Source: Marsupella aquatica
Lineage: Eukaryota > Plantae > Marchantiophyta
Length of the DNA: 64,000 bases
Assembly: GCA_973895155.1 (NCBI GenBank)
Contig: OZ316892.1
Location: 3,289,223-3,353,222, forward strand
Reading direction: 5' to 3'
The notes under the pieces: generated by a model
Seen by the model: only the letters and a program-made list of their open reading frames with translations
Databases searched by the model: none
What the model was told of the DNA's origin: nothing
Translations under genes and position numbers: made by a program
Part shown: piece by piece, positions 1 through 64,000 of the stretch
Position numbering within the stretch: the first letter of the stretch is position 1
Layout of the letters: every line of letters begins with the position of its first letter

Positions 1-441
1 ATGGCCCCAGAAATAATCTTGGCCGATAGTGATGGGAAACCAGCTGACTGGTGGAGTGTAGGGATTCTCCTTTACGGGATGCTCACTGGGGAAACTCCTT
101 TCTGTCAGCCGAGTCCAAATCGATTGTTGTTGCAGAGGAGTATTCTCAAATCAAAATTACAACTGCCTACATACTTGACGTCAGAGGCCATCTCACTGTT
201 GAAAGGGCTTTGACAGAAGGATCCAAACAAACGATTGGGTAGTGGCCCACAAGGAGCTGATGAAATAAGGCTCCACACGTGGTTCAAGGAAATCAACTGG
301 CGAAAGGCTGCGGCCCGGGGATTGCAGCCCAAGTTTCGACCCAGTGTGAAAGGAATTTACTGCATTGCAAACTTTGACGATTTGTCTACTGAGATACCGC
401 TAGAAGTTTCTCTTGGATCGACTACAATAGTTGAAATATAA
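1..441 (+). pseudogene. 3' part of an S6K-like AGC kinase pseudogene (5' end outside window)
   Basis: MAPE..DWWSVG..RLGSG..W..INW..L.P.FRP is colinear with 13440-13880. There is an in-frame TGA at 211-213 (the paralog has CTG) and an early stop at 439-441, before the hydrophobic motif. Confidence 0.85.
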
Positions 442-1348
442 CGTACAGTCACATACACCAGAGCCTTAGTATAGGCTTAGGTGAAGGTGCTGTCTTTTCT
501 ACGTATATACTAGCTATCTGGCAGTCATGGAGGTGTTACAGCATATGACTTTGCTCTAGACGAGACAGTACTTCTCACAGAGTATCTCTGTCGTCTTGGA
601 GGGGCAAGACCTTGAAACTGGTCGATATGTTAGTTTGGTATGTAGATTCATAAAAACTTTGATGTCAAGAATTCAAATGGAGAAATCCTATTTAGGGATC
701 CAATGAGTTCTTGATTAATCCTAAACAACATTGGACTTTCGAAGGAGAGTATGGAGAGTATTGATCACATTGTATATGGCTGTGTGAATATTCACCTGAC
801 GTCCATGAATATCTGAATGCTAGGGACTCGATCAACTCTTATATAATATTATGCTAGGGTACCCGGGATAGGGACCTCGATAGGGATCACAAATGAAATA
901 AATTAAAGTTGCACCATGTCTTCACTGCAGTACGGCTAGTTCTCGAAAAACCTCTCATGCCATCAATATCCTAGAAAATACCAGAAAACGACAAGTTCAG
1001 TTCTTTCAGTCATAATGCCCAGGCATCATAAATAATGCTCAAAATTGATTTTCCAACTCGTCCTGGACCATGCCATTTTTGCTTAGATATATTTGATTGG
1101 CAGGTAAGTAAATGAAATTTAAAGCTTGAATTTAGTTGGAAAATTAGTAAAATAACCCAGGGTCACTCTACAAATGTTGACATCATGTGCAAACTAAGTA
1201 AGGGATGTTTTATTCATGTTAGTGAAGTACTTAGAATTAGTGAGGAAGTAAGTAAGGGGGTAACAATTTAAAATGTGTCACTTGTCATCACATGATTCAT
1301 TGCTTGTCACATGTCAATAAATGATTCATCAGTTTTTGAGCTTCATAT

Positions 1349-2681
1349 TGTTGGGGATAATCCCTATCCCGAGACACCATGCACATGTGAACACCATACA
1401 AAGTAATCGACATAACGAGTACATGGTTCACCTCATGACCGAGGCTACGTCCACGGCAAAGCAAGAGACCTTTACTTCTCTCTTGCCCAACTCCAACAAT
1501 GAATTGAAGATCCACCAGGGACTGGCACCAGCCCTGGCTATATACACAACAGCACTATCGCTAACCTTAGCTAAGTCCTAACCTGAGTTAGCCTAACTGT
1601 GGTTTGCTCAAGACCCTGGGCCCTTAGTGTTACTAATACAGGGAGGACGTGCGAACAATGCAAGGGTATTTTAATGTAATGCAAACTAATTTTTATAATA
1701 GTTTTTAAAGTAGGCAACATCCCTCTATATACATTCGCCACAATATTAGTAATAAGACTCTTATCAAATACATGTCACATAAATCTTATGCAAGGGTACC
1801 CAAAATGCCAAGTACACGCGTCACTATATGGTTGGCACACATGTCATCACTTCATTTGCACATGTGTCCATATAGTAAATCAAACATTTAATTATTTATC
1901 GTCTTAAGGCAAGTTTGGTTTCGTTGGTCCCCTTATGGTGGAACAAATGGGTTTGGGTAGACATGTTTACCCGCATGTTTAGGAGTTAACTGGGGAGTTG
2001 AGTAAATGTTGGGCCAGAATCTTTGGGCCCAACTTGGTTGGAAAACTAGGATTGATGGGGATCCATGGATCAATCCCACATGGAAGGACAAGATTACTTT
2101 TGAATTCCCTTGAATCAAACAACCAGGTATGAGGCCAGATGTGTTTTGTGTGTTGAGGGAGGGGTCTTAGGCGCTCAACAATGTTTGTTATAGTTGGTTC
2201 AGACCTTGGAGTATTATTCCTGGATTATACATATATAGTACTTATGAAACTAGAAGTTAAGAGGCACTTTTGCGAACACTAAGACAAGAGTGCATGGCTG
2301 TGTGTAAACTATAGGAAGAACTATAATTTTCTCTCGTACTAATCTTGTTTATCTATATATAAAATATGTACCTTGAAGATCGAGCATAACATACAAGTCC
2401 CCTATGAAAGATAAAGTTTTATCTATTTCAATATGATATTTGTAATTCTAAAAATTCAAGGGTGTTTTCAATTCCTTGAAAAACTCTATTATAATTTACA
2501 AAAGGATAAAATTTAATAGGAAAAGTTAATATTTTTACATTAACAATGAGATTTTTTTTGTGAACAAAAATATTAAGAAGGGGTACACGGGGGGTGTTTG
2601 TTCTCAAGGGGGTTCACTTAATATAGTAAGAGTGAGGGCCCAGGGGCTCAAGAGTCATAAGACTAAAAACAATACCTAACA
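1349..2681 (-). repeat. 3' LTR of the copia element (about 293 bp plus a 1032-bp insertion)
   Basis: 1349-1613 plus 2654-2681 align to 9108-9404 with roughly 14 substitutions and one small indel, counted by eye. Confidence 0.95.
1614..2645. mobile_element. Non-autonomous TIR element (hAT-like) inserted in the 3' LTR
   Basis: TIR CCCTGGGCCCT...AGGGCCCAGGG. Perfect 8-bp TSD GCTCAAGA at 1606-1613 and 2646-2653. The empty site is visible in the 5' LTR. Confidence 0.93.
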
Positions 2682-2692
2682 AACTCCCCCTT
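2682..2692 (-). other. Polypurine tract of the copia element
   Basis: AACTCCCCCTT on + reads AAGGGGGAGTT on minus, immediately inside the 3' LTR. Confidence 0.85.
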
Positions 2693-2876
2693 GACTCTTG
2701 TCTTGGGGACTGGACTAATTGCTACCATTGATAAGTTCTAGACAATCACTTAAACAGGTCTCTTCCTAAAAACCACAAGGGTTAACTAAAGGTTAACTAG
2801 AACTAAGCTGTAGCCAAACTGGAATGAGTAATCCATATACAAACAGTTACAACCTTGCTAAGTAACTATACTTGCG

Positions 2877-5800
2877 CTACAATTGCAAAACCTGCAAAGT
2901 AGCACGGTGTCTTGAGAAACTCTCCAAAGGAATCACTTTGGTAAAGGCATCAGCGGGATTGAGCTTTCCATCAATCTTGACTAGCTCAAAAGTTTTATCA
3001 GACACTGCTTGTCTGATAAAATGGTACCTGATATCAATGTGCTTCACCCTGCTATCCATAACCTGGTTAGCAGCCAAGTGAAGAGCACTCTGACTATCAC
3101 AGTTTAGAGATATTTTGCCATGCTCTAAACCCATCTCTGTGATCAACCTGTCCAACCAAATTGTTTCCTTTGTCGCTTCTGCTGTTGCAACATACTCTGC
3201 TTCTGTTGTAACTGAGATGTACACTTTTGCAAGATAGATTTCCAACTAATACATCCTCCTCCAAGAGTAAATACATACCCAGTTGTTGATCTCCTTGTGT
3301 CCAGATAGCCTCATAGTCACAATCTACATAGCCAACTAACGTTCTATTTGATCTGTCATCAAATAGTAGTCCATAGTCTTGTGTTCCATTCAGATACCTG
3401 AGAATCCATTTCACAGCTTCCCAATGTACCTTCCCTGGATTTGACATGAATCTGCTAACCTTGCCCATCGCTAGGGCCAAGTCAGGCCTAGTACAAGTCA
3501 TCAAATACATCAGACTGTCTACTGCCTTCTCATAAGGAATCTTAGCCATCAGACCTTTCTCCACAACATCCGTAGGAGAGAAAGCTGATTATAACTTGAA
3601 ATGTGACGCTAAAAGAATACTCACTAACTTACAATCCTCCATGTTGAATCGTGCAAGTACCTTCCTCGCATACTTGCCTTGACTCAAGCACAACTGTCCA
3701 GTATCAGAGTTCCTAAAAATCTCAATCCCTAAGATCCTCTTGGCCTTACCAAGATCTTTCATCCTGAATTCAGAACTCAATTTTGCCTTGAGACTGTCAA
3801 CCTCGGATTGATCTTTAGCCACAATTAGCATGTCATCCATATAGAGAACCATAATGATGAAACCAAACACATCATTCTTGATTGATTTTGTATACACACA
3901 AGGATCATACATCATCCTTGTAAAACCTTGAGCAAACATGAAAGCATCAAACCGCTTGTTCCATTGTTTGGGAGACTGCTTCAATCCATACAAGGACTTG
4001 AGCAATGTGCAAACTAAGTTCTCCTTGCCCTTCTTCATAAAGCCTACTAGATATCTCATGAAGATCATCTCTTCCAAGTTACCATACTAGAGAAAAGCAG
4101 TAACAACATCCATCTGATCCATCATCAAACCAAAAAACACAACAAGCTGACATAAGATCTGAATAATGAAATACTTAGCCACCGGTGAAAAGACCTCATT
4201 GTAATCCACTCCTTTATCCTGAGTGAATTCTTTGGCAACAAGCCTTGCCTTGAAGATCTTGTTTCCACCCTCTGAAGGACTGTCCTTTAACTTGTAAATC
4301 CACTTGTTGTCCATCACTAGCTTGCTGACCTCTTGGAAGCTCTACGAGCTCCCAAGACTTGTTGTCACTCAAAGATTGCAACTCTTCCTACATTGCTGCA
4401 TTCCACTCATGCTTCTGCTCTAAAGCACAAGCCTCACTGTACAAAGAAGACTCTCATTCTTCCAAGATCAAAGCCATGTCATCATCATCAGGTGCAATGT
4501 CAATATCATCTAGCTTAGATGAGTCTGCCCATTGACCATACCTGGTATGAGCTCTAGTAGAACGACTGGAAGTTCTTCTTGTAGATGAATTAGATTGATC
4601 TGCTGCAACTGTTGGCTGAATTTGAGGTACCTTAACAACTATCTGCTCCTCTTGTTCCATCACAGGAACCAGCTCTAGGCCCGTAGCTTCTCCATCTCTC
4701 CTGTCATGAACATCATCGTGACTAATCTCCCCCTTAACCCGGTCCGAGATGAGAGATTTCCCCTTGTCAGTATCAATGGAGTCTTGAGAACTCTCCCCCT
4801 CTTTTGATGATCTGGATTCATTAAATGACACATCTCTACTGACAATTAGCTTACAGGTTACTGGATCCCATAACCTAGATAACCCTTCACACTGTTCTAA
4901 TAGCCAAGGAAAATGCACTTTTTCGACTTGGACTCCAGCTTGGATCGAAGCTAGGAAGGTGTAAGCACATAAGCATCACATCCACAAATCCTTAGATATG
5001 AGTAATCTGCTGGACGCCCGTACCTCATTTCAAATGGTGTCTTGAATCCAATAGAACTGGATGGAGAAAAAATTACCAAATAAGCTGCAATGTTGACAGC
5101 TTCAGCTCAAAACTCATGTGGTAGCATGATTGACTCAACATACTCTTCGAGCGTTCCAATAGTGTTTGGTTGAGTCTCTTAGAAACACCATTTTGCTAAG
5201 AAGTATAACCTGTTGTGAGATGATGTGTTATCCCCTGCTCCTTATAGTACGTTTCAAATTCCTTGGAACTGTATTCACCACCGTTATCCGATCGAAGATA
5301 TCTTACCTTATTACCAGTCTGATTCTCAACTTGGGCTTTCCACTCTTTAAAAGTGACAAAAATATCAGACTTATTGTGTAAAAAGTATATCTACACATAC
5401 CTTGAGTAATCGTCTATAAACGTGACATAGTATAACCGTCCAGAGTTTGAGGGAGTAGGGGCTGGTCCTCACACATCACTATGTACATACTCAAGTACCT
5501 CCTTGCTGGTGTGAGTTCCAATTTTGAAGGGTTTCCTGTGCTGCTTCCCAAGCACACAATGCTCACAAAATTCTAATTTACAAGATTGCAAATTAGAAAG
5601 TAATCTCTTTTTCTAAAGAATAGCCAAACCATTTTCACTCATGTGGCCCAAACGGAAGTGCCACAGCCGGGTCGTCTCCTCATGAGATAAGGTTACATTG
5701 GCTTCATCACAGACTATATTGCCCTCCAAAATGTATAGATTTTTATGTCTCTTTCCCTTCAATACAACTTTAGTACTAATTGAAACCTAAAAGATACCAT

Positions 5801-7274
5801 TAGCAGAACTCCATCGATGGCCATTTGTTTCTAAACCTCCAAGTAAAATGAGATTTTTCATCATGCTGGGAATATGTCTCACATTCCTCAACGTTCTCAC
5901 AACACCATCAAACATCTGAAATCTAACAGATCCAAGTCCAACTACTTGACATGGGATTCCATTTCCCATCAACACTGAACCGTTGGAAATCGTGTAAGAA
6001 CTAAAAAAATCTCTCCTAGAGCAAATGTGAAAAGTACATGCACTATATAGTATCCAATCATTGCTACCTAGATTTGACATTACGTTGAGAGCAAAACCTT
6101 GGCATCATAAAATGTCATCATCATCGAGTAAATCTACCTCATGTGCGCTTAATACCGCGTTAGCTGATGTGGTAGGGTCCTTTACCCAACAATCCCTTTT
6201 CATGTGGCCAAGCTTGCCACATCTCCAACATGCAAGAGGCTTCCTCTCTTGCGATTTTTCTCTGGATTTAGATCTCCCCCGTGATGTAGATCTAAACCTG
6301 TCCTGACCATTTGTGCAATGCGCTGGTCTTCCACGGTTCACGTTCAGCGCAGTGCCATAAAAAGATGCTCTCTGTGCTTGACCCAGCTTCTTCTGAGCAT
6401 CATCAGACAGTAATGAGCTCACCATCTCATCATACGAAATGGATTTTAGATCTCTATACAAGAGCACCTGTTTCAAGCCATGATAAGATGGTGATAAGGA
6501 GCTTAGCAGAAGCAAGGCCTTCTTTCATCTTCAACTTCCTTACCTAGGTTTGACAGATCCACCGCTAGATTGTCAAACTCATCCAGGTGATCCTGCAGCT
6601 TGCTCCCTTTCTTGAGCCTGAGGCTCATCAAGAGAGATTTCTTGTACAACCGGTCTGATGCATCTTCCCGGTAGTACTTCTGTCTGAGGGCCTTGAAGAG
6701 TGATGTGCAATCTGCATAATCATCCAGCTTCTTGATGATATGCAGCTTGAGGTAAAGCATCACCGCATTGATAGCAATCACCTGCTTGTGTCTCCATTGC
6801 TTCATAGAAATGTCCTCACCATCATATTGCTCTCGTGTAGAGAGCTGATGATCTAGGCCCATGGCACGCTCGTGGGCCTCAATATAAAGAGTGTCTCATA
6901 TCACGCGCAAAGTTTTGGGGGAATAAACACCCTAAAACTTAAGTCAATAAAGTTTTTTCTTGGAATTTTTTCACTCCTAACTTAATGGAATATTCCAAGA
7001 ATATTCTCAATTTCGATTTTAAAAACCCTATGATTCTTATAATTCTCAAATTTGGATTAAAATAACCCTAATGTTCTTCAACAAAAATTAAAAAGTATTT
7101 TGCTAAACCCAATAAAAAAACCCTATCCTTATTCGCACGTGATGGGTCAAAAAAGAAGAAGTGAGGACCTGGGATGGCACGAAGAACACCCTTTACTTGC
7201 TTCTCCCATAACAAGTAATCAGTATGGTCATCATACTTCTCCACCTCAAACTTCACTCCTCCAAATCTCGCCAT
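2877..7274 (-). pseudogene. Copia gag-pol, fragmented by stops, frameshifts and an insertion
   Basis: Gag start MARFGGVKFEVEKYD (7274); zinc knuckle CWRCGKLGHMKRDC; protease WILYSACTFHI with the catalytic Asp lost; integrase remnants about 4900-5750; RT motifs KARLVAK, SLYGLKQSP, LYMDDML; RNase H TTEAEY..CDSQSA..KHIDIRYHF. Confidence 0.93.
6869..7173. mobile_element. 305-bp MITE-like insertion splitting gag
   Basis: 8-bp TSD ATGGCACG at 6861-6868 and 7174-7181. Removing the insert rejoins VKGVLRA|MGLDHQ. Degenerate GGGCCTCA/TGAGGACC ends. A related copy lies at 16234-16551. Confidence 0.88.
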
Positions 7275-8636
7275 CTCTCTCTTCTTCCGAACTACCGACA
7301 ACTCTGGTAGTAGAACAGCTTCCTCCACTGCACGCTGCACCGGTGATCGTACTGACCATGATACTTGTTCCTCCTCAAACGGTACCAACTCCTCCTCAGA
7401 CTCCCCGTCTGACCGTCGTGAACCTAAAGCTCCACCGACATCGATTCTTCCAGTTTACTCCGAGTCACTCATATGAAAAAATCACAAAAAAATGTCTTTT
7501 TTTTACTTCTCATAAAACTCAGAACGCAACACCGCCACGTAGCCCACGTAGCTAGAAGTCCAAAACTTAAAACAAAAATTGAAAACAAACTTTGACAAAA
7601 AAGTTATCAGATTTCGGTCGGGGTGGGTAAAATCATGGAAAACTCCCCCGTTTTGACCACCTCCGAGGATCTCCAAAATGTGAATGGGCAATCAATGTTG
7701 GAACCGCAAATGGAGTGTTGCACCATGTAGCTAACTCGAATAGCTACCACCTCCCCTAGAACAAATGGAAAAAGTTACCGTTTCCCGATATCAATTTTGG
7801 TCGTACGGCCAAAATCACACTCTCTGTTTTTTCAAAATATTCCTCGTACAGTACAACAGGGCTCACAGTGGGCCATTCCCCCTGTCCAAGCGGTTAAAAC
7901 AGAGGGTCACAAGGCCCGGGATGTGGCACAACCAATGAGGAGGAGAGGAAAAAAATTCAGAAAAAAACACTTTAAAGGGGTCTTAAGCCCCTGGAAAAAG
8001 CGCATGAATTTGCGGCCACGCGCGTGTATTCGCGGTCAGAATTGCGTATAAATGGCAAAAAACCTGAAAAAATTAAATGGGGTTAAAGGGGTCAAAACGC
8101 GCATATTTGCGCGTATTTGAGCCGTGTAAGGGCATTTTTGGCCGTATTTGCACCAAAAAATGCACGTTTTCACACTTATAGGGGTGTGGGAGGCCGGGGT
8201 GCACGCCAAGGCGTATGGCAAAGTAGGTTTGTCGGGATTTGAAGGTATACGGGCTGTATGGGGGCCAAAAAATGCCCTAAACTAACCTTTAAATTTGCCA
8301 AAAAATGACACAAAGACCGTGTTACAAACCTAAGCCGCCTCCGCTTTGGTTTCCAATGAGAAAAATGATGACCACCAACATGAAAATGTTGCCGAATTGC
8401 ACCGGCACGTCTGCAGCTCCACCAGAGAAGAAAAAACCTCCGCCGTGTCTTACTCTCTCTGCGTCAAGAGCCAATCCCGGACTCAAAATGATCGCCTCAC
8501 CACGATCTCTCCGTTGAGCGTCAGCACTTCGCGTTTCTTCCTTTGAGTCAAGCGTCATGACGAGTAATCCGGTTCAGGGAAAAACAAGCACCATAGCTTG
8601 TCAAAAAACCAGAGCTCAACTTTCACTCGTCACGAC

Positions 8637-8839
8637 CCCTGGGCCCTCAGTCTTCACTAATACATGGAGGACTTGCGAACACTCGAAGGGTAATTTTTAT
8701 TCATTTTGAACTAATAATTATAATTATTACCGGTAATAAAGGAACTTTTAATAGTAAAATAGAAATAACAAGGGGTAAAGAGGAAAAGGGCCTGATCACA
8801 GGGGGGTCCACTTCTTCTACACAGAGTGAGGGCCCAGGG
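8637..8839. mobile_element. 203-bp MITE of the same family as 1614-2645
   Basis: TIR CCCTGGGCCCTCA...TGAGGGCCCAGGG. 8-bp TSD GTCACGAC at 8629-8636 and 8840-8847. Subterminal sequence resembles that of 1614-2645. Confidence 0.92.
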
Positions 8840-9093
8840 GTCACGACGCACTCGTTCCACAAATGCCAGCAAAAAACCATCGAACACGAAAACTCCACAA
8901 AAAAACAATTTCCGCGATTACTTCTCACTCAAAAATCCGATTGATGATTTCTAACCGCCATTAGAAAGCCCTCACAATGATCTATTCGATGAGTCCCCCT
9001 CAAACAAGTTTCATGCGACTAAACCCCCCGGGATCTTCAGACCGTCGATTACACAAGAAAACTCTTGTCACCACGATGTCATCTCCCAGACAT

Positions 9094-9105
9094 GCTCTGA
9101 TACCA
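9094..9105 (-). other. Primer-binding site (tRNA-iMet)
   Basis: Reads TGGTATCAGAGC on the minus strand, 2 nt from the 5' LTR. Confidence 0.93.
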
Positions 9106-9107
9106 CT

Positions 9108-9404
9108 TGTTTGGGAAAATCCCTATCCCGAGACACCATGCACATGTGAACACCATACAAAGTAGTCGACACATGCAGCGAGTACGTGGTTCACCTCATG
9201 ACCGAGTCTACGTCCACGGGAAAGCAAGAGACCTTTACTTCTCTCTTGCCCAACTCCAACAATGAATTGAAGATCCACCAGGGATTGGCACCAGCCCTGG
9301 CTATATACACAACAACACTATCGCTAACCTTAGCTAAGTCCTAACCTGAGTTAGCCTAACTGTGGTTAGCTCAAGAGTCACAAGACTAAGAGCAATACCT
9401 AACA
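9108..9404 (-). repeat. 5' LTR of the copia element
   Basis: TGTTTGGG...CCTAACA; direct repeat of 1349-2681 minus the insertion. Confidence 0.95.
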
Positions 9405-10127
9405 CATATTCCTTTTAGAGAGAGTGGTTAAATAGGTGCCTTTATAGAGGGTATACAACAATTTCATAAGGTGAACCCCCCCCCCCCCCCCCCCCAGAAA
9501 TGAAGACAATCCCATCTTAATTATTATCAGAGTCTTGTTAATTACTATATTATCCAAAACATATTCCAAAGCATAAAGCAATCAATGACAAATTATCCCT
9601 TAGGGCATCCGAGTAAGGTTGCCTAACTATCATTTGCCATAGCATCACATAAAGCAGAAATTGCTTCTCATACAAAACTCATGGATTGGGTAAGCTGTGG
9701 CTTGGCTGAGGAGACTGAGTTGGAAAGTGTGAGAGCTGGGCAAAGAAAATTCGATTTGTTATAAGATCGATAGAATTCATCAATTGTAACGGTAGGCCAA
9801 ATACTTAGAATTTGTCACGGTATGCCAGATACAGAGTAGGTAAAAGCAACTTGGGAGGGCCTAATTTGACAGCAAAGACTAGAATGATTTGTCCCTACCC
9901 AGATGGAACTCTTTGTAACGGTAGTGTGGTATGATGGAGTGGCCCTATCTAGATCGAAACTAACAACGTACTATCGGCATTCTCAGTCCTCCGCGCTGAT
10001 TTCAAGCCTTGTTATACTAAAAGTGGGACGTAGCCTTCCTGTGAGTTCAAGTTTTCTTACACACAACTAGGAAGGAGATCTCCTCGTTGAGTTCTGTCAC
10101 ATTCTTGCAAGAAAAAGGCTCTAGAAA

Positions 10128-11169
10128 ATGTGGTCAAAACTGGTATCTGATGAAGAGATGCTGAGTTCCATTCTTGGTGCATCTTGTGGCATGTTACCAG
10201 CTTGGGACGAATCACTAGAAACTGATGGGAGTGTTCAGGTTCCCAAGGATCCCGTGCACCATTTCGAATCTGCAGGGCCAGATAGAGATAGATACCATTT
10301 CGAAAAATCAGAGATGGTGGATGTAGTTACTCAAGTTGTAAGTTTTTCAATGGACCATTTCGGAACAAAATTGAGCGATTGTTTCAGCCAAGGTCCTAAC
10401 AATCCAGCACAGTACTTACCACTCAGAGATGGTGAAAGTTCTCTTCAATTCAGCAATGGCTGGACCTGATCAAGAAGAAGCTTCAGGACATGCTGTGCAG
10501 CCAGGTCCAACTTTGATGACATGATGGAACCTCACGTACACTTCACTGAAAAAATGGTATTGGAAGCCATGCTATTAGCTTCCAAAATGGTGGGAAAAGT
10601 CTTCTATGAGAAATGGAGAACGCAGGATCGCCAATTCTTCCACAATTACTACGGAGTCTTCATGCAACTCGATCTGAAGACATTTGAGTATGATAATTTT
10701 GAAGTCACAATGGAAACGTTCGAAAAAGAGGCTGCCAAATGGGTTTATAGATACATGGCGGGCCAGAGGCACCGAAGAGTTGCAGCCCATCCTCAGCACG
10801 TTAAGGATATCTCTAATAACTGGCGTCTCCAGAATACTGACCGCTTTTACCCCTCTGAAAAAGAATTGGAAGACCTAGCACGAGATAACGAATTGGAGAA
10901 GCGCCAGGTCTCGAACCTTTTTGAAAATGAAAGGAAGAGGAATTAATTTGAAGAATATAACTGAGCTGGAAGGAAAACTGAAATCACACTTTCTGCCACG
11001 CATCGCTAGACCTCTCAGATATTGGCAAGTTCAAAATCTCCCAAGGACACAGCCAAACAAAGATGAACGAAATGATTTGATGGAGGAAACTGGATTGAAC
11101 AAGAAACAGATTGTAGACTGGTTTAATAACCACAGAGTTGGAAGAAATCGTAACAAGAAATGGAGCTAG
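10128..11169 (+). pseudogene. Intronless TALE-class (BELL/KNOX-like) gene with two homeodomains, frameshifted
   Basis: HD1 NNWRLQNTDRFYPSEKELEDLARDNELEKRQVSNLFENERKRN. HD2 RYWQVQNLPRTQPNKDERNDLMEETGLNKKQIVDWFNNHRV. A BELL/POX-like LIKKKLQDML lies in a shifted frame near 10455-10495. Stops or frameshifts occur near 10445-10520 and 10944. Confidence 0.7.
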
Positions 11170-12827
11170 CTTTGAGCTTTGAAGAAGTAGTGAGACATTT
11201 TACGTACTTCTGGCCGCACAATGCTTTCTACAGTTCGATTTAGCTAGGATGACTCGTTAAGGTCAGCTAACGACGATAGTACTGGCTGGTATTCCTCGAG
11301 GGGAAGTTCACTATTAAGGATCTGCTTTATCAATGACCTGCGCGCCGCAGATGTACTGGACTTCTCCCCTGTTACGAAGGTCTTTGGCTTACTGTAACAG
11401 GTGAGCTGAGTTGTCTATTGAATACTTTCAGAACTAAGAACCTACTAGATTGGCGCAAGTGCCAGCTAGCGAGAGTGTGGCGATGGCTAATTAGTGATGT
11501 AAACTGGGCATGAGGAGGCGTCGTCAACTTACGTCAATCACTGGGTGCGTTCAGGATTCTGAGAAAAGCATCAAAAAAACTTCCAGTCTGGAGAAACACA
11601 CGCGGCTGCTTAAGGGGGGCCACTTGCTTGCAAGCATACTTTGCGTCATTTCCTTCAACGAGACCATCTATATTTTCCACAGGAGCGGACGACAGTGCAC
11701 CCTCCCATCGAACTATCCCTAATTGAGTGGGTAAAGCTGTTGAGATTCATAATGCAGTGTCGGCGGAGCAAAGCCCAAACCCCGGCCAAACGGGCTGCCT
11801 ATGTGTAAAACACAAGTCAAAACATGACTCTTCTTTTAATATTTGACAGTATTTTCAACTTTGGAAAGATTATTCCTTCAGTGTTTCTAAACTGCGGCGT
11901 GTTGTTTCCCCTCTTCTCGGTGCCAAATTCGGGTAAACCCAGATGTTTTCTACCTAGTTATCTGACCTGCTAGATCGGCAGCGTCCACTATTCCTTGCTG
12001 GTTCTAATTGATAGAGCCGAGCAACCGCGCTCAAACTGATACAACTTTAAAGATTGTCCATTGCGCAGTGTATGTCAAATTCAGCGAACCCGACCTATGT
12101 GGACCTTCTGAATTATTGAACAGTTAATTCGAGATGTAGTTATTGGGATGGCAACAAGCTTGGGGAATTGTCTATCTTGAACAAGGGATTTAAACAGATA
12201 TATGTCTGATTGATGCGTGAGACATATCAGAAATACTAACCGAAGGACTATAACAAACATCATGCTCAGACTAGGTCCAAGGACTTTAATTTCGATGCAA
12301 GCTAAGTAGACCTGATTCCTGGAACCAACCAGATAATGAACTGAGTAGTGACCACAAGGACAAACTGAGGCCAAACTGGTGCACCTCCTAACGTAGGATT
12401 GGTTGACAAAATACGCGAAAAAATGAGATATCCGGAACTGACGAGAGACAATGATAAGATATACGTGCCAAAGACCCGCCTACCTTTTGAATGACAGCTT
12501 CTCTAGCTCATGGTCGTTAAGAGGATCCTCACTCAGGTTTCCCAAGGCATCATTCGTCTCTCTTCCGTCTACCACTTCTTTGCGTACTGTTCAGCCACCT
12601 ATCTTCTCTGCTCTCCGTGTTTTCTTCCCTTTCAACGTGTGACATGACTGCATTCTCAGTCCCTCTCAGCTACAATTAACACCATAATATATAGAATGGC
12701 GAGAACCGGATATGCGTGTCTCTGTGCTCTCTAGGTCCCGGCATGTTGATCAGTGCGGGCTCGGATCGGATACGTGCTGTACATGTCTAGAATTGGGCTG
12801 GCGATGAAATAACACTGAAGTTTCGAG

Positions 12828-13985
12828 GTGCTCGTCTCAGTCATCACAGTAGTAGCGGTCGCACAAGGAAAGGAGACCACCGGCGACGAAATGGGACAGA
12901 AAAGCTCAATTCAGAAGAAGAAAACGATTCAGGAAGTCAAGTTTGGACCTCATTACTTTGAAGTGCTGGCTTGTGTTGGGCAGGGCGGGTTTTCGAAGGT
13001 ATTCCAATGTCGAAAGAAGGGAACAGATGACATTTTTGCCATGAAAGTCATCACCAAAACTAGACTTATGAACAAGAAATACGTGAAAGCAGAAAGGGAC
13101 ATCCTCACAAAGGTACTTCACCCGTTCGTGGTGAAACTCCACTATTCGTTTCAGACAAGGACCAGATTGTACCTGTTATTTGACTTCATCAACGGTGGAG
13201 GTCTGTTTTTCCATTTAAACAGACAGCAGATGTTCAGTGAGGAAATTGCCCGCATATGCATTGCAGAGATTGTGTGTGCAGTGGCTCATCTTCACGAAAA
13301 CGGCATCATCCATCGCGATCTGAAGCCTGAAAATATTCTCCTCGACTCAGAGGGCCATGTGAAGCTCACTGATTTTGGCTTGGCTAAGGAGGTAGATGAT
13401 TCGACCAAATCCAAATCTTTCTGTGGAACCCTCGAGTATATGGCCCCAGAAATAATCTTGGCTGACGGTCATGGAAAACCAGCTGACTGGTGGAGTGTAG
13501 GGATTCTCCTTCACGAGATGCTTACTGGGAAACCTCCGTTCGTTCATCCAAGTCCGAACCGATTGCTGTTGCAGCAGATTATTGTCGAAACAGAGGTACA
13601 TTTGCCCACACATTTTACCTCAGCGGCAATCACACTGTTTGACGGGCTTCTGCAAAAGGATCCAAGCAAACGACTGGGTAGTGGTCCACAAGGAGCTGAC
13701 GAAATAAAGCACCACGAGTGGTTCAAGGATATCAACTGGCGGAAGGTTGTGGCCCGAGAATTGCAGCCCAAGTTTCGACCTACTGTGAATGGAATTAATT
13801 GTATTGCAAACTTCGACGAGTCTTTAACTGAGATGCCACTTCAAAACGTGCTTCAGGATTCTCCTGCATCGACTTTAGAAGTTCAAGACACCATCCCGTG
13901 TTTGTGTTTCCCCTTTCAAAGGAAGAAAAAAGGTGAAGATACCATATATGTCCCCGGTTTCACGTATATTGGACCAGAACCTTAG
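12828..13985 (+). CDS. S6K: S6K-like AGC serine/threonine kinase, intronless (probable start ATG 12891, MGQKSS)
   Basis: GQGGFSKV, FAMKV, HRDLKPEN, DFG, SFCGTLEYMAPE, DWWSVG, AGC C-tail CIANFD and hydrophobic motif PGFTY; no stops. Confidence 0.88.
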   Translation: MLVSVITVVAVAQGKETTGDEMGQKSSIQKKKTIQEVKFGPHYFEVLACVGQGGFSKVFQCRKKGTDDIFAMKVITKTRLMNKKYVKAERDILTKVLHPFVVKLHYSFQTRTRLYLLFDFINGGGLFFHLNRQQMFSEEIARICIAEIVCAVAHLHENGIIHRDLKPENILLDSEGHVKLTDFGLAKEVDDSTKSKSFCGTLEYMAPEIILADGHGKPADWWSVGILLHEMLTGKPPFVHPSPNRLLLQQIIVETEVHLPTHFTSAAITLFDGLLQKDPSKRLGSGPQGADEIKHHEWFKDINWRKVVARELQPKFRPTVNGINCIANFDESLTEMPLQNVLQDSPASTLEVQDTIPCLCFPFQRKKKGEDTIYVPGFTYIGPEP

Positions 13986-16233
13986 CTCCTATGTCCTGGT
14001 CAAATAATTGTCCGTCAGAAGGCCAGCTTTCTGTTCTCCATACATACTAGATATGCATGCAGTCAAGGAGCTTTTAGAGGCTGAGACCCTGCTCCTACGA
14101 GAGACAGTACTTCTTCGAGGACGCAATCACTGAAACTATGGCAGGATCTGTGTAAATTCAGATCGAAAGACTTTGATTTAAGAAACTCTTACAGTGAAAT
14201 CTTATATCGTGTGATCCAATGTACGTTTTGCTTGTTTGATGCTGTTCAAATTAAAGTATTACTTTGATGTTTGGGAACCCTTATATTCTAAGTAATGGTG
14301 AAAACTTAGTTTGTAGAGCGGAATTAATCACATGGCTTGCACATCGGGGACTACTGTAGTTAAAATAGTGGTGGAATTGTAGAAAAACTTACGACATTGG
14401 TAGATCAAGGATCGTAAGTGCATCAGAAAATATTGGGGAACGGTACATTCAAATATGATGCACAATTGTGGCAAAGCAGTCACAAGTAGAGGAGGACATT
14501 ACAGTAGGCTCTCTCTTGGGCTCTGTCTAAGCCGAAATTCCATAAGTTAGTGCAACACTGGATGCTTCTTCGAATCACGCAAGTTTGCATTAATTTAGGA
14601 TGTTAAGGGCATTTTCAACTTTTTCCTGGTCTCCAAGATGTGATCAGGGCCATGGCTATCCATTTAGGTGATACAACTGCAGTTCACTTATAAAAACTTG
14701 GGGGGCATTTAGTTCTATATTGTTGCCCATGCACCATGGAATGAAGTGGGGCCCAAAATTTGCTTATATGGAGCACATTTCTGTCAGTCCCACGGTTTAT
14801 ACCACTTTTGATTGTTAAAGATATCTTCATCCTACCACTTGGTTCATTCCTATTTTTAGTCATTTGCATTAAAAGTGAACCCACAAGTCCTTCATCAAAT
14901 CCTCTATTAATATAGCTCCTGCCAGAACTAGAAGCAAAGAACTACTTGATTTTCAGGTGGAGTGGGTTGTAACTTGTCTCATTTGATTCCCACCTAAGTG
15001 GATTAAGCTCGTGCAAGACAATTAAAATATTTACCCATGTAAAGATAGACTATTCTTGGAATATTTCCAATTTTCATTAAAAAAACCCTAATTTTCTTAC
15101 AAGCTTGGGAGGGTCAATGTATGAAGGGTCCTACATCGTGCGCAATGTATAGTCTAGACCCCTAACTTATAAGTGGAAAATACATTTTTGTTGTCCTTAT
15201 GTACTTTAAAGCTGCCATTTCCTGTTATATTTTCCCCCAAAATATTTTAAGGAAAGTTTTATTCTAAAGTAAACAATGCCTATAAGAAAATTAAGATAAC
15301 TAAGTATCTCATAGAGTCCAAAATTTTGTGATCATTCAATTTGCTTTTTGTCTTTCCACTGGATGCAATTTGGTCTGCAGTCCATAGACCATGAAACTAA
15401 ATAAATAATTTTATGGTTGTCTAATCATCAACTTGTCTATGTTGCTCTATACACTCTCAAATAGTGTAACATGATATATTCTAGGGCAACCTCCCAGTGA
15501 ACGACTCCAAGAACCCAAAACCTAGGTTACACCCAAATACGAGAGGGTTGGGGAGGGGATTTAGGGTTTAGGGTTCTTGTGTGAGAACTGGTACGAGAGA
15601 TTGACCCTATCACACACCCTAAACCAATGTGACTATGACACATGGACCAATCAGATGCTGACACCTATATATCTTGGAGTATTTACATACCCCACCAGCT
15701 AAATAAATGTAAAGGGCAACCAAATTTACGATAGTCTCTATTCCTTTTAAGCTAGAGTATGCATATATGGTGCCCTAGTTCATTCTAACCTTGTTCTAAT
15801 ATTATTTTCAAAATGGGTTTAAAATACCCGTTGGACGTTTGCACATATGTTTCGATATTTCATAAGCTGAGGGCCCGGGGCCAAGCTTTGCTTCCTGGTT
15901 TTATTGTCACACATCCATATTAGAAACAATGATCATCTTGAGCTGGACAAATAGGGCATTTAAACAAACACTACAAAAACAGAGAGCAACGGACATCCAT
16001 GATAAACAAACAGCCTATTCTAAAACCTCCACCATGCACTTCAAGGTCCCATTCAAGGTCAAGCGACAATCCTCCTAGCCCAAGATAAATTGTCCTTCCA
16101 CAGTCTTGTTATGGTATCAAGCTCCAACTTTTGACCTTAATTTGGAATTGGACGCTTGGTTGGCTGTCCCTTAACTCCCTGACTTGAATCCCAAACCTTA
16201 ATACCAAAAACCCTAACCTAACCTAGCCTAACC

Positions 16234-16551
16234 CCTGGGGTCCCCACAGTTTATGCTCTTCCAACCCATCACGTGCTAATAAGTATATGGTGCTTTTATT
16301 GAGTATAATGAAAGACTTCTAGATTTTTGTTGAAGAACATTATCATTGTTTGAATCCAGTTTTGAGAATTATAAGAATCATATAAGGTTTTTTAAAACCA
16401 CATTTGAAAATATTCCAAGAATATTCCATTAAGTCAGAGGTAAAAAATGTACTCGAAACTTTATTGACTATCTTAAGTTTTAAGGTGTTGATTCCCCAAA
16501 AAATTTGCCTGTGATATGGGACACCCCTGGCCTTGGATTGAGGCCCATGAG
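16234..16551. mobile_element. MITE, inverted and diverged copy of 6869-7173
   Basis: Reverse-complement similarity along its length (e.g. GAATATTCCATTAAG, TTTATTGACT, GTGATATG, TGAGGCCCATGAG). Degenerate 8-bp flanks GCCTAACC / ACCGAACC. Confidence 0.7.
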
Positions 16552-19500
16552 ACCGAACCTAACCCTCAATGCCTACCAAAGTCCCATTGGCCTCTTCAGG
16601 TTATGCCCTTTCCATAGCCCTTTTGTAGACCTCTAATAACAGCAACAACAATTGAGGCCCCTTGAAATTGCTTCAAAGCCCCTAAATATAAAGGCGCAAA
16701 CCCTACACTCATGCATACTTTAAACTCTTTTCTTTCACTAGTAGAAACCGGGGCATTTCATGACCAGACCAGTTATGACGGGGTTGATCACCAGAGTGCT
16801 TTAATAAAACTTCAGTCTTATGGATGTGACCCTACATGACTTGACAGTCACTAATGAGTCTACATAAGACACTAGAGCATTGAAATTCTGAACAATGGAT
16901 AGTCCTAGTCATGCCTAGTCTAAGAATATAAATGCAGTTGGTCCAACCACGTCCAATATAGTCATAAATTGGCTTGAACATTCTCATTGTGGGATTAATC
17001 CCATTACTCCCACTTGGGCAACTTCCATTTTACCGTGGCGGTGTGGTTCAGGCCATATTAGTATTGACATTTGATAGTCTAAATGTAAGTTTTAGACAAG
17101 TGTCAGGATAGATAAACTAAGCTACTTAGGACTTGGGATAAATATTCTTCTTGGTGTTAGATTAGTAAGGAATAGCCAGGAGTAGTTCTAGTAATTAGTC
17201 AAACTGTTGTAGTTGCTTGGAGATCAATCATGTAGAGGAATTAGTGAAATTTGGGGTTACACCAATTTGGCGGCGCCGCTAAATTGAATAGCTAGCTTAG
17301 AGGGGGACTTAGAGGGCCTTGCTACTGACCAGTAACGAGGTGAAGAAAGGTCCAAGTGGGAGAAAATGTCGAGCCTAATGTACAAGGGTCGAGCAGGAAT
17401 CCAAGAGACCATCGAAGGTTTGTGGCTATGGAGGCAGCAGCAGATCGGGAACTGTATCGTTAGCTTCAATTGCTGGTTTTTGCATTGCATAGGTGCGTTG
17501 GATTTGTCTTTGGATGCTCTTGCAGATGGCAGCTTTGATTTAGGCATTCCTGGTACACCACAAAGCTAGTAGAGGTCGCCATTTGACCTGGAATCCAAAA
17601 ATTTCCCTGGTAAAAGTTAAGTTGCAGCAGATCGGGAGATGTGTCTTAGCCATTTCTTGATCGTTTTTGGATTGGATTGGGGCATTGGATTTGCCTTTGG
17701 ATACCCTTGATGCTATGAGCCAAGAATCAAGCCTCCCATCAGTTGCTCAAAGCTGAAGGAGCTCAAAGTTCAGCCCGAAAGTTCAGGATTTGGAACAACA
17801 AAGGCCAAATTTAGTGCTACGGTTTAGGGAGCTGTATCTTTGGCATTCTACCATCATTTTTGGATTGGACAGCTGGGTTGGGATAGTCCTTGGATTCCCT
17901 TTGAGGACATGCATTCAAATCAGGGCTTCAAAAGAATCATTGGATGCTATAGGAGTTAGATCTGGGAGCTGGAAATTAGGGATTTGAGTGAGAAGAAGCC
18001 AAAATCTGAGTTATTGCTTGACATGAGGGCTAGCTCATGGCTTTCCTTCACTAGAAGAAACCCACCCTTTCTGAGACCACAAAGAACGTGACTTGTCCGA
18101 GACCTTCATGAAACAGCGACTCCAAAGTTGTTGGTGTCATGTTAGTCACACCTTCTTGACTGAGTTTTGGTGAAGTTTTGAGGAGTCATGTTTACAACTT
18201 TTAGGGAAGTTGTAACTATAACTCAGTTAAGGCAATTAGGTTGAAGTCATACAAGCGACTCTACATTAGAGTACAACTTATGAGAGCACAACATTTGAGC
18301 CCTTCAACCTTAAAGTATGGGATCTAACCCAATACATATGATTTTGGATACACCATATGTCATCCCACATAGATTTAATTATAGTCAGGTCATACCATTT
18401 GAAACCATTACTGAGTATTCCATCATTATTCCTGCCCCCATTTAGACACCATGAAGCGCGCCCCAGCCCCATTCAACTGCAAAAAGGATTTGTCAAAGCT
18501 TGCTAACCTAACTTAATGCTTTTTGTAGTCAATCTCTAATTTTTCTATCGCCGTCTTCTGGTCGTGCCAAAAAGGTGCTTAATTATCACCCAATTTCAGC
18601 CTCACATATGTAGCTAGGTTGGGTTTACTTATTGCCATGCCCCATAAACCTTCATGTTTCCCATGCCCCCTTCATATATGACAACCAATGCATGGTTCAT
18701 GTTCAATATAAGTCCAACTTAAATGTCCAACTTAAATATATATGATCAGCTCTTCACTACCCCAACCCTAAAAAAATGTACTTATCATAATGGTAATGTG
18801 GGGTCATATATACCTGACTATTTGGCCACATTTTCACCAAAGGGGGTGGTTCAAAGTTGTGACTAACCACTCACCCCACATATAACTATTGCGTAAGTCC
18901 TTTGGTTTCAAAGGAAAAAACTAATTAGGCAAATCATAGACTTTTGTGTCTCTTTTGTGCTTTCAATGTCTCCACTTCAATGTGCGTGAGTGTGCCTTTG
19001 GACACAAGTTTAGGGTGCGCGGGTTTCGTTTAACACGGCAGCAGAGTGCAAAGTTGAGTTGAATGTGCGCGGGAACTCGGTTTAGGGAAAAACTAGCTTG
19101 TCCATTCTGCTGTCGGCCGGGGACATTCATCGTGCCTGAAGGTTTTGTGAAGGGTTTTGTGCGAGGAGCTTTACGGACTTCACTCTCGCTTGAGAGATGG
19201 TGATGGCAGGCAGGTGCAACAGCAGTGCTTGATCAAGGCTAGACTTTATTGCGTAAGTCCCTGCTCGTCGTCTGGATATGTCATTGTTGTCGGGGTCTTC
19301 ATGCTCGTCTGATTTGTCTTCTGCTCTTTGTGGCCGAGAGTCGACTACCTCACTCACTGACTTCTTGTCCAATGCATACCACAACCCTATTCCTCGTTCT
19401 CAGTCTACAAATTGTTTCCAAAACTATTCGGAGAAACTGAGTCAAAGTGTCGTTTGTTGAGTGTTGACAGTGTCGCTCTTTGGCAAGCAGGAAGGTGCTT

Positions 19501-20861
19501 TTTCCGGGTTTCCATCGTAAGGTTACGAGCTTCTGTTGTTGCAGCTGTGACCGACAACTGAGGAGCTACAACCAAGAGCTTATTGATTTGCAGCACTGCC
19601 GTGGACGAGGAGCTGTGGAGGGCCGGGGAGCTGCAAGAAAGTGGGGAGTGATCTTGAAGGCCAACTATCTAGCGTGAGGTGGATCATCGTGGCTGCAACA
19701 TTGACCGGGCCTTTTTTTGCGTTGGGCACTGTGAGTAAGGCAGTCTACGGAGGCGCGAAAGAGTCACGAGGAGTCGAGTTCAGCTACGGCAGTATTCACT
19801 TCAATTGTCCCAATGTGGTTGGCGTGAGCTGCAGGTGAGCTTAGCTGTGTGCACATTTCATGTAAGTCAGGTGGTCGGTGTTTTAGGCATTGCGGAACTT
19901 GATTGACCACCCCATGGCTAAGGTTTAAGGTGCGGACTACAACAAATATGTGTTGTTGCTGAAAGTGTTGGTGGTGAGCGACAACTGGTATTGTTTCAGC
20001 TAAAGGGAGCACATTGGAGCTTGTGTATCCATGACCTGCGACCGATTGCGGCTGCCTGTTGTTACAATCGCCGAATCAATCACGCACCCAATCTTGCGGG
20101 CAGACACAACTTTGCGGGAGTGTTGAAGGTTTAGGGTGAGCAACAGCGGAGAGCTCATTGCTTGGTGGCAGGGTTGAAGGTGGATGATCGGGCTGCAAGG
20201 CCAATCGGGGACTTGTTTTGCATTGAGCGATTGCTGCGGATTGCTACGCAGCTTCAGTTAGGGCGGCTTGGTGCTACATCGGCACAGGTAAGGCTGCAAT
20301 CCCCTATCGACGCGGACTCACCTCGTGACTGCAAGTATAGTTGTCTAGGTGATGTATGCATTGCGTGTTTAGGGTCTAGGTGACATCACTGCTAAGCAAA
20401 ATTTGTGAGCTGCCTAGGTCCATTGCCGAATGTTGCTTCCTTTAAATTACCTGGTGCCTGTTGTTACAATCGCCTGCTCAATCATGCACCCAATCGCCTG
20501 GAGCTCATTTGCCTGGAGCTTCATCCGTCAGATTCAAACTGTTATTGCTGCTCTGCCCTTTTGCCATGGGTTGCCGGCCTACCGGATGCTATCAACAGAT
20601 TAAGAACAAGTCATATCCTAAGTCCCGGTGTTGCAGTGATGTCCCCGACCCTAAGATGCTTTCCGAACTCATCTTTCTTGTTTCCTGTTGCTGCTGATGT
20701 ATGTATGTTCTCCCCTATTTTTGCTTACAGATTGGTCTCTCCACACTTCTTGCTTGACATGATTGTTTTGCTCCTCCCTGTATCAGAACATGCCTTGTGC
20801 CCGGCGGTGGGGTGGGGGGGTGAACAGATGACCTTAAGGTTCACTACATTTCTAGGAACTG

Positions 20862-21025
20862 TGCATCTTTCAGCTGATTTTAGCCGCAAGTTCCCTTGCT
20901 TTCCCCTGTTTTTGCTAAGATCCCTCCCACTAATCACATGCATCTTTCAGCTGATTTTAGCCGCAAGTTCCCTTGCTTTCCCCTGCTTTTGCTAAGATCC
21001 CTCCCCACTAATGACATGCATCCTT
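20862..21025 (+). repeat. About 77-bp tandem duplication
   Basis: TGCATCTTTCAGCTGATTTTAGCCGCAAGTTCCCTTGC...CCCACTAAT occurs twice, near-identical. Confidence 0.85.
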
Positions 21026-23544
21026 TACTTTTCTCGGTGGCCCGTGCGCCTGCCTTCCTACTTTCGTTCTTATGGACTCTCCTTAGGTTTTCATTCACCT
21101 GGTTTTGGACTTTTTGCTCCGGTGGAATCTGTCTTGACAACTTGTGTTTGTTCTAATTGTTAATATCTCAAGAGGGTCGTCAACTAAGCTGAAAGGAGTC
21201 AAAGCTAACTACAAGCTAGCAAATACAGAGAATGCTCCCAAGTTGAGTCAGGAGGAAGTTACTAAAACTAGACCTTCACAACTCTCGAAACTGGAAAGTG
21301 AAATTCAGCGTGAGACACGTAGCTGAAGGCCACAAGGATAACTATATGGCCACGCTGTCCCCCATTCAAGTCCAAAGTCCTCTTCAGATTGTCTGAACTC
21401 CTATTGAATGTATTGAATAATTATTTCATCACAGAAATTTTCAGAACAAACACGGAAGCACCAGGGGGCTGAGGATTGGATATTGAGGCTGAAGACATTG
21501 AGGTAATAAACTAGGTGTGGTTCGGGTGACAATGTTAGCAACTGATGCTTCTTCAGGGGAACTTCCCATGTGCAGTTTATCCACACATGATTGACTTTGG
21601 TTCTTGCTGTTTTTCTTTTGGTGTACTCTTGAGTTTGGTGTCACTCTATCCTTTCCTGTAGCCTCGAAATAGGAACACACCTGCTTAGTGGTCCCCAATC
21701 GCCCAATGATTTATAATGACTGTGTCTAGGTGATGTATGCATTGCGTGTTCATTCCAGAAGAATGAATATGTACACTTTGCACAAACCTGGACAGATTTT
21801 GAATGTTATTTATCTGAGTTTCTGTTTGTGAGCTCTGACTTGGAGCCTTAACATTTGTGTTTCTGTGGGGCTGAGCAGAGTTTGTTCCGTCTAGAAGCTG
21901 CTGTACTGAAGTGATCAGCCTCCGGCTTGGAGGTGAATCTTCAATTTTTTGTGGATCCGAGTGACTTCTGTCCAGCTGAGTTTTGCTTTGTCGGGACGAT
22001 TGTGTTTGGCTAAGATGCTAGATTGTGGCTTGTCTTCTTGCTTCCAGCTTGTGTATTTTCAATTAATAGAAGTTGGGAACAAAGTGATAATTGAATTTCC
22101 TTATATTAAGCATCTTCACCTAGAAACTCAATACATAAACTCCAGGATTCCCTCGGGACATAAAATGAGCCAAATTGTCTCAAAATTGGGAACCTGCACC
22201 CGCACTACTCAAACAATTGTGTTGGGCTTGGTGGCCTTGTAAGTCGTCTTTAGCTTTCGCAATGGAGGTTGAATCTTGCAGTACGTCAAGGGGAACTTGA
22301 TCTTTGAATCATGGAACTGCTTGGTACTTTCTCGCTTGCACAGAGAGACAGGGACTGTCGTAGTCTTCATGATCTGGATGCAAGGGAACCGAACTCTATG
22401 ACAAGAAGCCATCTCATCATACATCTACTCTGCAGCTCCGTTTCTTGTGGTATCACAATATTCCTTGTACATGTTGTGATAACCTGTACGACTCTGATAC
22501 GTGGACCCAGATACCGAAGTTCTTAATTGTGGTGGGCTTCTTTTCGAAGATCTGGTAGACACATTATTCAACATTTGCTAACTTCGAAACTAGAAGGGTA
22601 ACACATTAAACAACAGAGAAACTCACAACATCCTCCTTTGGTCCTTCAGAGTCTGTACTTTGATTCTGAAGTTTGACTGAGTTTTTGTTTACTAAAAGAA
22701 TGTGACTGTGTAAGAGTTCCGTTTGGCAGTGGATTGGTTGAAGCACTTCATGCTAGTGTGTTGTCCACAGCTCTTCAACCAGCTTTCATCTTCCTTGTCT
22801 TTCACCACTTACGATGACATCAATTCAGCTAAGACCATAGAAGGTTCCAAAGCATCTAACTTGTAAAATCGCATTCTGTTACATCAAGGACTAAGGTGTT
22901 GGGTGCCAAAGGAGACAACACAACAAACACGCTGAAAAGACTTCAGGACTGGGTTCAACAAGGTAGTGAAGGTGCTTAGAGCCATAGTAAGTATGCATTC
23001 TGTATCTTTCTCTGTTGATGTGAGCTTGTGCATAATGGGAGTTGTAGTTGGCAAGAGTTCCAAATATGAATAGATCCAGAAGTATGTGATCATGTACTTG
23101 CTCTATAAAGTTCTGAAGATATAAGCATTTTCTGTTAGACCAGGCAACTTGGGAGTTGGTAAGTGTCACCTGCATCTAAGGGGCTACACCGGGGCATCAG
23201 TGGAGGTTCACTTGCACAACACGACAACCAGTGAATTTTCTCTCTGCTGCAACCTGCAAGGTGAGACTTTCGGTCTTTCTGGATGAAAAAACAGGAGTTT
23301 AATATGATTGATATACATGTCCGTCGAGAATATGGGTTTATCACCAAGCTCTTTGTCTTAGGAAACTCATAAACTCAGAATCAAATATGTACTATGCACG
23401 TTTCATGCTATGTGTATACTATGACCTGTAGTTGGAACCAAGACAATGAGTGGGAACTGATTAGTTTAGGTGGTTGCTGTTGGCGAGGCAAGTCGACCTC
23501 CTGCTCACCTTGCTCATCAAAGGACGTGAACAGAGGACATCACA

Positions 23545-24009
23545 ATGAGAGCAACACTTATGGTGAGGACCCGCAACGCTGAACATGTGCGACTTGCACT
23601 CAAGGCAGAGATGTTGCGCCTTGAGTATGTCAGACTTGGGATCCTTCCAGCCCAGTCTGCATGGTACTTTGAGTACCCTGTTGTTTCCAGGAACAACTAC
23701 AGCCGGCCTCTACCTGCTTCAGTACCCTTCCCGACATCCTTGGTATTTGTGTCTCTTGTACATGACCCGCCACAAATTAGGTGCCAAGGGTGTGTACACA
23801 GTTGCCAATATGACTGTCCTGCCTGTAGGGCTTCTGGCCCAAAATTGGATGACCGTTCTCTTGGATGCCGATTTTTGCACAGAGCACAATGTATCATTTG
23901 GAACCACTCGCCATCCTGCAGTGTGCCTGGTGATGTCACTTGTCCTGCCCTCCCAGACCCCACCACCGGTGACTTTGGTGTCTACACATGTTTGGATCAC
24001 ATGCTCTAG
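23545..24009 (+). CDS. Cys/His-rich ORF of unknown function inside the inner CACTA
   Basis: 154-aa ATG-initiated ORF containing CQGCVHSCQYDCPAC...GCRFLHRAQC; no family recognised. Confidence 0.3.
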   Translation: MRATLMVRTRNAEHVRLALKAEMLRLEYVRLGILPAQSAWYFEYPVVSRNNYSRPLPASVPFPTSLVFVSLVHDPPQIRCQGCVHSCQYDCPACRASGPKLDDRSLGCRFLHRAQCIIWNHSPSCSVPGDVTCPALPDPTTGDFGVYTCLDHML

Positions 24010-24536
24010 AGGACCACTTGTCACACCGCATGCACAGACCAGATACCATTGACCTATAGCTTAACACTCTGACTTCAACACAGAGGATATTTACTTAAAA
24101 TTTTGATGTATGAGCAATTTTGGGTCCAGGGTTTAGGGTCAACAGTACATAACTTATATCCTATTATGCCTGCACTAAGCAAAATATCCTAATTTAAGAG
24201 GCTAGCAAACTCGCATAAAAGTCTCTATTGAAAGATTGCTTTCATGACTGCTTTAATCTGGTGAACATTGCAACGTTGAATGATTAATGGGCCATGTGAT
24301 AATATGCAAAATGATTTATGCCTCACTTATTTGTCTCAGCCACTATCATAACCTATTTAGGATGTATAAATTTCAACCCTTATGACACTGCTTCATACCA
24401 ATCCTCTTCGAAGAATGCCTGTTTTACATGTCACGACTATTGTATGTGATTCAAATGCATGAAATGTTGTTGCAGATCTCCTTTGATCAACCTATTCATT
24501 AAAAGTGTATTTTCTTTTGTTCACAAATGAGTCTTG

Positions 24537-24616
24537 AAATGTACACTTTCATGTCCCCAAATGTACACTTCAAGACACCCAAATGTACACTTTTGTGTCT
24601 CTGAATGTACACTTTA
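24537..24616 (+). repeat. Left subterminal AAATGTACACTTT motif array
   Basis: Four copies spaced about 21-23 bp apart just inside the left TIR. Confidence 0.85.
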
Positions 24617-24867
24617 TAGGCCAAATCACATTAATATTATATTAATAAATAATACATATTATATTATTTAATAACTCACATAGAAATGGAGGATAAAAAT
24701 TTATAAAGTTATTTCATCCCCATTTAAGGACCAGATATTCTGTGAACAAAATAACATCATTCCAAATAGATTATAAAATATCTTTATACAATTATCTGCA
24801 AATTTACATTGAATACGAACATGTTTCTAGTACTATCCAAGGGGCTTAACACAAGTCAATTAAATAT

Positions 24868-26001
24868 CTAAACCAAGTGCTCCCTACAATGTGTATTTGA
24901 GCATGTGCCCCTGTCTCCTTTCCTATCTACCCTATTGTCACGGTTGCAACTCACTTTATTTTCAGGGAGTTGAAATCTGGTGGTGTTGTTCCTAATGGCT
25001 ATAATCTCCCGCAAAAAGTGTCTGGGATTTTCTCTATATGGACCTGAATAGTCCTTTCCTAAAAATGATTTAGCAAGTGAGTTGACAAGTGCATTGTCAA
25101 GTTCCACCTCAGGACGTAAACTACATATACGGTGCTTTACATTCCAAGGGATCTCATTACTGTTGAGGTCCAACACACTATGTGTAAACTGTGACTTCCA
25201 AATTTTTGCTGCAAATCTCTTGCTAAGTTGATCATAAGTAATCTCATTTTTTGCCTTGTCTCTCTTCATGTGCAAAAGAGACCACTTTGGAGAGTTGAGA
25301 AGAAGATAGCATCTAATGTCACTTGCATGTGATAGTTTCTCAAGACATGGCCAAAGAATTGCTAGAAGAAAATTATCTCCACGATTGGCATGCGTGTAGG
25401 GCACTGGAAATAATCCGGTCATGTCTGGGTTGGCAAATGCCTTAAGGGGGGAGTCATCCACAAGGAGGGTGTTGGTTTCATCATATAGATTTCCAAATGC
25501 ATTCCATACCACCTGAAAATCCTTCAGTAGCACATTTGCCTTTCCGTTTGTAATGTCACGCCTTTGAATGCCTGTGTCAAAGGCTTCCACCTGTGTGAAT
25601 ACAAACTTAAGTTTCAACCGCTCCTCAACAGTGAACATCATGTTCAGCATTTTCACTGTTCGTTCTACCCCAGCACAAGTCCAAATTGCAACGTCAAATC
25701 TGTCAAAAACCAACTTTAGAAACTCATGGAGCCCTGGTCGTTCTGTATACATGCGACTAATACCATTTTTTCTATCCCAATGCACTCCACTTGAGGTGAC
25801 AATATTCCTGGATGTGCCCTTGTTTTGGAATTCAATAGAATCCCAAAGTATTTTATTAAGGTCCAAAATCAGCAACTTCCGCTTGACGGGACCAGGTCTC
25901 GATTCTGCAAGTGCACCAAACACCATTCTCAGAGAAAAGACCAAAAGTGAACTTTGGATTAGGATTGTCTCAGTCCAAAAATACAACACAATGGCTGACA
26001 A
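24868..26001 (-). CDS. FCP1/NIF (HAD-like) phosphatase-homology domain; coding exon probably 25904-24868 plus mini-exon 26083-26024
   Basis: KLLILDLNKIL, ERPGLHEFL..FDVAIWT, LLKDFQVVW, NTLLVDDSPLKAFANP are NIF-family motifs. DLN replaces the DxD motif. Confidence 0.8.
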   Translation of the reverse strand: MSAIVLYFWTETILIQSSLLVFSLRMVFGALAESRPGPVKRKLLILDLNKILWDSIEFQNKGTSRNIVTSSGVHWDRKNGISRMYTERPGLHEFLKLVFDRFDVAIWTCAGVERTVKMLNMMFTVEERLKLKFVFTQVEAFDTGIQRRDITNGKANVLLKDFQVVWNAFGNLYDETNTLLVDDSPLKAFANPDMTGLFPVPYTHANRGDNFLLAILWPCLEKLSHASDIRCYLLLNSPKWSLLHMKRDKAKNEITYDQLSKRFAAKIWKSQFTHSVLDLNSNEIPWNVKHRICSLRPEVELDNALVNSLAKSFLGKDYSGPYRENPRHFLREIIAIRNNTTRFQLPENKVSCNRDNRVDRKGDRGTCSNTHCREHLV

Positions 26002-26143
26002 AAACGAAAATTAACCTACATACCGTTTTTAGAAGCCTCACAATGTGTAGACGGATATGGAGACTTTAATTGGTGAGCCCATTCTGTGAGACCGAGAAGT
26101 ATTTTAGATTGATATGAATAAATAGAAAGTCAAAGGCTGAATT

Positions 26144-29100
26144 TCATTCCGAAATAAGAGATCCGTATTCATCAATAATCATGTCAGCACCAAGCTCCTG
26201 TTGGATTTCAAAATTGACATCTGAAGTACTTTGTTCTACCCAATAAGGAGAAGTCCAAACAGGAGTTATGAACCCCAATTCTCCCCTCTTATACTCCTCC
26301 TTATTGAGAATTGAAGGAGCAGCTTCCAATGATATTTCTTGGCCTCGATTTGGCCCACTTTTCCACACGTAACATCGTGCGTCGCGTTCCAATGACCTCC
26401 ATCCAGTTGATCCAACTCTATTCCCTTTCTTTTTTGAGAACGGAAGGACAACAGGACTCCTCGAGTGTGAACGAACAAACACCAATTTGTCATCAGAAGC
26501 TGAAAAGAGTGTGTCAGGACAAGTTGAAGCACCTGCCTGGTTGTCAACAGCCGTTGATGCATTTCCTCCTGGATTGATGGGAATGTCAGGCAATCCGCCG
26601 GCTTCCCCACGAGTCAATTCGTTAGTTTCAGCTTCATTTGAATCTCCAAGCCTCGTTGCGCCTTCGTTGATCAGATTGGTTGAAGAAAGATGATCAAACA
26701 TATCAACCCTTGCTCCTTCCAGTTGCTCCATCTGTCCTCCCGGCGTTGTTGGATTGGGATCATCCTTGTCCAAGTTATCATCAACTTGAACTTCATGGGG
26801 CCCCGGAGGGATGTCATCTAAACCAGATGAACGGTTTGGTGCAAGTCCAATATCATCATCTACATCGTAAGGCTCACCTTGACCAACACGGTCATCCAAA
26901 TTTTTGACATATGCCTCGTCTGATGCCTCTACGCCTTTAGCCACTTTGTCAGCAACATCTTCAGACTCAGAACCGTCGGATTCAACAGCGACAGCTACAG
27001 CCGCAATAGTGGTAGCCCATTGTCGAGAATTTTCAGCAAGTGATTCACAATGGGCTTTAAGTGAGGGAACTCTCTCGCAAAGGTAGGAAGCAAAAGCTTC
27101 CACAAAATGCCTCTCGGACTGAGAGTCACAATAAACAAAGCATTCCCTATCGCAAAAAAATGATGTCTTCATGACTTGGCCACCGGAGAAAAAATCTAGA
27201 ACCAAATCTCCCGGTTCTGATAAGGATTCAATAATCCTTTGGATCATCCGCGTGGGTTTGGCATGAGGATTAACCCATCCTCCGCGACTACCAACTGTCT
27301 CAAATCGAGGGGCCATATTCATAATCTTGACGGCCTCTTCCGGGTCCAAAACCACTTTTAGGTCGTCGTTTTGTGTCCCCTCATCTGATTCCTTAGCTTT
27401 CCCCTTTCCCTTGTCGATCTTGCATACTTCATAATCAACATCCTTTGAAGTATACAAGAATTTTGGCTTTGGATAGTTGGGCTTGAAAACTTCATTCCAA
27501 TTGACGTCTTCATCTCGAGAAATCCCTGCAAAGATAACTTCTTCAATCCCTCCACCCCAACATGAGTCATGAGGGTGCGGTTGATCATCTCGTGAATAAC
27601 TCCCATACTCAATGTGAATGGTCAAAGCTTTCTCTTGTCCCAATTTACGAAGGGCACCATGGACATTCAGTGCAAGTTGTCCAGGATGAACTGTTATCGT
27701 CACCACAATCGTGGGATTTTGTGGAAGCTCCACAATGTATTCAAAGAGAACAAGAATCTCTGCTTCAGTCCACTGTTTTTGTGGAAGCCGGCTAAAATCA
27801 ACAATGGCAAGAGGGCAGGTCGGAGGAGCTTCTTGCAATGACTCTGGATCAATGGTCTTCATGAGATTGTCGCTAAAAAATGTAACCCATGGTAGGGTCC
27901 GAGAACGTGATCCTCCGCCAAATCTCTGGCAGTATATATCATCTAGGCGGAATACCAATGCCGTCGGCAAGATTGCGCTCTCCCGCGTATGATTTGGCTT
28001 TAAAAGGTTGGCAAGATAGACCTCGCCAGCGGCTCTTCGACACCTGCTGAACTCTGAATCAATTGCTAGCGTAGGAAGAACCTCAACTACTTTCCCCCAA
28101 TTAGTATTTGTCGGGAAATTCACCGCATCCTTGGTGCAATAGTAGTCTTCAATAAGGGACTTGAGTTTCCGCACGATCTTCACATCTTTGGCCAACTCCT
28201 CTATAGATGGCATGTCTGATTTATTAGAGGCATCTTTCTTTAGCAATACCTTTCCTGACTTCACCCGCGTCAGTATTCTTGTGATGTCTCGTTGTGAGAT
28301 CAACTCACCATCAAAACAACGAAACATGGCAACAGTAATTGCTTTTTCAGACTTCTCATTTCCTTCTACACCAGCTCCATCGGGAAGTTTCCCATCCAAC
28401 CACAATTGGCATACCAAACTCCATAAATCAAAAAGAGCATTGTCGGCAAACAGTAACCAGTAGACATTACGACAATCTTTCCTTCCCATGGTCATTCTTG
28501 CAAGAGCCAACCAATCCTACAATTGCAAAGGAAAGTCTGTTAGTTCTCCATAACTCAATTGTTTGAAAGCACTCAGGTGCGGACTGAGACCATCCCAATC
28601 CAACACAGAAGTAGACAGTATCAGTGGAAATATTATATTGAATGTGCATGATTTAGTTTGGACTAGGACCATCCCAATCCAAAACAAAACTAGACGGTAT
28701 CAGTGGAGAAATATTCTACTGAATGTGCATGAATCCATTTGGACTGGGACCATCCCAGTCCAACACAAAACTAGACAATATCAGTGGAAATAGTCTATTG
28801 AATGTGCATGAATCCATTTGGACTGGGACCATCCCAGTCCAACACAAAACTAGACGATATCAGTGGAAATATTCTACTGAATGTGAATGTATCCATTTGG
28901 ACTCGGACCATCTCAATCCAAGGCAAACTTGAAGCTTTGTGGTCAAAGACTACCATCTCAATTGTAATCACACATGGAGAGTCTACGGTATTGTGCCAAT
29001 CAAGCAGTAACACTTCATACCTGAAATTTTTGATTGTCTTGAGCGTTTGTTTTGTTGTCCCCATGTTTTGGCCGGCTAGGTTTTCCACATTCCACAAATT

Positions 29101-31304
29101 GCCGCCTAGCATGAACGACTGTATCTTTGAAGCATGACTGAAACACCATCGTGCTATTGATAGCATTAGATCGCATTGAATGCTCAACTAATATTGATGA
29201 TGGTGTTCGATGAGATAATATTCTTGACTTTCGAAATTCCAGCTTTTTTGCCAATGCTGTTAGCTTGGCATCCTTGTTTGCCCATTCTCGAATCCATCTG
29301 GCTGCTCTGGCTGAATGTTGACCGCTAATGGCAAGGAATTGAACCTCCCCCTTTTTCACGGCTGCTACAAAGTCCCTCCTATCTGATTCCGTGTTGTCAT
29401 ATTGCATTAGGTTTCTATGTTTTGTAGTGTAAGGAATCAAGTCTGCTATGTGTGGTTCATGCCCCGGATTTCTTATCATGGAATTGGCCACCTCCTTTAC
29501 ATGGTCTGCATTCAACATTCTGTAACAGAGTCTTGCCGACGCAGGGAAAATACTCTCTACGGGAATAGAAAATATCGAATTGATCCCAAACGTATAATAT
29601 TGCTCCATTTGTTGTAGTACCTCATTACCTTCTAAGACCTTCTTCTCCTCAGGAGCGTCCAACTGCTCGTCCATATCTTGTGAATGCACTGTCAGGTTTT
29701 CTGTAGTGTCATCCATGATGACACTGTCAATTTTCTGTTTCTTCTTTTGTCTTGGCCTCTTTTCACTTGCACTTGGCTTCTCAACCGGACGTTTCTTCTC
29801 AACTGGCTTCTCAACTTGGCTTCTCGTACTCGGCTTCTCAACTGGCTTCTGAACTCGGCTTCTCGTACTCGGCTTCTCAACCAGCTTCTCAACTGGAAGT
29901 TTCTTTTCAACCGGAGGTTTCCTTTGGCTTTGTTTTTGTTTTCCCACTGCTCTTTGAGAGGTTGCTGCTGTAGTTCCCGCGGTCTCTGTTGTAGGTTCTG
30001 GAGCTTTCTCTGGCGCCTTCTCGGGCACAGGGTTTGTATTCACCGTTGGAAGGTTTCTCGTCTTTGACAAAGATTCTATCCATTGCTTTGCTTTGACTAA
30101 ATCAAAGTTGGGATCAAATGCAACATCCTTATCAATTAAAACACCAGGCTCCTCTGACTCCAACGATAACAATCCAACTTTCTCAAGTAAATTGCTTAAC
30201 GTCCAAGTAGTTGCAAAAGAGAAATTGCCTTGGTGCTTCATCATGTTGAGTTTCAAATATTGAAACCCATACATAATGTCTACTGGAAGCATACCAGTTA
30301 CCCCGATGACCAACTTCTTTGTGTCATATGTCTTTGGAAAAAATCCCATTGACAAAACGCTCAATTCACCACTTGCGTGCCATTCGACATTGAATTCTGA
30401 GGAGTATGCCTTTGACATAAGGTTAACTTTAACCCAGCATGACCTATCGTGCATCTCCAGAATGACCGAATTCATCCCTCTCCCTCCAATGCCAACAGAG
30501 ACCACAGGTCCGCAAACCAAAGTCAGGCTATCATTTGCTCTGCACTTTAAGGTCAAAACAGGTTCAATCGTGCTTGATGGCACTTCATTATTAAGCGGGG
30601 TTCTTGAGAACTCAAGCCCCCATCGGAAGCCTGGGGATCTCTCATCTAGTAAGAATCCGTCCCGGCAGTCGGTCGGTGCAATCGCGGGTTTGAAACCAAC
30701 AAGATCGCTCCCTGCATCATAAAAACATCATCCATGTTAGACTTATTAAGTTTAAAACATTTGAATAACTCTTGTTGGATTAGGATGGTCCTAGTCCAAC
30801 TTGAGATGGTTTTAGTCTTGCTCCTACAATCGAGATTCAATCTCCTGGATGGATTAGGATCATCCGAGTCCAAGTTTGGATTGGGATCATCCGAGTCCAC
30901 GTTTGAATTAGGATCATCTGAGTCCAAGTTCGGATTGGGATGGTCCGAGTCCAACTTTGGATTGGGATCATCCGAGTCCAACTTTGGACTGGGATCATCC
31001 GAGTCCAACTTTGGATTGGGATCATCCGAGTCCATGTTTGGATTAGGATCATCTGAGTCCAAGTTCGGATTGGGATGGTCCGAGTCCAAGTTTGGATTGG
31101 GATCATCCGAGTCCAACTTTGGACTCGGATGGTCCCAGTCCTCTAAGACTTAGGGAGGATAGGTGATGGATACTTACTAGGGATTCTTGATTGAAATTGT
31201 TTGGAGTCTTCAAGTGCCAGTTCTACACTGTCGCTCATAGAGGAGAGGTCAAACTCCTCTGTTGCTTCCACGGAGGACTTCACAAGGACGCGATTCGCTT
31301 CCAT
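26144..31304 (-). CDS. Spliced ParB-like plus N4/N6 DNA-methyltransferase-like protein; exons 31304-31178, 30711-29021, 28516-26144 (1396 aa; possibly extended to the NIF exons, about 1746 aa)
   Basis: Canonical phase-compatible GT-AG introns: 31177-30712 (A|GTAAGT...ATGCAG|GG) and 29020-28517 (CAG|GTATGA...TTGTAG|GAT). ParB-like YRMLNADHVKEVANSM...FLAISGQHSARA. MTase motifs X/I NPHAKPTRMIQRIIESLSEPGDLVLDFFSGG. No stops. Confidence 0.72.
28580..28925. repeat. About 79-bp tandem repeat (about 4.5 copies) in intron 2 of the cargo gene
   Basis: Unit CAGTGGAAATATTCTACTGAATGTGCATGAATCCATTTGGACTGGGACCATCCCAGTCCAACACAAAACTAGAC. It contains the reverse complement of the 27-bp core. Confidence 0.9.
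30775..31141. repeat. 27-bp minisatellite in intron 1 of the cargo gene
   Basis: Unit TTGGATTGGGAT(GG/CA)TCCGAGTCCAA(G/C)T, about 11-12 copies. Confidence 0.93.
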
Positions 31305-32366
31305 CTTTCTGACATGTGGCAGAGTGACACGTGGCTTCTTAGCAGGCGTCCGATTTAGGGCAATGAAAAAGAATGGAGGTGGAGGCGGAAGCAGGCAGAG
31401 GCGGGGAGGCGGAGAGAGAGCGGAGAGCAAAGAGCGAGGAGAGCGAGCGAGTGAAGGCAAAGAGCAGAGAGCGGAGGCGGAGAGTGGAGAGCGTGAGCAG
31501 AGTGAGGAGCGAAAGAGTGAGAATGAGAATGAGGTCCTGGCTGGACCTCTCCGTCCCTTTACCCCCTCCTGCCTCACCCCGGCCTGCGTACGGCCGGTTG
31601 CCTCCTTCTCCTACGTACGGCCTGATAGTGCGTACGGCTTGCTCCTGCGTACGGCCCGTTGCCCGCACCCTGCATACGGGCCTCCTTCCTTGATGTCCTG
31701 CCTACCTAACAGCCTTGCACGGTAGTCCCCGCGCAATTAGGCTCGTGAAGATAAGGTGTGCCGCAAGCTAAGGTGAAGGGGTACTCAACCCTTATCTTCA
31801 CGCGATTTCCGTTTGAGCCGACTCGAGCAAAGGGTATATTTCGGGAGACGCCCACTTCGGAGCTCATTCTTGTTCTAGTTTCCCAAATCTAAGCTCCATG
31901 TAATCCGGAGTTTCTCTTAAAGTGTTATGTATTGAGCCACTTACCTTCAATGGGTCAGCTTAGCCAGCTTCTTGACTTTTGGGGTCCTCTCAGTTTATCT
32001 TTTACAGACATGTGTGGTTTAGGGTTCAGTTTGTTTTTTACTCCCAAGATTTAGTGGCATATAGCTTGTATTTCAGGGTTCTGGGAAAGTTTTTACCAAT
32101 CTACAGACAACAATGTATCCCCCTTGGATGTGATATTCATATTCTACCAGATCTTAATACTAAGGTGAGTATAAGGTTAACGCATTCAAATATAAGGCTA
32201 GGTTTCATTATTTCATGAAACTGTATGTAGACATTAGGGTCTACCTTAAGACCACGCAAACTTTAGGCTACACCATATAGGGAGATCCGTAAAATACGGA
32301 GTCTTCCTAAATTTGGAATTTTCTTAGCTTAAAATGTTTGAAGTTTATCTCCCGTTACATTATGGG

Positions 32367-33135
32367 TTGGTCTAGGATGGTCCTAGTCCAAGTTTGGATT
32401 CAGATGTGGACTAGGATCATCCGAGTCCAACTTTGCATTGGGATCATCCGAGTCCAACTTTGGATTGGGATGGTCCGAGTCCAAGTTTAAACTTGGATGG
32501 TCCAAGTCCTAGTTTGGATTGGGATGGTCCGAGTCCAAGTTTGGACTTGGATGGTCCAAGTCCTAGTTTGGATTGGGATGGTCCGAGTCCAAGTTTGGAT
32601 TAGGATGGTTCAAGTCCAACTTTGGATTGGGATGGTCCGAGTCCAAGTTTGGACTTGGATGGTCCAAGTCCTAGTTTGGATTGGGATGGTCCGAGTCCAA
32701 CTTTGGATTAGGATGGTCCGAGTCCAACTTTGGATTGGGATGGTCCGAGTCCAAGTTTGGACTTGGATGGTCCGAGTCCAAGTTTGGATTGGGATGGTCC
32801 GAGTCCAAGTTTGGATTGGGATGGTCCCAGTCCAAATCCAGAATCGGAGGATCGTACTCCAAATCTAGACTCGGAGGATTCCAGTCCAAATCCGAACTCG
32901 GATGGTCCCAATCCAAATCCATAATCGGAGGATCGTAGTCCAAATCTAGACTCAGAGGATTGCAGTCCAAATCCGGACTTGGATGGTCCCGGTCAAAATC
33001 CGGACTCGGATGGTCCTAGTCCAAATCCAGAATCAGAGGATCGTAGTCCAAATCCGGACTTGGATGGTCCCGGTCCAAATCCGGAATTGAAGGATCGTAG
33101 TCCAAATCCAGACTTTGAGGATCGCAGTCTGAATC
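32367..33135. repeat. 27-bp-family minisatellite upstream of, or intronic to, the transposase ORF
   Basis: Same unit as 30775-31141, grading into GGATCGTAGTCCAAATCC variants. Confidence 0.93.
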
Positions 33136-33175
33136 AAAATTTGCATGACTTTGGTTGTAATCCATTTTTTTCAGT

Positions 33176-36100
33176 GTGCAGGATAATAGGAAAAGGATGT
33201 CTCAAAGGTTTTCTAGGGGCGATGATGTGACCTTGACAATGGATGGTTACGACGTTGGAAATGGGACAGTTCAAAAGACAGATCCGCAAGAGAGTGTTCA
33301 AAATATTGTGCTGGGAGAGAATCGAATTGGGGTTCTCATTGAGAAGGCCTTTGGTGAGACCAGGAAGCTCCCTTTTCCAATGCCTAGGGCGGAAAATCTT
33401 CATGATGCCATTGACTCATGTGTCATTTGGGATATGTCATGTGCATATCGATCTGCGGATAAGATTACTCAAAAACGCATCAGTATTGGTAGTTGTTCGA
33501 CTCGAAAAGATAACAACATCCATAATTCTGCAAATGTACAGGAGGATGCTTCGACCACCCTAAGGCCAGGTGATGAGGTTGAAATGTTTATCTCTGGCCA
33601 TTGTGTGGCCTTTGGAGTTGTTTTCAACACTGATCCAATGGAGAGATGTCATAACATATTACTCGGTGAGTCTCGGGTTAGTGTAAAAATCACAGATGTG
33701 ATTCATGGTAGTAAGACTTTACCTTACGCACATGGTGGAGCTGCAACAATTGAAGAGGCAAAGGGCTCCTGGGTTCTATGGGATGTGGCTGACGTCCACA
33801 ATAAAGTATGGAATGTTGATATCGATGGGAGCAACAAATCTTCCTCTAAGAAGCAGAAGGACAAGGCGGATTTTGTTTCACAGTCTTGTTCGGCAAACAC
33901 CACAGACACTAAGTGTGACTATTTTCATCGGGCAAACTGGATGTCAGAGTTGGTTGAACTCTACACTGGTTTGGATCGAACCAAAATGGTTGCCACGGGA
34001 ACGATCACTGTCCCTCAAGTGATGGCGGCAGTTGATGATGAAATTCTTGGTGATGACCATGTTGGGATTGCTGTGAAAGATGTCGTGGCAGCACAATACT
34101 TTCCCAACATCCACAAGGGAGTAGTGAGTTTGATTCGATGGCGGATTGATTCAACAAAACTAGTTGCAAATGGAAAATTTTTGTCAGATATTTTGGTGGA
34201 AGGTTCTGAAAGGATGGACTCAATGGATAGGGATGAACTCAATGCGGATGTAAGTGATAGAGGAGTACTGCGTTCAAGGCCCTACAATTTTAACAAGAGG
34301 AATCAAGTAGATCCAAATGAAAAGAAGAGGAGGTTGTTGGAAACCAAGGCAATTTCAAAAACAACAGAGGCGTCAATTGATGACGTGAAAAGAGAAAATT
34401 GTTGCAAGCAAAAATGTTGTCTCATTATCCCAAGGGAAAACATCGAAGATATTAGGATGGAATTTCATGGGATGTCAAGCGAGTCAAAAACGTCACACAT
34501 TTTCAACCTCTTTCACTATAGAGAGGATGATGTTCGTGATAAGGGACACCATGTTCTTAAGGGTATGGTCGTATGCAGACATGCATTTGCAATTATCCAC
34601 GGTTTTAGCCACACCAAATATTATGATTACAAAAGGAGATATGTGGAGGGTTGCAAAATTGGGTTCCATGGCAATACGGGCTTGATGAAAACAAGGGCAA
34701 ATACCTTGCATGCACGAGCTCTGTTGGAGGCTTTTTTGACTCGAAATGCAGAGCCCATGCCTCATATGCCTTATGGAGGGGCACATGGGACAGACTCTAT
34801 TGAGTACCGTCTTCCGGCGTGTTACAAAAAGCTAGAGATTCTGGAAGATGTGAGAACAAAGATGAAGGAAGAAGGGCTTCCTCCTGTCACAGAGAATACT
34901 CTCTACAAGATCTGGAGTAACTCATTTGCAAACTTCAGTTTTCATAAAGATGGTGCATTTGCCAAGTGTACTCTTTGTTGTGAATACAAAGACAGTTTGA
35001 TGCGAGAAAGAAGGAAAAAAGAACGTGCTGAAATTGAAGAAAAACGAGCGCAACATCTTCGTGAGCAAATGTCACGTAGATATGTTTACTACGCTCATCG
35101 AGTGATGGCCAAACAACACCCAGGAGAATATCTTTGCATTATTCACGACAAGATGGATCAAGCAAAGACATGGATTCCAAAAATGGTTAGTACTCCTAAA
35201 TCTCTTTCGGGTCATGGAATGCCGCTACCTATTGCTCTCACAGGGATGTTGACCCACGGGAGGGATCCAGGAGTTTATGCACACTTTAGTGTCACTGGCC
35301 TTTGGCCAGGAGATGCCGATTTCACGGTGACATCCTTGGCTAAGTGTCTTCGAGACCTTGAAGAGTACAATGGAGACAAGACAGGTGACATGTTGGATGG
35401 CCTTCATTGGGAACCTCACAGACCTTTCTTTCAAGCCCTACTTGACTTTGAAGCATTTTTGACGGGTTATTTGGAACCAAAGAATATACCGGTGAATAGG
35501 TATATTGGTTCTGAAGATGGAGCTGAGAGTCGGACTGAGACCGTCCCAAACCAGCAAGATGAGGATGATGGAGAAGACATGCAAGGAGAGCAAGGCAGTC
35601 CATCGTTCAAGCCCTTGCCAAGGCACCTAACATTGCAGATGGATAATTCAGCAAAGGACAACAAAAACCAGACTGTCATGGCATTTTGTAGCGAGCTTGT
35701 GAGTAGAGGAGTATTTGAAACTGTTCAAATGTCTTTTCTAATGGTTGGTCATACACATGAAGATGTTGATGCACTCTTTTCAAAGGTATCATATCAAGTT
35801 CAGCACAAAGAAGTTGCAACCCTCCTTGCTCTTATGGCAGAGGTATGGGAATGCGAGAGCATTCATCCAGTTCCCAGATTGATACAAGAAGTTGCATCTT
35901 ACAAAGAATATCTTCAAACTTTCAAGGTGAAAGATATTCAAGGTCACTCAAAACCTGTATCATTTCTTTTCTCTATGAGAGATAATGTACCAATATTTCA
36001 GTATAAGTCCCATGTAAAGCAAGCTTGGGCTCCACTTGGTGGAAGGTGCATTTGGGCAACAGATCTGACAACAAATTCTCTTCTTTTACCAAGTGGAGAG

Positions 36101-36958
36101 CCCTTAGCTAAATCCATTGGAGAGATACACAAAAAATCTGAAGAGATTATCCCATTTCTTAACAAGTACCTTGATTTTTTGAGAAGGAGTTGCACTGATG
36201 AGACATCTATAGCATATAAGGAAAGATTTCCTCTTGTGAAATATTGGGAGAGAATTGTGGAGTTGTTGACAAATGGGCTCGCACTAGAAGGGGAGGGAAG
36301 TACTCAATTTCCCTTGGAAAACAGATTTTGGCCTAAGACTAACCACGGCACTGGTTACAAGGTCAACCAACCGGAACAAAGTGGTCCTCCAAGTGAAGAT
36401 GAGGAGAATGCAGAGATGACGGCTCTTCAAAATGAGGTCTTGGAAGAGATGGAAGATCAGGCAGCACCATTTGTTGGATCTCGAGCTGAGAGAGAACAAG
36501 GACGATGGATTCCTTTACAAGATATTTGTGAAGGAAACTTTGTATTTCTTCGACCCGAGGATGACTGGGAGAATAAAAATGGTGGAGGTCATTTCTGGTT
36601 GGTGAGAGCTTTGGGTTTGGTGGACCCAAAGCATGAAGTCCCAACTACATCTTCAACAAACCCTTCTCTGCCTCGACAGTACGCTCCAATGTTCCCAGTT
36701 GAATGGTGGAGGCCTAAACACTCTAGTAAACTTGATGTGACTGAGAGTGCGCGGTATCTAAATTGTTTCATGTCCACTAAGACATGGGAACGAGATCCAG
36801 GGTTTGGTGAGAATACTCAACATTGGCAGTATGCAAATTCTGCAATGTATGGTTTTAAATCTGGAATGAAAGAAGAAAACATGGCAGGCAGAGGTTTGAA
36901 GATCCCTCGAAATGTTCTACAAACTGTCCAAAATTATCTTCAAAGGATGGACAAGTAG
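33176..36958 (+). CDS. Sola-like (DUF7869-type) DDD transposase with N-terminal repeated beta-barrel domains; true start probably in an upstream exon (acceptor TGTGCAG at 33181)
   Basis: CCKQKCC, VCRHAF and CTLC...H metal-binding motifs. Catalytic-type HDKMDQ, LTLQMDNSAKDNKN and FLMVGHTHEDVDALFS. C-terminal GNFVFLRP..FWLVRA..VEWW barrel. Lies within TIRs with a 4-bp TSD. Confidence 0.85.
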   Translation: MQDNRKRMSQRFSRGDDVTLTMDGYDVGNGTVQKTDPQESVQNIVLGENRIGVLIEKAFGETRKLPFPMPRAENLHDAIDSCVIWDMSCAYRSADKITQKRISIGSCSTRKDNNIHNSANVQEDASTTLRPGDEVEMFISGHCVAFGVVFNTDPMERCHNILLGESRVSVKITDVIHGSKTLPYAHGGAATIEEAKGSWVLWDVADVHNKVWNVDIDGSNKSSSKKQKDKADFVSQSCSANTTDTKCDYFHRANWMSELVELYTGLDRTKMVATGTITVPQVMAAVDDEILGDDHVGIAVKDVVAAQYFPNIHKGVVSLIRWRIDSTKLVANGKFLSDILVEGSERMDSMDRDELNADVSDRGVLRSRPYNFNKRNQVDPNEKKRRLLETKAISKTTEASIDDVKRENCCKQKCCLIIPRENIEDIRMEFHGMSSESKTSHIFNLFHYREDDVRDKGHHVLKGMVVCRHAFAIIHGFSHTKYYDYKRRYVEGCKIGFHGNTGLMKTRANTLHARALLEAFLTRNAEPMPHMPYGGAHGTDSIEYRLPACYKKLEILEDVRTKMKEEGLPPVTENTLYKIWSNSFANFSFHKDGAFAKCTLCCEYKDSLMRERRKKERAEIEEKRAQHLREQMSRRYVYYAHRVMAKQHPGEYLCIIHDKMDQAKTWIPKMVSTPKSLSGHGMPLPIALTGMLTHGRDPGVYAHFSVTGLWPGDADFTVTSLAKCLRDLEEYNGDKTGDMLDGLHWEPHRPFFQALLDFEAFLTGYLEPKNIPVNRYIGSEDGAESRTETVPNQQDEDDGEDMQGEQGSPSFKPLPRHLTLQMDNSAKDNKNQTVMAFCSELVSRGVFETVQMSFLMVGHTHEDVDALFSKVSYQVQHKEVATLLALMAEVWECESIHPVPRLIQEVASYKEYLQTFKVKDIQGHSKPVSFLFSMRDNVPIFQYKSHVKQAWAPLGGRCIWATDLTTNSLLLPSGEPLAKSIGEIHKKSEEIIPFLNKYLDFLRRSCTDETSIAYKERFPLVKYWERIVELLTNGLALEGEGSTQFPLENRFWPKTNHGTGYKVNQPEQSGPPSEDEENAEMTALQNEVLEEMEDQAAPFVGSRAEREQGRWIPLQDICEGNFVFLRPEDDWENKNGGGHFWLVRALGLVDPKHEVPTTSSTNPSLPRQYAPMFPVEWWRPKHSSKLDVTESARYLNCFMSTKTWERDPGFGENTQHWQYANSAMYGFKSGMKEENMAGRGLKIPRNVLQTVQNYLQRMDK

Positions 36959-37210
36959 ACTTAGTTGTTAGAAGCTATAATAATTAAATAGATAGTTACT
37001 AGTTTTTATGTAACTAAGATAGTCACTCATTCAAACATAGTAATTTATGTACTAGTTATTTACTATTCTAATAGTTTTAATGTGATACTATCTCCTCATT
37101 TTCTAAACTTTTGATCATTATAAATATGAATGTTTGCTTTTTCTACATAATTAAAAATGTTTTTCTATTCATTCCTTTCTTTTAAATGATTATAATAAGA
37201 GTTGGTAGGC

Positions 37211-37535
37211 AAATGTACACTTTTTAGGCCAAATGTACACTTTATTGCACTAAAAGTTACACTTTCTAGACCAAATGCACTTAAATGTACACTTGTTAAG
37301 CCAAATGTATGCATTTTGCACTCAAATGTACACTTTCTAGGCCAAATGTACTCAAATGTACACTTTTAAAGCCAAATGTATCTATTTTGATGTTCAAATT
37401 TACACTTTTCATTGCCCAAATGTACACTCTTTAGGCCAATTGTAAACTTTTCTATCCCCAAATGTACACTTTTCATTGGCCAAATGTACACTTTTCCAAG
37501 CCCAAAAGTACACTTTTCACTGCCCAAATGTACAT
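37211..37535 (+). repeat. Right subterminal AAATGTACACTTT motif array
   Basis: More than a dozen perfect or degenerate copies at about 20-22-bp spacing, in the same orientation as the left array. Confidence 0.9.
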
Positions 37536-37715
37536 AAATCAAATAATAATACACTTTTAATGAATAGGCTGATTTTGGTGAATCATAGCCACAATTAAAA
37601 TTGAGGTGTTGGTGGAGAAATTGTATTAGGGGATCAGTTTTGTGTGTGGGCTCAACATACCAAAAGTATGTGTGCTCTGCATCCTTGTGTGGCCATTCCA
37701 ATTCATTGCAGTAGC

Positions 37716-37859
37716 AAATGCCTTTGTACCTTAAATGCTAAATATATTTTACTTTCTGTGCAGTCTGCTAAATTGTAGAGTCTATCTAAATGCCTTTGTA
37801 CCTTAAATGCTAAATATATTTTACTTTCTGTGCAGTCTGCTAAATTGTAGAGTCTATCT
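37716..37859 (+). repeat. Perfect 72-bp tandem duplication
   Basis: AAATGCCTTTGTACC...AGAGTCTATCT at 37716-37787 and 37788-37859. Confidence 0.92.
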
Positions 37860-37870
37860 CATGCGCAGGC

Positions 37871-38551
37871 ATGGCACGGCCTAAAATTCAAGCCAAAAAG
37901 CGTGTGACAGAGGTGAGAAACACAGGTGTACTTGGGGCAGATGCTACTAACTTCTTTGCAAGTCAGATTTTCCAGAAGGCAGCTCATTGTTGTGCCATTT
38001 GTGACGATGGTGGGGGCCTGGTCATTTGTGAGGGCCCTTGCATGAGGCATTTCCACCTCAACCCGGAGTTTGACCTTGCTGCAGAAAACAACTGTCCAGG
38101 GGTGGGCCTCCCGTCAACACACCAGGGAGACTGGATGTGCACTGATTGTTTGGAGAAGCAGGCTAAGTGTGCACAGTGTGGGAAGTTGGGATCCTATGAG
38201 GGCTCTGTTGATGCTGCAGCAAATGTTAGGAAATGTCCAGACCATTTTTGTGTGAGATTTTTCTGTTTTGAGTGTTTGCCTGCTCATGCCACAGCTTGCC
38301 CACTTCATAGGTGCAAGGCATGTGGTGAGCATGATGATGACTACTGGACTGACATAGTCCACTGTGCTAGGTGTCCCACTATGTGGCACTATCATTGCCT
38401 GAAAGATCATCAAGCAGAGGGTTATGCTTGTGACAGAGAAATCTATGATCACTCTGCACATGGTGTTGATTGATGGATATTTTATTGTCATCGCCATGCC
38501 ATTGATCCTACCTCGCGCACTCCTGTGAGAGATCACATATCTTGGCTGTGA
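37871..38551 (+). pseudogene. Stand-alone EDM2/NSD-type composite PHD-finger gene with one premature stop
   Basis: CAICDDGG..CEGPCMRHFH..CxxC..CAQCGKLGS..CPLHRCKAC..CARCPTMWHYHCL. After TGA at 38471 the frame continues WIFYCHRHAIDPTSRTPVRDHISW, matching the EDM2 IYC..H.ID....TPVRDH motif. Confidence 0.82.
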
Positions 38552-39137
38552 AGCTGAACATTGTACATGCACAGTGCACCTGATGTGGATGTACTATTTT
38601 TTGAGATTGCAGAGATTCCAATTTTGAAAAGGAGTTGGGTAGGTGAGTTTATATAGGCAGCACTTATCTTGTGCTCTGGCGTCAGTGGCTCGGTACATGC
38701 CTATACAAACTTATCCTTACAAGCCTTCTTGGAAGTATTTAGGCTGAGTGGTCATTTTCATAAACACTTTCATCAAACTGCTAAATTAAAACAGGACTTC
38801 TAAGTTGTAAGCGTATAAATTATCAGGCATGCAATTAATCAAATTGCCCTATAAGTTTGTCATTGAATGTATCCTCCTTTACAACAAAATATGTATGTGC
38901 CATGACAAGTTGGTTGCACTTCATTTCACCACGGATATGGATTTTGTAGTATATATTCAAACAATGTCCTGCATCCGTGCAGGTGCCTAGTACGTATTGT
39001 TCACATATCCCTTGTACCTATCAAAATCGGACCTGAGCACCAGTGGGCCAGATCAACTCAAAAAGCAGGAATTTTGTTGTCCTTGTATTGTCAGGTGAAC
39101 CCATTCTTCCAAAATTCACTGTCATCACGTAGGGTGT

Positions 39138-40016
39138 GTGTACATGGAGCCTGGTAAACGTAGAAAGTGTGACCACCCAGCAGTGTTTACAGGGGTCAGA
39201 GCGATTTTGGTCCATGGCCAGCATGGGTTGACCAAAGTGCATTGGCCAATTGTACAGAAACGATTCTCTGAGCTCCATGGCACTGTAGTTCAGGACATCA
39301 CTCCAGAGACTACACATGTTGTTGCAGGGACATGGCTATCAGTGATAAAGAAGTGGTCATGGTCCTACATGAATTCTGCAATTACTAAGCAAGGCCTAAA
39401 AGTAGTTGAGGCCTCTTGGATCACAGATTCCATAGCACATAAGATTGTACAGGATACTGAGCAATATGAGTTGTGGGAGGATGAAGAAGCTACTGCATCA
39501 GCTTGGGCTGAACAAGAAGTCTGGGAAGCAAAGGCACGGCTTGCTGATCTCCAATATGGACCTGTACTCAACAAAGGACAGAGCTCTACAAGGCTGAAGA
39601 GTATGTTGGCTGAGGAGACGAAGCAACCAACCCCCATTCTGAAAGGGCTGAGCATGGTATTTGTGGAGGCGGGAATTGGAGAGGTTAAGTGCAAAGTGTA
39701 CAAGTCCACAGTGCTTGACCTAGGTGGGACAGTGGAGGAGAATATAACAGAGGACACCACTCATGTCATTACTAAGTCATATCCCAAAGCCTGCCGCAAG
39801 TTTGGGAAGGGAGACATTCGCTTTTATGTCATGTCCCATAATGTGTTTGTGGTTTCATATGCTTGGCTTGTGGAATCAGTAGCAGCTGGGAAGCGTCAAA
39901 ACCCAATGGACTATGATCTTTTTGAGGCCTGGCCACGGAAGGGTCAAGATCCTTACAGAGAGGACTATGAGACAACAAGTGAGGAATGGGTCATTAGCGA
40001 TTCTGAATCAGAGTGA
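39138..40016 (+). CDS. Tandem BRCT-domain protein
   Basis: Two repeats: VFTGVRAILV..GTVVQDITPETTHVV..VVEASWITDS..YEL and ILKGLSMVFV..LGGTVEENITEDTTHVI..VVSYAWLVES..YDL. Confidence 0.82.
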   Translation: MYMEPGKRRKCDHPAVFTGVRAILVHGQHGLTKVHWPIVQKRFSELHGTVVQDITPETTHVVAGTWLSVIKKWSWSYMNSAITKQGLKVVEASWITDSIAHKIVQDTEQYELWEDEEATASAWAEQEVWEAKARLADLQYGPVLNKGQSSTRLKSMLAEETKQPTPILKGLSMVFVEAGIGEVKCKVYKSTVLDLGGTVEENITEDTTHVITKSYPKACRKFGKGDIRFYVMSHNVFVVSYAWLVESVAAGKRQNPMDYDLFEAWPRKGQDPYREDYETTSEEWVISDSESE

Positions 40017-40449
40017 GGAGTAGTAGCATCAGTTTGGACACAAGTTTTTTTGTATAAATCAGATCATTGAAATAAATGTGATCTTTGAACTAATGTACCT
40101 TGTTATGGTTGGTGGCAGTTGGGCTTATTTTACTGTTGGCGGATTGTTGTTTCCTGCTGCCTGGGGGTGTCACTGTAAACGTACATGCAAAGGCGGTACA
40201 TTTGAGGACAGCAGAGGAGGTGGTGACACCCTCCAACATTTAGGAATTTTGTGTCATTCACTTGACAATAGGTACACTACTTGCGAACCTGTTTTTTTCT
40301 TTTGGGGTGGTTTAGGGTTTGTGAGAATTTAGTACACGTTATGTTAACTCTTTTGGCAGATACAGTCAGGGATATATGGAACACAAATACCACCATTAGG
40401 CATCCTTGTTCACTGCTGTCCATGACTGCAGAGCTCCCAGCCTGTTACA

Positions 40450-43400
40450 ATGCACCCTGGTCACCACCCTCCCCAGACCCAGCCCAGGGCACAGGCACTG
40501 CCTTTGCATCATCCCACAAGGATATCACGCCATGATAATAAGCTTTGGCAGCGTGAAAGGTTACGAACCAGACTTTCAGGAGCCAGTAGGATGAGATGTC
40601 CTTGTGCAATCTGCCAAGGATCCCGTACCAGGGGTCTGAATGAGGTTTGGCGGCATATCGCGGTTCATGGAAGAGATCCACGACATCGAGTTTGGAATGA
40701 TCCTGCAGAGGAAGATTCTTCCGACGAGGAGTGGAGGTTAGAATTTGATGCTGCCAATGCTGCAAGACGGGCAAGTGAGGTTCTGCCTGGTGCATTTGAA
40801 AATGTTGTAGCTGGTCTCTGTGGGTTGTCAGCTCTCCAACGGGATGGTGCTCAGGCAGCACCACGTGACGAAGGAATTCATGTGGAAGAGATGGTGAGAG
40901 ACATCTTCCAAGACTTGGATGCATTTCATGATGGGCTGGACAACGAAGAGGATACGGCTGCAGATGCAAGTGTGCCCCCTGTCGAAGAGCCTCTTGATGA
41001 GTTTGAGATAGGGCAGGAAACCCCTGGGCATGATGGGATGTTTGGCTCTCCCCTGCAAATACAGGAAGGCAGGAAGTCTTTGTACCTCGGTAGCAAATGT
41101 TCTAAACTGGGATTTGTCATCATGTTCCTGAACATTTGCGGCAACCACAATGTCCCCAACATTTTGGTTTCTGAGTTGTTGGCATTCTTGCGAACAACTG
41201 TGCTACCAGATGGTAATATTTTGCCCAAGAACATGTACGAGGCAAAAAGATGCATATCTAATCTTGGATTGAACTATGATTCGATCCATGCCTGTCCTGA
41301 TGGGCATGTTCTTTTCAGAAAGGAGTATAAAGAATCGTTGATATGCCCTAAGTGTGGGAAGCACAGGTATCGGAACTCAGGAAAGTCTATGGTTCCCGCC
41401 AAGGTACTTCGTCATTTTCCACTCATTCCCAGAATTCAGCGGATGTTCAGAAGCCGTGCCATCTCGGAGATGATGACTTGGGCAACTGACAAGAAAAGTG
41501 ATGATGGGCTACAACGACATGCTGCAGATTCAAGGCAATGGAAACTCATAGATGAGATGTATCCCGAATTTGCTGCTGAGCCGAGGAATGTCAGACTTGG
41601 GCTGTCATTGGATGGGGTAAACCCATTTGGAGACAAGAACAACAAATTTTCGTGCTGGCCTGTAACTATTTTGAATTATAACCTTCCTCCTTGGATGACT
41701 ACAAAGCGATTTTTTGTTCTGATGGTCCTACTGATACCAGGGCCAGACAGTGCTGTATCTGCCAACATAGATGTGTTTCTGGCTCCCCTAGTGGAGGAAT
41801 TGAGAAAGCTTTGGGAGGAAGGAGTTCTCACATATGATGTCCTACAGAGGCTTGGGAGGTTAAACCCATTCATCCTTAGAGCCATTGTCATTCTGACTAT
41901 AGCTGACTACCCAGCCCATGGGATGATATCAGGCCAAACAACAAAAGGATATTGTGCTTGTACTATCTGTGGGTGCAATGTCACCAGTGAGTACTCCAGA
42001 GCCCTGCAGAAAGTGATATACATGGGCCATCGTCGTTTTCTGAAGGCAGATCACCCTTACAGAGAAAGACAGGCACTGATTGCACACTTTGGCAATGAGA
42101 TTGAGCAACGTGGACCCCCGACACGAGTGACCAAAGAGGAGATCAGGCAGTGGGGAGCACTGAGGGATGACTATATCAAACGAGGGGGCAGGGAAGATGG
42201 AGTGAGTGATCCAATAAAGCGATATGGTGTAAAAAGACTGAGCATATTGGACTTGGAGCTCAAGTACTGGAGGGTAAGCCTCTTGGAGTTGATGCTAATT
42301 GGGATACATGTTTTGGTTCAGAGCATGTGCATTCATTTCGAAGAGAGAGACTAAACTTGAGGCATTTCCTGACGCTTTTGCATTGCAACGATGCAGGAGT
42401 TTGAGCCAAGCAAACATAACATTGATGTTATGCACATTGAAAAGAATATTTGTGAGAGTCTACTCAGATTCTTGTGTGGAGAGAAAGACACTGGTTCAGT
42501 GAGATTGGATCTTGAACAGAGGGGAATGAAACCCCATCTTTGGTTGAGGCCACATGCCCACAGAGCTGATGTGCTCTTGAAGTACCAAGCGCCCTATGTT
42601 CTGACAGACACAGAGTGGGAACTATTTGTGCAGAGGTTGAGTTCTTTGAAGGTTCCTTCAAACTATGGCAGTGCTTTCAAGAAGCATATCATGACTAGAA
42701 AGCTTGGTAGTATGAAAAGCCATGACTACCATATGTTGATGCAACAGGTGTTGCCTTTATGCCTGAGGGGCCTGTTGCAGAAGCCTGTTCGTACTGTGAT
42801 CATGCGACTCAGTGATGTGTTTCGTCGTATTTGTGTGAAGGTTTGGGATGAAACACACTTCCCACAACTGACATAAGATGTCGCTCAGGTGCTGTGTGAC
42901 CTGGAGATTTATTTTCCTCCCGCATTTTTTGATGTCATGACCCACCTACTTGTCCATGTTGTGGAAGAGCTACACCAATTTGGGCCTGTGAGTGCTCGTT
43001 GGTTGTACCCTTTGGAACGGTACATGAAGCTACTCAAAGGTCACGTGAGAACATATTACAAACCTGAAGCAAGCATGGCTAAAGGTTACATCAAGGATGA
43101 GACTCTGGGATTTCTGACCGAATACATAGCACAATATGAGCATGTGAAGACCAGGGTGTGGAATTCTGATGAGGAGGAAGGGGTGATAGGTGAAGTACTG
43201 GAAGGGGCTGCAACCACAAAGAACCTGACCATATCTATGAGAGACTTGGCACATGACTTTGTATTGCACAACACTGTGGTGATGGAACCCTGGATACAGT
43301 GAGTGCATACATGTGCTATAATCCAGTTCATGAGCTTAAATGTTGTGTTCGTGTGGTTTTCTCCTTCAGCCTGTTCATGTTTACCCAAGCTAATGCTGTG

Positions 43401-44181
43401 TGGTTGTTCGTTCAGGGAGTATGAGTCATTGAAGGCGGCCCATCCCACTGTAGGAACAACTTTTCCAGGTTTCATGGAGTGGATCAGAGTGGCAATTAGA
43501 GAGCATCACGAGACCCACCCAGACATGGATGCAGATGTTTACCTACTGTCTAATGCCCCTAGCCTGAAAGTGAAGACTTACAAACGGATGAGAGCATATG
43601 GGAATCACTTCCGAGTGAAGGATGGTGATAGTGCCTACAGGGTGACGAATGACTGCGGGCTCATCACTGTATTTGAGCAACAGAGCCACAATCACGACAG
43701 GGCCTGGATGGAGATGGGATATGTGGGAGAATTAGTTGACATATGGGCTCTGGACTATGGGGCGGTGTCCAGTCCTGTGATTCTTATGAAAGGTTCATGG
43801 GTGCGGCAGGATTGGCTTGGTAACAGGGCTACCATGAAGAGAGACAACGACGGTTTCTTGCTGGCCAATTTTAGAGGGAAATTGCCCGAATGGTCTGAGC
43901 CATTTGTGTTTCCTAGTCAGGTGGAGCAAGCTTTCTTCCTGGATGTGGAAGACTCCCCAGGTTGGCGTGTAGTGTGTCATAAACAGGCCAGGCAACGTCG
44001 GATGAAAGGATCAAACCTTGAGTTTCATTTACACTCTCATAGTGCCTTTGATCGTCGGCGTTCAGACCAAGTGCCTGTAGTTCATGATAGCGGGGACTTC
44101 ATTCCTGTGACAAGGGTAGATGCATTTGCTGAAGGAGGCGAATTCAGAGATGCAGATGCCAACAGTGTGCCTGTGCCATGA
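40450..44181 (+). pseudogene. CACTA TnpD transposase; exons 40450-42273, 42397-43298, 43416-44181; one in-frame stop
   Basis: CPCAIC, IHACPDGH..CPKC, RNVRLGLSLDGVNP, YNLPPW, IADYPA, DVMHIEKN, MKSHDYH, FPPAFFD.MTHLLVH, ARWLYPLERY and EPFVFPSQVEQAFF match the Transposase_21/DUF4218/DUF4216 pattern. TAA at 42874. Confidence 0.93.
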
Positions 44182-44337
44182 GTAATGTGAATTGTTTGCA
44201 TGGACATTAGTGAGGGGAAGGATGTGTAATAAAGTAATTCTGAAGCAACACAGATGTATGGATGGATGCCTGGTGATTGTGGTTGCATTGTGTTATACGG
44301 GGTGACCATAGATGACATGTTTTTGTGGTCCAGTAGG

Positions 44338-47300
44338 ATGGAACAGAGTGACACAAAGATGTGTGAGTATGAAAGGAAAGCTATGGAACAACGAGCATAC
44401 GTGAAAGCCAAAATCGCAGAACTGGATCTGGAAAAGGATGTGGCTGAATTGTAAGGGAACGATTCTCAACTACACCCCTCCGCTGAGTTTGTGTGACATG
44501 AATAGTTCAATGTGGCACTGAAATTGTGACTGTATTCTCATATTGGAATGTCGCAGAGCCACAGCATTTTCAAAGAAACAAAAGGAGTACGCAAGAAGGG
44601 TGACCAGCACTATCTCTGGGCCTGTGCGTCGGAGTGACAGGTTGAGCAAGAAGGTCGTACCTACAATGGCAGAATGTGGAGATGACATTGATGCTGCACA
44701 GGTGGGTGCAGACACTAGACAAGAAGATGCAGATGATGAGTATTTTCCAGAGGAAATGGATGAGGATGGGGGTTATGAAGATGAATACATTGCAGAGCAG
44801 CCCCAAAAGAAACATGTAAGTAGTTTTCCCAACAAGGTTTTGAGTTAAAAACTCTTGTTTAGAGGTTTCATATGTTCAGTACTACACATATGTACCTTGC
44901 TTAGTTCCTGACATTGTAGTTGGTGATGTGATGTAGCGTCCTGCCAGTTCTGTTTTGCCTTCGAAGCCTGTGCATGCACCATACCAGCAGGGGGGGCTGA
45001 CCTCTGATCAAGGTTGGCAAGGTGGTAGTAGTGGTAGATCCCAGGCTGGTGCCCAATACTATGGCAGGGGGCAAGCTCTAGGTTATGCCCGTGGTAGAGG
45101 CAGAGCAGGTCTAAACCCACAATCTCGTGGGTATGGACGTCCACCTCAACCATGGGGATGTGAGTATATATCTATATGCCAGTTCTTTGTGAAGGCATGG
45201 CACTCCTGAATTTCAGACTGCATATCAATTTTTGACATTGTTTGGGATGTATTGGATTCAGACAACATGAAATTCTGTCCACCTGCCATTGCATGCAGAT
45301 TCTGCCCAACCTGATTGGGCAAATGCTAGTAATGATCAGTTCCAATGTCCACAAGGACAGACATGGGTTGAACCAGGTTGGGAGGATGGTGGTGGGTCGT
45401 GGAATGAACAAGGTTGGGAAGGTGGTGAAGGTAATTGGCAGGGATATCAAAATTCAGTACCTACAAATGCTGGAAGAGGAGCAGGTAATGTCTGATCTTG
45501 TCAGCAATGGAAGAACTCATTATATGTGGAGTCCATTCACGTGGGGGGGACTCTGCACATGTATAATGATAGAAAATGTATGTGTGCAGGTTGGACAGTC
45601 GAACCATCGACTCAAGTATTCACTAATGCCCCTATGCAGATGCAGCACGGAAGGGGGACAGGTATGTTGGTGAATGTTCAGTTGTTTTCCTACAGTTAGT
45701 TTTCAGTACATATGTTTGCACACACATACCTAGAAAGTGACATCATCCGGCCCCTGTACTAGGCTGGACAGGTGGTCCAGGGTCGCAACAATTTCAGAGT
45801 GCAGTCCCTGCACAGGCATCTACAGGCAGAGCTACAGGTATGTATGTTTGAAGAATTTTTCTTGAAGTGAAGCATTGAATGTTGCCGTCATCCATTCTGC
45901 TATATGTAGTTCTCAAGCATGAATGGCATTGTATTTTCCCAGGTGGCTTCAGAACCCCAGGTAGGGTGAATGAAGGGGTGGCCAATACAACGCCCAGTAC
46001 TACCGAGAGCAGTGCACGAGGGGAGGTGACAAAGAAAGGGAACGTAAAGTTGAATGAGAGACAATGGGTGGATGCTGAGTGTCCTCGCAAGAACCGATGA
46101 CATGCTGATTTGAAAGCTGAAGTATTGCGTTGGTTAGATGTGAGTGTTATTAATTTTAAAAAACAGCATCCAAAAGATTGGAAGACTGTATGTGAAAATG
46201 TTGCTGCCAAATGGAATTATGTGGGCAGTGATGATGGCGTGGACATAGGTTGCCTAGAGAGTACAGCAGGTAAAATTATCAAGCAAGAGAGGTGGAGAAT
46301 GCATAAGGCTTGGAAGGAAGGTGGGGAGAAGCCAGATATGCCTCCACCAGCCAGTTGTGATGATAAAGTGTGGGCAAGGTTAGTAGCTTATTTTGTAACA
46401 GATGCTTCAAAAAAGAAGAGTTCACAGATGACCGAGGCCAGGTTGAGTGTTCAGAACCCTAATCTGACAGGAAGGACCGGCACTGCACCGACAGCTAAAC
46501 GTTTGGTAAGAATGAATGGCCTAGCTATGTAATTTATGCTACACTATGTACTATTTTTTAGTGTAAACCCATACATGTAAACTTTGTTTTTTAGTGTACG
46601 TTCCCTGAATATTGATCGATAACTTGTGTTTGCCATGCATGTGCAGAAAGCCCAATTGGGGCAAAGCCCTTCAAAAGAAGAGTTGAGGGCTGAAATTGTG
46701 AACACCCGGGCTCAAGAGGGTGCATCTGAATCCTCCAAGCATGTAAGTTATATGAGTTCTGATTGGTAATTGAATGACCTGCGTTGAATTTCAGGTGTAC
46801 ACTGTATATAACATTGATTGTGCATATATTGCCCAACATTTCATATGGAGTGATTGAACCTATACCCCTGTGTCATGTAGGGAGGTGGATCTTCACTTAC
46901 AGAGATAAGTGGTTGTTTGAAGGCTGTCGAAACATGTCTTCCAGAGATCAATGAACGTTTGAATTCATTGACTGACTTGTTCCATGTGAACTTCAAGACA
47001 TTAATGGAAGCTGTTGTGTCGGTGAGAGATAAAATTGATTCCAATTCTGCAGGAGTTCCACCATCACCACTTGAGGTGGCAAAGTCGATGCACTCTTCTG
47101 GCATGCCAACGACATGTAGGCTTGAGGTGGATGATATCAATGTTGGGGCAAATGAGGATATCAGCAAGCATGACAATGATACCATTGAGCCAGATTCATG
47201 CTATGTAGATCTTGACTCCATTGCAGAGATAAATGATTTGCAGAATGTATCATTCTCAATGACAGGTGTGCCTCTTGTTGAGATAAATCCAACCAAAGAG

Positions 47301-47774
47301 TTAGTTGGTATGACACTCCCAGGTGATGAACCTGCTACTGTGACAGTCCTAACAGAGGAACCTACTGAGCCTAGCTTCACTACTGTGAAGAGAGGAAGCA
47401 TGTGCACACGAAGCAAGTCTGCTGGTGGGAGCAGAGCCACGTCAAAGGTTTCATACAAACCTCCAAGAACAGTGCTGGCAGAAAGATCTAAGGTGGAAGT
47501 GGGGAAAGCACCTAATGCTGAGGGACAAAGTGGCTTGTTAGCTGTTGATGAGAGTGGAACACGAGTAGGATTTGCCAGAGTGCAGGTTGGTTCCACAACG
47601 TTCCATGGCAAGAGGATTCCCCCAGGTTATTCAGTAGTGTTAGTCACATTACTAGTGAAACCTAAAGCTATCCTTCCCATTCCAAACACAAATGATGATC
47701 CTCCTCAAAAGACACTTGGAGATGCTGCAGGTTCTTTGGTATTATGGCCAAGCAAGTTCATAGAGGATCCATAA
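44338..47774 (+). pseudogene. Multi-exon CACTA TnpA/ORF2-like gene
   Basis: Coiled/acidic and Gly-rich exons. Transposase_24-like exon PPPASCDDKVWARLVAYF..KKSSQMTEAR..TGRTG. C-terminal VGFARV..FHGKRIP..LPIP..TLGDAAGSLVLWP domain. In-frame TGA at 46098. Exon limits are approximate. Confidence 0.72.
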
Positions 47775-50424
47775 CAATGTCATGCCATTATTTGTTTGTA
47801 GTGTGAGTCATGTTATGTAGATTTTAGATGTCAAGAAGCAGTACAAGAATCATGTCCTCTTGGAGATTCATAGTATCATGCATGTGCTTTCAGTTATCTC
47901 ATCCTACAGTCATCAATTATGAGTTCCTATTTTGTCTAAATTACATTGATCACATTGTAAACTATTCCATTGGAATTCAAATGATCTTCATTTTTTAGCA
48001 AGATTGTGATTGTGTTTAATTCTTATGAATGTTTTATGTAGGATACGCTTATATGATGCTTTGTTTCATGTGGATGTCATTCATGCTATGTTCATTTCTT
48101 GTATTCAATGTGTTATATTTCTAAAGTTAGAACATCAGGTTTCTATGTATTGTAATGTCGAGTGCTCTCTCTCCTTATGAACTGTCCCTCTGTGTTCATT
48201 AGTCATGGTTATAACTTGCATGTGAACCTTATTAGTTATAAACATGAGTATATAGAGTCCCAAATGGTTCTGTTGTGTGACGCGGGCCAGGGTCTCCATT
48301 GGTCTCTCCTGTGATACTAAATAGTCACACGCTAGTCGTTGTTGAATGCGGGTAAGTCATGTATGTGACTTACGATGTGACTCGCTGAAGTCATATTGCA
48401 GTCACGTCGAAACAAGGCTAGACTCCACAATAAAGTCACAGATCAGTCACAAATGGGTATCAAGCAAGTTGCAAAGCCCAGTATCAATAGTGACTTCCAT
48501 TTTTTGGTCTCAACTTTTGCAACTCCAAGGGTCACAGCGTGGGTCAAGTCACGTTGAGTCACAATGAAGTCACATGAGCCAAAATGAGTCATATATTGCG
48601 GTCTCAGTTCACCTCGGATTCTTCTAGTGCTTGTTGGTTGTTGGATTCCAGGGGAGTAGTTGAGCCCATAGTTGAGGTGTCCTTGGTGGCCATTCAGCGG
48701 AGATTGAGGTGCAGGACAAGGAGACAAGGAGAATTGATGCAAGATTGAATGTTCTGGTCAGGGAGAGCACAATGTGATTGATTTGAGGTGGAAAATTTGT
48801 GTGCATCGCTGGTGGATTGTGGGTGCTGCTCAGGGATCCAAGGAGTGATACCAGGGCAAGTGGGCACCCCAAGGTTGAGTATTGGAGAGATCAGAGTGTT
48901 GTTGGAATCCACGAGATAGATTTTAGGGCTAAAATGAGTGCCCAGGATACAATGTCAAAAATTACTGACTTACTACTAGAGACCAGGGAGGAGCTACTGG
49001 AGTAAAAATTGAAGGTAGGAGCTAGGAGGAGGTACCCATGGAGGCCAAAAGCGAATTCAGTTCAGGAGTGATGCATAGAGGTTTGTGAGAACTTACCTAG
49101 GTAGTGAGTAGGACATTTAGAATAGATGAGCAACAAGTTAGCCAAGTAAATTTCAGTTTCAAGCTTTGCAAGAGAGTAATTAGATGCATTGGATGCTGTG
49201 ATAGGAGGTAGAGAATAGACATGAAGGAGAGTAGCTCCTGAGAGTAAGTGAGCTCTCAAGTTTCAGCTATTTAGTTGTGCAAATTTTCAGTTTCAGGGGC
49301 TTGTATGTTGTTGGCTAGTGGAAGCTAGCTATGTGCATTTTCGCTCAAGCCAAGTTGATCAGCAGCTGCAGTGTCCCAACTCTAGGAAAGTAGTGTGTGT
49401 ATGAGAGAGGGTTCAGCCTGGAAGATTCACGTGTGTTGGAAGCTTGAATTGTGAGTTACATAAAGCAGCCCTCTTGACTTATCTCACTCTATTGTCCTGT
49501 TTTTTATGTTGTATATGACTGGTGGGTTTGTATTATCTTCCATTCAGTCTGATGTTGAAGGTTCAAAAGTGTTAATTGGTTGTGCATAGTAGACTATAGC
49601 ACGTTCTCATCCGAAAATGCCCAAGTATGGATTTGGTCATTATTAGTCACAAACACAACTACATTTTACGGCTGATTAACGGACTTTTAGAAGACGTTAA
49701 TCATGACGTATATGGCCAGCGGAGGAAAGACCTCATTCACGACGTTAATAGAGCAACGTTAATTACCATGTTTGGGGAGACGCTCTTTACCACGTCCAGA
49801 ACATTGTTCTTAACGTCGTACAATAGGAGGTATATGATTTTACAACGTGTCAGGCTACGTAAAATATCCCGTAAAATATACCCAACGCTCGTGTTTAAGT
49901 TTACCCATAAACGTCGTGTCAGGCTACGTAATGAAATATTAACCACGTCTAGTACGTCGTAATGTGCAAGGCACTAAACGTCGTATTATTTTAGCGTCGT
50001 CCGTGGCCGGTAAATTATGACCTCTTTTGAGACGTATGGGTAAGTTGACATAGTAGGGGACGATGTATCGTGCTCTTGTTGTGCGACGTACGTTGGCTTA
50101 TGTAGGGCTCAACGATGTACTATGGTGGTTAAAGGTCTTATAAAGGAGGACGTATACGGGAGTACATACGTCCTATTACACATTGCACTGTCTGGGTGGG
50201 GTCCTTGGTAGGGTTCAACTCACACACAATATAACCATGTGTTTTTACATATTGTAACCCGGAATGAGGTGCCACCACAAATGGGTGGCCTGAATCAAAA
50301 TGGCAAAAAATATGTACATAATGCATGGAGGACCTCTTGCTACTGAAATACCTACAACCTAAAGTCATCGAGAATGGGGCCTATCACGTCCCGATCCTCC
50401 GCCTCATCGCCGACGCAACTGATA

Positions 50425-52516
50425 CTACTGGGCATCCTGCTCTGAGGCACTGCTATTGCCTTCTGGTTCCGGTGCAGCCGAGGGTGGAGCCTTGCCTCTA
50501 GGTTTTGGCACTATCTGCCTGGTGCTACGTGTTACCCTAGTGGACCGCCTCTCACCACTCCTCCTTCTCCTCTCTCTATCTCTCCCTCTCTCTCTATCTC
50601 TATCTCCCTCCTCCCTCTGTCTCTCCCTTCCTTGTCCTCTGGCCCTATGAGTCTCTAGTGCAGGGAAAAGGTCACGAGAAGTGGAGCCCTGCTGACCGCA
50701 AGGTACTGGGTCCTCCTCCTGGGTACCCTCCTCCAGGGCTACAGTGTTGGGCTCCTCATCCTCCTCAATGGGCCGTGCTACTAAACCTTCTGGTGCAGTC
50801 CAATCCACCTATGCACAAGATACAATTTCAGTCTAGGTTTGCATAAGATACAGTTTCAGTCTAGGTCTATGGAATGGTACTGAACAAGCTAGCACACTTA
50901 CCGGGTGGTCTTCCAAAATAGAGTCAAGCTTTGCCCATAGGGCTGCCGGGCCATATCGCTTAGAGTATAGCCGCTCCTGCTCACTCGGCTTGGCATCTCG
51001 GCCATACTTCCGCTTCTGTAGCAAAGGGAAGTTACGTCGTTTAGGGCGATGTTATTTACCTATCATCATACGACGTTACTAATACATACGTCGTCCATTA
51101 AGACGTTTAGGGGGACTCCATAGTATTAATGTTGACAAGACAACATTAATACAGTGCTAACGTAGTTAGAGGCGAGGTACTACTAAGAAAACATCGTAAG
51201 AGGGAAGGTAATGTGCGGCCAAGACGACGTTAATACTAAAAAATGACGTAAAGCACAGGATTTCACCGCAGCAGCACACGACCACATAATGCAGACTTCA
51301 ATGAGTATAGAGTGAGTCACTGCACTTACATAGGTTGCAAGAAATCCTCCCCATCCTCCCTGCCCCCAAAAATTAGTCACCTTCTTGCCACTCGCTTTTC
51401 AAACAGTAGTGGCCTTGTCTCCCATATGCACTCGCTTGCCAACTGGGGTATCTAGGGCTGCTTCCAATTCGGAGACAATCAATTTGAAGTCCTCTTCACT
51501 CATCCCATCAGGTTTCTTGTAATCCCCTGTTCTCAAGCATCTCAGTTTTTGGACCTTGGCTCTCCACCTAAAACGCCGATCAGCTAGGTGATTCACGATC
51601 TTCTTCCTAATGTGGTGGTAGTCAATCTCTCGCCCATTTCTGAATCCAGCCTGCATGTCATTCAGGAGCAATTGGAACTTCTTCTGGTTATGCACAAGCT
51701 CCTTCCAAGTAGTCCAACCGGGACAGTGTTTAGCTACGCACGTCTGCACTCTGTTCGTGAGTGCTTTCTCATCCATGACGTCCGGCCTAGCATCAAAAGA
51801 GGCAAGGGTGATGGTGGGAAGGTGCTCCCTGTTGGCAAAAGCAGTTGCAGCTTGCTGAGAAGGACGTCGCCACTTTGGAGGAAACAATCGTGAGTGGTCT
51901 TCTCTCCTCTCTGCTCTTATATGTTGATCTCCCCTATGTCTCTTGCTAGAAGTGCCTGCATTGTGGTCATTGGATCCTTTCCCCTTTTGCCTTCTCCTTT
52001 CAGTGCTGCTATTTGACGAAGAACGAGATCGCCTCCTCCTCCTCCTATGTTGCCGATGGTCCCTCCTATCATCTTTTGGCCTGTATCTCTCATGTGGGAT
52101 TGTCACTTGACTCTTGATAGGAGTTCAAGCTACTGCCTGAGAATCTAGTTGAATCCTAGTGAAGGCAGGATCATCCCAACCATCGTCTGGTAGACTCGGG
52201 AACGAAGGCAGCATATCAATCAATGCCCCATCAAGCTCGGGCGTGGATTCAGGCACTTAATCGTGGCCCCCTCCTCAATCTTGGCCCCCTCCTCGTCGGT
52301 AGGAGTGTTGGCCTCAATACTCTCCAGGTATTCTATAAACCTGGACTCCTTTGTTCCTTGTCCTCTCATGAATTGCCAACTGTGGTTGAATGCTTGAACT
52401 AGTGAATGTGTCGAACGTAGGGCTCAATGCACCTTCTCCAACTCCTCTGGATCCTCCAGACCCACCTTCAGTGCATCAAAGTTCACACTACAGGGAAGAT
52501 AGCCTGGATACAACAT
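50425..52516 (-). pseudogene. Degraded multi-exon accessory (TnpA-like) gene of the CACAA element
   Basis: ORF pieces 51399-52106 (Arg-rich, then WTTWKEL..IVNHLADRRFRWR..KPDGMSEEDF), about 50850-51020 and 50425-50808. Stops in the 5' part. Confidence 0.5.
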
Positions 52517-52916
52517 GGCAGACTATTCTGTGAGCAATTATGTGAGGTAGAGGAGGCAAGGAGAGGTAAGGACTAGAGGTGGGGAATGTCGAATGTGAGT
52601 CACATTCAAACACTCCCTCGATACTCCCCTGATGTTTCCCAAAGGAAATGACCGGGGATGCCTAACCTTGCGGATCCGCCATTTTCCTGATTTTATGTTG
52701 TTACAGACGTCGTTACGTGAAACGACGTACATAATACATCATACTTAATGACATTAATCTAGATAAACGTCGTCCTTTGTGTTTTAAAGGTCATTGTTTG
52801 CGGGTCCATTGACGACGTTAAATGTTAGGGTTGCTTCGAAAAACAATGCTAAGGCCTTGTAACGTATTGTATGGCATTGTACCTTAGGGTTAGGGTTTGT
52901 GTGGTAGGTTTAGGGT

Positions 52917-54452
52917 TTGGATCCTTCCCTACGCATTAATCAAAGACGGTTCAATTTGTTGCAGGGCATGGTGATCTATGCATCGGACTCTCTGTCTGAT
53001 GAGAGAGATGATGGGGATACGAGTCTTGGCTCCAGATACCGGCATCGTGATAGGGGTAGAGACTATTCGCCGGATAGGAGGGATCATTCGCTGGTTAGGA
53101 GGTGGGACTATACGCTGGATAGGTGGAGGGATGACTCACTGGATAGGAGGGATTATTTGCCGCAGAGGAGGGATTATTCACTAGAGAGCAGGGGTCGTGA
53201 GTCATTGCCCCGAAGGACGACTAGTGGATCTCGATGTCATCACCATCCCAGTCATGAGGACGGAAGGAGAGGAGCCGCCATCATCGGTCACACCGTCGTC
53301 GATGATCACGTGAGCCCCAGGCATACAGCTCACCTTCGCCAGTGGAGGAGGGGTTTGGAGCGGCCATGGCTGCTCTTCATGGTATTGGACCAGTCCGCAA
53401 GATGCCTTGCCCTTGTAGCACAATGCAAGGGCGTTGTATCTCACGAGAGCACTACCATCATTAGCCACTTAGGGATCCACGGTCGTTATGTTCCACCGAC
53501 ACCAGAGGTAAGTTTTATCCTTTTGCACAACCATTTTGAGTAACTTTAACTTTTACTAGGTTGGGGTAGGTTGGCTTCTTGAGCAATGTTCATGTTTCTC
53601 GCTTTCTGAAATTTTGTTGCATACATGTGGAACAGATTCATATTGTACGGTCTCCCACTAAGGACCGCATGAGAGAGGTTGCACGTCGAGCGCTCTCTGC
53701 ACCGGTCCCCCCATCGGCACTAGCTAGATGCCACCTTACGGGCAATAGACCGTGTATTTGATAGGGTGAGGGTGGCATAGGTGCACCCTATTGAGAGGGG
53801 AGTAGTGGTCAGTACTAGACCACGGTTGTTGGAGTCTCGTCCGCCTAGGATGAGGCCACCCCGTTGCCCTTTTCTTGATGCATCTAGTGCCCGGGAACCG
53901 AGAGAGTTACGTGGGAGAGCCTTGGACATCATAAAGGACTCATTTCCTACCCAATTTGGGCTCCCATTGGACCTTCCAATCAGGGAACCTATCATAGTCT
54001 GGGGTCGCCCTTGGGTCCTCCTTCCCTCCACATTGGGCCCCAACGTAGGATTAGGATTATTTTCACTTGTAGATATTGTGGTCCCTGATGGTTGTGAGCC
54101 CGAGGACTTGCCTCAACTCTTTCCATTCTATGGGCCAAAGTATTCTGCACAGCATTGGCGCATCTTGTCTCGACAATGTCTGACCTTTGGTCGATATGGC
54201 ATGTCTGTCAAGCTAGACCCTAGGTATGCTCAGATAGATGGTTATCCACCCCGCACTGGAAACTTGGCAGGTTACATCAATAGCACTGTGGGTTGTCGGC
54301 GTTTAGGTTTTAGGCCAAACGCTGAGTGGCACGAGTACCATGACCAGACCCATCCTCGTTTGCCACAGGCTTGTACTCATTACATCTTGACCCATGCTAG
54401 CCGCACCATTCGAGCAGGGGAAGAGATTTTTGTAGATTATGATTGGCATTGA
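52917..54452 (+). pseudogene. SET-domain gene with an Arg/Asp-rich first exon; SET region 53781-54452
   Basis: PSTLGPNVGLGLFS, FPFYG, IDG..GNLAGYINS, PNAEW and ASRTIRAGEEIFVDY are the SET signature motifs in order. Stops lie just upstream (about 53760-53780). Confidence 0.75.
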
Positions 54453-54907
54453 GGATGGACATGATACATTCAGAATATATGGACCCATTGTTGCATATTG
54501 CATTAAATCATATTTAATTATTTGTTTGATTATAATGTTGTATTAAATAATGATTTTAACAATTGTAGGATGGTGCATACATTACCCCCTGGGGAATCAC
54601 TCGTTGGATTATTAGAACGGGGTGCGAACAAATGAAGGTTATTTTTAATCTTGTTGGTGTAATAATTATAATCAAAAATTTGTACTAAGGCGTTTACAAA
54701 TCCAATTTGGGTAAAAATATTAGTTTTAATATTCAGCAAGGTATTTAAAAATTTGTCAAAGTCATATAATAAAGGGTACAAGGGTATTTTTAATTGAATT
54801 TATTTATTAATTTATTTTTTCAAATTTCATTGGTTTGTTGTCACGTGTTTTAGGGGTTTTACTCTAAGTGATTCCCCAGGGACATTACCCCTACACCTCA
54901 CCTATCC

Positions 54908-57900
54908 ATGATGACGATGTCAGCGCGTGACTTTCACCTACAGGCCACTCTACACTTTTATGATGAGGAAGATGTTGAGGGGGATAGTGACCATGAGGAG
55001 TACCATGATGCATATGATGGAGACTTTGATGAGGACAATGGAGATGAGGGGGATGCACCCATTCTTGAAGAGGAAGCTTTTGCCCACCTTGTGGACATTC
55101 ACTTTGGACCACATGCACCTCAGGGCGAGAGGCCTACCATGGAAGTAGACTAGGAAGATTGGGACCAGTTGGAAATGGAAGCCAGAACTCCACTCTTCCT
55201 GGATTCTCCATCATCACGGTAAGTCTCATGATTGAATAGTATTATGTGTCGACCATTACTTACCACACCCAATGTCATACCTCAAACTAATTTCATACAA
55301 TTCCCTGGTTTCACAAATGCAGGTTGGGTGCCACTTTGTTGATGTTGAATTTGCAGGGAGTTTTCAACACTTCAGACGTCCATACAGATGCACTATTCCA
55401 GCTATTCCACAAAAAACTCTTGCCCCAACCAAACACTCTCCCTAGGTGTGTGAGGGAAGCTAAGAAGTTGTTAACCTCAATTGGATTGGCTTTAGAGACT
55501 ATCCACATGTGTCCAAGTGGTTGCATCCTTTATAGAGGGACATACTCTGAGCATACAGAGTGCCCAGAGGCACAATGTAAGCTTCCACGGTACTGACCGG
55601 ATACCATTGGCAAAAAGATCCTAGAGAAGGTGGTGTCCTCCTCCTCCTGGCGGTGTTATGTTTGTTAGAACGTAGTTTTGCCCATTTTCCTCGTCATTTC
55701 CGACGTACGCACACGTACGTCCTTTCTAAAGATGTAACTTACGTATCCAAATCACCAGTTAGTTTTTACGTCGTCTACTACATGGTACACATATATTTAC
55801 GTTGTTAATTAAGACGTAAACTGAAGTAGTCGACGTTACTAACATCGCTGAGAAACTTTACGTCGTATGTTACATTGTACCGGTGTATTTACGTCGTGTG
55901 AGATGACATTAACTTTTATTTAACGTCGAAGTGATGCTTGTAACATTGTTTATGGCAGGTCTTAAGGTATTTCTCGATCACACCCTGACTATAGCATCTT
56001 TATCGACGGAAACATTTATCAGCACTTCAAACATGGCATGCTGAGAACGAACAAATCTCCACCAGGGATTATGCGGTATCACCACGATAGTCCAGCATGG
56101 AAGCACATTGATAGCACTTGGCCGGATTTTTCTAGGGAGCCAAGGAACGTTCGATTGGGGTTAGCAATAGATGGGGTAAACCCATACAAGCAATGACGGA
56201 AGCCTAAGTCCATATGGCCAGTTCTTTTGCTCAATCAAAATATCCCTCCATGGTTGGCGATGAAGAAGGGTCATTTTCTCCTCCTTGCTATCATTCCGGG
56301 TCCTCAGGCCTGTAAAAATCCAGACATTTGTTTGGCTCCAGCTCATGAAGAGTTGCAGAAGCTATGGGAGTTTGGGGCAGTGACCACAGATGTGACTCGT
56401 ACACCGGATAATGGGAGGACATTTAATATGAGAGCAATGATCACCCATTGCACCACGGATGGTCCAGGTAATTCTCAGTCATAGAAATAATTGAGACATA
56501 CATTGTGCATGGTTCTATTGCATGTGACAATGGTTTTTGGCCTGAATGTTTTAAATGTCATTGATAGGTATGGGCACAATATCTGGCTTGAAAGTGGCCG
56601 GTTATTCAGCTTGCCCTTCATGTGGTCCTGAGTTGCATGGGAGATACTCCAAGCGTCTGCACAAAACCACATATGAGGGCAGCCAGTAGGGTTCGTTTGC
56701 CAATGGACGATATATTGCGACATAACACCACACATTGGGCTGAGACTGATTTTAGGCCATGTCCCAATGGGCCTTCAGCTGAGGGTCAAATTCAAATGGC
56801 GGAGAAAGTGGAGGCAAAATTACTTCAACCTAAGCACTGTGGTGTCAATCGTCGCTCAGCTTTGTGGGACTTGCCTTATTGGAGGGTAAGTAAAATCAGA
56901 TTGGACCTATTTTAAGTTAGTGACTTGTAGTATTCTATTTATGAGTTTCTCACTAGCACAACCTGGTTCTTCATCTTGTAGAGGCTCCAGATCCGATGGT
57001 TGTTGGACCCCATGCATATTGAAGTAAATGTTGCCAAGAACCTGGTGAAGCACATTTATGGGATGAATGATACTCGTGGGGTCCGAGAGGATGCAAAGTA
57101 GGTTGGAGTGGTCAAGAGTTGTTGGATAACTCGAGATGGGGAGAAGCCACCTGCTCCTTGGGTTTTGCCAAAACAGATTTTGAAGGAGATGAACGGGATG
57201 ATATGTGAAATGAAATTCCCTAGCCATTACGGAGCCGGCTTCCGTGGGTGCACTACAAGGGAAGACCACATACCCCCAATCGGCTTGAAGTCTCACGATT
57301 ATCACAAGTTGATTCAGCATGTGTTACCTATTGTCTTGCATTGTTGTGATGATTCTAGAGAGCGACACCTACTCCGACATACAATATATGAGTTGTGCTC
57401 CATTTTCAGGTTAGCATAGTCTTGTTGGCATATATTTATGATATGATCATTGCATATGTTTATCATACTAATAATTTGACAAAATCTTGAGTACCCCTTA
57501 CAGGTGGTATGCGCCAAGGAAATAAAGGAGAGTGAGATTCCCGAGATGAGGGAACGGTCTGCCGTGTTATGTGCAATATGGAGAAGGTGTTTCCCCCATG
57601 TATTTTTGACATGCAGTTGCATTTGCTATGTCATCTGGTGGATGAGGTAGCCATTGCTGGTCCAGTGCATGCACGGTGGATGTATTGGGTAGAGCGGTTC
57701 ATGAAAGTGCTAAAGTCTTGGGTGCACCAACCCGCTCGACCAGAGGGAAGTATGGCAACAGGGTATATTATGTCGGAGTGCCTGTTCTACTCAAGCGGGG
57801 TGATAGGGAGTTTGGACACACAAGCTCCCACAGCTTGGGAAGAGGCACAAGATGATGACAATGGTGGGTTGCGAGTGATGGGCGCGTCAAAGAAGCGATC

Positions 57901-58708
57901 ATTACATGATGACATTTTTCGCCAACAGATCCACAATTATGTGTTGGAGAACCGCACCGAGATGTCAGATTGGAGAGAGTTGTATAGGTAGGGACGTAAT
58001 CCTTCATGTTGAGTCCTACTTAGATTTGAAATGTACATTCAAGGTGGTTGGCACAAATTGGGATCTAATGTATATGTGACCCAGTACTTGCAGGGCATGG
58101 GTGGAGCAGCAGCAGATAGGGGCAGCACGAGATTGTGTTCATGCATCATTTCACATATGGGCCTTGGACCGCATGGAGGGGCTCCTTGCAATGCATGGCC
58201 CTACATTCATTCCCATTGATGTACAGAACATCATTAGGGGGCCTTCAATGTGGGCTATGAGTCATACTCACATGTATGAGTCAGGGCACCACTTTCGGAC
58301 TTGGAGGACGGACCATATGAAGAAGAGTACTTGTAACTCTGGAGTATATATGGTGACCGATGTAGGTGATGTTGAGGTTCCTTATTGTGGCATTGTCTTG
58401 GATATTTGGATGTTAATTTTGGCTCGTTTACCACCACGGTGTTAGAGGTGAGGTGGCACAAGTCCATCATGTCACCTCCAACAAGAGCTACCATGGTGAA
58501 GGATGAGTGTGGATTTTATTATGTGGACACGACCCGTGTTGCACCAAGCGGGACTGAGTTTAGTGACACTATAGTTTTTCCTAGCCAAGTGGATCAATGC
58601 ATTATGGTTCCGATGCACAACATGGGAGGATGGTCCATTGTGATTCCCATCTTTCCATGCCGCAGGAAGGGCTTCATGCCATCAGCTATCGTAGACAATG
58701 AGGATTGA
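54908..58708 (+). pseudogene. CACTA TnpD transposase of the CACAA element, with multiple stops and frameshifts
   Basis: IHMCPSGC..CP, PRNVRLGLAIDGVNP, NIPPW, LDPMHIE.NV, GLKSHDYH, FPPCIFDMQLHLL.HL, GPVHARWMYWVERFMK, IVFPSQVDQ. Confidence 0.92.
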
Positions 58709-59357
58709 CATGATAGACTCACTATCCCCATTTGTATTGACTGTTGTCACGGTTCGCATATAAACAGACATATTTCATGGCCTAGGCATCTGTCAATTTG
58801 CAGAGTGGGATGGGCTTGTTAATCACTTGGTAAAGAACAAGTAATAACCATACATTTATGGACATGATCCCTTGGCCTTCTGCTACAAGGGATAACTGTC
58901 ATTAACGTCATCCGAAACAATTTACGTCGATACCAAATTCTCTAATGTCATTTATAGCTACGCAAATTTGACGTAATGGTAGTTAATGTCGTGTACCGAA
59001 CCATCAGCCGACGTTATAAGGGTTTATTAACGTCCTTCTATATGTCATAACACGGTGAAAACGACATTCTTAACGATGTATGGCGCAATGAAAATATATT
59101 ACCTTGAGTAGAACGACGTTAATAATTAGATACGATGGTTCAGTCAATGTACTAAATTTTCTTCGACATTAATCACAGGAAAAAGATACAACATTCAAAC
59201 CACACAATTGTTGCGACAAATAGCACTCATGGATGTGTTTATTGCTACACATAGACCAAATAGAGATACACAATAGCTCTACCATCCTTTCTACTGCAAA
59301 TGTAGCCTACATGAGTCATGGTCATCCCTCTACACCCTCCCTCCAGACTGATGTTGA

Positions 59358-59849
59358 TTAAGGAGTCCCTTCTCCAGACCAGTAGTACTCCTCGTCCGCT
59401 TTCCTCTTCTTGTACGAAGCACGCCTTTGGCTGGCATTCCAATTCTTCCGCACAACAGCTTCACCGGCCTGTAGCCTCTGAGCCTCCACCTCGGCTGCAC
59501 AACTTTCCTTGTAATCAAACATAGCAATCTGAAGTTCAGTGGGTGACAGGTCACATTTAGACAAGGTGGGAGGGTAGGCCTCACCATCATCATCCTCGGG
59601 CGAATCTTCTAGACCACGATCACTGCTCGGATGCAACAAGAACTCTTCAGCGAAATGCTCGATCAAGCCAGCATAGTCATTGAAGTGCTCCACAACCTGT
59701 TTCCACGTATTTGCAATCAAGAAATCGGTCTGTGAGGTACATAGCTTGTCAACAAGCCCTCCACGGCAAAAGAACCCTCGAACCATCTTCTCCTCCTCAC
59801 CAAGCGGGAGGAAACAACAATGCACATTTGCAAAGAACTTCTGCACCAT
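59358..59849 (-). CDS. Possible partial BRCT-like protein
   Basis: FFANVHCCFLP..FFCRGGLVDKLCTSQTDFLIA resembles the N-terminal half of a BRCT domain; the C-terminal Trp motif is not evident. Confidence 0.4.
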   Translation of the reverse strand: MVQKFFANVHCCFLPLGEEEKMVRGFFCRGGLVDKLCTSQTDFLIANTWKQVVEHFNDYAGLIEHFAEEFLLHPSSDRGLEDSPEDDDGEAYPPTLSKCDLSPTELQIAMFDYKESCAAEVEAQRLQAGEAVVRKNWNASQRRASYKKRKADEEYYWSGEGTP

Positions 59850-62624
59850 AGCTGAACACTTTGCCTCCCACGGTTCAACTTCTCTACACTGAGGACCTTT
59901 GATGTCTTCACTCGGGAATGTTGGCTATAGTGAGCCTCCCGCCTATAGTTCAATCTGTCCTCCGCTGATATGTGGAATTAACGTCATTTTTCCTGATGCA
60001 CGTCTCGGGGGGGTCACTTCCACGGAAGTGACACATCACGTGCGACGAAGTATAGGCCCATTTAAATGGGTGTGGCGGAAGACTTCCAAAGTTTGGTGGA
60101 AGAACACATAGGGCATGTTTTATTGATTGGTCGACTTTAAAGAACACATAGGCCTATTTAATTGCAAAAAATACTTTCTATAAAGTTTTTAGGGGTTTTT
60201 TAATAAAAAATGACAAAATTTTAAGAAAGAAAGGGCTTTGCAAAAAAAAATATTCACTTTAAAGTTAGGGGGGTCAAACCCTAAAACGTCGCACGCGATG
60301 TATGGCCCTCCATATAGTGACGAATGGTATTCTATGACGACGCATACGTCGTTCCAAATGCCTAAACTTAAGAATGTCGTCCTATACATCGTTCTCTTTT
60401 ACGTCTTCCGGGAACAGGTAAGTTACCATGTCTAGTAAGACGTAATGTAAGGTACAACGTGATATACGAGGTAACTTACCGTGTCTTAAAGGACGTAAAG
60501 TTAACGTCACACAAGTTGACGTTATCTGATCCCGTCGGAACTCCGGACGACATCCGACAACAGTCCGGAGCTTAACGACGTATAGTCCATCGTAAATGAA
60601 AGGAACGTTGTCTTGGGTTAGGTTAAACCTGGTCCTGAAATGCGAAAATGTAGTTGTGAAAATGTGTCTTAAAGCCTAGTCACAGATCTGACCACTAGAT
60701 TTCAGTCACTTTAAATAAGACGCTATGTCAAAATTATGACTGGCTTGATACCCCCCAAACTTTAGTCACAAGGAGTCATGGGCAGTCGTAAAACCTAGTC
60801 ATATAACACCGGTTTCTACTAGTGTTTGGAAGATTAAAACTATTATTTAGAGTAGTTATTTGGAAATGTATCTGAAGTAGTAGTGTTGAGGTTGTTAGCA
60901 CCCTGTTGTAAATACTTCAATCAACACCCAGTCACATAGGTTGTGTGTTTAGGGGTACTTAATGGAAATGTATTCTTTGGTTCTTGCATTGGTTTAAGCT
61001 GGACAGGTATTAAATTTGTTAACACCCAATGTACCACAATAGATCCTGTATGATCTGACTTAGAATCAGGAGTGCCCTTTGGCCATCATAATGAGCATCA
61101 TAAGCCAGAACACCATTTTGACAATGTGGTATGGTAATCAAAATGCCTTAGTTTACTAATACACACCTAATGCTCGTCTTGGTTTTCCCCTTGTGTGTTG
61201 TCAAGGCAGTATCAGAGGAGAATGCAGTCACTCAAGATTTAGAAGATTCTCCTCTATACTAAAAATTAAACATCTCTTAGACCTTCAAGTTAGTATATAT
61301 TAAGGTCATTCTACCACAACATATATTATGGACAACAATTGCCTCTCAAAACTAGAGATGAGGGTGACTTTCCAAGCAGTTAGGGGCACGTGTGAGTTTA
61401 CTGGAGGGCCAAAGCAACTTTTTCACCAAAGCAAACTGGAGGGCCATTTTCACACTAAGTATAGTGTCTGGGGTAGCTCACTTGAGTTGAGACTCATAGG
61501 TCTAGTGTTCAAATGTTGTGAATGATTATTTTTCAAATGTTGTGAATGGTTGTTTCCTCTATGTGGGGTTTGACTGATTTCCCCTTGAATTAAAACCATT
61601 TTTGGAATCTTTTTATGCCCCAAAGGTCTGGTGGAACCAGTGGTGCTAGATTAATTTGCTAAAAGACAAATAGGGGATCCACTTCACTTAAATGTCGGGG
61701 TATTCTTTGGTAGAGGCTTTCTAGCTTTGACAAGGTAGGATCTTATGAAGATTTGTGGGTCCACTTCTAATGCAAAATGACTTAAAATAAGAATGGACCA
61801 ATGGGCCACCAAAAGAGAGCTCCAACAAGAGCTTTAACCCTACTCCATTGCATGTAGGATTGGTAAAAGCTTAGGTTAAAATTGCTCCCAATGTTTTGTA
61901 AGTGAATATCATCAGTTGGATGGCGCTCTCCCCAATGGATGGCCCCAATCAGATCTTGGAGACCAATCAAAAAGTGGAAAGTGTCACAAAGCCACCCTAA
62001 GGCTCTTCAGAATTATATCCACACCGTAGTGCATGTAAACAATACTTACATATACAACATGACTAGGGATTAAGCTCTTGGTGTTATATTCCCAACGATG
62101 CCTCCAATCAAGACTTTACTACATCCAAGATTCCTATGGTAAATGACTAGAGGCGAAGAATGCAGTTGCTTGAGAGCTTCCAATTATATCCCACGTACTG
62201 GTGTGTGCAAACAATATTATATATATTTACAATTATAATAACGTATCAAGTGTTTTTTTAGTCCTTTGTCTCAATAAGGCTCATGGGCATGAAATATACA
62301 CAACCTTTGGATTTGATTGGCTGTTTCCTTGTTTTCAGGATCATTGATGGAAACAATGGACACATCTGGCAGATATGTGCTTCCCCACATTGCCCCATAA
62401 ATGCCTATACCGACTCCCTATGGACCAGCCTTTCTTGCGCAACGCACGGGCATAGTGCTCGTATCCCACATGAAACAGGGATGAAGCTGTTAGAGTTATC
62501 TCCCACACAATTCCTGAAATCAAAACTTTACTACATCCAAGATGCCTGTGGCACCTCACTAGAGGCAAAGAAAAATGCCTTTGCTTGAGCCTAGAGGCAA
62601 AGATTGATGAGGGCGCGGCCATCC

Positions 62625-63120
62625 TCACCACTCATATAGATTCCTATTTAGGAGTCAGTCAAAGCCTACAGTAGAATGATTCACCACTCATATAGATTCC
62701 TATTTAGCAGTCAGTCCAAGCCTAAAGTAGAATGATTTAGCAGTCAGTCCAAGCCTACAGTACAATGATGCATTGCTTTTCCTCCTGATGATCTCTAGTG
62801 AGAAAATCTGTCATACTATGATTCCTTACTTTCTTAGATCTCTCGAGAGAAAAAATCTGTCATACTATGATTCCTCACTTTGATTCCTCACTTTCTTAGA
62901 TCTCTCGAGAGAAAATCTTTCAGACTATGATTCGTTACTTTTCTTCCATCCCTCCTGAGAAAAGCGGCCATTGTAGGATTCGATACTTTTCTTAGGTCTC
63001 TGGAAAGAAATTGGGTCGGTCAGACCAAACGTTCCTTAGATCTATCGTCAGAAATTCAATCACAACTTTTCTTAGATCTATCGTCAGAAATTCAATCACA
63101 ACTTTTCTTAGATCTCTCTT
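62625..63120 (+). repeat. Cluster of short tandem duplications upstream of the deaminase gene
   Basis: CACCACTCATATAGATTCCTATTTAG x2; AGTCAGTCCAAGCCTA..GTAGAATGAT x3; CTTAGATCTCTCGAGAGAAAA repeats; CTTAGATCTATCGTCAGAAATTCAATCACAACTTTT x2. Confidence 0.8.
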
Positions 63121-63374
63121 GAGAAATCGGTGCAACAAGATCTCTTCGTAGCAATTACTTCGAGACGATCAAAGCTTTGGGAGCTACCACGATAGTTCTC
63201 GAGCAAGTATAATGTGGAAAATTTGTGGTCTTGGAGCTCTGTCAACAGCACATCGGTAGAATTGCGTCGATTACTAGTACGAAAGCTCGTCTTCTCAAAG
63301 CCGTGCAAGCAAATTTGTGATTTGTGATTGCAATTATCGAGTTTGATTAGGCTCCGTTGTCACCGAATCTAGGC

Positions 63375-64000
63375 ATGGATACAACGGATCCCACGAAGCT
63401 CATCACACGGTTCTTGGATGTGATTGAGTCCGACGTTGCGCCGAAAACTCGTGTGGCAGTTCAGAGCGGCAACAAGGTGTTCGGCGCGGCGATCCTGAAG
63501 AAATCCGACCTGTCGCTGGTCATCGCCGACACCAACAATGCGTCGATGAACCCTCTCTGGCACGGCGAAGTGCACACCATCGTCAAGCTCTACGAGCGCG
63601 ACGCCAGCACTGTGCCGAACCCTAAGGACTGCATCTTCCTCGCCACGCACGAGCCCTGCTCTCTCTGCCTCTCCGCCATCACTTGGGCAGGCTACGACAA
63701 CTTCTACTACTTGTTCTCGTACGAAGACACCCGCGATAGCTTCGCCATGCCCTACGACATAGAAATCCTTAAAGAGGTCTTCACCGTGCCTCGTCTTGGC
63801 ACTGCACCAGCTTCCGCCGCAGCAGCAGCAGAGGCTCCGCTCTACAATCGCAGCAACAAGTTCTGGACGAGCCACCATATCAGGAAGATGATCGAAACGC
63901 TTCCGCCTGGTTCCCGCACCGCATTGGAGGCGCGGGTGACCGCGCTCAAGGAGGAGTACGCTGCTTTCTCGAGCGCTTACCAAGACACCAGAGCTGCTGA
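63375..64000 (+). CDS. Cytidine/dCMP-deaminase-superfamily nucleoside deaminase (runs off the window end; absent from the ORF track)
   Basis: ATG 63375 reads MDTTDPTKLITRFLDVIE..GNKVFGAAILKKSDLS..TNN..NPLWHGEVH..THEPCSLCLSAITWAGYDNFYYLF. Zn motifs HxE and PCxxC are intact. GC-rich and intronless. Confidence 0.92.
   Translation, partial: MDTTDPTKLITRFLDVIESDVAPKTRVAVQSGNKVFGAAILKKSDLSLVIADTNNASMNPLWHGEVHTIVKLYERDASTVPNPKDCIFLATHEPCSLCLSAITWAGYDNFYYLFSYEDTRDSFAMPYDIEILKEVFTVPRLGTAPASAAAAAEAPLYNRSNKFWTSHHIRKMIETLPPGSRTALEARVTALKEEYAAFSSAYQDTRAA

Follow-up and report, generated by a model that had tools for sequence, protein, structure and literature searches.

The stretch of Marsupella aquatica DNA that was analysed (the window, 64 kb) contains a 13-kb Sola-like transposon, in which a transposase gene and a spliced accessory gene (the cargo) are arranged divergently on either side of a putative promoter region, with a NIF/FCP1-like frame beyond the cargo. 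The features are as follows.

24482–24485, no strand: target duplication TTTG, left copy (sequence; empty-site contigs)
24486–37573: Sola-like transposon, both ends located from the sequence
24486–24511, plus: left terminal inverted repeat (TIR), 26 bp, 25 of 26 bases matching the right end
24537–24615, plus: left subterminal 22-bp repeats with AAATGTACAC core, 4 copies
24868–25926, minus: NIF/FCP1-like frame (PF03031, E 1.8e-15, full profile)
28516–26144, minus: cargo exon 3, encoding a helical domain, methyltransferase (MTase) fold, acidic linker, C-terminal domain and stop
26147–26530, minus: conserved C-terminal domain ending in IDEYGS, 30–43% identity to non-Riccia homologues
27041–27901, minus: beta-class amino-methyltransferase fold (AF2 pLDDT 88; Foldseek; VIA)
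27917–28516, minus: all-helical conserved domain between the ParB and MTase folds (model helices 2–199)
28517–29020, minus: cargo intron 2, 5 palindrome copies spaced 79–81 bp
30711–29021, minus: cargo exon 2, encoding an N-terminal region, K/E/P-rich linker and ParB-like domain
29192–29581, minus: ParB/Sulfiredoxin-like fold with ISGQHS motif (AF2 pLDDT 81; Foldseek; VIA)
30712–31177, minus: cargo intron 1, 12 palindrome copies, 27-bp period
31304–31178, minus: predicted cargo exon 1 (ATG, GTAAGT donor, phase match)
31305–32366, no strand: putative divergent promoter region, G+C-rich near 31.3–31.9 kb
32367–33105, no strand: 23-copy palindrome array upstream of the transposase, 27-bp period, 11-3-11 inverted repeat
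33197–36958, plus: transposase, 1253 aa, DUF7869 (Pfam match, alignment)
37210–37535, plus: right subterminal 22-bp repeats with AAATGTACAC core, 12 copies
37548–37573, minus: right TIR, matching the left TIR
37574–37577, no strand: target duplication TTTG, right copy (sequence; empty-site contigs)

The original prediction had delimited the element at 24486 and 37573, with 26-bp TIRs and a 4-bp target site duplication, and these boundaries were borne out by the TIRs, the TTTG flanks and public contigs of the empty site. On the left, two X2 and nine X3 Logan contigs run past 24485 into right-flank sequence, and on the right three X6 Logan contigs run from 37574 into the sequence preceding the left TTTG, with a single TTTG at the empty site; these contigs may be other copies of a multicopy host repeat rather than the allele of the window. 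In one X3 contig the match begins exactly at 24486 and is preceded by 176 unrelated letters, which points to a second insertion site. The 4-bp duplication is a feature of the Sola superfamily (PMC10741241), present here on both flanks, and the 26-bp TIR, with one mismatch, falls within the Sola range of 11–1124 bp. The AWWT target preference given for Sola1 (PMC3845634) is not matched by TTTG, a single site read (CAAA on the reverse strand), while the targets of Sola1-1_Ec32 are described merely as biased to end in A (PMC12477816). An Rfam scan of 24000–38000 gave no match.

The transposase lies in an open frame at 33161–36958 and comprises 1253 aa counted from the first ATG, with a Pfam match to DUF7869 (E 2.9e-43) and three repeats in its N-terminal part. 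The acidic motifs HDKMD, QMDNS and GHTHEDVD are invariant, and D663/D666, D828 and D868/D870 are conserved throughout 16 aligned transposase sequences; we take these motifs of the DUF7869 transposase to be Sola-like. A search of PDB sequences with the transposase profile returned one chance row and nothing informative, and none of the seven pattern matches in a scan of viral contigs was related.

The cargo gene is predicted to have three exons with GT–AG borders, agreeing phases and a single stop, encoding 1396 aa. Together with the intact transposase frame, this agrees with the two divergent genes and about 9 kb of open coding sequence noted earlier. The splice junction of intron 2 agrees with the contiguous homologues P0064 and P0155, and an intron occupies the same position in metagenome locus L001, where it is short and contains no palindrome array; exon 1 has no homologue support among the relatives. 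The stop at 26144–26146 terminates exon 3 at an E-Y/F-G-S/T motif, which is found at or near the end of eight collected homologues. Because this stop precedes the NIF frame, the latter is probably a separate third gene in the window copy. Its fusion to the cargo in this copy was considered and rejected, since the stop closes exon 3; NIF–cargo fusions were confined to gene models predicted for Riccia. Of the single spliced gene with ParB, MTase and NIF domains proposed at the outset, the folds and domains are thus present, and only the inclusion of NIF in the same protein fails. The NIF frame, which shares 35% identity with Riccia P0170, begins either with an ATG at 25926 or through a GT–AG intron near 26021–25908. 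DxDxT is the catalytic motif of NIF/FCP1 CTD phosphatases; the first motif of the NIF frame departs from it, reading DLNKIL in the window and DVEGLL in 13 of 16 matching collected rows.

Exon 2 encodes a ParB/Srx fold, recognised by matches of moderate strength. The top Foldseek rows for the modelled domain were Noc, ParB, PadC and Srx (best E 1.4e-3), and the top eight VIA rows were all of the ParB/Srx fold (best Z 7.5, rmsd 3.4, 98 aligned), so that ParB, Noc, PadC, KorB, Srx, SbnI and SerK make up the leading rows of both searches. A sequence match to PF02195 was obtained for none of the 28 family members at E up to 1. ParB/Srx proteins carry a nucleotide-binding arginine in a GxxR motif; this arginine is absent here, His-Ser being invariant at its place in the six aligned rows (ISGQHS in the window). 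The all-helical domain that follows gave no clear fold match in VIA (best Z 5.0) and is a candidate DNA-binding part.

The MTase fold of exon 3 matched RsrI (E 4.8e-9), and it matched CcrM both in Foldseek (E 2.9e-7) and in VIA (Z 17.6, rmsd 3.6, 217 aligned), where 21 chains scored Z 8 or more and the next chain 5.2. A permuted Rossmann fold with motif IV preceding motif I was confirmed, the fold and the order of motif IV before X-I being those of CcrM, M.RsrI, M.MboIIA, M.PvuII, N4CMT and MpDN4MT1. Unlike these beta-class enzymes, the cargo lacks (D/N/S)PP(Y/F/W), has a shortened motif I and is part of a large transposon protein. In a fold-cluster search (Atlas), the helical-MTase region scored best (0.89) against unnamed clusters and then against PF01555 clusters (0.81–0.82), which provides a lead only.

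At the motif IV position the window cargo reads DFSR, and its motif I is DFFSGGQV; the DFSR-to-DPPY register was deduced from the place of DFSR after the matching model strand, as the profile alignment spanned motif X-I only. The catalytic (D/N/S)PP(Y/F/W) stands at motif IV in none of the 84 aligned relatives (paralogous, non-independent rows), which instead carry DLTH (28), DVTH (16), DFSR (12) and other forms, and it occurs nowhere in cargo exons 2–3. As controls, 47 prokaryotic loci that matched motif X-I alone, ordinary beta-MTases, showed a canonical motif IV in 40 cases, the other seven having none within the trimmed frames. Solved structures of beta-MTases show the target base held by the Asp/Ser, by the carbonyl of the Pro and by the aromatic residue (PMC10406627), and a change of SPPY to APPA abolishes the activity of N4CMT (PMC8885841). 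Judged by these motifs, the MTase fold of the cargo is likely catalytically dead. The unlikely alternative is an active MTase with an unusual D-x-x-R/H site that writes a 4mC or 6mA self mark on or near the palindrome arrays, a hypothesis already published for Sola1-1_Ec32 (PMC12477816). The beta-class fold is indeed complete, many palindrome copies contain a CG, and the motif IV Asp, retained in 80 of the 84 rows with mostly Arg or His at position 4, together with DFFSGG in 62 of 87 motif I rows, would fit retained SAM chemistry; however, the residues that hold the target base are replaced, and the motif I loop is one residue shorter than in the bacterial controls, with TT replaced. With the catalytic motif missing from all 84 rows, neither DNA marking by the element nor its role as a vehicle for the entry of DN4MT1-type enzymes into plants, both proposed originally, finds support. 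A link to DN4MT1, whose motif is TSPPY, is rejected, SPPY being absent from the cargo, its 107 homologue matches and 271 collected proteins.

A 25-bp palindrome has 42 copies in the 64-kb window, and every one of them falls within the element: 23 upstream of the transposase, 17 in cargo introns 1 and 2, one in exon 3 and one before the NIF frame. The palindromes are thus element-specific, as had been claimed, although the introns that they were said to fill hold just 17 of them; 35 of the 42 sit in two arrays on either side of the promoter region. The ends carry a 22-bp repeat distinct from the palindrome.

We tentatively favour, at somewhat less than an even chance, an intact mobile Sola-like transposon whose accessory protein likely binds the palindromes and keeps the divergent promoter active, its MTase fold being predicted dead. 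The ParB-like and helical parts would read the palindromes as ParB reads parS, and the cargo would probably bind as a dimer because the palindromic site is two-fold symmetric. The MTase fold could be a scaffold that grips DNA, dimerises or senses SAM and that protects the DNA or brings in host factors, and the NIF protein, whose catalytic motif is also altered, could act as a companion factor; the outcome would be self-activation or anti-silencing of the VANC/TnpA type. Self-recognition or anti-silencing by the cargo is plausible. Like VANC of VANDAL Mutator-like elements, whose motifs occupy introns and the region upstream of the transposase gene (PMC5735166), and like Spm TnpA (bioRxiv 2026.08.24.746577), the element combines an accessory gene with element-specific motifs in tandem repeats. 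Anti-silencing, conjectured here, has been demonstrated in those systems, and the folds differ; a Pfam search of the window proteins gave no match to DUF1985, DUF287 or TnpA.

The arrays flanking the promoter on both sides, and the presence of the ParB-family repressor KorB among the top fold matches, would also suit a cargo that represses its own element by autoregulation through the arrays. Such repression is very unlikely, as the plant systems known to be arranged in this way are activators, and the cargo exons retain more CpG (observed/expected 0.66–0.68) than the surrounding CACTA frames (0.16–0.39), which also favours the self-activation reading. Against that reading, the transposase (0.47) and NIF (0.38) are depleted to about the same degree as the CACTA Tnp2 frame (0.39).

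One search with the cargo gave three long matches at 37–45% identity, another gave 107 matches among 1.84 billion representatives, and a further search gave 81 matches, every one a Riccia sorocarpa model; overall the relatives share 37–48% identity with the cargo. Prokaryotic relatives were not found by sequence beyond motif X-I, and a metagenome scan gave one 1.8-kb contig, shorter than linkage requires. In R. sorocarpa, with about 89 dispersed and largely partial cargo models, 4 of 56 transposase tags adjoin one of 89 cargo tags (0.4–0.5 expected, p ~0.002). A cargo tag lies within three genes of 6 of the 56 and is missing at that distance from the other 50 (incomplete tag lists), which suggests that relatives may spread without the cargo. 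Adjacency is concentrated in the transposase clade of the window (3/5 vs 1/51, post hoc Fisher p 0.0014), as defined by a quick tree that left out P0026 and P0247, placed by identity. Two Riccia loci are 91% identical in transposase and 92% in cargo, and no transposase–cargo co-divergence was detected across six Riccia pairs (Mantel r 0.05, 307/720 permutations). When copies in public contigs are compared, 18 of the 27 coding changes listed prove synonymous, where 22–27% would be expected, in a sample of 40 of 388 rows that are not independent, several changes coming from one contig; the excess points to purifying selection. The cargo is thus present at family level with both folds, rather than a one-off captured gene, and a ParB plus MTase-fold cargo as a conserved family trait is supported by the sequences.

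A host gene captured as a passenger, without function for the element, is an extremely unlikely identity for the cargo: its spliced structure and the separation of most Riccia cargo and transposase tags would fit, but the dispersed Riccia models with significant adjacency, the same pairing in algae and the synonymous excess would not. ParB proteins bridge and clamp DNA, and this property, the tie of the cargo to one transposase clade and its purifying selection would also be expected of a transposition cofactor, comparable to the Harbinger second protein or CACTA TnpA, that assembles or targets the transpososome via internal sites and has no silencing role. We regard such a cofactor as improbable, because the palindromes are internal and surround the promoter while the ends bear the different 22-bp repeat, and because the high-copy Riccia sister clade is mostly without an adjacent cargo tag (1/51).

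The element had been put forward as a new system, and a categorically new cargo design is rejected in view of algal precedents. In Ectocarpus, Sola1-1_Ec32 carries an opposite-strand gene with ParB-like and N4C/N6A MTase domains, for which self-binding and self-modification were proposed (PMC12477816); by description, both are large Sola-type elements with a 4-bp duplication and such a gene opposite the transposase. Unlike that element (21.5 kb, 282-bp TIRs), the one described here measures 13 kb, has 26-bp TIRs and resides in a land plant, and it adds a NIF frame, a family-wide non-canonical motif IV and mapped internal palindrome arrays. Bostrychia Plavaka elements have a ParB gene beside tandem inverted repeats and, in PAG2/PAG3, a PF01555 gene in the same element, but their transposase is of EnSpm type, and ParB–2OG oxygenase and MTase–SET fusions are on separate genes (bioRxiv 2025.02.11.637652). 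The window element thus appears, from its gene content, to be a variant of a ParB–MTase transposon design already reported in algae. The role of the ParB–methylase accessory proteins is left open in the algal papers. The copy described here is intact, its ends are defined, and it offers a candidate binding site together with relatives in liverworts, a group with transgenic and methylome tools; this makes the role testable in a genome that uses 5mC for silencing. Since motif IV is lost throughout the family, writing of 4mC/6mA as proposed is argued against, at least in plants. An anti-silencing cargo would be a second invention, independent of VANC, and could become a tool for work on targeted epigenomes.

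In a bolder form, which is quite unlikely, a land-plant transposon turned a phage ParB–methylase into a parS/ParB-type anti-silencer made of three pseudo-enzymes (clamp, dead methylase and NIF-like protein). The ParB clamp would load on the 25-bp palindromes and spread along the element, the dead methylase fold would grip or flip cytosines and shield them from host 5mC enzymes, and the NIF-like protein would engage RNA polymerase II; if true, the element would possess an epigenetic shield that is portable, programmed by sequence and without relation to VANC. Phage ParB–MTase proteins of ParB-Tls loci (PMC4738411) have the same order of ParB followed by MTase as the cargo, to which they are 10–14% identical, and a 494-aa phage protein named ParB/Sulfiredoxin ranked second in the viral fold search.

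The Sola-like element carries marks of mobility and open gene frames, and is embedded in two nested CACTA-like units.

24486-37573, Sola-like element, 26-bp terminal inverted repeats with one mismatch, TTTG directly flanking either end
33197-36958, transposase, 1253 aa, match to DUF7869
starting behind the stop of the divergent cargo gene, NIF/FCP1-like (NIF) frame, PF03031
25-bp palindrome copies, 23 upstream of the transposase, 12 in intron 1 and 5 in intron 2 of the cargo gene, 2 single
18049-48629, inner CACTA-like unit, CACTAG ends, CTT on either side, containing the Sola-like element
16736-60824, outer CACTA-like unit, CACTAG ends, TTT on either side, enclosing the inner unit

Public Logan contigs from four studies covered all 30 bins of 22000-40000, in many divergent pieces. 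Contigs reaching 24485 (two in set X2 and nine in set X3) run on into the letters found after the right TTTG, while those reaching 37574 (three in set X6) arrive from the letters preceding the left TTTG. Because the two flanks are joined in both cases, the empty site contains a single TTTG; such sites may be paralogous, since the element sits within nested CACTA-like units. Another insertion is represented by one X3 contig whose match starts at 24486 with 176 other letters ahead of it. Repeats of 22 bp with a AAATGTACAC core are present at both ends, and all 11 exact copies fall within the element. In a further X3 contig, 25700 is followed by 37085, which likely marks an internally deleted non-autonomous derivative.

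Relatives of the transposase (n=35) share 32-57% identity with it, and all the named ones are from Riccia sorocarpa. The acidic motifs D663/D666, D828 and D868/D870 (numbered from 33161), which we take to be Sola-type, are invariant across 16 aligned transposases. The designation 'Sola-like' is based on these motifs and the 4-bp target site duplication. Such a duplication is described as a Sola feature (PMC10741241); TTTG does not conform to the AWWT target of Sola1. The N-terminus contains three related repeats (33212-34195), which a stretch of the CACTA-associated frame 46881-47771 resembles when judged by eye, and PF26133 is listed for several homologues.

After predicted splicing the divergent cargo gene encodes 1396 aa with a single stop. 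Contiguous homologues back its exon 2-3 junction, as does the metagenome locus L001, which has an intron at that position; exon 1 is a prediction only. The product terminates in IDEYGS plus four residues, and a similar motif closes eight stored homologues. Since NIF is matched in 14 Riccia models and a single predicted chain combines ParB, MTase and NIF in four, NIF belongs to the cargo module, but in the present copy it is probably a third gene. The original prediction, which placed all three domains in one cargo gene, was largely right, but probably not about NIF. One cargo-related model (P0178, Riccia R1sor_012722) is named BAH domain-containing by its source, which may reflect a fusion or a gene-model artefact.

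The exon-3 model (pLDDT 88) fits the beta-class amino-MTases, CcrM for instance at Z 17.6 over 217 aligned residues. A Z of 8 or more is reached by 21 chains, after which the next falls to 5.2; the same match was obtained by Foldseek and sequence searches. The model of the exon-2 C-terminal part (pLDDT 81) gave moderate matches to ParB, Noc, PadC, KorB and sulfiredoxin, suggesting a ParB-like domain, which was missed by the Pfam search. Canonical ParB carries Arg where the cargo has His-Ser, and NIF has DLN or DVE in place of the canonical NIF/FCP1 catalytic DxD. The motif IV position reads DFSR in the window, in a register inferred from the model rather than from residue-level alignment. Hence all three enzyme folds have conserved, non-canonical catalytic motifs. 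At motif I, 62 of 87 rows show DFFSGG, and the loop lacks one residue relative to that of the bacterial enzymes.

The DNA-marking role first proposed for the cargo is unlikely, as the canonical motif IV, (D/N/S)PP(Y/F/W), occurs in 0 of 84 aligned cargo rows, many of them Riccia paralogues or fragments, versus 40 of 47 bacterial enzymes (controls fetched by motif I). Motif IV holds the target base (PMC10406627), and an SPPY to APPA change abolished N4CMT activity (PMC8885841). The motif IV Asp is retained in 80 of the 84 rows, with DLTH, DVTH and DFSR the commonest words; an active MTase of unusual type is nevertheless an unlikely reading, and the fold would serve as a scaffold rather than a writer. 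Algal MTases fused to ParB-HTH and inactive DIRS1 MTases are mentioned in the literature (PMC4738411).

The 25-bp palindrome (11-3-11) is found in 42 copies at up to four mismatches, every one within the element, and two large arrays flank the divergent promoter region. No such array is present in the L001 intron. In VANDAL elements the VANC motifs are likewise arranged as tandem repeats, located within introns and upstream of the transposase gene (PMC5735166), and ParB genes adjoin tandem inverted repeats in a Bostrychia preprint (bioRxiv 2025.02.11.637652). The cargo would bind the palindromes as ParB binds parS, and would maintain transcription of its own element in the manner of VANC in VANDAL. 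A palindrome-binding, transcription-keeping factor with a scaffold MTase fold is our leading, if tentative, reading. The same arrangement around the promoter could be imagined for a self-repressor, which we regard as distinctly improbable. CpG o/e is 0.66-0.68 in the cargo exons, 0.47 in the transposase and 0.38 in NIF. Five flanking CACTA-associated frames range from 0.16 to 0.39, and two frames of other kinds stand at 0.75 and 1.11; the comparison is suggestive at most.

Searches with the cargo gave three long matches, 107 representatives and 81 Riccia models, plus Calypogeia fissa. The named relatives are all liverworts; one of the 107 is a bacterial-type MTase whose match is confined to motif X-I. 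Of the 56 transposase tags in Riccia, 4 adjoin a cargo tag (89 in total) and 6 have one within three genes (p 0.001-0.002 uniform, 0.0002-0.0006 with local shifts), the tags carrying neither orientation nor TIR information. Three of the four adjoining pairs belong to the window's transposase clade (3/5 vs 1/51 elsewhere, post hoc). A cofactor of transposition, for which such proximity might also be expected, is as doubtful as an active enzyme. In the incomplete tag lists, 50 of 56 transposase tags have no cargo neighbour, and the Mantel test of co-divergence between transposase and cargo was flat for six partial Riccia pairs. In copies closely resembling the window, synonymous changes make up 18 of the 27 listed for the cargo, versus 22-27% expected (40 of 388 rows, changes not independent); in the Logan contig comparison over 22000-40000, the synonymous share was 5/8 for the cargo and 11/17 for the transposase. 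That the cargo is a mere passenger is very improbable.

The claim of a new system was overstated, since a ParB plus amino-MTase accessory gene has been published for Sola1-1_Ec32, as an opposite-strand 1104-aa protein with ParB-like and N4C/N6A MTase parts; the same article cites similar proteins from green and red algae (PMC12477816). A literature search, with subscription journals and Repbase outside its scope, returned no land-plant version, NIF companion or motif IV loss. Sola1-1_PPa, presumably a moss element, may already have the transposase and cargo layout. It is named in the Ectocarpus supplement (PMC12477816).

Other frames were noted in the window. PHD-finger (NSD-like) and twin BRCT frames (37844-40013), upstream of the CACTA Tnp2 frame 40426-44178, seem to be chromatin readers carried as cargo by the host CACTA element, and a SET-domain frame (53781-54449; PF00856, E 1.4e-5) lies within the outer unit. 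The region 10470-13982 contains a KN-type homeobox frame and an uninterrupted 388-aa AGC-like kinase frame, and positions 1-300 recur at 13440-13739 (82%). The deaminase frame 63351-63998 (PF00383), G+C-rich and not depleted in CpG, is probably a host gene.

Follow-up and report, generated by a model that had tools for sequence, protein, structure and literature searches.

In bacterial ParB-parS systems, the palindromic site is 16 bp long and clustered by the ParB gene. Among eukaryotic transposons, the VANDAL elements of Arabidopsis encode VANC, a protein directed at a motif that is repeated in tandem in introns and intergenic DNA, and a spreading loss of methylation was shown experimentally (PMC5735166, PMC10398659). 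According to a preprint on Bostrychia, VANDAL is the only transposon for which binding and modification of its own sequence are known; the preprint also describes Plavaka (EnSpm; PAG3) elements with tandem inverted-repeat arrays beside a ParB-like gene, for which self-binding or self-modification was proposed (bioRxiv 10.1101/2025.02.11.637652). The giant Sola element Sola1-1_Ec32 from Ectocarpus has a gene that combines ParB-like and N4C/N6A methylase parts and is encoded opposite to the transposase; the authors also report giant elements in which nested insertions are fixed (PMC12477816). In these algal descriptions the ParB-like cargo is proposed to act on its own element, without a shown effect (bioRxiv 10.1101/2025.02.11.637652, PMC12477816). 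ParB-HTH-fused methylases of another clade were described by Iyer et al. for chlorophytes, and the accessible text of a preprint on retrotransposon DAM methylases does not mention ParB. No description of an element or motif like the present one in a land plant was found among the openly accessible articles and preprint main texts searched.

Here we describe a Sola-type element in a window of 64,000 nucleotides from the liverwort Marsupella aquatica. A 25-bp dyad within this element is a candidate duplex site for the element's own ParB-like cargo protein, which would keep a 9.6-kb domain less CpG-methylated. At a probability of roughly 45%, this reading falls slightly short of even odds. A wider proposal is possible but more tentative, namely that in a widespread liverwort Sola family a ParB-like pseudo-methylase of bacterial derivation serves as a sequence-specific anti-silencing factor at such dyads and creates a sharply delimited 9.6-kb domain free of CpG methylation. 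The self-binding idea as such has already been proposed for the red- and brown-algal elements. What is added here is an element that is intact and comes from a land plant, with a defined site also occurring in ORFs, a probable pseudo-enzyme as cargo and a matching CpG domain.

With the Bostrychia Plavaka elements, the element shares a ParB-like accessory gene with adjacent inverted-repeat arrays. However, Bostrychia is a red alga, its elements have an EnSpm transposase, ParB is fused to a 2OG oxygenase and the methylase resides on a separate gene, unlike in our Sola element. Dyads in ORFs and a CpG footprint are present here and absent from the Bostrychia description. Sola1-1_Ec32 is likewise a Sola element in which a gene with ParB-like and methylase parts runs opposite to the transposase, but it stems from a brown alga, is 21.5 kb long and has a methylase that is predicted to be active, whereas the family described here lacks motif IV. 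The main text on Sola1-1_Ec32 contains no match to 'palindrom', and the description of the element leaves an FCP1-like gene unmentioned; both features are present here. As in VANDAL elements, non-coding parts of the element itself contain a short motif that was multiplied in tandem. VANDAL elements belong to the Mutator superfamily, though, and their 8-9-bp non-palindromic motifs were absent from the exon probes tested, in contrast to a 25-bp dyad that is also found in ORFs. Moreover, anti-silencing by VANC has been proven by experiment, whereas for our element we only infer it. A clustered palindromic site beside a gene with a ParB-like N-terminal domain also resembles ParB-parS, but here ParA is missing, ISGQHS occupies the position of the GxxR arginine and the site has 25 bp. 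A partition role of the cargo as in ParB-parS is not plausible.

A Sola-type element nested in two CACTA elements

The element comprises 13,088 bp (positions 24486-37573 of the window). Its left TIR (24486-24517, plus strand; ATCAACCTATTCATTAAAAGTGTATT...) pairs with the right TIR (37541-37573, minus strand) with 91% identity over 33 columns, and both sides are flanked by TTTG (24482-24485 and 37574-37577, plus strand). Public contigs contain the empty site, in which the left flank is directly joined to the right flank (two contigs in run X2 and nine in run X3). Hence, the element is a 13,088-bp insertion with a 4-bp target-site duplication (TSD). The DNA flanking it is also high-copy; the TIRs are nevertheless accepted because of the empty site and the surrounding CACTA ends. 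The insertion is hosted by a CACTA element (18049-48629) that was recognized by its TIRs, a 3-bp TSD (CTT) and Transposase_21 at 40426-42354. This CACTA element in turn lies within a second, outer one (16736-60824, TSD TTT), so that the Sola element is nested in two. Related DNA occurs in four organisms; none of the seven runs listed is an RNA run, which has no bearing on expression.

The Sola superfamily is defined by a DDD transposase, a 4-bp TSD and TIRs of at least 11 bp (review PMC10741241), and the element has a DDD transposase, the TSD TTTG and a 33-bp TIR. AWWT target preference, cited as the hallmark of Sola1 (PMC3845634), is not matched by the TTTG of this single insertion.

The transposase gene (33197-36958, plus strand) encodes an intact protein of 1,253 aa with a match to Pfam DUF7869 (E=2.9e-43). 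HDKMD, MDNSAKDNKN and GHTHEDVD, which we take to represent the DDD triad, are intact, and all 15 aligned proteins conserve the three acidic motifs. A search with the transposase region yielded 67 relatives, most of the named ones from Riccia sorocarpa. The protein begins with a long N-terminal region that has no assigned function. Splice signals predict a 5' intron of the gene, with the donor at 32165 and the acceptor at 33174 or 33181 (plus strand). Between the transposase gene and the divergent cargo gene lies a GC- and GA-rich intergenic region (31305-32164), which is likely a bidirectional promoter judging from its sequence. Additionally, an FCP1/NIF-like (HAD phosphatase-like) passenger gene is found on the minus strand (24868-25926; Pfam NIF, E=1.8e-15).

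Census and placement of the dyad

A weight-matrix scan of the window with a threshold of at least 15 bits revealed 48 dyad sites, all of them inside the TIRs between 25954 and 35554. An inside match of 12.9 bits at 30153 is omitted from this count. Five sites are found in 79-81-bp units and 11 plus 27 in 27-bp tandem units, while five are lone copies. In the 51 kb of the window outside the element no site reaches 15 bits, in agreement with the preliminary description, in which the core had not been seen outside the TIRs. The best outside match has 10.0 bits, which is at chance level (30 Markov simulations gave 0.33 matches above 10 bits on average and never more than 2). A general genomic minisatellite unlinked to this family, the alternative raised at that time, is thus at variance with the distribution within the window.

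Array A (30775-31143, plus strand) consists of one lone and 11 tandem 27-bp units in cargo intron 1, where Tandem Repeats Finder (TRF) delimits a 27-bp array of 10.8 copies at 30850-31141; in 8 of the 11 units, TCA replaces TGG at the centre. The open frame at 30646-31149 would allow array A to be read as a coding nine-residue repeat. This was rejected, since the GT-AG model is frame-consistent and such peptides occur in none of 120 relatives. One lone and 27 tandem 27-bp units form array B in the predicted 5' intron of the transposase gene (32367-33132, plus strand; TRF arrays at 32420-32835 and 32828-33129). In the final 11 units of array B the left arm is degenerate. In array C (28579-28921, minus strand), identified by TRF, core matches and the weight matrix, five dyads lie in 79-81-bp units within cargo intron 2, in opposite orientation to the other arrays (79-bp TRF array at 28581-28921). 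Thus, all three arrays are present where they had been noticed before, including the inverted ones in the 79-bp units. The core that had been quoted for the repeat matches 28 times with at most three mismatches, compared with 0 expected from 100 shuffles, but occurs in exact form only seven times, each time in array B. The unit that is conserved throughout is the 25-bp dyad.

A lone dyad of 29 bits (25954-25978, plus strand) is located 28 bp ahead of the FCP1-like gene's first ATG, at the left edge of the CpG-rich span. Another one with 31 bits (26749-26773, plus strand) lies within cargo exon 3, where the coding strand reads LDKDDPNP. At the right edge of the CpG-rich span a more degenerate lone dyad with 21 bits (35530-35554, minus strand) is situated within the transposase ORF, in a linker that is absent from most relatives; only 2 of 300 simulations reached 18 bits. 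The two coding dyads, both of which fall in poorly conserved linker or tail regions, contradict the initial impression that the repeats are confined to introns and non-coding DNA. Nor do the arrays merely bracket the divergent promoter, because the sites extend over 9.6 kb with coding DNA included.

Dyad clusters are present at the 5' end of all three element genes. Such an arrangement would suit a site of a host transcription or chromatin factor that was captured and amplified by the element to stay active. However, 25 bp is long for the site of a plant transcription factor. In addition, the 51 kb of flanking DNA, in which ORFs for a kinase, a homeobox protein and a deaminase were found, are devoid of sites of at least 15 bits, and a host factor is improbable in our opinion.

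The termini of the element carry a different motif. A 22-bp array on the left (24537-24615) and further arrays on the right (37210-37534), all on the plus strand and detected by TRF and motif comparison, share TACACTT with the TIR, and 15 of 19 plus-strand matches to TACACTT in the window are at the two ends of the element. This motif is distinct from the dyad, and the nearest dyads are 1.5 and 2.0 kb away from the ends. The subterminal TACACTT repeats are likely transposase sites, which would account for end binding. This bears on the possibility that the Sola transposase itself binds the dyad, either as a regulator of transcription or for synapsis, like Spm TnpA or the AtMu1 transposase. Its long N-terminal region could be in accord with such a function, sequence-specific activation by transposases is reported in a 2026 preprint, and the CpG footprint discussed below would fit equally well. 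Still, the termini have TIR-linked arrays of their own without any dyad within 1.4 kb of either end, and the algal inverted-repeat arrays, as described, adjoin ParB cargo genes in an unrelated transposase superfamily. Binding of the dyad by the transposase is therefore unlikely, though a credible alternative.

Sequence and conservation of the dyad

The dyad has the consensus TTGGAYT-N-GGA-NNN-TCC-N-AGTCCAA (25 bp). One and the same 25-mer is kept in the 27-bp units, the 79-bp units and the lone copies, whereas the flanks are unrelated. Positions 8 and 18, which are mirror images of each other, are nearly free with 0.05 and 0.15 bits, positions 7, 11, 15, 21 and 22 are invariant, and the mismatches of lone copies concentrate at the variable positions. 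When all 12 position pairs are taken together, conservation is not significantly mirror-symmetric (rho 0.44, p=0.08 by permutation).

Compensatory pairing was found at none of 11 dyad pairs; between positions 8 and 18, a pair is possible in 8 of the 38 distinct variants compared with 10 expected. For this reason the dyad fits duplex recognition rather than a hairpin. Some units of array C do fold to perfect stems (-17.8 kcal/mol), as would be expected if the units were intronic RNA hairpins involved in splicing control or serving as a source of small RNAs. However, besides the missing covariation, the predicted transcript strand of array A and of two lone sites mostly folds worse than the antisense strand and there is no match in Rfam. 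The RNA reading, which we hold to be scarcely credible, was dropped for these reasons.

Within the 79-bp units, differences are scarcely rarer in the motif (16 of 150) than in the spacer (45 of 324). The arrays also display ordinary slippage patterns, with 54- and 81-bp higher-order units and a degenerate tail. A neutral minisatellite internal to the element, i.e. a slippage-prone palindrome that expanded where it was tolerated, would produce both features. It leaves unexplained, however, the lone in-frame copies with unrelated flanks in two ORFs, the occurrence of one 25-mer in two unit lengths and the CpG step at the outermost sites, and its probability appears, if anything, marginally lower than that of a host factor site.

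Regarding the coding copy at 26749, none of the 39 listed variable positions over 381 bp in sister copies falls inside the dyad (p=0.06); differences near the ends of the pieces are unlisted, and p becomes 0.48 if two unlisted variable rows both fall in the motif. Conservation of this copy among the sister copies is at most suggestive. In the Calypogeia relative P0120, a peptide is compatible with the dyad, and 10 of 300 shuffles scored as high (p about 0.03). In five pieces with about 80% identity from four runs the alignment starts exactly at the first base of the 26749 motif, an observation to which seed bias applies. These five pieces may represent one subfamily.

Cargo gene and protein

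The cargo gene on the minus strand is composed of three exons, which join to a stop-free ORF of 1,396 aa. Exon 1 (31178-31304, 127 nt, phase 1) is predicted on the basis of GT-AG borders and frame continuity, and introns 1 (30712-31177) and 2 (28517-29020) both follow the GT-AG rule. Among nine aligned relatives, five stop a few residues past the intron 2 junction, three run into exon 3 sequence and one ends earlier. Of the introns named earlier as hosts of the arrays, those of the cargo gene are hence supported by their borders and by the stop-free splice, and intron 2 also by the relatives; the one before the transposase acceptor stands as a prediction from splice signals.

Exon 2 (29021-30711) encodes an N-terminal domain of unknown kind, a Lys/Pro linker and a ParB-like/DUF3723-like domain with the sequence ISGQHS, according to feature matches and alignment. 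Atlas features assign the cargo domain to DUF3723 (0.95) and, for the relative P0112 with DUF3723 left out, to ParB_N clusters (0.90-0.91). No ParB sequence match of the domain was obtained in Pfam, NCBIfam, PHROG or PDB, and a single-sequence model of the region reached a pLDDT of 41. Therefore, a ParB-like nature of the exon 2 domain is weakly indicated, by the Atlas feature matches only. The canonical CTP-binding arginine patch of ParB is GxxRxxA. The cargo reads ISGQHSARA instead, and QHS does not vary among the 10 aligned proteins. A VANC-type Pfam match was not found for the cargo. DUF3723 has been described as a conserved cargo gene of Starships.

Exon 3 (26144-28516) comprises a helical region, a beta-class amino-methyltransferase fold with DFSR in place of motif IV, and an acidic tail, as deduced from a model and structural matches. 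A search with exon 3 gave 109 matches at E <=0.001, and named cargo relatives come from Calypogeia fissa and Riccia. The model of exon 3 has a mean pLDDT of 76.5. Its residues 206-490 adopt the beta-class fold (match to CcrM in Foldseek with E=1e-7; Z 18.5, rmsd 3.7, 217 residues), and both this N4C/N6A methyltransferase fold and the corresponding motif order, IV before I, are present in the cargo. For the helical region 1-205 of exon 3 the structural comparison gave no clear match, nor was an HTH recognized. Together, the ParB-like and helical parts of the cargo cover about residues 410-810.

This clear fold, together with a motif I region that is conserved across relatives, would be in line with a cargo acting as an active 4mC/6mA methyltransferase that marks the repeats. 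However, the catalytic (D/N/S)PP(Y/F/W) reads DFSR in the cargo, and among 120 proteins examined PP(Y/F/W) is carried by none of 34 alignments that cover motif IV; DPPF occurs anywhere in these 120 proteins only in P0099, a weak match. Likewise, motif I is FSGGQ in comparison with FAGSG in RsrI. The methylase fold is likely catalytically dead according to these motifs. Since catalytic motif IV is lost across the aligned family, cargo-written 4mC/6mA on the arrays is unlikely, and we consider an active marking enzyme very improbable. A probable loss of catalysis leaves binding or recruitment as the mechanism.

CpG content between the outermost dyads

The DNA between the outermost dyads (25954-35554) retains CpG with an observed/expected ratio (o/e) of 0.64 compared with 0.27 at the element ends, the motifs being masked. 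This contrast was first spotted in coarse bins, i.e. after viewing the data. Change points fitted without the motif are located at 25379 (range 24922-26364) and 35368 (range 35089-35795), and both ranges take in the outermost dyads at 25954 and 35530. Considering synonymous CpG in the ORFs of the element, 138 of 842 opportunities are used inside the span versus 16 of 275 outside (odds 3.2, p=3e-6). In the transposase ORF alone the odds are 2.4 in favour of the inside (p=0.018). No such contrast is visible in the non-G control (p=0.67), in CWG or in GpC. CpG is not graded by the distance to the nearest dyad (p=0.20).

Without the motif, CpG o/e amounts to 0.61 in the outer CACTA element and 0.54-0.75 in other DNA of the window. 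As values of about 0.6 are also reached in the absence of dyads, only the contrast within the element counts. We infer that CpG retention reflects less deamination of 5mC in the germline. The CpG step could also arise from a chimeric origin of the element or from methylation directed from its ends.

Proposed function of the dyads

With 48 copies across the middle of the element and CpG kept more than twofold compared with the element ends, the dyads are likely docking sites for a passenger protein, and the cargo protein is a plausible binder as far as can be judged from the sequence. The earlier interpretation of the repeats as cis loading sites is strengthened by the three sequence contexts, the copies in ORFs, the absence from the flanks, the lack of hairpin covariation and the coinciding CpG-rich domain, although the sites remain candidates. 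The cargo protein would bind the dyad as double-stranded DNA, acting as a dimer, and would load at the arrays. Occupancy, spreading or recruitment, and not the writing of a mark, would then reduce CpG methylation across the span bounded by the outermost dyads and thereby keep the genes for cargo and transposase expressible. Tandem amplification within introns would raise site density at low coding cost, as was proposed for VANC targets.

The candidate site is defined to the base and the CpG step is a sequence-level sign of an effect. Speculation thus becomes testable with one protein and one oligonucleotide, and the plant group concerned offers a tractable model. If the anti-silencing reading holds true, land plants would have evolved a VANC-like system independently for a second time, with its reach recorded in the CpG content of the element. 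It would also be a pointer to the role of DUF3723-like cargo in fungal Starships and provide a 25-bp-specific tool for local protection from silencing.

In a metagenome scan the dyad motif gave no match, and a scan for ParB relatives resulted in 137 pattern matches, none of which was confirmed. In the public contigs, only 1-6% of the matching sequence continues into unlike sequence, an indirect indication against a general genomic minisatellite. Contig depth over the arrays is not above that of the remaining element; it is given little weight since depth is no copy number. The unit spacings of 27 and 79 bp correspond to about 2.6 and 7.5 helical turns, respectively.

Elements nested around the Sola transposon

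The Sola-type transposon (24486-37573) resides within two nested CACTA elements, which results in a triple nest of 44 kb. Both CACTA elements have intact TIRs and are flanked by 3-bp TSDs, TTT for the outer element (16736-60824) and CTT for the inner one (18049-48629).

The outer CACTA contains a SET-domain ORF (53781-54452) and a DUF4218 ORF (57536-57991). Its CpG o/e is high (0.61), although it lacks the dyad, the 25-bp near-palindrome of the Sola element. The outer CACTA may possess an anti-silencing device of its own. In the inner CACTA, two ORFs are located within 37844-40016, ahead of the Tnp2 transposase of this element: one is NSD-like with a PHD finger, and the other contains tandem BRCT domains. 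They represent possible chromatin-reader cargo. Immediately left of the Sola insertion site, the inner element also carries Cys-rich ORFs (23530-24052), for which a Pfam search gave no clear match.

Passenger gene and non-coding repeats of the Sola element

FCP1/NIF-like phosphatases usually contain the motif DLDETL. Since this motif is replaced by DLNKIL in the FCP1/NIF-like passenger (24868-25926), the predicted protein may be another pseudo-enzyme, besides the probably inactive, ParB-like cargo protein with its lost methylase motif IV. In the Riccia gene model P0092, an FCP1/NIF-like domain is fused with a methylase-like domain.

Four copies of CGTACGG/CCGTACG cluster at 31583-31665 in the putative divergent promoter region, and only one more copy was found in the window. 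In the 3' part (32838-33132) of array B, the 27-bp dyad units in the predicted 5' intron of the transposase gene, the left arm is lost (TTGGA to CCRGA) while the right half is retained. Hence, the units display a polarity from canonical to degenerate.

Other features of the window

Between the arms of a 265-bp inverted repeat (79%; 6891-7160 and 16251-16524) lie two ORFs, one of the homeobox (10470-10946) and one of the kinase type (12819-13985); together they possibly constitute a Pack-MULE-like element. Broken Copia-type retrotransposon ORFs (RVT_2, SH3) are present at 3097-4975. Several tandem repeats (62625-63127) precede a cytidine-deaminase-like ORF at 63351-63998.

Follow-up and report, generated by a model that had tools for sequence, protein, structure and literature searches.

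In this work we have analysed a 64,000-nucleotide stretch of the genome of the liverwort Marsupella aquatica (contig OZ316892.1, hereafter the window) and found, within a CACTA transposon, a stand-alone gene for an EDM2-type triple PHD module, broken in this copy by an internal stop. The encoded protein has about 20 full-module relatives, mostly of 206–245 aa and 29–81% identical, which form an old family under purifying selection, and their N-terminal tail follows the register of the first residues of histone H3. We consider the chances about even that the intact form is a CACTA accessory chromatin factor, acting both as a reader and as an H3-tail decoy or adaptor that blunts host silencing of the element.

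When all pairs of CACT[AG] ends in the window were scanned, two nested elements with target duplications emerged, which are presented here together with the main features inside them:

16736–60824, + strand: CACTA-A, outer element around CACTA-B; TIR 13/13, target duplication TTT
18049–48629, + strand: CACTA-B, element carrying the PHD gene; TIR 12/13 and 22/30, target duplication CTT
24486–37573, unstranded: nested DNA transposon with a DUF7869 transposase, 34-nt inverted ends and a TTTG duplication, 297 bp upstream of the PHD ATG
39099–40016, + strand: tandem-BRCT accessory ORF, uninterrupted, between the PHD gene and tnp2; contigs of other copies cover it
40426–44181, + strand: CACTA tnp2/TnpD transposase (Transposase_21, DUF4218, DUF4216), with in-frame stops
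46101–47774, + strand: TnpA-like exons (Transposase_24, below cut-off)

The PHD gene, the tandem-BRCT ORF, tnp2 and the TnpA-like exons all lie on the same strand within CACTA-B, where the Pfam matches were Transposase_21 (E 3e-70) and DUF4218, plus DUF4216 and Transposase_24 below the cut-off. The nested insertion of approximately 13 kb has an empty site in contigs from two of the four runs examined and, being absent from other copies of the element, leaves the PHD gene as a component of CACTA-B. This copy of the element is dead, because of the stop in the PHD gene, the in-frame stop in tnp2 and the nested insertion.

The region contains other genes worth recording. Besides its 4-bp TTTG duplication, the nested transposon (which we take to be Sola-like) has a 1265-aa DUF7869 transposase frame, internal 27-bp palindromic arrays, an ORF at 26144–28516 matching N6_N4_Mtase (E 2.5e-6), i.e., a DNA methyltransferase-like gene on a transposon, a NIF/CTD-phosphatase-like ORF (24868–26010) and a further ORF of 570 aa. 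Upstream of this insertion, CACTA-B includes a 152-aa Cys/His-rich ORF (23551–24009) for which searches of Pfam and Atlas gave no match, and the outer CACTA-A has a SET-domain ORF (53781–54452, Pfam E 1.4e-5) as a second chromatin-type cargo gene. Outside the CACTA elements there are an uninterrupted 388-aa protein kinase frame (12819–13985), presumably S6K-like from its motifs, and a TALE-type homeobox ORF (10470–10946); both may be cargo of another element, given that a portion of the kinase region recurs at 1–401 of the window.

The PHD gene and its immediate surroundings are organised as follows:

37716–37859, + strand: perfect 72-bp tandem duplication just 5' of the PHD ATG, with an acceptor-like pyrimidine tract
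37871–38551, + strand: stand-alone EDM2-type triple-PHD gene, 226 codons, one internal TGA breaking the window copy
37874–37900, + strand: H3(1–9)-like N-terminal motif, codons 2–10, in agreement with the published iM-Z-R-X-K rule
37991–38149, + strand: finger 1 (C41–C93), preceded by a family box F/W-S/T-x-x-E-x-x-Q that replaces the EDM2 acidic patch
38168–38308, + strand: finger 2 (C100–H146), with a family-specific His-to-Cys ligand change and loss of a helix of about 20 residues
38312–38497, + strand: finger 3 (C148–H209), final two ligands behind the premature stop
38471–38473, + strand: premature TGA, CGA (Arg) in the other copies compared
38519–38536, + strand: TPVRDH terminal motif, common to EDM2-type proteins, with no match in 6/6 non-plant-type outgroup rows

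The translation gives 226 residues followed by the final TGA, with the internal TGA at codon 201. An in-frame TAA lies immediately upstream of 37871, which is thus the first ATG, and the coding part has no intron. Two bases ahead of the ATG there is an AG resembling an acceptor, so that a 5' untranslated intron is possible; splicing-in of an upstream coding exon is unlikely, since the sister genes begin at the same Met. The frame encodes every one of the 24 positions that hold zinc ligands in the EDM2/NSD triple PHD, and the Pfam scan matched it with three NSD-type PHD models, each under its curated cut-off. Aligned pairwise with P0114, a protein from the cluster that holds Arabidopsis EDM2, the window protein is 30% identical over residues 41–225 (E 4e-27), and both end in TPVRDH. 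Finger 3 ligands C206 and H209 are encoded 3' of codon 201, and since the stop precedes these last two zinc ligands the window copy of the gene is dead. Codon 201 is CGA in nearly all of the contig depth in each of the seven runs that cover it (eight were compared, the eighth having no coverage), and the aligned sisters P0002, P0003, P0004, and P0006 have Arg at this position. An earlier note on this DNA had described a complete triple-finger module ending in TPVRDH, encoded by an intronless mini-gene of about 225 aa with one CGA-derivable TGA and carried by a CACTA. All of this holds: ligand positions and terminal motif align with the EDM2-cluster protein, the 226 codons are uninterrupted by introns (other than the possible untranslated one), the other copies read CGA or Arg, and the gene is flanked by CACTA TIRs and the CTT duplication together with TnpD and TnpA coding regions. 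An AlphaFold model of an intact sister reached pLDDT 89 and pTM 0.83, and its best structural match was the PHDvC5HCH tandem of NSD2, with a middling Z of 5.2 (rmsd 2.6, 75 aligned). Foldseek against the PDB returned only weak PHD matches for the model, the best being the JADE1 PZP (E 1.5e-4, TM 0.20).

The N-terminus had been noted before as basic, which it is, although not merely so. The tail reads in the register of residues 1–9 of H3 (small residue, Arg, any residue, Lys, two free positions, Ala, a basic residue, and Lys), the H3 sequence having been checked against PMC9677696. Among the 30 family members with an N-terminus, 17 have the full motif, compared to 0.04 on average in shuffles and none of 128 other hits taken as controls; the shuffle counts overstate independence because the motif was defined after viewing the alignment and the members are related. 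The H3 letter order outscored 1000 out of 1000 permutations of its own letters on the family tails, and only two of 10,550 natural basic 9-mers scored as high, both from a stand-alone Marchantia EDM2-type PHD protein. The H3TM rule iM-Z-R-X-K, which is followed by 48 of approximately 21,000 human proteins according to PMC8166343, is obeyed by the window protein and nine of the 30 members at the called start, with two more at an inner Met, versus three of the 128 controls. The resemblance has its exceptions, as five of the 30 members do not have [AST]-R-x-K, and 14 of the 25 that do carry extra residues ahead of it, hence no free N-terminal Ala; position 3 is mostly Pro, compared to Thr in H3. 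A basic tail can also be simply a nuclear localisation signal. Both AlphaFold models suggest disorder, with pLDDT 45–58 over the first 20–30 residues; the tail has a pLDDT of 56 and a two-residue strand in one, and 46 and no strand in the other. Docking of the tail on its own finger is thus unsupported, the tail being of low confidence in both models.

One coherent explanation for a reader and an H3-like tail in the same protein would be the following. The product of ~220 residues would be made and enter the nucleus, where the finger module might bind either H3 tails or some partner protein, not necessarily with the specificity of EDM2. The disordered tail, with lysines equivalent to K4 and K9, could be mistaken for H3 by host writers or readers, for which established pathways offer SUVH-type methyltransferases and chromodomain or PHD readers as candidates. 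These would be drawn off, or redirected at the chromatin of the element, and carrier elements would keep more transcription and spread better, so that the gene would stay under selection. More tentatively, and with somewhat less than even confidence, we propose that an old plant CACTA lineage encodes a two-part counter-silencing protein, in which a rebuilt EDM2-type reader is joined to an H3(1–9) mimic that soaks up or redirects H3K4 and H3K9 writers and readers, within an accessory kit that includes the tandem BRCT and, in the neighbouring CACTA, the SET domain. If true, a plant DNA transposon would here encode a histone mimic.

It is also conceivable, if unlikely, that the protein is a targeting factor whose PHD module holds the CACTA transposase complex at a particular kind of chromatin, e.g., heterochromatin, with the tail serving as nuclear localisation signal or docking peptide. 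Heterochromatin is where insertions are least harmful, and retrotransposon chromodomains act alike; the tandem BRCT next to it might act as another adaptor, to chromatin or to repair. Mobile elements are documented to have captured readers for targeting (10.1101/2021.11.30.470311 and PMC12477816), but in the known cases the reader is fused to the integrase or transposase, and the PHD gene described here is separate. CACTA-B does sit inside another CACTA in a transposon-dense window, although a nested insertion is to be expected in any repeat-rich genome, and targeting leaves the conserved H3-like register unexplained.

The origin of the module was approached with a tree of 64 PHD modules (20 from the family, 38 EDM2-type and six non-plant-type; partial and near-duplicate rows were omitted). 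All family modules fall into a single clade (100/99), whose stem measures 1.04 changes per column, and this clade branches with the EDM2-type rows to the exclusion of the outgroup (98/86), in agreement with the EDM2-type origin that had been suggested for the gene. The gene is not a recent capture: its family is an old, long-stemmed clade. A recent capture from the fern EDM2 sampled here disagrees with the free tree, yet an AU p of 0.13 leaves this grouping unrejected, and joining the family to the liverwort EDM2-like clade (AU p 0.32) gives a sister relation that is neither shown nor rejected. Family marks are the Cys for His in finger 2 (20/20), a 7-residue spacer (18/20 parsed as 7) versus 24–28 residues in most EDM2-type rows, and an HI[SA]W end (14/20). 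The terminal YC..H..TPx[RK][DN]H motif after finger 3 appears in 17 of 20 family rows, 29 of 38 EDM2-type rows and none of the six outgroup rows. Two motifs are shared mainly with liverwort EDM2-like proteins that have a C-terminal PHD module (Calypogeia P0016; Marchantia MARPO_0172s0021, P0043): RCPxxWH (liverwort EDM2-like 6/6, family 19/20, other EDM2-type 6/32) and W-x-H after finger 3 (6/6, 18/20, and 1/32, respectively). These liverwort proteins keep the His ligand and the helix, whereas the family has neither. P0043 is annotated as a 280-aa stand-alone EDM2-type PHD protein; its basic motif is nearly identical to that of the family, and it may be of the donor lineage, a domesticated copy or a case of convergence. 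A separate clade of short EDM2-type proteins (P0018, P0026, and P0072; 99/94) also starts with M-A-R-x-K, which suggests that the same design arose again.

Arabidopsis EDM2 (ENHANCED DOWNY MILDEW 2, P0163) shares with the family the triple atypical PHD, the ligand spacing and the terminal YC..H..TPxRDH (PMC7529245, PMC9910501, and PMC3632883), and the 24 ligand positions align, with one His replaced by Cys. EDM2 has ~1300 residues compared to ~220, while the family is transposon-encoded and has the H3-like N-terminus. In addition to its acidic domains, EDM2 has a methyltransferase-like domain (PMC7529245). The window frame ends four residues past RDH and intact sisters end at the same place, without this (ELP) domain. 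The RFD (DNMT1-RFD) domain of EDM2, detected in P0163, P0031, and P0156, is also missing, only 40 residues preceding finger 1 in the window protein, as is the finger-2 helix. Over the 14 residues before finger 1 the net charge is -3 to -9 in 11 EDM2-type rows versus -2 to +4 in 29 family rows. Acidic residues before a PHD finger contact basic H3 residues, so with the loss of the acidic stretch EDM2 specificity cannot be assumed for the family. A sequence search of the PDB returned no EDM2 structure.

These losses bear on a further explanation, which we judge decidedly unlikely, namely that the protein is a stand-in for EDM2 in 3'-end processing that reads H3K9me2 and recruits, or competes for, ASI1/AIPP1 to obtain full-length element transcripts from silenced chromatin. 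EDM2 itself binds H3K9me2 within the ASI1-AIPP1-EDM2 (AAE) complex (PMC9910501 and PMC10423193), and the family has kept every one of the ligand positions and the terminal motif. However, nothing remains of the acidic patch before finger 1, of the helix in finger 2 or of the EDM2 domains other than the PHD fingers, with only 30% identity to EDM2 and a long stem. Reading of H3K9me2 in the manner of EDM2 is not established for the family, since acidic patch, helix, RFD and methyltransferase-like domains have been lost.

The family was recovered by several searches. A single-protein search gave five stand-alone relatives of 217–245 aa with 36–81% identity (109 candidates) and a profile search 17 relatives among 414 candidates; in a search of 50% clusters the short family members were the top eight of the 150 rows listed, above any full-length EDM2. 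A single-protein search for longer relatives scored none of its 295 candidates, full-length EDM2 being found through the cluster search. From the 19 complete modules measured, 18 are 206–245 aa long and one reaches 304 aa with an upstream extension. Start, stop and ligands are conserved at 29–81% identity, and the DNA of three metagenome loci gave dN/dS values of 0.14 and 0.16 in two of eight pairs, while dS was saturated in the other six (pN 0.34–0.43). Within 40 of 74 variant rows examined among the copies, 11 variants fall in codons 1–34 (three synonymous, eight not), none of them changing codons 2–10, and 29 in the module. After dropping three module variants private to the window, 13 of the remaining 26 are synonymous where 7.3 would be expected (p 0.014), and all 26 leave the zinc ligands unaltered. 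No indel at a frequency of at least 5% lies inside the PHD frame, and the 12 indels examined (out of 29) all fall outside frames. These substitution patterns indicate that the family is retained under purifying selection.

The CACTA context is seen for the window and its near copies only; the flanks of the three distant loci (1.1–1.9 kb each) are too short to show it. Downstream of a distant family member, the segment 849–1094 of L002 gave a weak BRCT hint (pairwise E 0.04, no Pfam match), a possible broken BRCT start. The restricted context would be compatible with the family consisting mostly of host genes or domesticated copies, with only the window lineage riding in a CACTA and selection reflecting a host function, and short EDM2-type proteins do exist in annotated genomes (e.g., Marchantia MARPO_0172s0021, with its similar motif). 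We find this improbable: at each of the three distant loci the coding region is uninterrupted, and two of the loci show frameshifts or stops like dead repeat copies, and the near copies are represented by many overlapping contigs with alternative letters. Finally, the earlier note named a single neutrally decaying fragment as its refuting case, and passive carriage of a neutral captured fragment (compatible with the stop in the window copy and the frameshifts of some relatives) has next to no probability left, as sister copies exist, dN/dS is far below 1, start, stop and ligands are conserved and the family is monophyletic; it is refuted for the family and true only of the dead window copy since the insertion.

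Turning back to the accessory chromatin factor that we favour, the best-studied plant transposon counter-silencing factors (VANC and TnpA) are sequence-specific DNA binders, and a histone reader that stands alone, is conserved and carries an H3-like tail would, if confirmed, represent a different counter-silencing route, through the histone code. The stripped PHD module could also reveal which parts of EDM2 give mark specificity, and the small size of the protein (~220 residues) makes the idea cheap to test. In the literature covered, which excludes most subscription papers and Repbase, we found neither a CACTA-borne gene derived from EDM2 nor any plant DNA transposon with a histone mimic, and the available sections of two reviews of transposon cargo do not mention PHD.

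The closest known systems resemble this gene in different respects. PHD and chromodomain readers have been captured by transposons, mostly as fusions (10.1101/2021.11.30.470311 and PMC12477816); these are likewise cases of a mobile element taking up a histone reader, whereas here the gene is free-standing and has an H3-like tail. The proteins with H3 N-terminal mimicry (PMC8166343) and the histone mimics of viruses (PMC6028506) have in common with the family an iM-Z-R-X-K start in a disordered N-terminus. They have been described for human and viral proteins, in contrast to the transposon-borne reader found here, in which the likeness extends to the A7 and K9 equivalents. VANC of VANDAL/MuDR (PMC13547354 and PMC10398659) is likewise a separate transposon accessory gene, and the anti-silencing VANC proteins probably come from a captured and repurposed host chromatin regulator (PMC13547354). 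The PHD gene has the same traits, being a transposon accessory that goes back to a host chromatin regulator and is maintained by selection. VANC, however, has an unrelated sequence and is a sequence-specific DNA binder, while Pfam scans detected no DNA-binding domain in the PHD protein, which instead brings a histone-reader fold into a CACTA, with anti-silencing as its candidate role.

What the first reader, a model, noticed from the sequence alone, without database searches (positions are those of the whole stretch)
37871..59849. Three unrelated nested transposons each carry chromatin or repair cargo
Seen: the Sola-like element carries MTase-like, ParB-like and NIF domains; the inner CACTA carries EDM2-type PHD and 2xBRCT; the CACAA element carries SET and a BRCT-like ORF. 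Inference: convergent acquisition of readers, writers and repair adaptors points to a lineage-wide transposon counter-silencing toolkit rather than random gene capture. Nesting might let elements share these functions.
Basis: inference. Interest (0 to 1): 0.7.

Follow-up and report, generated by a model that had tools for sequence, protein, structure and literature searches.

The report
Transposons carrying their own chromatin genes
In a plant genome (likely a bryophyte), three stacked jumping-gene families each carry extra genes resembling chromatin readers or writers; these are long-kept parts of each family rather than random host scraps and likely help each element manage its own silencing, though two of the three designs have precedents in algae and the stacking itself looks accidental.

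Summary
The elements are real. A 44-kb CACTA shell (16736-60824) holds two CACTA/EnSpm elements side by side (18049-48629; CACAA-ended 49654-60658). A Sola-like element (24486-37573) sits inside the first. All have TIRs and TSDs; empty sites exist for Sola and CACAA. Corrections: the two CACTAs are related; 'ParB-like' and 'MTase-like' are exons of one 1,396-aa gene whose catalytic motif is degenerate; ParB and the CACAA 'BRCT-like' ORF stay unconfirmed; NIF lacks the phosphatase motif. The cargo is not random. The SET exon lies in the transposase's first intron, in frame with its zinc-finger exon; a distant locus shares this layout and shows purifying selection. The EDM2-type triple PHD belongs to an old stand-alone clade and, with tandem BRCT, travels at transposase-level depth (about 100 times unique DNA). 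The Sola design matches Ectocarpus Sola1-1_Ec32. Counter-silencing is untested, the PHD/BRCT element is strongly CpG-depleted, and nesting is incidental. Verdict: family-specific accessory genes, a new variant of a known kind; the EDM2-like PHD plus BRCT CACTA is the part I found no report of.

The parts
16736..60824 (.). Outer non-autonomous CACTA shell holding the two CACTA elements
   Evidence: TIR 16/16, TSD TTT
18049..48629 (+). Inner CACTA/EnSpm element (PHD + BRCT family)
   Evidence: TIR 14/16, TSD CTT; Tnp2
24486..37573 (.). Sola-like DNA transposon inserted in the inner CACTA
   Evidence: TIR 25/26, TSD TTTG; empty-site loose ends at 24485/37574 in runs X1, X2; 12 AATGTACAC subterminal motifs
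24868..25926 (-). NIF/FCP1-like HAD-fold gene, motif DLNKI instead of DxDx(T/V)
   Evidence: Pfam PF03031 E 1.8e-15; TIGR02245 E 3.3e-15; translation
26144..31304 (-). One three-exon gene (31304-31178, 30711-29021, 28516-26144), 1,396 aa: ParB-like region (unconfirmed) fused to a beta-class amino-methyltransferase fold with degenerate motif IV (DFSR)
   Evidence: Open frame across predicted GT-AG joints; Calypogeia CAM6082376.1 reads through the second joint; fold Z 13.7 to M.MboIIA
30775..33078 (.). Two arrays (34 copies, mostly 27-bp period) of a 25-bp palindrome TTGGAYTNGGATNATCCNARTCCAA in the divergent promoter/intron zone; 7 more copies at 25954, 26749 and 28579-28897
   Evidence: 41 of 41 matches in the window lie inside Sola; Markov control mean 0.1
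33161..36958 (+). Sola-like transposase, open 1,265-codon frame
   Evidence: DUF7869 E 2.9e-43
37871..38551 (+). Stand-alone EDM2-type triple-PHD gene, 226 codons; TGA at 38471 is private to this copy
   Evidence: other copies read C at 38471
39144..40016 (+). Tandem-BRCT gene, 290 aa, open
   Evidence: Pfam BRCT E 2.1e-13, two stretches; translation
40450..44181 (+). TnpD/Tnp2 transposase of the inner CACTA; stop at 42874 private to this copy
   Evidence: Transposase_21 E 2.9e-70, DUF4218, DUF4216, Transpos_assoc
46101..47774 (+). TnpA-like exons of the inner CACTA
   Evidence: Transposase_24 E 7.8e-5, below cut-off
49654..60658 (+). CACAA-ended CACTA/EnSpm element, decayed copy
   Evidence: TIR 14/16, TSD AAA; empty-site joint 49650-60659 in X1, X4, X5; 28 of 32 ACGTCG motifs of the window
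52968..53507 (+). TnpD exon 1: R/S/D-rich, ending in a CPCxxCKG-like zinc-finger (Transpos_assoc) broken by an indel here
   Evidence: the matching exon of L001 hits PF13963, E 4.7e-4
53636..54452 (+). SET-domain terminal exon inside TnpD intron 1, in frame with exon 1; N-terminal part frameshifted in this copy
54569..58708 (+). Remaining TnpD exons of the CACAA element, with stops, frameshifts and a 304-bp MITE at 54579-54882
59358..59924 (-).
   Evidence: no hit; Atlas under 0.9 to other families; weak 6.7-bit hint

Best explanation
Each of the three transposon families carries its own long-kept accessory gene set, and these proteins likely act on their own family's DNA or chromatin to keep it transcribed and mobile, while the stacking of the copies is likely a chance pile-up in heterochromatin. 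Sola: a ParB-like/methylase-fold protein is predicted to bind the 41 palindromes found only in this element, most of them at the shared promoter region; with its catalytic loop altered it would more likely shield or read the DNA than methylate it. CACAA-type CACTA: alternative splicing of TnpD exon 1 would make either transposase or a zinc-finger-SET fusion, which would tether a lysine-methyltransferase fold to the element. Inner CACTA: a reader-only copy of the EDM2 PHD module would bind heterochromatic histone tails and favour full-length transcripts or compete with host EDM2, and the tandem BRCT would likely link to repair of excision breaks. Shown: anatomy, conservation, selection on SET, independence of the insertions. 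Inferred: every molecular activity.
For: Cargo travels with each family. In run X1, whose flank contigs match the window with 0 differences at depth 13-17, contigs over the PHD-BRCT spacer, BRCT and TnpD have depth 1641, 1799 and 1554. Contigs over MTase, ParB-like exon and Sola transposase have depth 431, 383 and 455. This is a rough ratio; the tool warns depth is no copy count. The stops in PHD and TnpD are private to this copy. SET: 10 relatives at 48-65% identity. L001 shows the same exon1-SET-exon2 order with in-frame splice sites. Over 211 codons, identity is 60/67/35% at codon positions 1/2/3 and 14 of 45 four-fold sites agree, while both introns are not clearly above shuffle (z 1.1, 1.7). 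Contigs in X1 and X2 bridge exon 1 and SET. PHD: 8 short proteins form one branch (SH-aLRT 99-100, quick trees) at 40-81% identity with most zinc ligands kept. MTase: 3 relatives at 37-45%, beta-class fold. Published parallels propose self-binding and self-modification: Ectocarpus Sola1-1_Ec32 (PMC12477816) and Bostrychia Plavaka PAG2/PAG3 with inverted-repeat arrays (bioRxiv 2025.02.11.637652).
Against: No activity, binding or expression data; no RNA holder was listed. Motif IV is DFSR/DFGR/DFTR in 4 of 4 MTases, the SET lacks the His of the NHS motif in 11 of 11, and NIF reads DLNKI, so some 'writers' may be dead. CpG observed/expected is 0.20-0.38 in the inner CACTA genes against 0.75 and 1.10 in two flanking genes, so that family has been methylated despite its PHD/BRCT. 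No listed contig bridges PHD, BRCT and TnpD; their linkage in other copies rests on depth. Genomic context is unknown for the 7 other short PHD proteins and 3 MTase relatives. BRCT and NIF were not searched for relatives. ParB is unconfirmed.
Confidence: 0.5

Rival explanations
1. The accessory genes serve transposition mechanics rather than silencing: the PHD guides integration to a chromatin state, BRCT recruits repair to excision breaks, and the ParB-like protein pairs or compacts the element.
For: BRCT is a repair adaptor (Pfam; weak BRCA1 matches). Catalytic motifs are degenerate. The insertions pile up inside other transposons. CpG loss shows that methylation was not prevented.
Against: Most palindromes lie at the internal promoter and introns, not at the ends, where a separate AATGTACAC motif sits. 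The SET keeps its GxG motif and C-terminal Tyr.
Confidence: 0.25
2. The proteins are self-limiting regulators: they repress their own family (binding the promoter array, writing a repressive mark) to hold copy number down.
For: 34 palindromes flank the divergent promoter region of Sola. SET folds can write repressive marks, and EDM2 loss changes transposon silencing in a locus-dependent way (PMC3632883 abstract).
Against: The PHD/BRCT family reached about 100 times unique depth. Known precedents (VANC) activate rather than repress.
Confidence: 0.1
3. Neutral capture: Pack-type fragments of host genes hitchhike in successful elements.
For: CACTA elements are known to carry host sequence (PMC10741241). 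This copy's PHD and SET are broken. BRCT and NIF have no selection test here.
Against: Codon-position bias on SET. The PHD clade is far from host EDM2 (33-35% identity) yet keeps its ligands. MTase is conserved to 37% across lineages and of prokaryotic type. The breaks are private to this copy.
Confidence: 0.1
4. One reading: one lineage-wide counter-silencing toolkit shared between elements through nesting.
For: Three neighbouring families all carry such genes. Accessory genes move between transposon families in red algae.
Against: Empty sites show the nest is not a fixed unit. Depths of the three families differ about 4- to 15-fold. The palindrome occurs only in Sola, which points to family-specific action.
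Confidence: 0.05

Closest known systems
Sola1-1_Ec32 of Ectocarpus (PMC12477816; abstract, passages and part 2 of section 5 read; figures and supplements not seen)
   Same: Giant Sola element with an opposite-strand gene fusing a ParB-like domain to an N4C/N6A methyltransferase domain, proposed to bind and modify its own element.
   Different: Here in a land plant; 13.1 kb against 21.5 kb; 1,396 aa against 1,104 aa; motif IV degenerate; extra NIF gene; explicit 41-copy palindrome. Sequence homology to the algal protein was not tested.
Plavaka (EnSpm/CACTA) accessory genes PAG2/PAG3 of Bostrychia (bioRxiv 10.1101/2025.02.11.637652; passages read, supplements closed)
   Same: PF01555 methylase, PF00856 SET and ParB-like domains on EnSpm-superfamily elements, with inverted-repeat arrays beside the ParB-like gene, and cargo that moves between families.
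   Different: There MTase is fused to SET and ParB to a 2OG oxygenase on one element. Here MTase is fused to the ParB-like part on Sola, and SET is an alternative exon of TnpD on a CACTA.
HarbingerS and oomycete MuDR elements with SET genes; fungal TET/JBP transposons (PMC12730594; introduction and passages read)
   Same: DNA transposons carrying chromatin or DNA-modifying enzymes as accessory genes.
   Different: Other superfamilies and hosts; no shared zinc-finger exon described in what I read.
VANC of VANDAL (Mutator-like) elements (passages)
   Same: Works-like model: an element-encoded protein recognises repeats in its own family and alters its silencing.
   Different: No VANC-type domain was found here, and loss of methylation is not shown.
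Arabidopsis EDM2 / ASI1-AIPP1-EDM2 complex (PMC3632883 abstract; PMC10241880 passages)
   Same: Triple-PHD module, including the C-terminal 'YC.H.I...TP.RDHI' extension.
   Different: 226 aa against about 1,250; no RFD domain or C-terminal part; PHD2 is about 20 residues shorter with a His-to-Cys ligand change; lacks the acidic stretch before the first Cys; sits on a transposon.

Membership tests
CACTA/EnSpm (inner element) | Termini CACTA..TAGTG, short TIR, 3-bp TSD (PMC10741241) | tested here: met
   TIR 14/16, TSD CTT
CACTA/EnSpm (inner element) | TnpD/Tnp2 transposase and TnpA-like gene | tested here: met
   Transposase_21 E 2.9e-70; Transposase_24 E 7.8e-5, below cut-off
CACTA/EnSpm (CACAA element) | Canonical CACTA or CACTG terminal pentamer | tested here: not met
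   Ends are CACAA..TTGTG; filed as a CACAA-ended variant
CACTA/EnSpm (CACAA element) | 3-bp TSD and Tnp2 transposase | tested here: met
   TSD AAA with empty site; Transposase_21 and DUF4218 pieces
Sola | TIRs and 4-bp TSD (PMC10741241) | tested here: met
   25/26 TIR, TSD TTTG, empty site
Sola | Sola-type DDD transposase | tested here: inconclusive
   DUF7869 hit and acidic motifs at residues 662, 825, 863; equating DUF7869 with Sola is recalled; no Sola reference sequence was aligned
Beta-class N4C/N6A DNA methyltransferase | Fold and motif order (IV before I) | tested here: met
   Foldseek E 2.9e-5, VIA Z 13.7, rmsd 3.6 over 183 residues to 1g60; model mean pLDDT 49
Beta-class N4C/N6A DNA methyltransferase | Catalytic motif IV (D/N/S)PP(Y/F/W) | tested here: not met
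   DFSR, DFSR, DFGR, DFTR. Position inferred from strand 236-240 and the 232-to-387 register with METTL3 (METTL3 D395 recalled)
Beta-class N4C/N6A DNA methyltransferase | Methyl transfer to DNA | not testable with these tools
   needs assay or SMRT kinetics
ParB/Srx fold | Profile or structural match to ParB | tested here: inconclusive
   No hit; one search gave only E 3 hypotheticals; Atlas 0.95-0.96 to fungal DUF3723 and unnamed clusters; 'ISGQHS' resembles the ParB arginine-patch region by recall only; not folded
SET lysine methyltransferase | SET profile, GxG motif, C-terminal Tyr | tested here: met
   PF00856 above cut-off; G(L/V)GLF-type motif and terminal (D/S/A)Y in 11 of 11; a low-confidence model returned only SET domains, none at E<=0.001
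SET lysine methyltransferase | NHS motif (recalled) | tested here: not met
   Y/F-I/V-N-S without His in 11 of 11; activity is open
EDM2 | NSD/EDM2-type triple PHD with EDM2 C-terminal extension | tested here: met
EDM2 | Full architecture (N-terminal DNMT1-RFD, long C-terminal part) | tested here: not met
   EDM2 hits carry PF12047; the element's gene is 226 codons
FCP1/SCP phosphatase | DxDx(T/V) motif (recalled) | tested here: not met
   DLNKI
BRCT (ORF 59358-59924) | BRCT profile or fold match | tested here: inconclusive
   negative; weak
VANC-type anti-silencing system | Sequence-specific binding to own repeats and family-specific hypomethylation | not testable with these tools
   Only the repeat half is seen

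The most novel reading that the evidence does not exclude
A roughly 100-copy CACTA family encodes a reader-only mimic of EDM2, a host factor that lets RNA polymerase II read through heterochromatin. The mimic comes from an old transposon-borne clade, and the element would use it, with a tandem-BRCT partner, to get full-length transcripts from silenced chromatin or to jam host EDM2. This would be a histone-reader-based anti-silencing route, distinct from VANC, sitting beside sister families that use a spliced zinc-finger-SET writer and a methylase-fold shield. Bryophyte DNA transposons would then be a large untapped set of chromatin counter-measures.
Probability: 0.25. Interest if true: 0.8.

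Novelty: new variant of a known kind. Interest (0 to 1): 0.5.

Why it matters
The one class cited in the papers I read as shown to bind and modify its own sequence is VANDAL/VANC. The ParB-methylase and SET accessory genes of algae are untested predictions. This locus extends those designs to land plants and adds an EDM2-type PHD plus BRCT set that my searches did not find in print. It also gives concrete handles: a defined 25-bp palindrome, a defined alternative splice, and a 226-aa reader. These make the question 'do transposon accessory genes rewrite their own chromatin?' testable in a bryophyte model.

Tried and rejected
No whole genome is held, so genome-wide enrichment and per-copy dN/dS were not possible. 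No RNA holder was listed among 11 runs. Viral-contig scans with the MTase, SET, PHD and Sola queries found no relative; nor did the prokaryote genome scan with the MTase or phage/plasmid tblastn with the ParB-like part. A giant-virus or recent bacterial origin therefore got no support, at limited sensitivity. The metagenome scan gave 1 locus from 101 candidates. I considered kinship with Marchantia DN4MT1: it has a TSPPY motif (bioRxiv 2021.02.12.428880, passages) and did not appear among the 3 hits; no direct alignment was made. I considered that the CACAA ORF 59358-59924 is a homologue of the inner BRCT gene: BLASTP E 1.5, phmmer E 0.08-0.1, left open. I considered that the PHD clade derives from a bryophyte EDM2-like paralogue (Calypogeia, Riccia, Marchantia): support 76 in the 139-row quick tree (14 of 153 rows dropped for short coverage), unresolved in the 33-row tree, and the clade test did not finish. 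The SET model was poor (pLDDT 43). Paper searches with no hit; searches listed no report of a PHD/EDM2- or BRCT-carrying CACTA, or of a land-plant Sola with a methylase gene, in titles and abstract starts; BRCT was never a search term. The original Sola paper was not held under the id I tried. PMC4738411 (passages) describes other ParB-linked adenine methylase clades, not this one. Earlier-finding look-ups by place and sequence were blank.
Full report
Setting. The window is eukaryotic, intron-bearing and CpG-depleted. The only named relative of the methylase-like protein is from the liverwort Calypogeia fissa, so a bryophyte host is likely; this is inferred, not shown. No genome is held.

Anatomy. 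A terminal-repeat scan gives four elements. An outer CACTA shell spans 16736-60824 (TIR 16/16, TSD TTT). Inside it lie a CACTA at 18049-48629 (14/16, CTT) and, beside it, a CACAA-ended element at 49654-60658 (14/16, AAA). A Sola-like element at 24486-37573 (25/26, TTTG) sits inside the first. Contigs of public runs show empty sites for Sola (loose ends at 24485 and 37574 in X1 and X2) and for the CACAA element (joint 49650-60659 in 3 of 4 runs). The nest is therefore not a fixed unit. The two CACTAs share a Tnp2 transposase (44% over 142 aa).

Sola cargo. The 'ParB-like' and 'MTase-like' ORFs join at a GT-AG intron into one frame; with a short first exon it is 1,396 aa. The Calypogeia protein reads across the same joint. 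The model matches beta-class amino-methyltransferases (Z 13.7 to M.MboIIA, then CcrM and HpyAVI). Motif I is DFFSGGQ, and motif IV is D-F-(S/G/T)-R in 4 of 4 sequences, so catalysis is doubtful. ParB could not be confirmed by any profile; the Atlas points to fungal DUF3723-like proteins. A 25-bp palindrome occurs 41 times at up to 5 mismatches, all inside Sola: 34 in two arrays between the divergent genes and 7 dispersed (control mean 0.1). The consensus came from the arrays, so the 7 dispersed copies are the independent part. NIF is a HAD-fold gene with DLNKI in place of DxDxT; nothing ties it to chromatin. The design is published for Ectocarpus Sola1-1_Ec32 (PMC12477816), and ParB-like genes beside inverted-repeat arrays for red-algal Plavaka.

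CACAA cargo. The SET region has 10 relatives at 48-65% identity, all on short contigs. They keep the GxG motif and terminal Tyr but lack the NHS histidine. The one metagenome locus found (L001, 51% identity) has the same order as the window: zinc-finger exon (PF13963), donor, in-frame SET terminal exon, acceptor, acidic TnpD exon 2. Identity at codon positions 1/2/3 is 60/67/35% over 211 codons, 14 of 45 four-fold sites agree, and the introns are near shuffle level. That is purifying selection on an exon embedded in the transposase gene. I reached this layout before seeing earlier scan notes on peat-moss elements that report the same; their RNA claim was not checked here. This copy is dead: indels in exon 1 and SET, stops in TnpD, and a MITE at 54579-54882. 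L001's SET also has a stop. The 'BRCT-like' ORF is unconfirmed.

Inner CACTA cargo. A 226-codon triple-PHD gene and a 290-aa tandem-BRCT gene precede TnpD. The PHD stop (38471) and the TnpD stop (42874) are absent from essentially all laid depth in 4 of 4 runs. A profile search found 335 proteins at E<=0.001. The best are short unannotated proteins from Logan, JGI and ENA, then EDM2 and bryophyte EDM2-like proteins. Eight short rows, the window's included, form one long branch (SH-aLRT 100 and 99 in quick trees of 139 of 153 rows and of 33 chosen rows). They are 40-81% identical to the window's protein, against 33-35% for host EDM2-type proteins, and share a shortened PHD2. The sister group is unresolved, and whether the other seven are transposon-borne is unknown. 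In X1, contig depths over the PHD-BRCT spacer, BRCT and TnpD are 1641, 1799 and 1554, against 13-17 for flank contigs with no differences from the window. Read cautiously, that is about 100 copies with cargo in most of them; Sola is about 25-30 and the CACAA family about 5-20. No listed contig bridges all three genes. EDM2 acts downstream of H3K9 and DNA methylation to suppress early polyadenylation in heterochromatic intragenic transposons (PMC10241880 passages), which makes a transposon-borne reader module meaningful.

Mechanism. Most likely (0.5) each set is a family-specific self-regulator that keeps its element expressed: palindrome binding for Sola, a tethered SET for the CACAA family, an EDM2 mimic plus repair adaptor for the inner CACTA. 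Against this: no activity or RNA data, degenerate catalytic motifs, and CpG observed/expected of 0.20-0.38 in the inner CACTA genes against 0.75 and 1.10 in two flanking genes, so that family has been methylated regardless. Rivals: transposition mechanics or targeting (0.25), self-repression (0.1), neutral capture (0.1, still open for BRCT and NIF), and sharing through nesting (0.05).

Novelty. Transposons with chromatin-modifying accessory genes are a known kind: VANC, HarbingerS and oomycete MuDR SET genes, TET/JBP elements, Plavaka PAGs, Sola1-1_Ec32. My ten paper searches showed no land-plant Sola with this gene and no CACTA with an EDM2-type PHD; BRCT was not a search term. The library lacks most subscription journals and Repbase reports, and supplements were not read. 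Verdict: observation partly confirmed, interpretation partly supported, new variant of a known kind, interest 0.5.

Noticed in passing
window 23530-24009 (+): 159-codon Cys-rich ORF in the left arm of the inner CACTA, no Pfam match above noise; its bin has the highest summed depth in 3 of 4 runs, so it may be a further accessory gene shared by several families.
   Followed up: partly
window 54579-54882: 304-bp MITE with GGGGAATCAC..GTGATTCCCC ends and a roughly 10-bp duplication, inserted in TnpD exon 2 of the CACAA element; very high depth in X2.
   Followed up: partly
window 51402-52124 (-): 241-codon ORF in the CACAA element that looks TnpA-like by eye; no Pfam hit.
   Followed up: no
window 37716-37859: Perfect 72-bp tandem duplication just upstream of the PHD start codon.
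   Followed up: no
window 48630-49653: About 1 kb between the two CACTAs that looks like an LTR fragment; contig depth 66 in X1 against 13-17 for unique flank.
   Followed up: no
window 59372-60699 and 61472: High-depth small repeats with many loose ends at 60321 and 61472, probably further MITEs.
   Followed up: no
window 63351-64000 (+): GC-rich, CpG-undepleted, intronless cytidine/deoxycytidylate deaminase gene (PF00383, E 1.7e-9), cut by the window end.
   Followed up: no
window 12819-13985 (+) and 1-300: Intronless protein kinase ORF (S6K-like by recall) with an 82%-identical partial copy at the window start.
   Followed up: no
window 2877-6895 (-) and 10470-10946 (+): Fragmented Copia gag-pol and a TALE-type homeobox exon in the left flank.
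   Followed up: no
MTase exon, residues 671-775 (window about 26190-26500, -): Small beta-rich C-terminal domain with pLDDT 70-84, conserved in 4 of 4 relatives, not covered by the fold matches.
   Followed up: no

Follow-up and report, generated by a model that had tools for sequence, protein, structure and literature searches.

What is a SET domain doing inside a transposon of the liverwort Marsupella aquatica, and does it belong to the element that carries it? The window, as we call the whole stretch of DNA analysed here, comprises 64,000 nucleotides (contig OZ316892.1, positions 3,289,223 to 3,353,222). A preliminary description of its sequence had pointed to a compact SET domain with the motifs G.GLF, YINS and GEEIFVDY, lying between TnpA-like and TnpD genes inside the TIRs, and had proposed an element-encoded histone-mark writer or mimic.

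The motifs are present in a 223-residue stop-to-stop frame (53781–54452, plus strand), where GLGLF occupies residues 90–94, YINS 165–168 and GEEIFVDY 213–220.

54027..54443, plus strand: SET domain proper, with GLGLF, PFYG, Y139, GNLAGYINS, PNAEW and GEEIFVDY

The frame closes with DWH-stop directly after GEEIFVDY, which leaves only 3 residues past Y220 and therefore no post-SET, Cys-rich or other, in agreement with the description. The PF00856 HMM, which had been named as a check, gives 25.9 bits for the window ORF, above the Pfam cut-off of 22.4. When 73 homologs were scanned with it, 24 passed, 30 matched below the cut-off and 19, for the most part fragments or long gene models, had no match. 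Neither the window ORF nor the scanned homologs contain pre-SET, AWS, CXC or Cys-rich post-SET Pfam domains, and judged by its sequence the window SET is without the features of the canonical plant classes Su(var), E(z), Trx and Ash1. AlphaFold2 with an 82-row alignment gave a model with pLDDT 93 and pTM 0.87, and it was this model that we used for structure searches rather than an earlier, poor one from 11 rows (pLDDT 43). In Foldseek against the PDB, all matches listed were SET proteins, with LegAS4 first (prob 1.00), and the viral structures of BFVD gave 20 matches with E up to 0.001, most of which carry the name of a SET protein. On the strength of this model, we regard the SET fold of the predicted product as certain. 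VIA alignment placed the model on SET structures with Z 11.8–13.1 and rmsd 2.1–3.2 Å across 117–134 residues, and its partners (Set1, SETD8, EZH2, MLL, SET7/9, ASH1L and PR domains) were all tied. Because the tie spans enzymes of H3K4, H4K20, H3K27 and H3K36, the substrate class cannot be read from the fold.

The surrounding element is well delimited, and the TIRs named in the description are present:

16736..60824, plus strand: outer CACTA (En/Spm) element, with perfect 16-bp TIRs at 16736–16751 and 60809–60824 and the 3-bp TSD TTT
18049..48629, plus strand: nested CACTA element, with a 13/14-bp TIR, the TSD CTT and its own TnpD; apart from the SET gene
51402..52124, minus strand: divergent ORF of 241 aa, with coding-like sequence upstream to ~52600
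59358..59924, minus strand: convergent ORF inside the right end, matching 0 Pfam families

A TIR/TSD pair of the outer element's quality was seen in 0 of 100 shuffled windows. The outer element measures ~44 kb including the nested CACTA, which sits inside other repeat-like DNA, and its own sequence comes to ~16.7–16.9 kb and 49.6–60.8 kb. The TnpA-like label of the description is not supported by any match: PF03004 TnpA was not found in the outer element, and the divergent ORF at 51402–52124, which is followed by an Arg/Glu-rich ORF (50425–50808), has no useful Pfam match, no Atlas score reaching 0.9 and no BLASTP match to the PF03004 ORF of the nested element. It may still be a divergent TnpA.

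Several further features of the window lie outside the SET gene. The repeat-like DNA that flanks the nested CACTA (16900–18048 and 48630–49596) is unrelated to the ends of the outer element. We suspect an LTR remnant, a reading that is unproven because a search for TG..CA ends with a TSD around the nested CACTA returned just two unconvincing pairs. At ~60140–60320, very high depth in all four sequencing runs suggests a high-copy small element in the right end. The nested CACTA carries a 790-aa ORF (26147–28516, minus strand) with a 29-residue match to the PF01555 N6/N4 DNA methylase (28 bits, cut-off 26.7), a second chromatin-modifying cargo that echoes Plavaka PAG2. Its other cargo comprises an NIF phosphatase (24871–26010, minus strand), DUF7869 in a frame of 1265 aa (33161–36955, plus strand), NSD-like PHD fingers below the cut-off (37844–38470, plus strand) and two BRCT domains (39099–40013, plus strand). 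Within it we also noted two oppositely oriented arrays of 27-bp units (30742–31257 and 32299–33138), 79–81-bp repeats at 28581–28951, and 22-bp subrepeats with a 34-bp inverted pair 13 kb apart (24486–24657 and 37210–37573), possibly a further element. Beyond the outer element there are, to its right, an intronless GC-rich ORF of the cytidine/dCMP deaminase family (63375–64000, plus strand; PF00383, 38 bits) and, to its left, an intronless protein kinase ORF (12819–13982, plus strand), a KN-type homeobox ORF (10470–10943, plus strand) and, by eye, Copia-like remnants (3100–6900, minus strand).

The position of the SET domain relative to the transposase gene proved to be other than described: it lies within the TnpD gene rather than beside it.

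52968..53507, plus strand: predicted shared exon 1, an Arg/Asp-rich region followed by a TAD zinc motif; phase-0 donor GAG|GTAAG
53408..53489, plus strand: TAD core, CPC-x2-C ... H-x-G, divided by a frameshift
53636..54452, plus strand: SET exon, phase-0 acceptor CAG|, ending at TGA
54569..55218, plus strand: TnpD exon 2, acidic linker; phase-0 acceptor TAG|, phase-2 donor
54587..54881: MITE in TnpD exon 2, 295 bp, with a 14-bp TIR and an 8-bp TSD
55323..58708, plus strand: rest of TnpD in several exons, with Transposase_21, DUF4218 and a DUF4216-like end

The Arg/Asp-rich exon that had been noted upstream of the SET domain (52968–53507) is indeed there, and it is also exon 1 of TnpD, which the description had missed. 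With the first exon of TnpD ahead of it, the SET is predicted to be an alternative exon within the transposase gene. The TAD of the window scored E 5e-10 with an X at the break and 4e-6 without it, among 643 translated segments, against a profile that we built from 8 other sequences, including the TAD of the nested TnpD. The only other strong match of this profile in the window was the nested TnpD's TAD, itself part of the profile. In the nested element the TAD motif opens a continuous TAD–Transposase_21 frame. PF13963 (cut-off 27.7) did not match the broken pieces of the window TAD; it gave 22.5 bits (E 1e-4) for a homologous locus, L001, and 21.8 bits for the nested TnpD, both below the cut-off. 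Downstream, the exon 2 acceptor at 54569 stands 116 bases past the SET stop, the exon 2 frame is in phase once the MITE is removed, a phase-2 intron leads to exon 3 at 55323, and the remainder matches PF02992 (49 and 71 bits) and PF13960 (97 bits). A 69-nt exon at 54569–54638 that we had considered was dropped once the 295-bp MITE was recognised there.

Homologs bear out this layout. A tblastn search with the homolog P0001 covered 53676–54449 at 59%. Locus L001, 51% identical in the SET, has the same exon order and the same phase-0 donor and two acceptors, with a Ser-rich stretch in place of the Arg/Asp-rich one in its exon 1. In 252 homologous proteins the TAD pattern occurred 8 times, and removal of one false match inside Transposase_21 left 7 whose SET is preceded by a TAD-like motif; the TnpD exon 2 signature followed the SET in 8 of the 252. 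Most other homologs are single-exon calls on short contigs, whose genomic context is not informative. One homolog (P0038) holds TAD and SET in a single 423-aa frame, and predicted gene models of Riccia sorocarpa include a TAD–SET protein (P0042) and a TAD–partial SET–TnpD protein (P0086). Further splice forms may exist, since P0086, P0114 and P0105 of Riccia each fuse a portion of the SET with TnpD. Contigs of two runs (X1 and X5) contain diverged copies that connect the SET stop with TnpD exon 2. We conclude from the predicted exon structure that the SET exon is inside the TnpD gene, in its first intron, and that exon 1 is very probably spliced alternatively to the SET exon or to TnpD exon 2.

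The copy in the window is dead, with three frameshifts, two stops and a broken TnpD. The description had blamed upstream stops, and the damage is wider than that. Exon 1 is shifted out of frame near 53266 and again near 53419 and contains a TGA at 53303, and the SET exon has a frameshift near 53720 and a TAG at 53778–53780. TnpD is interrupted by the MITE, by a TAG at 55151 in exon 2 and by several stops and frameshifts in 55323–58708. Related copies are in better condition: contigs of 3 of the 4 runs are without the three indels and have C at 53303, contigs of 3 of the 4 runs join 54578 to 54882, skipping 303 bases and thus lacking the MITE, and homologs read through the position of the TAG at 53778.

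DNA transposons of plants often pick up pieces of genes, so a recently captured host SET fragment, a passenger in this copy only, has to be weighed, and that the window copy is a pseudogene would fit it. The breadth of the family stands against it. A profile search of 1.84 billion representatives found 123 clusters, defined at 50% identity, with E up to 0.001, 31 of them at 1e-30. The named members belong to Riccia sorocarpa, Calypogeia fissa and Ginkgo, and those of Calypogeia fissa are the closest named relatives (56–60% identical). Four public runs yielded 382, 219, 766 and 28 contigs matching the region, and because these range from under 90 to over 99% alike, they represent a family with many diverged copies. 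Variant sites in the ORF fell at the third codon position in 17 of 23 cases (p 8e-5, in the best-supported 40 of 286 rows), and the window differs from L001 at 39, 29 and 62% of first, second and third codon positions. These comparisons show a SET family that appears old and under constraint. The only canonical host SET among the matches was a partial one, P0141 (E 6e-4). The layout of L001 at 51% identity, the liverwort TAD/TnpD–SET models and the 123 clusters together mean that this is no recent host fragment. We therefore treat the passenger reading as already refuted and its chance as virtually nil, and take the SET to be the element's own across the family.

In a tree of 112 of 254 rows plus one outgroup fragment, the window falls in a 71-row clade (SH-aLRT 97) that takes in all rows labelled TAD or TnpD, and a separate 18-row clade contains the Ginkgo row and P0185/P0191. 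Near relatives of the latter pair, P0201 and P0239, also start with a TAD-like motif. The tree was made by a quick method without bootstrap and carries long-branch warnings; it can neither root the family nor name a donor. Stretches picked by sequence patterns, which catch close relatives only, contained 0 relatives among 18 from viral contigs and 0 among 29 from prokaryote genomes; 1 of 101 from metagenome contigs was a relative. An Atlas cluster of bacterial 'type III effectors' (0.95, 169 features in common, a SET in 11% of its members) has a recognition of 2114, below 2300, and we take its kinship with the SET family as a lead only. Some members have other N-termini, such as P0061 (DUF5763-like) and P0153 of Calypogeia fissa, P0109 of Ginkgo (Gb_21150) and Cys/His-rich types, and P0201/P0223/P0239 also belong among those with other N-termini or an intronless TAD-like start; these are possibly domesticated genes or genes of other carrier elements.

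Could the protein be an active enzyme? Most residues expected of one are conserved: the SAM-binding Asn N167 is kept in 73 of 82 alignment rows, Y139 in 77 of 82, the GLGLF glycine G92 in 72 of 73, and the C-terminal catalytic Tyr Y220 in 64 of the 69 rows with a letter there, across 22–67% identity. In the VIA superposition the 82-row model ends at SETD8 339 and SET7/9 338, so Y220 falls on the C-terminal Tyr, which we take to be the catalytic residue at SETD8 Y336 and SET7/9 Y335. The terminal Tyr had been described as retained, and the His of the usual NH as replaced; both observations extend to the family, in which the His is found in 0 of 82 rows and Ser stands in its place in 79. At position 116 each of the 78 rows counted has Tyr (44) or Phe (34), and position 218 is Tyr in only 1 of 68. 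We presume that these two positions correspond to EZH2 Y641 and DIM-5 F281, and that position 116 is also where G9a and EZH2 have their Tyr-to-Phe changes. Past the catalytic Tyr, 64 homologs have a median of 6 residues, and 29 of them have 5 or fewer.

RomA/LegAS4 of Legionella is the closest solved protein by sequence profile (E 2e-7; next other protein E 1.6e-3) as well as the best Foldseek match. It shares GNLxxYIN without the His (GNLTRYINFS there) and NAEF/W, and differs in its ~20% identity and in its ankyrin repeats and cSET helix. Because LegAS4 falls outside the VIA Z top 50, we treat this kinship as a lead only. In a hand-numbered profile alignment, F116, Y139, N167 and Y220 align with LegAS4 Y135, Y159, N181 and Y220, which are four of the six cleft residues named in the available part of one study (10.64898/2026.05.29.728679); LegAS4 S158 and Y231 have no kept counterpart here, the first position being variable and the second lying beyond the protein's end.

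These features bear on whether the SET is instead weak or dead, serving as a decoy or reader of methyl-lysine or a host complex, or needs a partner to act as the post-SET lid. A post-SET of 3 residues, the missing His in 82 of 82 rows and the Tyr-to-Phe change that 34 of 78 rows show at position 116 speak for this. According to the portion of a review at hand (PMC3178901), a post-SET is found in all SET methyltransferases, and a very short one may explain inactive PRDM constructs. Yet N167, Y139, Y220 and the GLGLF glycine are kept throughout the family's range of identity, and because the SET of active LegAS4/RomA also lacks the His, its loss is not decisive against activity. Nor need the Tyr-to-Phe change be damaging: in G9a and EZH2 such changes raise trimethylation rather than abolish activity, as given in the available text of PMC3914023, and they favour higher methylation in G9a, DIM-5 and EZH2 in the parts seen of PMC3914023 and PMC3178901. 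The Phe at the position of LegAS4 Y135, together with the Val two residues ahead of the catalytic Tyr, would make di- or trimethylation the favoured outcome. A decoy or partner-dependent SET thus appears distinctly unlikely, and the TAD–SET protein of intact copies is, from its conserved residues and modelled fold, probably a SAM-dependent lysine methyltransferase. The proposed histone-mark writer is hence plausible, with the reservation that the post-SET is nearly absent.

What such an enzyme would methylate is a separate matter. As far as the available sections of 10.64898/2026.05.29.728679 go, LegAS4 methylates H3K14 in cells and engages H3 by its SET and ankyrin domains together, and for this reason likeness to LegAS4 names no substrate here. 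The target of an active TAD–SET could be other than a histone, either TnpD, tuning the transpososome, or a host silencing protein. An N-terminus common to TAD–SET and TnpD suggests co-assembly, the protein is without any reader, pre-SET or ankyrin domain that could direct it to histone tails, and the fold matches tie across substrate classes. On the other side, the closest proteins of known structure in the sequence-profile comparison methylate histone H3 and, by analogy, the SET cargo published for other transposons, which has been read as histone-directed, would point the same way. We consider a non-histone target unlikely; for a histone substrate with an anti-silencing effect, which we infer, our overall expectation lies just under even.

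The non-coding parts of the element offer a candidate place for such an effect, in the form of clustered WACGTC(G)T motifs:

52690..52870: WACGTC(G)T cluster between the divergent genes, candidate binding sites
49597–50200, 51020–51260, 55690–55960, 58880–59180 and 60280–60660: further WACGTC(G)T clusters, candidate binding sites

Between 49597 and 60824 ACGT occurs 78 times, compared with 28 ± 5 in 200 dinucleotide shuffles (maximum 42). Upstream of L001 the excess is weak (5, against a shuffle mean of 1.8 and a shuffle maximum of 5). The pattern in the window matches that of the TnpA anti-silencing systems, as presented in the part available of 10.64898/2026.08.24.746577, whose section 4 describes TnpA of Arabidopsis binding dense motif clusters. 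CpG observed/expected is 0.86–1.5 in the motif clusters and 0.37–0.54 in the host flanks, which fits protection from methylation.

It is also conceivable that TAD–SET writes a repressive mark, as viral vSET does at H3K27, on the element, on competitor elements or on host defence genes. Its compact SET without a post-SET is built like the viral ones, and H3K27me3 marks TEs in bryophytes according to 10.1101/2022.10.24.513474 (for context on H3K27me3 at transposons see also the accessible part of PMC11982613). But the known element-encoded regulators, TnpA and VANC, activate, and the lesser CpG depletion of the motif clusters relative to the host flanks speaks against it as well. This makes a repressive writer, in our judgement, very unlikely.

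We favour the following scheme for intact copies. One promoter would give rise to two proteins that share exon 1, with its charged low-complexity stretch and TAD. Splicing of exon 1 to the SET exon would produce a TAD–SET protein of ~450 aa, a likely SAM-dependent lysine methyltransferase, and splicing to exon 2, with the SET exon skipped, would produce the TnpD transposase. The shared TAD may bring TAD–SET to the element's own chromatin or to the transpososome; the histone mark that it would set there would keep the element open to transcription, a role played by TnpA and VANC in flowering plants. That an element-targeted TAD–SET lysine methyltransferase isoform counters silencing in this way is a proposition we hold evenly balanced.

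SETMAR likewise combines a SET with transposase coding sequence in a single gene; there a mariner entered a SET gene of the host, whereas here the SET belongs to the mobile element and separate predicted isoforms carry the two catalytic domains. The element resembles maize En/Spm and Arabidopsis ENSPM3/7, as far as the available accounts of these describe them, in its CACTA TIR, 3-bp TSD, Transposase_21/DUF4218 TnpD and clustered motifs, and in the prediction that one transcription unit yields a transposase and an accessory protein. In En/Spm, TnpD and TnpA arise by alternative splicing of one gene (PMC13547354 and 10.64898/2026.08.24.746577, each in its accessible part). Unlike in En/Spm, where the accessory exon is the DNA-binding TnpA, it is a SET enzyme here; the SET exon is in the first TnpD intron and would share the coding TAD exon, and no PF03004 TnpA was detected in the outer element. 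Transposons of other kinds are known to carry SET genes. Plavaka PAG2 of red algae, compared by description only, is an EnSpm-superfamily element with a SET; in the passages available, its SET is part of a separate accessory gene, fused to PF01555, and Plavaka transposases form a distinct lineage (10.1101/2025.02.11.637652). HarbingerS and MuDR of Phytophthora (PMC12730594) and proto-Helentrons, whose SET is Clr4-like (PMC4067079), belong, on the evidence of the portions seen, to other superfamilies and hosts and carry the SET as separate ORFs. SET cargo on transposons is therefore already known. Our literature search, to which Repbase Reports, most subscription papers and preprint supplements were not open, found no account of a SET exon in a land-plant CACTA TnpD gene. 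The passages available on transposon-borne SET genes report no assay. Intact natural homologs of ~260 aa make the methyltransferase reading testable, and the family would offer enzymology a minimal SET without a post-SET.

It is tempting to speculate, although we find the full picture rather doubtful, that CACTAs of bryophytes, and perhaps of other non-flowering land plants, carry a bacterial-effector-like methyltransferase as an exon of the transposase gene, guide it by the zinc finger to the ACGT clusters, set their own histone mark against Polycomb or H3K9 silencing, and let splicing fix the ratio of transposase to writer. The known plant anti-silencing factors, VANC and TnpA, bind DNA and rely on enzymes of the host. 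If our reading is true, a methyltransferase spliced to the N-terminus of a transposase would be a direct, element-encoded writer of chromatin.
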